Virus record (IMG/VR): IMGVR_UViG_3300045988_080637 | Span: 1-13,638 of that record | Origin: a virus | Length of the DNA stretch: 13,638 nt | Strand: one strand, 5' to 3' | Shown here: piece after piece, positions 1-13,638 of the stretch | Layout: every line of letters starts with the position of its first letter | How positions within the stretch are numbered: position 1 is the first letter of the stretch | Notes under the pieces: generated by a model | The model's database searches: none | The model's input: the letters and a program-made list of their open reading frames with translations, nothing else | What the model was told of the DNA's origin: nothing | Position numbers and translations under genes: made by a program

Positions 1-59
1 AGCCCCTGAAAGTGCTATTATATACTTGTAGAGAGGAAGGAAAACCTCACAAACCAGAA
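1..59. repeat. Left inverted terminal repeat (59 bp, perfect)
   Basis: nt 1-59 (AGCCCCTGAAAGTGCTATTATATACTTGTAGAGAGGAAGGAAAACCTCACAAACCAGAA) are the exact reverse complement of nt 13580-13638. Identity breaks at nt 60 versus 13579. Verified base by base. Confidence 0.95.
13..21 (+). promoter_or_regulatory. Putative extended -10 promoter inside the left ITR, reading inward
   Basis: TGcTATTAT (TGn plus TATtAT, 5/6). No room for a -35 box because the genome end is 12 nt upstream. It is the only promoter-like element upstream of the first left-arm ORF. Confidence 0.3.
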
Positions 60-107
60 AAGGAATTAGCTGACCTAACGGCTTGACGGGGAGAAGGGTA
101 GTTGCAC

Positions 108-338
108 ATGAATAAATCAATTATCAATCGCGAAGGTTGGCACACCACACACAACGGCTTTCGCTACTACGTTGAGGGCGGCAGAATCATTTACGGAATC
201 GCAAGCCTTTATGATGGTAGGGAGGTAAAGGTTTTTCCGTTCAGGGTTCAGAGCGACCGCGGCATAATTATTGGCTACGAACGAGTTGAACCGCTTGCCC
301 GTTATTACAATTTAACCCGTTACGTTTGGAGACAATAA
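108..338 (+). CDS. Hypothetical early protein (76 aa from ATG 108; TTG 102 is an alternative start)
   Basis: Open frame with purine-rich SD GGGGAGAAGGG (88-98). First gene inside the left ITR. No motif recognised. Confidence 0.6.
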   Translation: MNKSIINREGWHTTHNGFRYYVEGGRIIYGIASLYDGREVKVFPFRVQSDRGIIIGYERVEPLARYYNLTRYVWRQ

Positions 339-354
339 CCGGAGGTGAAATGAA

Positions 355-411
355 ATGTTGCTAACGGCAATCATGCTTGTAATTCTTGTAACATGGGGGT
401 TGCAACAATGA
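355..411 (+). CDS. Candidate 18-aa hydrophobic micro-ORF (MLLTAIMLVILVTWGLQQ), absent from the ORF track
   Basis: GGAGGTG (341-347) lies 7 nt upstream of ATG 355. The TGA stop (409-411) overlaps ATG 408 of the next gene as ATGA. The peptide is almost entirely hydrophobic. Confidence 0.3.
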   Translation: MLLTAIMLVILVTWGLQQ

Positions 412-596
412 ACAAAAGAAAACGCCGATATAAAGTCATATCGTTATCCATGTATCCAGAAGATTTGAAGCGACTAAAAGAAATATGCGACATTAGCAGA
501 ATGGACAATCTTTCAAAGACTGCCCGCCTCTGCATTAAAACCGTTTACAACGAATTGCTGAGAAGGGGGCTAATAAAGAATGGCACGATGGAATAA
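408..596 (+). CDS. Ribbon-helix-helix (CopG/Arc/MetJ-like) DNA-binding regulator, 62 aa (ATG 393 is an alternative start)
   Basis: Basic N-terminus KRKRR, a beta-strand-like YKVISLSM, then two helices (PEDLKRLKEICD; LSKTARLCIKTVYNELL), which is the RHH pattern. GGGGG (396-400) sits 7 nt before ATG 408. It occupies the position immediately upstream of the terminal-protein gene that p4 holds in phi29. Confidence 0.6.
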   Translation: MNKRKRRYKVISLSMYPEDLKRLKEICDISRMDNLSKTARLCIKTVYNELLRRGLIKNGTME

Positions 597-1281
597 ACGA
601 TTCGCACAAAGTACGGCGCTTGAAAATCGTCCTCTTCAAGCATCCGTCTATGTCGGCACAAAAATTCCGAAGGAAGGGCTTACACTCAAGGACGTCAGGA
701 AGGAAATGAAAGCGTTAATTGACCTAATGGATAAGCGCTTCAAGGCGGCAAAGAAGAAGGGCATTGAGTACGAAAGCATTAAACAGTATGAGCGCCATTA
801 TTGGGATAAGCCCTCCACCGTGCGGACGGTGGAGGAAGGCGTTCGGCAGATTCGCGCAATGTGGAAAGTTGTTAGCGGGACAAAAACACCAAAACAGTTA
901 TTTGTTACACAACAAAACCAGTGGAAACGCGAATATGAAACACTGTTACAACGTGGTTGGTTCACGGAAGATACCTTCACCTATGAAGATTTTTTGCAAT
1001 TCCGAAAATTTTTCGCGGTTTACGCTGACGCGAATAAAGAAGCACAATACTATTATATACTGCAAGATATTGTCGATGTGTCGCAGGAAGGCACGACCCG
1101 TGTTAAGCGGAAATTCGCCAAATCGGACTGGGAAGACTTGCTAAAGCGGTGGGATTACTGGGAGCGTCAAGCGGACAAAGCACGGGCGCGATATAAAGAA
1201 CGTCTTAAAGCCGGGGAATTTGTGAGCGGTTCGACCGTTCGGGCAATGCTTGAAAAAGCAAAAAGAGAAGGGAATATTTAG
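580..1281 (+). CDS. Candidate terminal (priming) protein, 233 aa
   Basis: Sits immediately upstream of the protein-primed PolB (stop 1281, pol ATG 1284), the same TP-then-pol order as phi29 genes 3 and 2. Size is close to phi29 TP (266 aa). Very K/R/E/W/Y-rich. No diagnostic motif exists, so the call rests on synteny. Confidence 0.5.
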   Translation: MARWNKRFAQSTALENRPLQASVYVGTKIPKEGLTLKDVRKEMKALIDLMDKRFKAAKKKGIEYESIKQYERHYWDKPSTVRTVEEGVRQIRAMWKVVSGTKTPKQLFVTQQNQWKREYETLLQRGWFTEDTFTYEDFLQFRKFFAVYADANKEAQYYYILQDIVDVSQEGTTRVKRKFAKSDWEDLLKRWDYWERQADKARARYKERLKAGEFVSGSTVRAMLEKAKREGNI

Positions 1282-1283
1282 GA

Positions 1284-3302
1284 ATGTTAAGCGTATATGA
1301 TGGAATCCAAAAAGTAACGGCGTTAGCGCCTGATAATCCACGGGCTAAAATCGTATACGCTAATGCGCTGATGGCATTTGACATTGAAACAACTCGGCTT
1401 GAAGATGATAATGCTGTAATGTACATTTGGCAATGCGGGCTATGTGTGGATGGAGAATACTATATCACATATGGTAGAACGTGGGAAGAATGGACTGCAT
1501 TACAGGAAGCAATAAATGCGCGACTTGGCGGAATTACAATAATTTGTCTTGTTCACAATCTTTCCTATGAGTTCCAATTTCTTGCCGGGCTTTACGAATT
1601 TTCCGATGTGAAATGCCTTAAAGCCCGGAAAATACTAGCCGCTACATGCGGGTGCATTGAGTATCGCTGTTCCTATATTTGGACAAATAAAACGCTTTCA
1701 AAATTTCTGAAGGAAATGAATGTCCAGCACGTGAAGAAATCGGGAGCGGAATTTGACTATTCTAAATCCCGTTATCCGTGGACAAAACTTTCAGAAGCGG
1801 AGATTGAATATTGCCAAAATGACGTTATCGGTTTACTTGAAGCTGCCGAAAAGAAGATTTCGCAAGATGGCGACACTCTCTATACAGTTCCGCGCACGTC
1901 TACGGGATACGTGCGCCGTGATGCAAAACAAGCGTTAAGCCAAACACCACTTGGAGCGCTTAAACCCACAGAAGAGATTTACAGAAAACTTCGCAAGGCG
2001 TTCAGAGGTGGAAACACGCACGCGAACCGGTATTTCGTCGGCAAGGTTTTGACGGGCGTGCAATCGGTCGACCGTTCATCAAGCTATTCTGACGTTATGC
2101 TGAATAATAAGTTTCCAATGAAACCATTCAAGAAATGCCCAGATGGAATAGCAACTATTAGGAGGGCTTTTTCATCCGGGCTTGCAATTCTTTGTACGAT
2201 GAGCATAACAGGCGCCACCTTGCGCAATCCGTTGTGGGGGTGTCCTTATATACCTGTTAGCAAATGCCAAATGCTTATAAATCCTATGGAAGATAACGGA
2301 CGAGTTCTTGAAGCGGATGCGCTGACGATTGAAGTAACAGAAGTAGATATACAGATAATTCTTGAAGAATATGATGGCGAATTTGATTTTACAGATATAT
2401 ATACGGCGGAGAAGGACTATTTGCCAAAACCATTTACGGATTGTATAAAACGATACTACACAAACAAAACTTCGCTTAAAGGAATCGCCGGAGGTGAATA
2501 TGAATACATGAAAAGTAAGAATTTGTTAAATAGCTTATACGGCATGACAGCCACTGACCCGGGGAAAGATGATGTTATTTTTGACGGTGTAGAATACATT
2601 CAGCAGGAAACGGACGTAATTAAAAATATCAAAAAATCATTCATGCCATATCAATGGGGCGTATGGGTTACAGCGTACGCAAGGCTTGAGTTGGAAGGAA
2701 TGATAAAGATTGCGGGGAATAATTTCGTTTATGCCGATACGGATAGCTGTAAATATATAAATTCAGAATCAATTAGTTATGAAGACTATAATAATAAACG
2801 CAAATCAGCATCCCTTGCGCATGGGGCATGTGCCGTAGACCCAAACGGAATAATGCATTATATGGGTGTTGCAGAAACAGAGGGGGAATATTACCAGTTT
2901 TTAACATGGGGGGCGAAAAAATATGCATCACAGGATGAAAAGGGACATATAGACATAACTATTGCGGGTGTGCGCAAAAATTCCAGCAAAAACGCTGCTG
3001 GTGATATAGTGGAATGGGGAGGTGGTGACGAACTGGAAGAAGCAGGTGGACTCGTAAAATTCGCGCCCGGGTTTGTTTTCCGAAAGGCAGGCGGGCTTGA
3101 AAGCGTTTACAATGACCATGTATGCAAGACAATTAGCGTTGATGGACACGAGTTACCAATAACCCGAAATGTATGCTTGCGTCCTTCAACATATGCGGTG
3201 GGAATTAGTTACAAATACGCGGGCTTACTCGAAGCGTTGCAGAACACTTATATAAGTGTTGACGCCGACCGTAATTTATGCTATAATCTTATTAGGCGAT
3301 AA
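1284..3302 (+). CDS. Protein-primed family-B DNA polymerase (phi29 gp2-like), 672 aa
   Basis: Motifs seen: Exo I AFDIETT; Exo II VHNLSYEFQF; Exo III YCQNDV; motif A VDRSSSYSDVM; motif B KSKNLLNSLYGMTA; motif C YADTDS; KxY GAKKYA. Confidence 0.97.
   Translation: MLSVYDGIQKVTALAPDNPRAKIVYANALMAFDIETTRLEDDNAVMYIWQCGLCVDGEYYITYGRTWEEWTALQEAINARLGGITIICLVHNLSYEFQFLAGLYEFSDVKCLKARKILAATCGCIEYRCSYIWTNKTLSKFLKEMNVQHVKKSGAEFDYSKSRYPWTKLSEAEIEYCQNDVIGLLEAAEKKISQDGDTLYTVPRTSTGYVRRDAKQALSQTPLGALKPTEEIYRKLRKAFRGGNTHANRYFVGKVLTGVQSVDRSSSYSDVMLNNKFPMKPFKKCPDGIATIRRAFSSGLAILCTMSITGATLRNPLWGCPYIPVSKCQMLINPMEDNGRVLEADALTIEVTEVDIQIILEEYDGEFDFTDIYTAEKDYLPKPFTDCIKRYYTNKTSLKGIAGGEYEYMKSKNLLNSLYGMTATDPGKDDVIFDGVEYIQQETDVIKNIKKSFMPYQWGVWVTAYARLELEGMIKIAGNNFVYADTDSCKYINSESISYEDYNNKRKSASLAHGACAVDPNGIMHYMGVAETEGEYYQFLTWGAKKYASQDEKGHIDITIAGVRKNSSKNAAGDIVEWGGGDELEEAGGLVKFAPGFVFRKAGGLESVYNDHVCKTISVDGHELPITRNVCLRPSTYAVGISYKYAGLLEALQNTYISVDADRNLCYNLIRR
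3245..3258. promoter_or_regulatory. 14-bp perfect palindrome CACTTATATAAGTG abutting the -35 box of P3259 (possible operator or activator site)
   Basis: CACTTAT/ATAAGTG is self-complementary and ends 1 nt before TTGACG (3259). About one such palindrome is expected by chance in 13.6 kb, so only the position is suggestive. Confidence 0.25.
3259..3287 (+). promoter_or_regulatory. Near-consensus sigma-A/sigma-70 type promoter inside the 3' end of polB
   Basis: TTGACG (3259-3264), 17-nt spacer ending TGc (3279-3281), then TATAAT (3282-3287): a -35, extended -10 and perfect -10. Confidence 0.7.
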
Positions 3303-3333
3303 CCGCCGAACAAATATTTAGGAGGGCATAATC

Positions 3334-3684
3334 ATGAGTAACACGAAGACTAATCAGAGCATTTCCCCGGCGGAACTGTACAAGCTGACGCTTTCCCGCG
3401 AAGGGCATACGATGTCAGAGTTGATGACGAAAACCGTACGTGTCGATGCATGGGCGGTGTCTGAAACAGTTGATAGTAACGGTGAGTTTAAGCCGCGTTG
3501 CGGGATTATCGTAGACGGCGTGCCATATATCACGAATGGTAGAGCGTTCAGCGAAAGGCTTCTTGCCATTGTTGATTATCTGGGCACGGCGGGTATGGAC
3601 GATGTGGGGTTCAAGATGCAAATTACACAGATTCGGAGCAAAAATAACCGCAACTACACGTCTTGCGAATTGATTTTCGATTGA
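3334..3684 (+). CDS. Hypothetical 116-aa protein; candidate abundant DNA-binding/SSB-like replication accessory protein
   Basis: AGGAGGG lies 7 nt before ATG 3334. Own strong promoter (3259) and own terminator (3695) imply high expression. It sits next to the replication genes. Function is inferred from context only. Confidence 0.7.
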   Translation: MSNTKTNQSISPAELYKLTLSREGHTMSELMTKTVRVDAWAVSETVDSNGEFKPRCGIIVDGVPYITNGRAFSERLLAIVDYLGTAGMDDVGFKMQITQIRSKNNRNYTSCELIFD

Positions 3685-3694
3685 CGCTGTCAGA

Positions 3695-3725
3695 GGCAGG
3701 GCGAATAACCCTGCCTTTTATTTTT
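3695..3725 (+). terminator. Rho-independent terminator
   Basis: GGCAGGG (3695-3701), loop CGAATAA, CCCTGCC (3709-3715), followed by TTTTATTTTT (3716-3725). Confidence 0.85.
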
Positions 3726-3735
3726 AGGAGGGCGT

Positions 3736-4755
3736 ATGAATAACCTATTTTTGGTAAATGGCTATGTTGACATGGCACGAATCATAGAGCAAAAATATCC
3801 ATTTATACTGATGACGGGTGCACGCGGAACGGGCAAGACGTACGGCGCACTTAAATATGTGATTGAGCACAAAATGAAATTTATCTATATGAGGCGGACA
3901 AAACTGCAAGCGGATGTTATCAGTGCACCGGAAATGTCACCGTTTGCACCAGTGTGTGATGACATCAACGTCCCATTTGAAATGGATAAAGTTTCTAAAG
4001 AAGCAACCGCAGTATATATCAATGAGGAAAGCATCCCTGCCGGGTATATCATGGCACTGTCTGGCGTGTCAAACATTCGTGGCTTTTCAGCGCATGATAT
4101 AGAAATTATTATATTTGATGAATTTATACCAGAATCACATGAGCGCAGAATAAAAAATGAGGGTGATGCATTTTTTAACGCCTACGAAACAATAAACCGC
4201 AATCGTGAACTTGATGGTAAACCTCCTGTGAAATGCCTTTGCCTTGCGAATAGCAATAGCATTGTAAACCCGATTTTCCAAAGTTTAGGGCTTATCACGA
4301 TTGCTTATAAGATGGCAGAGAATGACACGCAGGAATATAAAGACGGTGAACGCGGATTGTATCTGATAAACTTGCGCAATAGCCCGATCAGCAAGAAGAA
4401 GGGAGAAACCGCGCTTTATCGGCTTCTAAGGGATAATAAAATAAAAGATATGTCGTTGGAAAACCGGTTTTTGGATAAGCCTGTATTGCAGACCATGAGC
4501 GCGAACCTAAAAGAGTACACACCGGTTGTAACTTGCGGTGAAATTACCGTTTACAGGCACAAGAGCAACCACACATATTATATCAGCCCACACGGGCAAG
4601 GAACACGCCCGATATACAGTACAACGGAAAATGATTGTTTACGTTTTCGCACGCTTTATCGGTATCTGATGCTGGCATATATTGACAGGAAAATATTTTG
4701 CGAATCCCCTGCTTGCGAAATTGTTTTTTGTCAATATTTTGGAATAGTTAAATAA
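3736..4755 (+). CDS. DNA encapsidation (packaging) ATPase, phi29 gp16-like, 339 aa
   Basis: Walker A MTGARGTGKTYG and Walker B IIIFDEFIPE. Collinear matches to remembered phi29 gp16 blocks: GARGxGKxY, FIYxRR, FDEFI(R/P)E, C(I/L)CL(S/A)N..S(V/I)VNP, MSL(D/E)N(Q/R)F. Confidence 0.93.
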   Translation: MNNLFLVNGYVDMARIIEQKYPFILMTGARGTGKTYGALKYVIEHKMKFIYMRRTKLQADVISAPEMSPFAPVCDDINVPFEMDKVSKEATAVYINEESIPAGYIMALSGVSNIRGFSAHDIEIIIFDEFIPESHERRIKNEGDAFFNAYETINRNRELDGKPPVKCLCLANSNSIVNPIFQSLGLITIAYKMAENDTQEYKDGERGLYLINLRNSPISKKKGETALYRLLRDNKIKDMSLENRFLDKPVLQTMSANLKEYTPVVTCGEITVYRHKSNHTYYISPHGQGTRPIYSTTENDCLRFRTLYRYLMLAYIDRKIFCESPACEIVFCQYFGIVK

Positions 4756-4758
4756 GTC

Positions 4759-4787
4759 TTGACAAATTGTAAAAATTATGATACATT
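4759..4787 (+). promoter_or_regulatory. Near-consensus sigma-A/sigma-70 type promoter directly after the ATPase stop
   Basis: TTGACA (4759-4764), 17-nt spacer ending TGa (4779-4781), then TACATT (4782-4787). Its upstream flank TTAAATAAGTC is nearly identical to that of P3259. Confidence 0.65.
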
Positions 4788-4793
4788 AGTTGT

Positions 4794-4876
4794 GGCAATA
4801 GGGAGGCTCGAACGACAACCCCGGAAGGGTGAGCATGGCATAGTCGTATGCCGCGAACCCTATTGCTATTTTATTT
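4794..4876 (+). ncRNA. Candidate ~80-nt structured RNA (three-way junction) ending in a U-tract; function unknown (pRNA-like RNA or terminated late-operon leader)
   Basis: The predicted TSS of P4759 falls at the foot of helix P1, 4795-4803 GCAATAGGG : 4858-4866 CCCTATTGC (9 WC bp, extendable by G.U and A-U pairs). P2 is 4807-4810:4830-4833 with bulge AACGACAAC and a CCC/GGG stem capped by GGAA (GNRA). P3 is 4837-4842:4847-4852 capped by GUCG. U-tract TTTTATTT lies at 4869-4876. There is no SD or credible start codon before 4887. Confidence 0.5.
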
Positions 4877-4902
4877 CCGGGAATACGGGAGGTGCTGATA
4901 TT

Positions 4903-5097
4903 GTGGATGTTACTGCAATCACGCAACTTGTAACTACGGTTGGATTTCCCATTGCTTGTACATTTGTCTTGTTTTCCTATCTTAACAAGGAGCGGGAACA
5001 GCACGCGGCTGAAACAAAAGAACTAAAAGATGCGCTGAACAATAACACGTTGGTTATCCAAAAATTGATTGATAAAATGGATGGTGATGCAAATTGA
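4903..5097 (+). CDS. Putative holin: small single-TM membrane protein (YvrJ-like GFPI motif), 64 aa, GTG start
   Basis: GGGAGGTG (4887-4894) lies 8 nt before GTG 4903. It has one hydrophobic helix (AITQLVTTVGFPIACTFVLFSYL) and a charged coiled C-terminus. Its stop overlaps the endolysin start (TTGA). Confidence 0.55.
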   Translation: MDVTAITQLVTTVGFPIACTFVLFSYLNKEREQHAAETKELKDALNNNTLVIQKLIDKMDGDAN

Positions 5098-5582
5098 CTG
5101 CGGCAGAATGGGCGGAAAAAATCAGCGCAGACCGTAATACTCTAATCGGCATCCCATATGCAACACTCGATTGTCAAGCATTTGTCGAATTTTGCCTAAA
5201 AAAATACGCAGGAATTTCCAGAAACTGGCGCGGCTCAAATGACATGTGGCGCAACGCTGTGCATGATAAGTTGGCAGATTTTGGAAACATCGAAGATGGC
5301 GAATGGGTATTTACCATCAAAAATGATGGCAAAGAACCTAAGCGTTACACCGATGGTGTAAACGCTGCACACGTCGGCATCTACATCGGCAATGGGGAGG
5401 TTATGCATTCTACCACAGGGGGAGTACAAATGGATAAAATTACTAATACACGCTGGACACATCGCGCGAAAGCAAATTGCCTTGATTATGCTAAGGATGT
5501 AACGACAACTGAAAATAGTTTCAATGCCCTATATAACGACCTTGTAGCACTTGTAAATAAATATGGAGGTAACAAACAATGA
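5094..5582 (+). CDS. NlpC/P60 (C40) family cell-wall peptidase, endolysin, 162 aa, TTG start
   Basis: Catalytic-Cys context IPYATLDCQAFVEF and His context AAHVGIYIGNGEVMHS are typical of NlpC/P60. Follows the holin candidate with a 4-nt overlap. Confidence 0.85.
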   Translation: MTAAEWAEKISADRNTLIGIPYATLDCQAFVEFCLKKYAGISRNWRGSNDMWRNAVHDKLADFGNIEDGEWVFTIKNDGKEPKRYTDGVNAAHVGIYIGNGEVMHSTTGGVQMDKITNTRWTHRAKANCLDYAKDVTTTENSFNALYNDLVALVNKYGGNKQ

Positions 5583-5911
5583 ATGTATCTGACATTTTGA
5601 CGCTGGCAAAAGCTGGATTTACGGCAGAGCAAATCGGGAAGCTGATGACCGTAGATGCACAGGCACCGGTGCCGGCACAGGCACAGGCGCCGGCACAGGC
5701 ACAGGCACCGGCACAGGCACAGGCACAGGCGCCGGCACCGGCACCGGCACAGGCACCGGATAATACACAGGCGCAGTTTGACAAGGTTTTCCAGCAGATT
5801 GCGAACCTTACGGGAATTGTGCAGAGGGGAAACATCGCAAACGCGCATCAGCCGGATTCACAGCCGCTGACGGCGGAGGATGTTCTTTCGGAAATCATCC
5901 GCCCGAACTAA
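5579..5911 (+). CDS. Putative scaffolding protein with (AQ/AP)n linker, 110 aa
   Basis: GGAGGT lies 8 nt before ATG 5579. A small helical/low-complexity protein immediately upstream of the major capsid gene, as gp7 is in phi29. Call is by synteny. Confidence 0.5.
   Translation: MNVSDILTLAKAGFTAEQIGKLMTVDAQAPVPAQAQAPAQAQAPAQAQAQAPAPAPAQAPDNTQAQFDKVFQQIANLTGIVQRGNIANAHQPDSQPLTAEDVLSEIIRPN
5657..5758 (+). repeat. Hexanucleotide tandem repeat (GCA-CAG / GCA-CCG)n, 102 nt, in-frame
   Basis: 17 consecutive 6-nt units of type GCACAG/GCACCG (variants GCGCCG, GTGCCG) encoding AQAPVPAQAQAPAQAQAPAQAQAQAPAPAPAQAP. Confidence 0.9.
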
Positions 5912-5926
5912 TGGAGGTGTTAAAAT

Positions 5927-7102
5927 ATGGCTAATACGCTTAGTATTGATAAAATTAGTACCCTGCTTAAAGCAGTTCTCAAGGATGCAACCGGGCAGGA
6001 TACAGCCGCGCTTGACACTAAGCAGTTGTTGACGCTCGGACAGAAGGCGCTGAAAACAGGTGCTGACCCTGTAATGAATGCAATTTCACAGATGCTATCG
6101 CGAACAATTTTTTCCAGCCGCCCATACAAAGCGAAGTTTGAGGGTATGCGGATTCCCGGCGACCAGTGGGGGAACTGGGTGAGGAAAATTAAGACGATTG
6201 ATGACCCGGACGACCTGACCGACAACCCTTACTGTGATTTGACCGACGGGCAGAGCGTCGACCAGTACACGATTCACAAGCCTAAGGTTGCACAGTTTAA
6301 CTTCTACGGACAGCAAAGCTACGAATATGAAAAAACGATTTTTGAAACGCAGTTAAACACGGCGTTTAATTCGGCAGAAGATTTCGGTGCATTTATTTCG
6401 ATGATTCTTACAAACATGAATAACAAAATCGAGAAGACGCACGAAGAAACCGCGCGCGCGACCGTTGCGGGTTTTGCCGCCGGCAAGATTGCGCAGAATG
6501 CCGATGTTATTCATCTGCTGACGGAGTACAACACCGCGACTGGACTGGAACTGACTGCCACGACCGTAATGCAACCGGCAAACTATAAGGTGTTTACCCA
6601 GTGGGCGTTTTCGCGCCTTGCTAACTTGTCCGATATGCTGACGGAGTATTCCAGTCTTTACCAGACCAATAGCGCAGATGGCGTATTTCTCCAGCACAGC
6701 CCGAAATCCGCACAGCGCGTGTATCTTAACTCTATGTTTATGCATCAAACCAACATGATGGCGCTTGCGGATACGTACCACGATAATTTCTTGCGTATGG
6801 CGGGTGATGTTGAATATGTCAATTTCTGGCAGATTATGACTGACCCCCAGAAAATCAACGTTGTAAAGCCGCAGTACCTTGCGGCTGACGGTACTATCGC
6901 CACTGCAACGAAAGACGTAAATCAGGGCAATGTTCTCGGAATTATTTGTGACCGTGACGCATTCGGGTATAGTCCAATTCTCACGCGGCAGAGGGTGACG
7001 CCTCCTAACGCGAAGGGCGAATATTACAATATTTTCTGGAAGTACAACGAGCGGCACGCCATCGACTTTACTGAAAAGGGTATTGTTATTCTGATGGATT
7101 AA
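5927..7102 (+). CDS. Major capsid protein, phi29 gp8-like (HK97 fold inferred), 391 aa
   Basis: GGAGGTG lies 7 nt before ATG. The block QLNTAFNSAEDFGAFISMILTNMNNKIE aligns by eye with phi29 gp8 [28 protein letters not shown]. Position after the scaffold and the following strong terminator-like helix fit an abundant late protein. Confidence 0.8.
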   Translation: MANTLSIDKISTLLKAVLKDATGQDTAALDTKQLLTLGQKALKTGADPVMNAISQMLSRTIFSSRPYKAKFEGMRIPGDQWGNWVRKIKTIDDPDDLTDNPYCDLTDGQSVDQYTIHKPKVAQFNFYGQQSYEYEKTIFETQLNTAFNSAEDFGAFISMILTNMNNKIEKTHEETARATVAGFAAGKIAQNADVIHLLTEYNTATGLELTATTVMQPANYKVFTQWAFSRLANLSDMLTEYSSLYQTNSADGVFLQHSPKSAQRVYLNSMFMHQTNMMALADTYHDNFLRMAGDVEYVNFWQIMTDPQKINVVKPQYLAADGTIATATKDVNQGNVLGIICDRDAFGYSPILTRQRVTPPNAKGEYYNIFWKYNERHAIDFTEKGIVILMD

Positions 7103-7108
7103 CTTAAT

Positions 7109-7189
7109 AGTAATAGCCCTGTATTTGCACAAAACAGGCCCTATAAGGCGCCCAAGTTAATACCATAGCAATACAGGGCTATTGCTTTT
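7109..7189 (+). terminator. Terminator-like 17-bp helix enclosing a 44-nt loop, followed by TTTT
   Basis: AGTAATAGCCCTGTATT (7109-7125) pairs with AATACAGGGCTATTGCT (7170-7186): 16 WC pairs plus 1 G.U. T-run at 7186-7189. Located 7 nt after the MCP stop. Confidence 0.6.
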
Positions 7190-7258
7190 GAGGCGATTCT
7201 GCGCGATTTTCCAAATGTGTTGGTAAATAACTTTACCAGAAAATACAGGAGGTGCAAC

Positions 7259-8002
7259 ATGGCAGGAGATAGACAGAGGTTGCCCGGTAGCAACATAGTC
7301 CCTGCTGTGGACAGCACAGCAACACGCTATCCCCATTGGTACAAGCCATTTCGGTTGCCACAGGAGTGGTATTATAGTATATACGATGACCCATATTTTG
7401 ACTATCAAGACCACGAGACAGCGAGCGAAACAAACGGCATACTTATTGCAACTGGGCTGTATAAAAACGGTTGGAAAATCCCCCAAATATCCGCAATTCT
7501 TGGGAACATGTGCCGTGAATCTACGCTTAACCCTGCATTGTGGCAGGGCGGTCATGCGCCAAGCCCCGAACCAAATAATTACAAACAGAACACAGAAAAG
7601 AAATACGGTTTTGGGCTTGTACAATGGACAGGAGCGGATAAATATATAGATTGGGCACTTGAAATATTTGGAACAAATGGGGCATATGCTGGGCTTGATT
7701 GTTGGTATAATGGTAGTATCCAGATAGCGCGCATTATGTACGAGGTAGAACACAATTATCAGTGGGAAGGCGGCACAATATACCCTGATTTCCAAGATTT
7801 TTACTTTTCCGATAGCACAGATGTCGAGCAGTTGACAAAAAGTTTTTGTCTCTGCTATGAGCGCCCTGCAATCACCGACTGGGAAGCAACAAGCAAATAT
7901 CGCATTCAGTGGGCTAATTATTGGTACAATAAATTACAAAAAATAAATCTGAATAGCTTGCCCATTTGGTTTATTTGCAAAGCCGCTAATAAATGGAGGT
8001 GA
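7259..8002 (+). CDS. Virion-associated peptidoglycan hydrolase (phage tail lysozyme domain), 247 aa
   Basis: AGGAGGTG precedes ATG 7259 (the track start 7217 has no SD). Motifs ILGNMCRESTLNPALWQ and YGFGLVQWT match the phage tail-lysozyme (Phage_lysozyme2-type) signature GNxxxES...NP...GxGLxQWT. Heads the tail-gene block, analogous in role to phi29 gp13. Confidence 0.75.
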   Translation: MAGDRQRLPGSNIVPAVDSTATRYPHWYKPFRLPQEWYYSIYDDPYFDYQDHETASETNGILIATGLYKNGWKIPQISAILGNMCRESTLNPALWQGGHAPSPEPNNYKQNTEKKYGFGLVQWTGADKYIDWALEIFGTNGAYAGLDCWYNGSIQIARIMYEVEHNYQWEGGTIYPDFQDFYFSDSTDVEQLTKSFCLCYERPAITDWEATSKYRIQWANYWYNKLQKINLNSLPIWFICKAANKWR

Positions 8003-8006
8003 AAGA

Positions 8007-9536
8007 ATGCAAATAAGATTGTATGCGTTCCGAAAGCGCATTAATTCCACGAAACGCCCAACTACAAAAAATGAACAGGGGCAGCTATCTTTTCTGACAG
8101 AATGCACGCTCAAAGATTTAACAAGCGTTCTTGCACCGCAAGTTGCGCTAATTTTTCCGGAGCATCAACTTTCCCCGGCAGCTTACAATTACGCATACAT
8201 TCCAGATTTCCATCGTTATTATTTTGTCACCGACATTATGTTCGACCGCAACCGCGTGATTTATACACTTTCCTGCGATGTTCTTGCGACTTACTGGGAT
8301 TCTCTCAAAGAATCTACACAGTATATTTTGCGTTCTGCAAGCGCTGGCGATTTATCAATAGTTGATAGCCTTTACCCTGTGACTTCTAAAATTACAAGCG
8401 GGGGGGCTGATGTTACAGGATGGGGGTTACCAACTCTTGCATCTGGCTATTATGTTCTGGGTATCGTAAACAACGCAACAAATTCAGTAGGTGGTATCGC
8501 CTATTATGTGTTGTCTAACGCACAGTTCGCTTCATTGCGGCATGCCCTTTTGACAGATTTTTCTTACATGGGAATAGCGGACAGTGAAATTTCGGCGGAA
8601 TTGCAACGCGCGATTATAAATCCTTTTCAATATATAGTTTCGTGCCGATGGTTCCCCGAAAAACCGCCGACGTCGGGCGCTGTTTCATCCATAACAATTT
8701 GTGGATGGGAATTTACAGGCGGAACAGCATCATTGCTTGCTGCTGATGGCGTTATCACGAAGGGAATAACTGTAAATAATATTGGCGTTCATCCTCAAAT
8801 TGGGCGTGGAAGATGGCTTGCATACGCGCCATATTCTACCTACTACCTATATTATCCGCCGTTTGGTGTAATACAATTAGACCCAACAAAACTACAAAAC
8901 ACATCTATTGGAATCGGCATTAGGGTTGACTGTGTATCGGGAATTGGGAGTATAACTATATCATCCGGCGAAAATCTCTTGTATTACGCCGAATGTAAAA
9001 TTGGTGTAGATATACAGCTTGCGCAAACAAGTTGGATAGGCGGCGCAATCTCTGACGTTACAAACGTTATCGGTTCAGCGGCAGCTGGCGCGAATGCTGG
9101 CGCGCTCGGCACTGGAGGAAGCGGAGCGCTTGCGGTATTAGGCGCTGGAGCAGGTGCTTTAGTTGGGATGACGCAAACTAACACTTTCAAGGGAGCGCTT
9201 GCCGGTATTGGTTCAGGTGAAACAACGTTTGCGGGAATCGGCACGGCGGCACATGCCGCTAACGGCGTTTTAAGTGTGCAGGGAAACAACGGAAATTTGT
9301 CAACCTATATTGTACAACCGCACATCTTTTGGAGGTTTGCCCATGTGGTAAATTCTGACAATGAAGATTTGGGAACACCATGTTGTAAGAAGCTAAAACT
9401 TTCAACGCTTACGGGGTTTACCACAGTTCAGCACCCCGATGTTGACGTGGTTCTTGCTTCGCAGCCGGAAATATCTTTGCTGATGCAATATTTATCATCG
9501 GGATTTTTCATTGAAGAAGGTGAATCTAATGGCTAA
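8007..9536 (+). CDS. Tail knob / distal tube protein, phi29 gp9-like, 509 aa
   Basis: N-terminal block YAYIPDFHRYYFVTDIMFDRNRVIYTLSCDVLATYW resembles phi29 gp9 [30 protein letters not shown]. A long Gly/Ala-rich hydrophobic segment resembles the gp9 membrane-active loop. C-terminal GFTTVQ...EISLLMQYLSSGF resembles the gp9 C-terminus. Confidence 0.8.
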   Translation: MQIRLYAFRKRINSTKRPTTKNEQGQLSFLTECTLKDLTSVLAPQVALIFPEHQLSPAAYNYAYIPDFHRYYFVTDIMFDRNRVIYTLSCDVLATYWDSLKESTQYILRSASAGDLSIVDSLYPVTSKITSGGADVTGWGLPTLASGYYVLGIVNNATNSVGGIAYYVLSNAQFASLRHALLTDFSYMGIADSEISAELQRAIINPFQYIVSCRWFPEKPPTSGAVSSITICGWEFTGGTASLLAADGVITKGITVNNIGVHPQIGRGRWLAYAPYSTYYLYYPPFGVIQLDPTKLQNTSIGIGIRVDCVSGIGSITISSGENLLYYAECKIGVDIQLAQTSWIGGAISDVTNVIGSAAAGANAGALGTGGSGALAVLGAGAGALVGMTQTNTFKGALAGIGSGETTFAGIGTAAHAANGVLSVQGNNGNLSTYIVQPHIFWRFAHVVNSDNEDLGTPCCKKLKLSTLTGFTTVQHPDVDVVLASQPEISLLMQYLSSGFFIEEGESNG

Positions 9537-10455
9537 TAATCCACCCTTTGATTACAACCACATAAATGCCTATGAATCGAGCATTTCCCCATCTACTTGC
9601 CACACAAAAAACACAGCGCTTTTCCAATTTTATCAACGCTATTTATTTCAGAAACTGACAAGCCAATTCAAATGGAGCTTACCCGAAGGTTGGAGCGATA
9701 CGTATTTTCTCGGCTGTTTATATGCATGGGGAAGCGTTGCGATTTTTAATAGCAAGCGTTACGGTGTAATTCCGCAGGCGGGTGCATTATATGGATACAA
9801 TGTTTTTTATCAGCCAACAAGCGTGATGATTGCAAATCCCCTTTTGCCACCGATGCGCTTGCAAATTGATAAGGATTGCGTTCTTTTCCGATTGCAACGC
9901 GATTACCACGGAGCGCTGGACATTGTTAATTATTACGCGGACTTGCTTGCAACTTCTGTAGAATCGCTTGCCATGAACATAATGAACTCTAAACTTTCAT
10001 ATGTGTTCGCCTGCGGTTCAAAAAATGCCGCACAAACTGGAAAAGAATTGATGGATAGGGTAACATCTGGTGAATTAGCTGTATGGGTGGATAAAGCCCT
10101 TTTTAACGATGATGGTTCTCCCTCGTGGGCGCCGTTCGCGCAAAACGTAGGGCAAAACTATATCGCGGACAGAATACTTTCCAACATGAGGCAAATTGAA
10201 GCAGAATTTGATACCCGCGTAGGGATTCCGACTTGTAACACCGACAAAAAAGAACGGTTGATTAGCGCTGAAGCGGAACGGAACGACGTTGAAACAGACG
10301 CAATCGTTGCGCAATGGTTTGATACCATTCAGGAGTGCATCCGCAACGTACAGAATGCGTTCGGTGTGGCAATCACTTGTGAGCGACGTTATCCGATTGA
10401 GCATAAAACAAATGGAGGTGATAAGATTGAGCGTGATGCTGGCTACAATGTATAA
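9529..10455 (+). CDS. Portal / head-tail connector (upper collar), phi29 gp10-like, 308 aa
   Basis: ATG 9529 follows GAAGGTG. Size matches phi29 gp10 (309 aa). Blocks FKWSLPEGW...GSVAIF and NTDKKERLISAEAERNDVETD align with gp10 FEWENLPPT...GYVGFY and [21 protein letters not shown]. Confidence 0.85.
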   Translation: MANNPPFDYNHINAYESSISPSTCHTKNTALFQFYQRYLFQKLTSQFKWSLPEGWSDTYFLGCLYAWGSVAIFNSKRYGVIPQAGALYGYNVFYQPTSVMIANPLLPPMRLQIDKDCVLFRLQRDYHGALDIVNYYADLLATSVESLAMNIMNSKLSYVFACGSKNAAQTGKELMDRVTSGELAVWVDKALFNDDGSPSWAPFAQNVGQNYIADRILSNMRQIEAEFDTRVGIPTCNTDKKERLISAEAERNDVETDAIVAQWFDTIQECIRNVQNAFGVAITCERRYPIEHKTNGGDKIERDAGYNV

Positions 10456-11020
10456 TTTTGACCCTTCAATCTTTGACGGCGTGGAATTTCCTTCTAATAT
10501 ATCGGTGCAAGATTTCGTCGATTCACTCCTGATGCAGTGCGGAGAAATGCCTGTTCTTTATTCGTCCCCGCCTTTGTTTAAATCGCTAATTAGGGTATGG
10601 TCACAAATTTCGCAATATACATGGGAGCGCCTTGCCAAAACACTAACGGCGGAATATAATCCAATAGAAAATTATGATAGAATGGAAGAATGGGAGGACA
10701 GCGCCACAAACACTTCGCGCTATACAAATTCTGTAAATAACACTTCCAGTGGCTCAACAAAAGAACAGATTTACGGTTACAATGATTTGCAAAGCCCGGC
10801 GGACAATAGCGCAAGGACCAGCGCAAGCACAAGCGCGGATACAAGCGATAGTGCCGGGACAGGCACAAGCGCAGGAACTCGAAAAGGGCGGGCGCACGGT
10901 AACATCGGTGTAACCACTACGCAAGAAATGCTGGAAAATGAACGGCGTGTTGCAATGTTCAACTTCTATGATGCAATTATTCGGGATTTTCAGAAGCGGT
11001 TTTTAATTTGGGTGTATTAA
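10427..11020 (+). CDS. Hypothetical structural protein; candidate lower collar / head-tail adaptor, 197 aa (TTG 10427; GTG 10433 and ATG 10436 are alternatives)
   Basis: GGAGGTG (10414-10420) lies 6 nt before the in-frame TTG. Sits directly after the portal gene, as gp11 does in phi29. Has a Ser/Thr/Ala-rich low-complexity centre. Function is by synteny only. Confidence 0.5.
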   Translation: MSVMLATMYNFDPSIFDGVEFPSNISVQDFVDSLLMQCGEMPVLYSSPPLFKSLIRVWSQISQYTWERLAKTLTAEYNPIENYDRMEEWEDSATNTSRYTNSVNNTSSGSTKEQIYGYNDLQSPADNSARTSASTSADTSDSAGTGTSAGTRKGRAHGNIGVTTTQEMLENERRVAMFNFYDAIIRDFQKRFLIWVY

Positions 11021-11037
11021 CAGGAGGTGTAAAATAT

Positions 11038-12492
11038 ATGGGTATTTGGGAACAATTCCCGTTTACGAATTTCCACGAACAGAATCTTGATTGGGCTTAT
11101 AATTCAATCAAAGAACTTGATGGAAGAGTTGACACGCTGGAAAAGAGCGGCAATGTAAGCAAAGAATACGTGGACGAACAGGATGCGGCGCTTGACGAAA
11201 AAATCAGCGGCGAACGTTCCGCGCGAACAACCGCAGACCAACAACTCCAAAATCAGATTACAGCGCACACGACAAGTATCAGCGGTCTTAATGGAAGAAT
11301 GGTTGAGGCGGAAAAGAACATAGGCGTGAAGCAGAATGTGCCTAATTTCAGAAGCATTTGGAGCACAATTGGTGATTACGAGGCTACACAGGCAATCGGC
11401 AGTAAGTTGCTGCAAGTTCAGACGGAGGGCAAGGAAAATCATCGTTCTATTGCTGGAACTGGTGGCGTGTATGATATTACTAAAGGCACAATTCAGGCGC
11501 GTCTAAATACAATCGAGGACGCGCTGAAACCCGGTTCGCTCGTAAAACAGAACAGCACAGCGGTTATCTCCATTCCGGCAAATACGGCAAGAGGTACGAG
11601 GTTTAAGCCCACGGCGGCTATTCCAGAGTTTGTCTTTGCCATTGCGGAACGTGAAACGGCAGTAACAACGGATGTTGGAAACTCTGATAATATTATTCTG
11701 CTGTGTTCGCCTCTGATTACCGAAAGTGGTGCTAAATACAATTCTTACGAAATCGAAGCTGATTGCAAGGGCGAAAACACAGCTGATTATATGCGCGTTC
11801 GTGTTAGAACTTTTGTATTCGTGGAAGGAAATGACAGCGGGGAACAGTACGCAACTACATCATATGTAGATGAAAAAACTGAACAGCTTGCAACAGAATT
11901 GGGTAACGTAGAGGCGGAAGCGCAGGATGCGTACACCAAGGCGGAGACGGCGGACAACAACGCCGCAATTGCCAAGTCAACCGCAACAACGGCGGCTTAT
12001 ACGGCTTCAACTGCACTGGAAAAAATCGGAACGAAACCAGAAGAATCAAAATATAACACCATCTGGGAAACGCTGGGAACATGGTCGGAAAATGTCCCCA
12101 TGGCGATCAGAATTAATCCTGCCTATAATTGGAGCTGGAACAATCGGTCTGCTATCAATGGTACTTCGGACTATCCCACAGACAAGGCTTCTATCAATTC
12201 GCGCTTGTCAGAGTTGGAAACAGCTATTGCTAAATTCCAGAATATGCCAAAAATCGCAAGGGGACACGTGGCAGCGTACCAAGACCAAGACGTTATTATT
12301 GATTATCAGTCAGCAGGATTTACCGAAATCCCAACGGTTGTCGCGACTTTTGCTAACACGGGTGCAACCGCCGACAGTGTAACGCGCAGTCAGTTGATTT
12401 TTGCAAAAACTACAAGCTCAGCAAAAATCAGGCTTTCCGGTACTTCCAGTCACGAGGCGTTTGGCGTAGATTGGATTGCGGTTGGTGTGTAA
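11038..12492 (+). CDS. Tail fibre / appendage receptor-binding protein with coiled coils and two duplicated lectin-like modules, 484 aa
   Basis: AGGAGGTG lies 8 nt before ATG 11038. The N-terminal FPFTNFHEQNLDWAYNSIKEL motif is common in Firmicutes phage fibres. Heptad-like segments are present. An internal module repeat is seen (see findings). The C-terminal FTEIPTVVATF...GVDWIAVG resembles an H-type lectin domain. Confidence 0.65.
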   Translation: MGIWEQFPFTNFHEQNLDWAYNSIKELDGRVDTLEKSGNVSKEYVDEQDAALDEKISGERSARTTADQQLQNQITAHTTSISGLNGRMVEAEKNIGVKQNVPNFRSIWSTIGDYEATQAIGSKLLQVQTEGKENHRSIAGTGGVYDITKGTIQARLNTIEDALKPGSLVKQNSTAVISIPANTARGTRFKPTAAIPEFVFAIAERETAVTTDVGNSDNIILLCSPLITESGAKYNSYEIEADCKGENTADYMRVRVRTFVFVEGNDSGEQYATTSYVDEKTEQLATELGNVEAEAQDAYTKAETADNNAAIAKSTATTAAYTASTALEKIGTKPEESKYNTIWETLGTWSENVPMAIRINPAYNWSWNNRSAINGTSDYPTDKASINSRLSELETAIAKFQNMPKIARGHVAAYQDQDVIIDYQSAGFTEIPTVVATFANTGATADSVTRSQLIFAKTTSSAKIRLSGTSSHEAFGVDWIAVGV

Positions 12493-12493
12493 C

Positions 12494-12524
12494 AATAAAG
12501 GGAGGGCATTGCCCTCCCTTTATT
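12494..12524. terminator. Bidirectional rho-independent terminator between the convergent late (+) and right-arm (-) operons
   Basis: AATAAAGGGAGGGC (12494-12507), loop ATT, GCCCTCCCTTTATT (12511-12524): a 14-bp perfect stem with A/T runs on both flanks, serving both strands. Confidence 0.85.
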
Positions 12525-12768
12525 CACCCCATGCAGTTAGATGCGCGCCCCCACGAAAACGGGTTGCAACCCAGCGATAGCCCCCGGCACGGCGGCGACG
12601 ATAGAGCTTTGCGCACTGCGTACCCTTAGAAATGCTGGTAGCAATTTCCATTGACCTCATTGCAAATGTGAGCGAATAAAATTCAAACCGTTTGATACTG
12701 CTTTCATCATTCCTTTCGATTTCTCTTCCATCGGCGTCGTACCGAATAAGCACATAATTAGCTTTCAT
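12520..12768 (-). CDS. Hypothetical early protein, 82 aa, Arg-rich basic C-terminus
   Basis: GGGAGG lies 7 nt before ATG 12768. Start overlaps the upstream ORF. C-terminus KLYRRRRAGGYRWVATRFRGG is strongly basic, hinting at nucleic-acid binding, which is speculative. Confidence 0.6.
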   Translation of the reverse strand: MKANYVLIRYDADGREIERNDESSIKRFEFYSLTFAMRSMEIATSISKGTQCAKLYRRRRAGGYRWVATRFRGGAHLTAWGE

Positions 12769-12976
12769 CAGGCTTCCTCCCTTTATATAATCTCTTTATT
12801 TCACCATCATTTATAGAAATAAGCTGTACTTCTTTCGCTACATAACGTGGGGTGTCCCCATCATGCCTTACAAGGGCTTTACAAAGTTGTAAAGCATTCG
12901 GAATATCGCCCTCTCCGCTCATATCACTAACTGTAATCTCACCATCTTTCCATAAAATTATCGCTATAATGACCAT
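12758..12976 (-). CDS. Hypothetical early protein, 72 aa
   Basis: GAGGTG lies 7 nt before ATG 12976. Tightly packed in the right-arm operon. No motif recognised. Confidence 0.6.
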   Translation of the reverse strand: MVIIAIILWKDGEITVSDMSGEGDIPNALQLCKALVRHDGDTPRYVAKEVQLISINDGEIKRLYKGRKPDES

Positions 12977-12982
12977 GTATGT

Positions 12983-13180
12983 TCACCTCTCATAGATTCG
13001 GACTTGTTCAACTCCGCGGAGCGGCTCAGCGACTGAACGCGCCATGAACTCCGCACGAGTTATTCTATTTGCTATGTTAGTATCCTCCCATACTGTCCAA
13101 TAATAGTAAGAGTTCGTAAATGTGTAACCCTTGCGGTGCAAGTCGTCGATTTGGTCATGCGTTAGTCTTGCCTGTTTCAT
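12983..13180 (-). CDS. Hypothetical early protein, 65 aa (track version starts at 13252)
   Basis: Internal ATG 13180 is preceded by GGAAGGG at 8 nt. The longer form would overlap the upstream ORF by 98 nt and has no SD. Confidence 0.55.
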   Translation of the reverse strand: MKQARLTHDQIDDLHRKGYTFTNSYYYWTVWEDTNIANRITRAEFMARSVAEPLRGVEQVRIYER

Positions 13181-13370
13181 CGTGTAATCCCTTCCTGTGG
13201 GCTTCTTGCCGCTTTGATATAATTTCACGGGTGATAGCCCGTGCAATGGCAAGTAGGGCTTCGCGTTCGTCTGAGCTGAAACCCTTGTAACTTCGATTCG
13301 TCAAGTTGCAAATCTCGGTTAAGGTTTTAGCCCGAAGAAACTGAACCGCAAGAAAGCGAAAATCAGTCAT
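13155..13370 (-). CDS. Hypothetical early protein, 71 aa, weak HTH-like segment
   Basis: ATG 13370 overlaps the upstream ORF's stop codon (13363-13365). KTLTEICNLTNRSYKGFSSDEREALLAIARAI is loosely reminiscent of sigma region-4/HTH, with low confidence. Confidence 0.55.
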   Translation of the reverse strand: MTDFRFLAVQFLRAKTLTEICNLTNRSYKGFSSDEREALLAIARAITREIISKRQEAHRKGLHDETGKTNA

Positions 13371-13569
13371 TCAGCACACCCTCCATTCGTTCAGCCCTGA
13401 GTCGCTCAACAAACATGTCATAAAGCAGAACTTTTACTTCCGCCTGTGTTAGCTTGTCGGTCTTGTAATCATAAAGAACTGCACTAATGATGGCCTCAAT
13501 TTGAACAAGCGGAATGTGGCTATATGCCTTTTGCAACCGTTCACACCATACTTCCATTCTCTCCGACAT
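13363..13569 (-). CDS. Hypothetical early protein, 68 aa, first gene inside the right ITR
   Basis: GGGAG lies 5 nt before ATG 13569, immediately internal to the ITR boundary. Predicted helical. No motif recognised. Confidence 0.65.
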   Translation of the reverse strand: MSERMEVWCERLQKAYSHIPLVQIEAIISAVLYDYKTDKLTQAEVKVLLYDMFVERLRAERMEGVLND

Positions 13570-13579
13570 TTCTTCTCCC

Positions 13580-13638
13580 TTCTGGTTTGTGAGGTTTTCC
13601 TTCCTCTCTACAAGTATATAATAGCACTTTCAGGGGCT
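13580..13638. repeat. Right inverted terminal repeat (59 bp, perfect)
   Basis: Reverse complement of nt 1-59. ITRs together with a protein-primed PolB are the hallmark of terminal-protein-capped linear genomes. Confidence 0.95.
13618..13626 (-). promoter_or_regulatory. Putative extended -10 promoter inside the right ITR, reading inward
   Basis: Mirror copy of 13-21. Only 69 nt separate ATG 13569 from the genome end, so the right-arm operon promoter must lie in the ITR. Confidence 0.3.

Follow-up and report, generated by a model that had tools for sequence, protein, structure and literature searches.

What does a viral contig represent when it carries phi29-like genes and ends in the same perfect repeat on both sides: a complete genome of small size or a part of something longer, and which of its elements is new? 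We analyzed the IMG/VR record IMGVR_UViG_3300045988_080637 over its full length of 13,638 nucleotides, which we refer to as the window. Taken as a whole, the data are best explained by a near-complete (~97%) assembly of a linear dsDNA genome of ~14.0 kb, belonging to a phi29-like protein-primed podophage common in human faeces; we give this reading a probability of about 0.88.

Extent of the Genome and Its Terminal Repeats

Window positions 1-59 show 100% complementarity to 13580-13638, which breaks off at base 60. The first-pass annotation had seen this repeat correctly and had taken it for the inverted terminal repeat (ITR) of a complete genome. Yet the ENA contig k79_6894 (ERZ27260719, 13,989 bp), which is identical to the window over 13,579 nt and 99.96% identical over all of it, extends 155 bp past its left and 196 bp past its right end. 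In sister contigs the corresponding inner-ITR block is located 156-214 or 197-255 nt in from the ends. Three IMG/VR UViGs of the same species-level cluster (3300045988_106820, _080360 and _077296; 87-97% identical, same gene set) reach or approach, like k79_6894, the true termini (GGGTATTCC) and have ITRs of 226-258 bp. Within this cluster, one additional small gene follows the left promoter in some contigs, and in some the tail module is swapped. Across the relatives the termini read 5'-GGGTATTCC, with ITRs of 199-258 bp in untruncated contigs. Contig k119_28040 and the IMG/VR contigs L023, L027, L029 and L032 stop at GGGTATTC, well outboard of the window ends, and in L038 an Illumina adapter is fused to GGG at both ends. 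It is these relatives, with their long ITRs, GGG termini and one adapter-tagged member, that document a linear genome with ITRs, while the window itself retains a 59-bp stub.

Where contigs of relatives break off within the ITR, their terminal repeats are perfect and measure exactly 55, 55, 59, 119 and 119 bp, and 55, 59 and 119 are assembler k sizes. In addition, base 1 of the window falls between the -35 and the -10 element of the early promoter: TTCACA, the -35 element, precedes TATTAT by 17 nt and is outside the window. Since truncated relatives have k-sized repeats, the window starts in a promoter and k79_6894 is longer, the length of the repeat, and probably its perfection, reflect the assembly rather than the phage. 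We infer that the 59-bp repeat is a k-mer-sized stub, left at k = 59, of an ITR of ~200-260 bp, and that about 155-200 bp of terminal sequence are absent from each window end. The true genome end is predicted to read 5'-GGGTATTCC..., followed by an ITR of ~200-260 bp, and a truncated window would be expected to continue outward from base 1 into ...CTTCACAA(C/T). Both ITR copies were probably identical in the source population, and a de Bruijn assembler would have broken the contig at the inner ITR boundary, leaving an overlap of one k-mer (59 nt) per side. What is left at both window ends would then be inner ITR, comprising the leader and extended -10 element of an early promoter directed inward.

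An entire 13,638-bp genome with a true 59-bp ITR, as initially proposed, would have its perfect repeat exactly at both window ends, where it is indeed found, and short ITRs are known in the group (6 bp in phi29, 18 bp in astrithr). It is nonetheless very improbable in view of the nearly identical assembly that runs on at both sides, the start inside a promoter, the coincidence with a k size shared by other truncated relatives and the several independent contigs that end farther out. A different artifact concerns the left end, where k79_6894 differs from the window at only 6 bases (5, 6, 11, 25, 27 and 29), all in the outer half of the left 59-mer. The differences (window 1-29) adjoin a 30-nt stretch (window 30-59) shared exactly by both ends of k79_6894, so that either the window strain has a homogenized ITR or the left 59-mer is chimeric, with right-end sequence copied leftward across the exact repeat; a genuine left 59-mer, by contrast, would have AGCCCCTGAAAG joined to AAGGAATTAGCTGACC. 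The position of all six differences just outboard of the repeat fits such a join. We consider it unlikely all the same, as the relatives as a rule have perfectly homogenized ITRs of 199-258 bp, from which the same contig shape would arise without a chimera. Finally, the truncated ends might suggest that the window was cut from something much larger, for example a prophage, a plasmid or a bigger phage. The chance of this is practically negligible: all 72 IMG/VR loci of relatives are on contigs of at most 14.8 kb, knob homologues are on contigs of at most ~15 kb in every match among those listed (120 of 323), several relatives have ITRs at both ends, one has a sequencing adapter at both termini, and searches of the window found no integrase, tRNA or host genes. 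The first-pass annotation had foreseen that close database matches could expose the stretch as a fragment of something larger; they do, and the larger molecule measures only ~14.0 kb.

Gene Content and Organization

The features of the window are collected in Table 1. Membership among the phi29-like protein-primed podophages, the Picovirinae in their former broad sense, is supported by the PolB motifs, the gp16-type ATPase, the phi29-type capsid protein, the gp10 connector and the gp9 tail knob. Pfam and PHROG profile matches, and a fold comparison in the case of gp9, here bear out the initial by-eye calls of PolB, gp16-, gp8-, gp9- and gp10-like proteins and of a phi29-like protein-primed podophage.

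Table 1. Features of the 13,638-nt window, ordered by position.
Feature	Position	Strand	Evidence and remarks
Left inner-ITR copy	1..59	+	Extended -10 element TGCTATTAT at 13-21 and shared leader of inward early promoter
76-aa protein, first left-end early gene	108..338	+	Identical protein on 6 contigs
Basic ORF, 62 aa, uncalled	408..596	+	Ribbon-helix-helix-like, by eye alone
Putative terminal protein, 233 aa	580..1281	+	Position only
Protein-primed PolB	1284..3302	+	PF03175 E=5e-14; PHROG 1907 E=1e-50
Conserved 116-aa protein, last gene of left early operon	3334..3684	+	Same-length ORF in same place in L002
Intrinsic terminator, end of left early operon	3692..3718	+	10-bp stem, then T-run
gp16-type DNA packaging ATPase, 339 aa	3736..4755	+	PF05894 E=3e-20; PHROG 2150 E=1e-41
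Sigma-70-type promoter, near-consensus	4759..4787	+	TTGACA-N17-TACATT with TG; ends 4 nt before RNA
Three-way-junction RNA, 78 nt	4792..4869	+	Followed by U-run, 4870-4880
Holin-like protein, 64 aa, one transmembrane segment	4903..5097	+	Weak: PHROG 4898 'holin' E=2e-4
NlpC/P60 endopeptidase, putative endolysin	5094..5582	+	PF00877 E=3e-9
Scaffold-like protein, 110 aa	5579..5911	+	(AQ/AP)n tandem repeat; directly upstream of capsid gene, compare phi29 gp7
Major capsid protein, phi29-type	5927..7102	+	PF25622 E=4e-18
gp13-like tail lysozyme	7259..8002	+	PF18013 E=6e-25
Tail knob, gp9-like, 509 aa	8007..9536	+	Fold: Foldseek vs 5FB5 E=1.4e-11, probability 1.0
Portal/upper collar, gp10-like	9529..10455	+	PF05352 E=4e-17; PHROG 2038 E=3e-32
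Lower collar, short, gp11-like, 197 aa	10427..11020	+	BLASTP phi29 gp11 E=8e-5; AD70P2 counterpart E=2e-16
Putative tail fiber/receptor-binding protein, 484 aa, gp12 slot	11038..12492	+	Position only
Bidirectional terminator, late vs right early operon	12494..12524	.	15-bp perfect palindrome; arrangement as in phi29
Right-end early operon, 4-5 small genes (82, 72, ~65, 71, 68 aa)	12520..13569	-	Read from right-ITR promoter
Right inner-ITR copy	13580..13638	-	Identical to sister assemblies here

In the left early operon, the 76-aa protein has no informative match in Pfam or PHROG, and the 62-aa ORF finds no support in Pfam. The putative terminal protein ends 3 nt ahead of PolB, a position comparable to that of phi29 gp3, Cp-1 orf4 and asccphi28 gp06; its AF2 model is all alpha (pLDDT 74), and comparisons of sequence, profile and fold link it to none of the known terminal proteins. 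In PolB, Exo I-III, motifs A, B and C and KxY are all invariant relative to phi29 (D33/E35, H91-N92, Y176/D180, D263/S266/Y268, K412...Y419-G420, Y483-D485-T486-D487, K545/Y547), and insertions are present at the TPR1 and TPR2 positions.

Among the late genes, the holin-like gene is the conserved first gene 3' of the RNA. The scaffold-like protein has no family match, the tail lysozyme gives tblastn matches to the 'morphogenesis protein' (gp13) of Bacillus phi29-like phages, and the tail knob contains a disordered Gly/Ala-rich loop at residues 340-426. No homologues of known function were found for the 484-aa protein. The organization described in the first-pass annotation holds: early operons read inward from both ends, with a promoter in each ITR copy, the ATPase (3736-4755) and lysis cassette (4903-5582) precede the structural block, and the five genes off the main strand are the small minus-strand genes at the right end. 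Its statement that head-fiber and large appendage genes are lacking stands for the former, no head-fiber homologue having been found in the window, and not for the latter, given the 484-aa gene in the gp12 slot.

Comparison With Known Phages

Megablast gives no match between the window and any named phage. There is no indication of membership in Salasmaviridae or Salasvirus, as the layout differs and neither RF00044 nor megablast against named phages produces a match. A known parallel in organization is the cultured Amedibacillus phage AD70P2 (OP172638, 12,320 bp), filed under Guelinviridae, in which the genes follow the same order (TP-like, PolB, small genes, ATPase, scaffold, capsid, knob, portal, lower collar, fiber). 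Behind the ATPase it also has a promoter, a three-way-junction RNA whose 9-nt bulge can pair with the loop of the second hairpin by complementarity, and a U-run, although this RNA is too diverged for our covariance model (R2, see below). AD70P2 lacks the right-end minus-strand operon and the gp13-like gene between capsid and knob, and its GC content is 27% versus 44% in the window. With respect to Guelinviridae, pairwise values alone were obtained: identity to AD70P2 and HM2 is 32-35% for PolB and 28% for the capsid protein (32 and 28% for AD70P2).

Streptococcus phage Cp-1 shares a long ITR (236 bp), early promoters directed inward from both ends, TP and PolB on the late-gene strand and a small minus-strand operon at the right end. 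It differs in its size of 19.3 kb, in the location of ATPase, holin and lysin after the tail genes and in that no RNA is detected by R2. Bacillus phage phi29 has homologous PolB, gp16, gp8, gp9, gp10, gp11 and gp13, a colinear scaffold-capsid-knob-portal-collar-appendage block and a right early operon convergent on a bidirectional terminator. However, its genome is 19.3 kb with a 6-bp ITR, the opposite strand carries its left early operon, it encodes a gp8.5 head fiber and an 854-aa gp12, and its gene order closes with lysis genes and ATPase. Protein-primed podophages that are smaller still make up Astrithrvirus (11.2-11.9 kb; Salmonella phage astrithr and its relatives). Here, PolB, then ATPase, then structural genes follow on one strand, with small minus-strand genes at the right end, whereas the hosts are Gram-negative, the portal gene precedes the capsid gene and there is neither a gap nor an RNA after the ATPase. 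No genus-level nucleotide similarity to Astrithrvirus was found: megablast yields no match, and PolB and capsid protein are 37 and 23% identical, respectively.

The small size had initially been presented as unusual, which is at odds with AD70P2 (12.3 kb), Astrithrvirus (11.6 kb) and the short contigs of the 72 IMG/VR loci; a review of phi29-like phages lists >2000 entries, many of them 12-15-kb human-gut genomes (PMC11476376). Nor is the gene order novel, given its presence in AD70P2, while the late-strand TP-PolB pair and the inward promoters in long ITRs follow the plan of Cp-1.

A Three-Way-Junction RNA Ahead of the Late Genes

An equivalent of the strong promoter behind the ATPase gene is present in nearly every relative. 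The RNA that follows it folds into a 12-bp closing helix, a first arm with a 9-nt one-sided bulge and the cap CCC-GGAA-GGG, and a second arm consisting of a 6-bp hairpin, whose loop GUCG pairs with CGAC in the bulge. With covariance model R2 we found the RNA in 38 relatives, each time on the late-gene strand; the model has no match in 187 kb of control phage DNA. In the alignment, 93% of the cells are paired and 25 of the 26 pairs show compensatory changes. The covariation score is 0.86, compared to at most 0.17 for slid controls, and none of 500 shuffles reaches it; RNAalifold independently returns the same fold. The bulge and loop occur in 13 distinct complementary, co-varying pairs, with a mean complementarity of 3.8 nt within the same RNA versus 2.2 nt in cross-pairings, and none of 2000 permutations attains the observed mean. 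The RNA is real and under selection.

No Rfam family matches the RNA. Its layout is nevertheless that of the phi29 packaging RNA (pRNA, RF00044), in which the 5' and 3' ends pair into a closing helix that leads to a three-way junction; beyond it, the first arm combines a 9-nt bulge on one side with a small capped stem-loop, and the second is a 6-bp hairpin with a loop Watson-Crick complementary to the bulge (PMC5066667). In pRNA terms, the A, C/E and D helices, the one-sided CE bulge, the D loop and the complementarity of CE bulge and D loop are all present. In both cases the structure is kept and the sequence is not (PMC5066667). In contrast, the covariance models match in neither direction: R2 does not detect phi29 pRNA, and RF00044, whose gathering threshold is not reached, gives no match at E<=1 in the whole window or at E<=10 in 4770-4900.

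Possible Roles: Packaging RNA or Late-Operon Leader

Our leading guess, drawn by analogy, is that the RNA is a short analogue of phi29 prohead RNA. Almost as likely, it serves the late/lysis operon as a cis-acting 5' leader with the bulge-loop contact made within one molecule, be it an attenuator, an antitermination site resembling lambda PR'-tR' or HK022 put, or an element with a stabilizing or translational role. The location of the RNA speaks for a leader and against a packaging RNA: in every genome it lies directly 3' of a strong promoter and 13-121 nt, usually ~20-35 nt, upstream of the RBS of a holin-like, lysin or other late gene, and in the rearranged L002, L071, L073 and L041 it keeps with the late block and not with the ATPase. 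The phi29 pRNA gene, in contrast, is located at the left genome end. Most genomes have a U-run behind the RNA, as suits a leader, and its absence in L037, L038, L071 and L041 adds to the case against a packaging RNA. Arms of 5 and 6 bp set the bulge and the loop at equal height. The N-terminus of the portal is without a basic stretch; in phi29 gp10, a basic N-terminal stretch is implicated in pRNA binding.

Differences from phi29 pRNA also count against a packaging RNA, namely the failure of RF00044 to match even at E<=10, a closing helix of 12-16 instead of ~25 bp and junction linkers of 2/2/5 instead of 1/3/0 nt; the C-like helix differs too, with 5 instead of 9 bp. Against a leader stands the element-by-element correspondence to the prohead-binding domain of pRNA. 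Moreover, the closing helix begins with the transcription start site and its last base is followed by the U-run, so that the 5' and 3' ends of the RNA pair, as they do in pRNA. The junction is without conserved nucleotides resembling a ligand pocket, and in L097 and AD70P2 the gene that follows the RNA does not open the structural operon.

Proposed Organization of Replication and Expression

By analogy with characterized relatives, a terminal protein, probably the 233-aa product encoded upstream of PolB, would prime replication by PolB at each end, where the terminal GGG would permit sliding-back. The left promoter would drive the small genes, TP, PolB and the 116-aa protein up to the terminator at 3692-3718, and the right promoter four or five small genes up to the bidirectional terminator at 12494-12524. 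From the strong promoter behind the ATPase gene, the 78-nt RNA would be produced and then, by read-through, holin, endolysin, scaffold, capsid and tail lysozyme, as well as knob, portal, lower collar and fiber. Whereas neither the genome size nor the gene order is new for this group of phages, the 78-nt RNA with the shape of the phi29 packaging RNA is an undescribed, strongly conserved element.

Genome Content and Known Relatives

The genome itself is ordinary: it adds one more phage to a catalogued clade of very small phi29-like phages, of which many come from the human gut. At the nucleotide level no named phage matches it, the sole megablast match being a 4-kb human-faecal contig. By protein, the nearest entries are unannotated faecal contigs of 12-15 kb, followed by Clostridium phage HM2, Amedibacillus phages AD70P2 and AD70P3 (12.3 kb) and the Astrithrvirus group (11.2-11.9 kb). 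Every one of the 120 tail knob homologues listed, from 323 found, lies on a contig of at most ~15 kb, and the contigs of 72 IMG/VR loci are all ≤14.8 kb. The related contigs are thus all short, and library scans and a tRNA search detected no tRNA, integrase or host gene in the window, so that it represents a free, linear, ITR-bounded phage genome. Gram-positive-type lysins and the hosts of the nearest isolates suggest a host among the Bacillota.

The first-pass annotation had taken the small size and the rearranged modules as the distinguishing features, but AD70P2, Astrithrvirus, Cp-1 and a 2024 review had already established both; the review counts more than 2000 phi29-like entries, many of them 12-15-kb human-gut genomes, and calls them the smallest tailed phages (PMC11476376). 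The cultured AD70P2 shares the gene order of the window (TP-like gene, PolB, ATPase, scaffold, capsid, knob, portal, collar, fibre), the Astrithrvirus phages share the ATPase directly after PolB and the right-end minus-strand genes, and Cp-1 combines a 236-bp ITR and inward early promoters with TP-PolB on the late strand. Module order also varies inside the clade: locus L097 is phi29-like, and in MT835998 (14.0 kb, PolB 45% identical) the structural block is inverted relative to PolB and ATPase. In MT835998 the RNA element described below accompanies the late block and is found close to one end of the genome.

On the plus strand the window carries small ORFs, a 233-aa protein, a 672-aa PolB, a 116-aa protein and a terminator, then the ATPase, a small membrane protein, an NlpC/P60 enzyme, a repeat-containing 110-aa protein and the capsid protein, and lastly a lysozyme, a 509-aa protein, the portal, a 197-aa protein and a 484-aa protein. 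Four to five small minus-strand genes lie beyond a perfect palindromic terminator. Pfam and PHROG scans agree with the earlier calls of PolB, a gp16-like ATPase and gp8- and gp10-like proteins, and all polymerase catalytic motifs are invariant in an alignment with phi29 gp2 and three relatives. The gp9-like call is not checkable by sequence, and neither the 509-aa nor the 199-aa protein has a phmmer match in the PDB. The AlphaFold model of the 509-aa protein (pLDDT 75, residues 340-426 forming a disordered Gly/Ala-rich loop) has as its sole Foldseek match the phi29 tail knob gp9 (5FB5, E=1.4e-11, probability 1.0), so that structure prediction alone settles this protein as gp9-like. The 197-aa protein shows weak likeness to phi29 gp11 (E=8e-5) and clear likeness to its AD70P2 counterpart (E=2e-16), and the tail lysozyme corresponds to the N-terminal domain of gp13. 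The supposed lack of head-fibre and large appendage genes holds for the former, no gp8.5 homologue being found in the window, but not for the latter, since the 484-aa gene occupies the gp12 slot; this 484/494-aa tail protein has no homologue in PHROG, Pfam, the PDB or named phages.

Features of the window and the evidence for them
Feature	Position	Evidence or description
Inverted repeat	1-59 and 13580-13638	100% complementary; match ends at base 60
-35 element TTCACA	outside window	17 nt upstream of -10 element; end alignment
Extended -10 element TGCTATTAT	13-21	in 59-mer with the promoter's common leader
Variable slot	60-107	just past left ITR promoter; cf. L005 240-491, L001 148-333
Hydrophobic micro-ORF	355-411	18 codons; strong RBS upstream
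Basic 62-aa ORF	408-596	after micro-ORF; uncalled in ENA annotations
PolB		PF03175, E=5e-14; PHROG 1907, E=1e-50 (library scan)
Predicted end of replication operon	3692-3718	terminator
ATPase	stop at 4755	PF05894 (gp16), E=3e-20 (library scan)
Promoter TTGACA-N17-TACATT with TG	4759-4787	near-consensus
Structured RNA	4792-4869	78 nt
U-run	4870-4880	follows RNA
Holin-like gene	from 4903	
Endolysin		PF00877 (NlpC/P60), E=3e-9 (library scan)
(AQ/AP)n tandem repeat	5639-5788	inside scaffold-like gene; units of 6-18 nt
Capsid protein		PF25622 (phi29 MCP), E=4e-18 (library scan)
Intergenic stretch with hairpin	7103-7258	after capsid gene; 23-bp stem, 7103-7125 with 7170-7192
Tail lysozyme		PF18013, E=6e-25 (library scan)
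Knob (509 aa)	8007-9536	structure prediction
Portal		PF05352 (gp10), E=4e-17 (library scan)
Terminator-like Rfam match	12482-12530	sub-threshold
Predicted bidirectional terminator	12494-12524	

Several loci vary between close strains. The variable slot is empty of genes in the window and in its ENA sister contig k79_6894 (ERZ27260719), holds an extra 83-aa gene in the related strain contig k119_28040 and in Logan ERR1136657, and carries a different small ORF in MT839743. The scaffold-like protein is 110 aa long in the window vs 94 aa in k119_28040. A 16-nt gap in k119_28040 replaces the whole intergenic stretch after the capsid gene; its hairpin was therefore dropped as an RNA gene, and the stretch is a dispensable insertion or a terminator. 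An IMG/VR relative (L025) has an ATPase 100% identical to that of the window but a knob only 35% identical (L025 8164-9579); genomes that are nearly identical elsewhere evidently exchange their tail modules. The basic 62-aa ORF could encode a small DNA-binding regulator; Pfam gives no support for a ribbon-helix-helix protein.

Genome Ends and Terminal Repeat

The 59-nt perfect inverted repeat reported earlier is present, but it does not bound the genome, and the window is not complete. Sister assemblies were located by exact-protein look-up with the first and last genes of the window. Contig k79_6894 (13,989 bp) aligns to positions 1-13638 with six mismatches and no gaps and continues for 155 bp on the left and 196 bp on the right; k119_28040 (14,092 bp) and several IMG/VR contigs behave in the same way. 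Outward of base 1 the sequence would be expected to run into ...TCTTCACAA(C/T). An alignment of all available ends places the 59-mer in the inner part of the ITR. Among loci of at least 9 kb, untruncated genomes have perfect ITRs of 199, 211, 225, 226, 237, 238, 245 and 258 bp, and in contigs whose starts fall at arbitrary points inside the ITR the terminal repeats measure exactly 55, 55, 59 (the window), 119 and 119 bp. Of these lengths, 55 is a k-mer size of SPAdes, and 59 and 119 are k-mer sizes of MEGAHIT, which names its contigs k<kmax>_<id> (cf. k79_ and k119_). An ITR longer than k collapses to a single graph node, and the unique part is then output with k bases of overlap per end. The repeat length of 59 bp is technical and derives from assembly.

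All six mismatches with k79_6894 fall in the outer half of the left 59-mer (positions 5, 6, 11, 25, 27 and 29), whose variant is AGCCCCTGAAAG...+AAGGAATTAGC. The likeliest history would be a population with identical ITR copies, as in most relatives, and k79_6894 could have assembled through to its ends because these had diverged. As a minor alternative, the 30-nt exact repeat at 30-59 may have been the site of a chimeric join. Under either history of the left 59-mer the real genome size is ~13.99-14.04 kb.

Independent contigs of the clade end at 5'-GGGTATTCC (L023 at both ends, L027, L029, and k119_28040 with one extra base) or at the variant GGGTATTCTGG (L032), and several of the L023, L027, L029 and L032 ends stop at GGGTATTC. 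In a more distant relative, L038, an Illumina adapter is joined straight to GGG at both ends (1-27 and the right end), a fusion that marks a physical terminus. These adapter ends and the GGGTATTC stops are the physical termini of the clade, and the terminal GGG suits sliding-back initiation.

Further observations concern the repeat itself. The ~100-130-nt middle of the terminal region exists in two unrelated versions, of which k79_6894 carries one per end (L006, L009) and L023 the same one at both; sharing is limited to the first ~37 nt and the promoter block, a pattern suggestive of conversion from end to end or of exchanged ITR segments. ITRs that are otherwise unrelated have in common a TTGTCAnTTyCCCC-like motif at 25-40 nt from the terminus, which is a candidate origin element (seen in the first 25-45 nt of L023, L030-L032, L038, L044, L073, L080, L086 and L095). 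The AD70P2 deposit has a perfect ITR of exactly 55 bp (1-55 and 12266-12320) followed by imperfect similarity, and its ends may be truncated like those of the window, 55 being the SPAdes k size. For ITR-bounded phages assembled with de Bruijn assemblers, the perfect ITR of a contig can equal the k-mer size (55, 59 or 119 here), so that ITR lengths and ITR-based completeness calls can be artefacts.

Replication and Transcription Model

The gene of an all-helical 233-aa protein ends 3 nt upstream of PolB, the position of gp3 in phi29, orf4 in Cp-1 and gp06 in asccphi28. Its product is probably the terminal protein. This call is positional only, as no homology or fold match was detected: phmmer against the PDB gave nothing credible, the AF2 model had no Foldseek match at E≤0.001, and in hhalign comparisons with the products of the genes preceding PolB in AD70P2, astrithr and phi29 (gp3) all probabilities were ≤1%. 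By analogy with characterized relatives, the terminal protein would prime PolB replication at each end, where the terminal GGG would permit sliding-back, as do the terminal homopolymer runs of phi29 and PRD1. Each ITR copy would carry an identical, inward-reading promoter. The left one would drive the replication operon as far as its terminator, and transcription from the right one would cover the small genes of the minus strand and stop at the bidirectional terminator. In phi29, promoter C2 and the terminator that follows gene 16 are arranged in this way.

A Conserved Structured RNA in the Late Block

The part of this genome worth following is a conserved, pRNA-shaped RNA. It lies with its promoter and U-run in the 147-nt gap between the ATPase and holin-like genes. 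Folded alone (-32.9 kcal/mol; z=-3.6 vs shuffles), the element forms a 12-bp closing helix and a three-way junction, whose first arm has a one-sided 9-nt bulge and the cap CCC-GGAA-GGG and whose second arm is a 6-bp hairpin. It is locally the best-conserved stretch, with 90-94% identity vs 65-91% in the flanking genes. A covariance model from ten close strains recovered distant relatives, and a second model (R2) built from those matches recovered more; at E≤0.01 the RNA was matched in 38 genomes, always on the late-gene strand. There were no matches in 187 kb of control phage DNA (including phi29, Cp-1, asccphi28, HM2, CS229P2 and astrithr), none by R2 in these six or in AD70P2 (filters off on five), and none by blastn of the region against 50,697 phage records. 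Apart from the terminator-like match, Rfam gave nothing in the window, and it gave no pRNA in the window or its relatives.

In the 38-sequence alignment 93% of cells pair and compensatory changes affect 25 of 26 pairs, counts that are biased because the alignment was fitted to the structure of the model. The covariation score is 0.86 vs ≤0.17 with slid partners and was reached by none of 500 shuffles; in the two long helices no pair is without changes on both sides, and RNAalifold arrives independently at this fold. The bulge is complementary to the loop of the second hairpin, and both co-vary: the window pair ACGAC/GUCGU is one of 13 types, which include ACACC/GGUGU, GACCA/UGGUC, GGACA/UGUCC, GUAUCA/UGAUAC, GUGC/GCAC, AUGC/GCAU, GCUA/UAGC and AGGCA/UGCCU. 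The mean complementary run is 3.8 nt for own pairs vs 2.2 nt for cross-pairings, and none of 2000 permutations reached the observed mean. A hammerhead or other ribozyme was set aside in view of the absence of an Rfam match and of junction strands (2, 2 and 5 nt) without a catalytic core. With strong covariation support, absence from Rfam and an architecture that copies the phi29 pRNA, the RNA is a new motif.

A Possible Packaging RNA or Late Leader

By analogy with phi29 we tentatively propose (probability about 0.4) that this element is a minimal prohead RNA with its own strong promoter, which would form a ring on the portal vertex via intermolecular bulge-loop pairing. Its structure line was compared with the Rfam pRNA model run on phi29. 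In both RNAs the 5' and 3' ends pair in a closing (A) helix, a C or C-like helix leads to a one-sided 9-nt bulge (the CE loop of phi29), the first arm is capped by a stem-loop (4-bp E stem in phi29, 3-4 bp here), and a 6-bp second arm (the D helix) has a loop that pairs with the bulge. The genome also encodes homologues of gp16, gp10 and gp8, which use pRNA in phi29, and the promoter -10 element ends 3-11 nt upstream of the closing helix. In one sub-clade GGG...CCC flanks lengthen this helix so far that its first base is the transcription start; a U-run follows its last base, and such a layout is that of a discrete RNA of 80-90 nt. The full ITR offers no structured alternative: in a search of its terminal ~170 nt for a pRNA of the Cp-1/asccphi28 style, no sequence had a better fold than shuffles (z -0.7 to +0.9; both strands, both end types). 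An RNA of this design also follows the ATPase gene of AD70P2, with the 9-nt bulge AUAUCCAAU facing the loop GGGAUA. Also in favour, pRNAs have only ~12% common sequence and retain this structure and the loop complementarity (PMC5066667). Against a packaging role, the pRNA model RF00044 gives no match even at E≤10. The closing helix has 12-16 bp compared with ~25 bp in phi29, the junction linkers are 2/2/5 nt compared with 1/3/0 nt, and arms of 5 and 6 bp would allow an intramolecular bulge-loop contact.

Genomic context also counts against packaging. The distance from the RNA to the late gene that always lies downstream is 13-121 nt (mostly ~20-35 nt), this gene usually encoding a 62-85-aa holin-like protein and otherwise a lysin; the RNA is kept with the late block in rearranged genomes, and the U-run is missing in some members. 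Late-gene proximity, late-block linkage and U-run absences fit equally well a cis-acting late-operon leader. Such a leader could serve attenuation or antitermination downstream of a constitutive promoter, as do lambda PR'-tR' or HK022 put, and we rate this role about as probable as packaging. Any other role is less likely.

According to reviews, pRNA occurs solely in phi29 and phages closely related to it (PMC5066667, PMC11476376). Since the literature cites a pRNA for Cp-1 (PMC6266182), finding one outside Bacillus phages would widen a known kind, not constitute a new one. If the RNA acts as a leader instead, it would be a compact RNA regulator of a new type, with control over lysis and late genes. 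If it is a packaging RNA, pRNA-dependent packaging would reach a large clade of phi29-like phages of ~12-15 kb, many of which come from the human gut, and possibly also the cultured AD70P2, with a natural pRNA much smaller than any known. The candidate RNA and a cultured phage of the same design make pRNA use by gp16-type motors outside Bacillus phages directly testable.

What the first reader, a model, noticed from the sequence alone, without database searches (positions are those of the whole stretch)
4756..4902. Self-contained promoter, ~80-nt three-way-junction RNA and U-tract cassette between the gp16-like ATPase and the lysis/structural genes
Seen:
- Right after the ATPase stop come TTGACA (4759-4764), a 17-nt spacer ending in TG, and TACATT (4782-4787).
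- About 7 nt later a 9-bp perfect helix starts, GCAATAGGG 4795-4803 : CCCTATTGC 4858-4866. It extends with G.U/A-U pairs and is followed by TTTTATTT (4869-4876).
- Inside are two arms. One is helix 4807-4810:4830-4833 with a 9-nt bulge AACGACAAC and a CCC/GGG stem capped by a GNRA tetraloop GGAA. The other is GGCATA/TATGCC (4837-4842:4847-4852) capped by GUCG.
- Bulge CGAC (4813-4816) is Watson-Crick complementary to loop GUCG (4843-4846).
- The track ORF 4759..5097 'starts' on the TTG of the -35 box. The only SD (4887-4894) serves GTG 4903, so 4756-4886 is best read as non-coding.

Hypothesis A, a pRNA analogue. phi29 gp16-type motors need a packaging RNA built on a three-way junction. That RNA oligomerises through 4-nt complementarity between an internal loop and a hairpin loop, which is the same logic seen here. 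The genome ends leave no room for a phi29-style left-end pRNA gene. Against A: the RNA is far shorter than phi29 pRNA (174 nt), I see no sequence similarity, and the portal N-terminus (MANNPPFDYNH) lacks the basic RKR segment that binds pRNA in phi29 gp10.

Hypothesis B, a lambda PR'/tR'-type late switch. A strong promoter would make a short terminated RNA until a phage factor allows read-through into holin, endolysin, scaffold and MCP, which lie immediately downstream.

Either would be new for phi29-like phages, where late transcription is p4-activated.
Basis: partly seen in the sequence, partly recalled or inferred. Interest (0 to 1): 0.85.

Follow-up and report, generated by a model that had tools for sequence, protein, structure and literature searches.

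The report
Miniature pRNA-like RNA heading late genes
A strong promoter in this tiny phi29-like gut phage makes a ~75-nt three-armed RNA, conserved in over 130 related phage genomes, whose fold and matching loops copy in miniature the DNA-packaging RNA so far known only from Bacillus phages; its function is untested.

Summary
The window is a complete 13.6-kb phi29-like genome with 59-bp terminal inverted repeats. It holds one copy of a ~75-nt three-way-junction RNA at 4792-4869.

- The RNA starts at the predicted transcription start of a near-consensus promoter and lies upstream of the holin and structural genes.
- It matches no Rfam family.
- The same architecture occurs once per genome in over 130 related loci from two collections, and in the cultured Amedibacillus phage AD70P3.
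- All four helices covary.
- The bulge and the P3 hairpin loop stay complementary while their sequence changes: 19 different words, longest match 4.5 nt against 2.5 nt for permuted partners.
- The helix order equals that of phi29 pRNA, at about 60% of its size.

- The capping loop is a conserved pentaloop CGGAA, not a GNRA tetraloop.
- The conserved neighbour is the late promoter and holin gene, not gp16. In genomes with an inverted structural module the RNA moves with that module.
- The U-tract terminator is present only in some clades.

Best reading: a miniature packaging-RNA analogue (confidence 0.45). Main rival: a cis-acting late-operon leader with an internal pseudoknot (0.35).

The parts
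4759..4764 (+). -35 hexamer TTGACA
   Evidence: TTGACA is invariant in all 13 genomes aligned with the window. A near-consensus promoter in this position occurs in 68 of 74 distinct family contexts.
4779..4787 (+). Extended -10, TGATACATT. The predicted transcription start is near 4793-4796.
   Evidence: Across the family the -10 ends 2-11 nt before the first P1 base. The start site itself is inferred, not measured.
4792..4869 (+). The whole three-way-junction RNA, from the P1 5' strand to the P1 3' strand
   Evidence: Minimum-free-energy fold. The only covariance-model hit in the genome. Structural parse.
4792..4803 (+). P1 5' strand. It pairs with 4858-4869: 9 Watson-Crick pairs plus G.U, U-A and G.U.
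   Evidence: All 7 modelled P1 pairs show changes on both sides across the family.
4806..4810 (+). P2 5' strand GCUCG, pairing with UGAGC at 4830-4834
   Evidence: G4810.U4830 becomes A-U in L002, L004, L011 and L012.
4811..4818 (+). Bulge AACGACAA on the 5' side of the arm. CGAC at 4813-4816 is complementary to the P3 loop.
4819..4829 (+). E hairpin: stem CCC/GGG with the conserved pentaloop CGGAA at 4822-4826
   Evidence: The stem is 100% paired and all 4 modelled pairs change on both sides. The loop is CGGAA in most members, with CAGAA, UGGAA, CUGAA and CCGAA as variants.
4837..4852 (+). P3 hairpin GGCAUA-GUCG-UAUGCC. The loop GUCG is at 4843-4846.
4853..4857 (+). J3/1 linker GCGAA. The family consensus is purine-rich, close to AAGAA.
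4858..4869 (+). P1 3' strand
4869..4876 (+). U-rich tract TTTTATTT directly after P1. Together with P1 it looks like an intrinsic terminator. It is specific to this clade and a few others.
   Evidence: Genomes of the window clade have 6-8 T in the first 9 nt after P1, but most other clades do not.
4875..4880 (+). UUCCGG box, 7 nt upstream of the Shine-Dalgarno sequence. It is complementary to CCGGAA of the E loop. In the fold of 4794-4915 it pairs with the Shine-Dalgarno sequence.
   Evidence: CCGG occurs in 40 of 80 distinct downstream contexts, against a background of 0.20. Hairpin with the Shine-Dalgarno sequence. Whether it belongs to the element is uncertain.
4887..5097 (+). Shine-Dalgarno GGGAGGTG (4887-4894) and the holin gene (GTG 4903 to 5097), the first gene downstream of the RNA

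Best explanation
The region is the gene for a new family of small structured phage RNAs that is a miniature structural analogue of phi29 prohead/packaging RNA (pRNA).

How it is made. A near-consensus sigma-70-type promoter starts transcription at the first bases of P1. The 5' and 3' ends of the ~75-nt RNA pair to form P1. From the junction rise two arms. One is the P2/E arm, which carries a bulge on its 5' side and is capped by CGGAA. The other is the P3 hairpin.

How it most likely works (inferred). The bulge of one molecule pairs with the P3 loop of the next, so copies join head to tail into a ring on the portal vertex of the prohead. The invariant CGGAA loop and the purine-rich J3/1 linker would be the protein-contact or tertiary sites. 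P1 would project toward the gp16-type ATPase, which has no nuclease or portal-docking domain of its own.

How it is released (inferred). The RNA is made as the 5' end of the late transcript. In the window clade it would be released by termination at P1 plus the U-tract. One clade has a separate terminator. Elsewhere release would need processing.

What is shown: the RNA family, its fold, the covarying long-range complementarity, the promoter, and the phi29-type motor proteins.
What is inferred: that the pairing is between molecules, that the RNA binds proheads, and that it acts in packaging.
For: Structure and conservation
- Three-way-junction fold, z = -2.87.
- Model R1 finds exactly one hit per locus in 77 of 86 sources from IMG/VR, and the window's hit is its only one.
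- In an independent set of 80 MAG-binned contigs, R1 hits 37 and a structural descriptor hits 52 at a score above the highest shuffled score.
- Covariation score 0.617, against 0.183 +/- 0.010 for shuffles and at most 0.225 for slid controls. The E stem is 100% paired.

Bulge/loop pairing
- Longest Watson-Crick match averages 4.48 nt, against 2.46 +/- 0.17 with permuted partners (maximum 3.19 in 2000 permutations). Nineteen different words occur.
- The independent set replicates this: 4.02 against 2.36 +/- 0.12.
- In a fixed register, three positions show GC, AU, CG and UA.
- Examples: CGAC/GUCG in the window, GGUCA/UGACC, GAAAC/GUUUC, GUGCA/UGCAC and AAAAGGAA/UUCCUUUU. In MT836155 the two partners are swapped, with GUCG in the bulge and CGAC in the loop.

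Resemblance to pRNA
- The Rfam structure of phi29 pRNA has the same order: A helix, C helix, bulge on the 5' side, E hairpin, continuous 3' strand, linker, D hairpin, A helix.
- pRNAs share only about 12% sequence identity but keep their secondary structure, and they self-associate through the CE and D loops (PMC5066667).

Context
- The window encodes a gp16 ATPase (PF05894), a gp10 connector (PF05352), a phi29-type capsid protein and a protein-primed polymerase B. It has terminal inverted repeats and no Rfam pRNA.
- 68 of 74 distinct contexts have a near-consensus promoter ending 2-11 nt before P1, so the 5' end is flush with P1, as in pRNA.
- The RNA core is the most conserved local segment.
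- The element is kept in relatives whose gp16 is only about 31-37% identical to the window's, and in genomes with an inverted structural module.
Against: - No sequence or covariance-model similarity to RF00044. Model R1 does not hit phi29.
- The RNA is 67-90 nt, against 117-174 nt for pRNA.
- P1 length varies from 6 to 21 bp and has no conserved bulge equivalent to the CCA bulge that phi29 packaging needs. That is odd for a strut of fixed geometry.
- The junction differs: J2/3 is 0-2 nt and J3/1 is a purine-rich 4-6 nt, instead of a U-rich junction.
- The connector N-terminus MANNPPFDYNH has no basic RKR segment.
- Of the four phi29 gp16 C-terminal-domain residues reported near pRNA, two are kept in kind (K259, Y273) and two are not.
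- The RNA is always the 5' leader of the holin and late operon. In most clades no terminator separates it from the Shine-Dalgarno sequence 15-35 nt downstream. A free RNA would therefore need processing.
- The bulge/loop pairing could equally be an intramolecular pseudoknot.
- A UUCCGG box complementary to the E loop lies near the Shine-Dalgarno sequence in half of the contexts. That hints at a cis role.
Confidence: 0.45

Rival explanations
1. A cis-acting 5' leader of the late (holin to tail) operon. The bulge/P3-loop pairing is an intramolecular pseudoknot that compacts the three-way junction. The folded leader would then do one of the following:
- bind host RNA polymerase to carry it through downstream terminators, like HK022 put RNA;
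- bind a ligand or a protein, like a riboswitch or an operator;
- protect the mRNA 5' end and tune holin translation, with the UUCCGG box switching between the E loop and the Shine-Dalgarno sequence.
For: - The only invariant neighbourhood is promoter, RNA, first late gene, in the same orientation. This holds even when the structural module is inverted and gp16 is about 8 kb away on the other strand.
- P1 starts at the predicted transcription start.
- In most clades the RNA runs into the Shine-Dalgarno sequence with no terminator.
- Terminator-like signals directly after the RNA in three or more clades imply that late genes need read-through.
- No comparably strong + strand promoter was found in 5100-5927, between the RNA and the scaffold and capsid genes.
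- CCGG box: 40 of 80 contexts against a background of 0.20. In the window it pairs with the Shine-Dalgarno sequence.
- The near-invariant CGGAA loop, across phages whose proteins have diverged to about 31-37% identity, fits a conserved host partner.
Against: - There is no consistent expression platform. P1 acts as the terminator stem in some clades, a separate terminator follows in one, and most have nothing.
- The CCGG box is missing in half of the contexts, while the CGGAA loop is kept there.
- The conserved nucleotides are not concentrated in the junction, as they are in three-way-junction riboswitch aptamers. J1/2 and J2/3 are only 0-2 nt.
- No Rfam riboswitch or leader family matches.
- This reading treats as coincidence that the fold reproduces the pRNA topology in phages that carry the pRNA-dependent type of motor.
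Confidence: 0.35
2. The promoter makes a short RNA that terminates at P1 plus the U-tract. A phage factor later permits read-through into the lysis and structural genes, as with lambda PR'/tR'/Q. On this view the RNA structure matters chiefly as a terminator.
For: - In the window clade P1 (12 bp) is followed directly by UUUUAUUU or UUUUGUUUU, with 6-8 T in 9 nt.
- The MT835998 clade has P1 followed by UUUUUGUAU.
- The L026 clade has a canonical terminator hairpin right after the RNA.
- The late genes lie downstream with no obvious second strong promoter.
Against: - Many clades have no U-tract and no hairpin after P1, yet keep the whole three-way junction, the pentaloop and the bulge/loop pairing. 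A terminator needs none of these features.
- No antiterminator-like protein family was matched in the window ORFs scanned against Pfam and PHROGs.
- The terminator scan did not call this site, because the enclosed domain exceeds its loop limit. The efficiency of a branched terminator is unknown.
Confidence: 0.12
3. A trans-acting small RNA with another role, such as a decoy against host defence or a regulator of host or phage mRNAs. The resemblance to pRNA would then be convergent.
For: - A strong promoter and a compact, stable fold.
- An invariant exposed loop.
- No known family matches.
Against: - No target complementarity was identified.
- The covarying partner of the bulge lies within the RNA itself.
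- The element is universally retained within a clade defined by the packaging motor.
Confidence: 0.06

Closest known systems
phi29-family prohead/packaging RNA (pRNA; Rfam RF00044 Phage_pRNA)
   Same: - Encoded by a phage with protein-primed replication, a gp10-type connector and a gp16-type ATPase.
- A primary transcript whose 5' and 3' ends pair into the closing helix.
- A three-way junction.
- One arm carries a bulge on the 5' side only, followed by a short capped hairpin, with a continuous 3' strand.
- The second arm is a simple hairpin.
- The 3' part of the bulge is complementary over 3-8 nt to the hairpin loop. This pair covaries while the primary sequence drifts (PMC5066667; PMC12670572).
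   Different: - No detectable sequence or covariance-model similarity.
- 67-90 nt, against 117-174 nt.
- The closing helix is 6-21 bp with no bulges, against about 25 bp with the essential CCA bulge.
- The junction has a purine-rich J3/1 linker instead of a U-rich junction.
- The pentaloop CGGAA is near-invariant.
- It lies at the head of the late operon rather than at the left genome end.
- Often there is no terminator of its own.
- The connector lacks the basic N-terminus.
- Function is untested.
HK022 put RNAs (cis-acting, factor-independent antitermination RNAs). Comparison from my own knowledge.
   Same: - A structured RNA of about 70 nt, transcribed immediately downstream of a strong phage promoter.
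- It lies upstream of an operon that contains terminators.
- Conserved loops could contact RNA polymerase.
   Different: - put RNAs are two stem-loops, not a three-way junction closed by 5'/3' pairing.
- No bulge/loop complementarity is known for them.
- There is no sequence similarity.
- Nothing here shows binding to RNA polymerase.
Lambda PR'-tR' 6S RNA with Q antitermination. Comparison from my own knowledge.
   Same: A constitutive strong late promoter followed, in the window clade, by a terminator-like signal ahead of the lysis and structural genes.
   Different: - The terminator is not conserved across the family.
- No antiterminator-like protein family was matched.
- The RNA has an elaborate, covarying fold that termination does not need.
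Three-way-junction riboswitch aptamers with loop-loop or loop-bulge tertiary pairing, such as the purine and THF-I riboswitches. Comparison from my own knowledge.
   Same: - A 5' leader closed by a P1 helix.
- Two arms whose distal elements pair.
- P1 lies next to an expression signal.
   Different: - No Rfam match.
- The junction strands are nearly absent (0-2 nt), so there is no conserved ligand pocket.
- The pairing sequences are hypervariable.
- There is no consistent expression platform.
The pRNA-like RNA reported in archaeal ampullaviruses, as mentioned in bioRxiv 10.1101/2020.07.06.188573
   Same: A precedent for a pRNA-like RNA reported outside the Bacillus phages.
   Different: I did not examine that RNA here. 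It comes from an unrelated virus group. I read no details of how it was detected, and I know of no comparative test like the one made here.

Membership tests
phi29-type pRNA (RF00044) | Significant match to the Rfam covariance model | tested here: not met
   No hit at E <= 10 in the whole window or in 4740-4910 with laxer filters. The same model scores 145 bits on phi29.
phi29-type pRNA (RF00044) | The host genome encodes a gp10-type connector, a gp16-type ATPase and protein-primed replication | tested here: met
   PF05894 at 3736-4755, PF05352 at 9511-10455, PF25622 capsid protein and PF03175 polymerase B. 59-bp terminal inverted repeats.
phi29-type pRNA (RF00044) | A three-way junction in the order: closing helix from the 5'/3' ends, arm with a 5'-side bulge and a capped hairpin, second hairpin arm | tested here: met
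   Fold. Parse of 51 of 54 distinct family members. Compared with the Rfam consensus structure line for phi29.
phi29-type pRNA (RF00044) | Covarying complementarity between the bulge (CE, 'right-hand') and the hairpin loop (D, 'left-hand') | tested here: met
   4.48 against 2.46 +/- 0.17. Replicate 4.02 against 2.36 +/- 0.12. The fixed-register helix is 75% paired, with four pair types at three positions.
phi29-type pRNA (RF00044) | That pairing is between molecules and builds a ring of 5-6 copies | not testable with these tools
   Sequence data cannot separate pairing between molecules from pairing within one. It needs native gels or ultracentrifugation, trans-complementing loop mutants, or cryo-EM.
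phi29-type pRNA (RF00044) | A long A helix (about 25 bp) with the CCA bulge required for ATPase function, and a size of 117-174 nt | tested here: not met
   P1 is 6-21 bp, of variable length, with no conserved bulge. The whole RNA is 67-90 nt.
phi29-type pRNA (RF00044) | A basic N-terminal segment of the connector that binds pRNA | tested here: not met
   The N-terminus is MANNPPFDYNHINAYESS..., with no RKR-like cluster.
phi29-type pRNA (RF00044) | Bound to proheads and required for DNA packaging, which is sensitive to RNase | not testable with these tools
   Experimental only. A cultured member exists: Amedibacillus phage AD70P3, L094:5862-5933.
Intrinsic terminator / lambda tR'-type late switch | A G+C-rich stem followed at once by a U-tract, conserved across relatives | tested here: inconclusive
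   Present in the window clade (6-8 T in 9 nt) and a few others. One clade has a separate hairpin. Many clades have neither. The terminator scan did not call the site.
Intrinsic terminator / lambda tR'-type late switch | A phage-encoded antiterminator acting at the promoter-proximal region | tested here: inconclusive
   No antiterminator-like protein family was matched among the window ORFs scanned against Pfam and PHROGs. Several small ORFs have no annotation at all.
Known riboswitch, leader or ribozyme families (Rfam 15) | Match to any curated covariance model | tested here: not met
   Nothing was found either in seven related genomes at gathering thresholds.

The most novel reading that the evidence does not exclude
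This is the first packaging RNA outside the Bacillus phi29 group. It would be a minimal pRNA of about 70 nt, co-transcribed with the late genes, that forms a ring on the portal through bulge/loop kissing and docks the gp16 ATPase. RNA-dependent packaging motors would then be widespread among the abundant ~13-kb phi29-like phages of gut and rumen, including cultured Guelinviridae. The essential pRNA core would be much smaller than the 117-nt phi29 domain.
Probability: 0.45. Interest if true: 0.92.

Novelty: new variant of a known kind. Interest (0 to 1): 0.8.

Why it matters
Since 1987 pRNA has been treated as peculiar to phi29 and its Bacillus relatives. [quoted passage not shown] PMC11476376 (2024) calls it a unique feature. 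A 2025 Infernal survey, PMC12670572, reports 12 new pRNAs found with phi29, GA1 and DLc1 models, and the ones it names are Bacillus-type phages.

A structurally parallel mini-RNA in a large, mostly uncultured clade of gut and rumen phages with the same motor proteins makes two questions testable. Do all gp16-type motors need an RNA adaptor? What is the minimal functional pRNA? Cultured members, Amedibacillus phages AD70P2 and AD70P3, are available for the test.

A confirmed result would also give RNA nanotechnology a family of very small, naturally diversified three-way-junction modules with programmable kissing pairs.

If the element is instead a cis-acting leader, it is still a new, strongly covarying RNA class that controls the late operon of an abundant phage group.

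Tried and rejected
- Rfam scans of the whole window, of the element alone and of seven related genomes found nothing relevant.
- RNAalifold on a plain MAFFT alignment recovered only the E hairpin, because P1, P2 and P3 were out of register. I replaced this with a structural parse and an alignment fitted to the covariance model. Even there the window clade's P1 is one column out of register, so the pairing percentages are underestimates.
- blastn against GenBank phages gave only short hits in unannotated fecal contigs.
- A 17-mer scan of IMG/VR recovered the genomes with an inverted structural module, and also three chance matches in unrelated contexts (L105, L108, L109).
- A descriptor with a free loop sequence gave about 25 false hits per Mb in shuffled sequence, so its isolated hits were discarded.
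- The same descriptor found a candidate three-way junction between polymerase B and the packaging gene of Clostridium innocuum phages CI55P1 and CI130P1. It is not more stable than shuffles (z about +0.3 to +0.5) and rests on two near-identical sequences. I did not count it as a member.
- Model R1 missed divergent members (AD70P3, L079, L085) that are visible by eye and to the descriptor.
- I considered coding potential for 4759-4902 and rejected it.
- I could not read the 1996 Cp-1 genome paper. From memory only, it may propose a pRNA-like region. Rfam finds none in Cp-1.
- General rules for three-way-junction geometry did not settle whether the bulge/loop pairing is within or between molecules.
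Full report
**What the window is.** The 13,638-base window is a complete linear phage genome with perfect 59-bp inverted terminal repeats at 1-59 and 13580-13638. It encodes:
- a protein-primed type-B DNA polymerase (1284-3302);
- a phi29 gp16-type packaging ATPase (3736-4755, PF05894);
- a holin (GTG 4903 to 5097);
- an NlpC/P60 lysin;
- a phi29-type major capsid protein (5927-7102, PF25622);
- a tail lysozyme;
- a gp10-type connector (PF05352, within 9511-10455).

The closest cultured relatives by gp16 are Amedibacillus phages AD70P2 and AD70P3, at about 37% identity. The AD70P3 record is classified in Guelinviridae. phi29 gp16 is about 26-28% identical.

**Checking the observation.**
- TTGACA lies at 4759-4764, four bases after the gp16 stop.
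- A 17-nt spacer ends in TGA, followed by TACATT at 4782-4787.
- P1 is 4795-4803 with 4858-4866, and extends to 4792:4869.
- TTTTATTT lies at 4869-4876.
- P2 is 4806-4810 with 4830-4834.
- The bulge is 4811-4818 and contains CGAC.
- P3 is 4837-4852 with loop GUCG.
- The Shine-Dalgarno sequence is at 4887-4894 and GTG at 4903.

The minimum-free-energy fold is exactly this three-way junction (-33.4 kcal/mol, z = -2.87). The stretch is non-coding. The PHROG holin match starts at residue 52 of the long ORF, and relatives start the holin at the position of GTG 4903, with indels upstream. No Rfam family matches, even with permissive filters.

**Relatives.** gp16 homology retrieved three sets of loci:
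- 13 close IMG/VR genomes;
- 75 distant IMG/VR genomes, with gp16 40-49% identical;
- 80 contigs of about 12-15 kb from gut and rumen assemblies, binned into MAGs, from an independent collection.

Almost every locus that covers the region carries the same architecture directly after a near-consensus promoter:
- P1 of 6-21 bp;
- J1/2 of 0-2 nt;
- P2 of 4-6 bp;
- a 7-8-nt bulge on the 5' side only;
- a 3-5-bp stem capped by a pentaloop, CGGAA in most, with CAGAA, UGGAA, CUGAA and CCGAA as variants;
- a continuous 3' strand back through P2;
- J2/3 of 0-2 nt;
- P3 hairpin of 4-7 bp with a 4-9-nt loop;
- a purine-rich J3/1 of 4-6 nt;
- P1.

A covariance model (R1) finds exactly one hit per locus in 77 of 86 sources, and the window's hit is its only one. 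It hits 37 of the 80 independent contigs. A structural descriptor hits 52 of those 80 at scores above the highest score seen in shuffled genomes. More divergent members were recognised by eye and by the descriptor: the cultured phage AD70P3 and four GenBank fecal contigs whose gp16 is about 29-36% identical to the window's (tblastn).

**Is the structure real?**
- On the model-fitted alignment the covariation score is 0.617. Column shuffles give 0.183 +/- 0.010, and slid partners give at most 0.225.
- The pentaloop stem is paired in 100% of cells, and all four of its pairs change on both sides.
- All seven modelled P1 pairs covary.
- These figures are conservative, because some clades, including the window's, are one column out of register in P1.
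- Within the window's own clade the RNA core is the most conserved local segment: 94.7% mean pairwise identity, against 87.8% for the gp16 3' end, 73.7% for the holin gene and 64.6% for the spacer.
- Comparative data correct one detail. The cap is a CGGAA pentaloop (4822-4826), not a GGAA tetraloop.

**The key feature.** The bulge and the P3 loop stay complementary while their sequences change.
- Examples: CGAC/GUCG (window), GGUCA/UGACC, GACCA/UGGUC, AGUCA/UGACU, GAAAC/GUUUC, GUGCA/UGCAC, GCACA/UGUGC, UUGCA/UGCAA, GAUCA/UGAUC and ACAGC/GCUGU.
- One contig has an 8-bp AAAAGGAA/UUCCUUUU pair. Another has the window's two partners swapped.
- Measured without fixing a register, the mean longest Watson-Crick match is 4.48 nt, against 2.46 +/- 0.17 when bulges and loops are re-paired at random (maximum 3.19 in 2000 permutations).
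- The independent collection replicates this: 4.02 against 2.36 +/- 0.12.
- In a fixed register, three positions show GC, AU, CG and UA pairs.

This is a genuine long-range base-pairing interaction.

**Comparison with pRNA.** Rfam's consensus structure for phi29 pRNA reads: A helix, C helix, a 9-nt bulge on the 5' side, E hairpin, uninterrupted 3' strand, 3-nt linker, D hairpin, A helix. The helix order and the side of the bulge are the same here. As in pRNA, the nucleotides complementary to the hairpin loop sit in the 3' part of the bulge.

The literature describes pRNAs as sharing about 12% sequence identity but a conserved fold. They self-associate through the CE and D loops, and their A helices contact the ATPase (PMC5066667). 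The loop pairs covary, and as few as two G/C pairs suffice (PMC12670572).

I found no report of such an RNA outside the Bacillus-type phages. The 2024 review that covers Guelinviridae and the Amedibacillus phages calls pRNA a unique feature of phi29 and related Bacillus phages (PMC11476376).

Differences are substantial:
- no covariance-model similarity in either direction;
- about 60% of the size;
- a short closing helix of variable length with no CCA-type bulge;
- a different junction;
- a connector without the basic N-terminus;
- only partial conservation of the gp16 C-terminal-domain residues reported near pRNA (bioRxiv 10.1101/2020.07.06.188573).

First, adjacency to gp16 is not the conserved linkage. 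In one clade (MT835998 and the contigs behind L019-L023) the structural module is inverted. There the RNA lies near the other genome end on the opposite strand, about 8 kb from gp16, and is still arranged promoter, RNA, holin, late genes. Two more such cases appear in the independent set. What is invariant is the position at the 5' end of the late operon. In 68 of 74 distinct contexts a near-consensus promoter, usually with a perfect TTGACA, ends 2-11 nt before the first P1 base.

Second, the U-tract is specific to certain clades. The window clade and a few others have 6-8 T in the 9 nt after P1. One clade has a separate canonical terminator hairpin. Many have neither, and the RNA runs into the holin Shine-Dalgarno sequence within 15-35 nt. 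Hypothesis B therefore cannot be the family's general mechanism, although partial termination at P1 plus the U-tract is plausible in this genome.

**Weighing function.** Two readings explain most of the data.

(a) A miniature pRNA analogue. This rests on four points:
- the specific and unusual topology;
- the covarying, self-complementary bulge/loop pair;
- the flush 5' end;
- universal retention in a clade defined by the motor type that depends on pRNA.

One RNA per late mRNA would also give a sensible stoichiometry relative to capsid protein. That last point is inference.

(b) A cis-acting late-operon leader in which the pairing is an internal pseudoknot. This also rests on four points:
- the invariant position as a leader;
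- the frequent absence of a terminator;
- terminator-like signals that the late genes must read through;
- a UUCCGG box complementary to the E loop, present in 40 of 80 downstream contexts against a background of 0.20. In the window it can also pair with the Shine-Dalgarno sequence.

Sequence analysis cannot tell pairing between molecules from pairing within one. I give (a) 0.45, (b) 0.35, the pure terminator switch 0.12 and another trans-acting role about 0.06. In all cases this is a real, new, strongly supported RNA family that is absent from Rfam.

**Verdict.**
- The element is best filed as a new variant of the pRNA kind: it works like one on paper, but membership is not established.
- It deserves experimental follow-up in the cultured Amedibacillus phages.

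Noticed in passing
window 1-59 and 13580-13638: Perfect 59-bp inverted terminal repeats. The window is therefore a complete linear genome of the protein-primed type.
   Followed up: yes
window 4875-4880 (UUCCGG), and the same position in many relatives: A CCGG-containing box lies 7-10 nt upstream of the holin Shine-Dalgarno sequence. It occurs in 40 of 80 distinct contexts, against a background of 0.20, including after the separate terminator of the L026 clade. It is complementary to the E loop (CCGGAA). In the window it also pairs with the Shine-Dalgarno sequence in the fold of 4794-4915. It is absent from 4 of the 5 contexts with a CAGAA loop and from the CCGAA-loop context. This could be a translational switch, or a coincidence.
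   Followed up: partly
L098 (MT835998) 12892-12974, minus strand; L106, L107, L110-L116; L155, L156: One clade of relatives has the whole structural module inverted. The RNA and its promoter travel with the holin and late genes, not with gp16.
   Followed up: yes
L094 (Amedibacillus phage AD70P3, OP172639) 5831-5953: A cultured Guelinviridae phage carries the cassette in an unannotated 123-nt gap after its packaging gene: TTGACA, 17 nt, TGATATATT, then a three-way junction with loop CCGAA and bulge/loop pair AUCC/GGAU. It offers an experimental system.
   Followed up: partly
L101 4785-4854 (Clostridium phage CI55P1) and L103 4813-4882 (CI130P1): These C. innocuum phages have no gap after the packaging gene but a ~150-nt gap before it. 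The gap holds a promoter-like TGTGCTACAAT and a weak candidate three-way junction with an ACCA/UGGU bulge/loop match. The fold is not more stable than shuffles, and only two near-identical copies were seen.
   Followed up: partly
window 4679-4701 and 4715-4737: An imperfect 23-nt inverted repeat (78% complementary) inside the 3' end of gp16, with a TTGACA motif in each arm: one on the + strand at 4682-4687 and one on the minus strand at 4729-4734. It lies just upstream of the RNA promoter. A minus-strand promoter-like site is called at 4765-4736. It could be an operator or a divergent promoter.
   Followed up: no
window 7103-7125 and 7170-7192: A 23-bp inverted repeat (87% complementary) lies directly after the capsid gene stop, with a 44-nt spacer, followed by TTTT. 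It looks like an attenuator or terminator after the major capsid gene. Late transcription would have to pass it.
   Followed up: no
window 12482-12530: A strong hairpin AAAGGGAGGGCAUUGCCCUCCCUUUAU lies between the end of the rightward genes (12492) and the leftward small ORFs at the right end. It is probably a bidirectional terminator. It gave a sub-threshold Rfam hit to an sRNA made mostly of a terminator.
   Followed up: no
window 3692-3718: The best-scoring canonical terminator in the genome, AGAGGCAGGGCGAATAACCCTGCCTTT followed by TATTTTT. It sits between ORF 3334-3684 and gp16, which suggests gp16 is transcribed separately from the replication genes.
   Followed up: no
window 5666-5759, within ORF 5579-5911: A G+C-rich, internally repetitive stretch (CCGGTGCCGGCACAGGCACAGGCGCCGGC...) lies in the putative scaffold gene. 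It would encode a low-complexity repeat.
   Followed up: no
L117-L196 (genome contigs): Whole phage genomes of this clade sit as single ~12-15-kb contigs inside MAGs assigned to very different taxa, including Clostridia, Bacteroidales, Spirochaetia, Methanobrevibacter and Chlamydiaceae. They are evidently binning artefacts, so MAG taxonomy is not a reliable host call.
   Followed up: no
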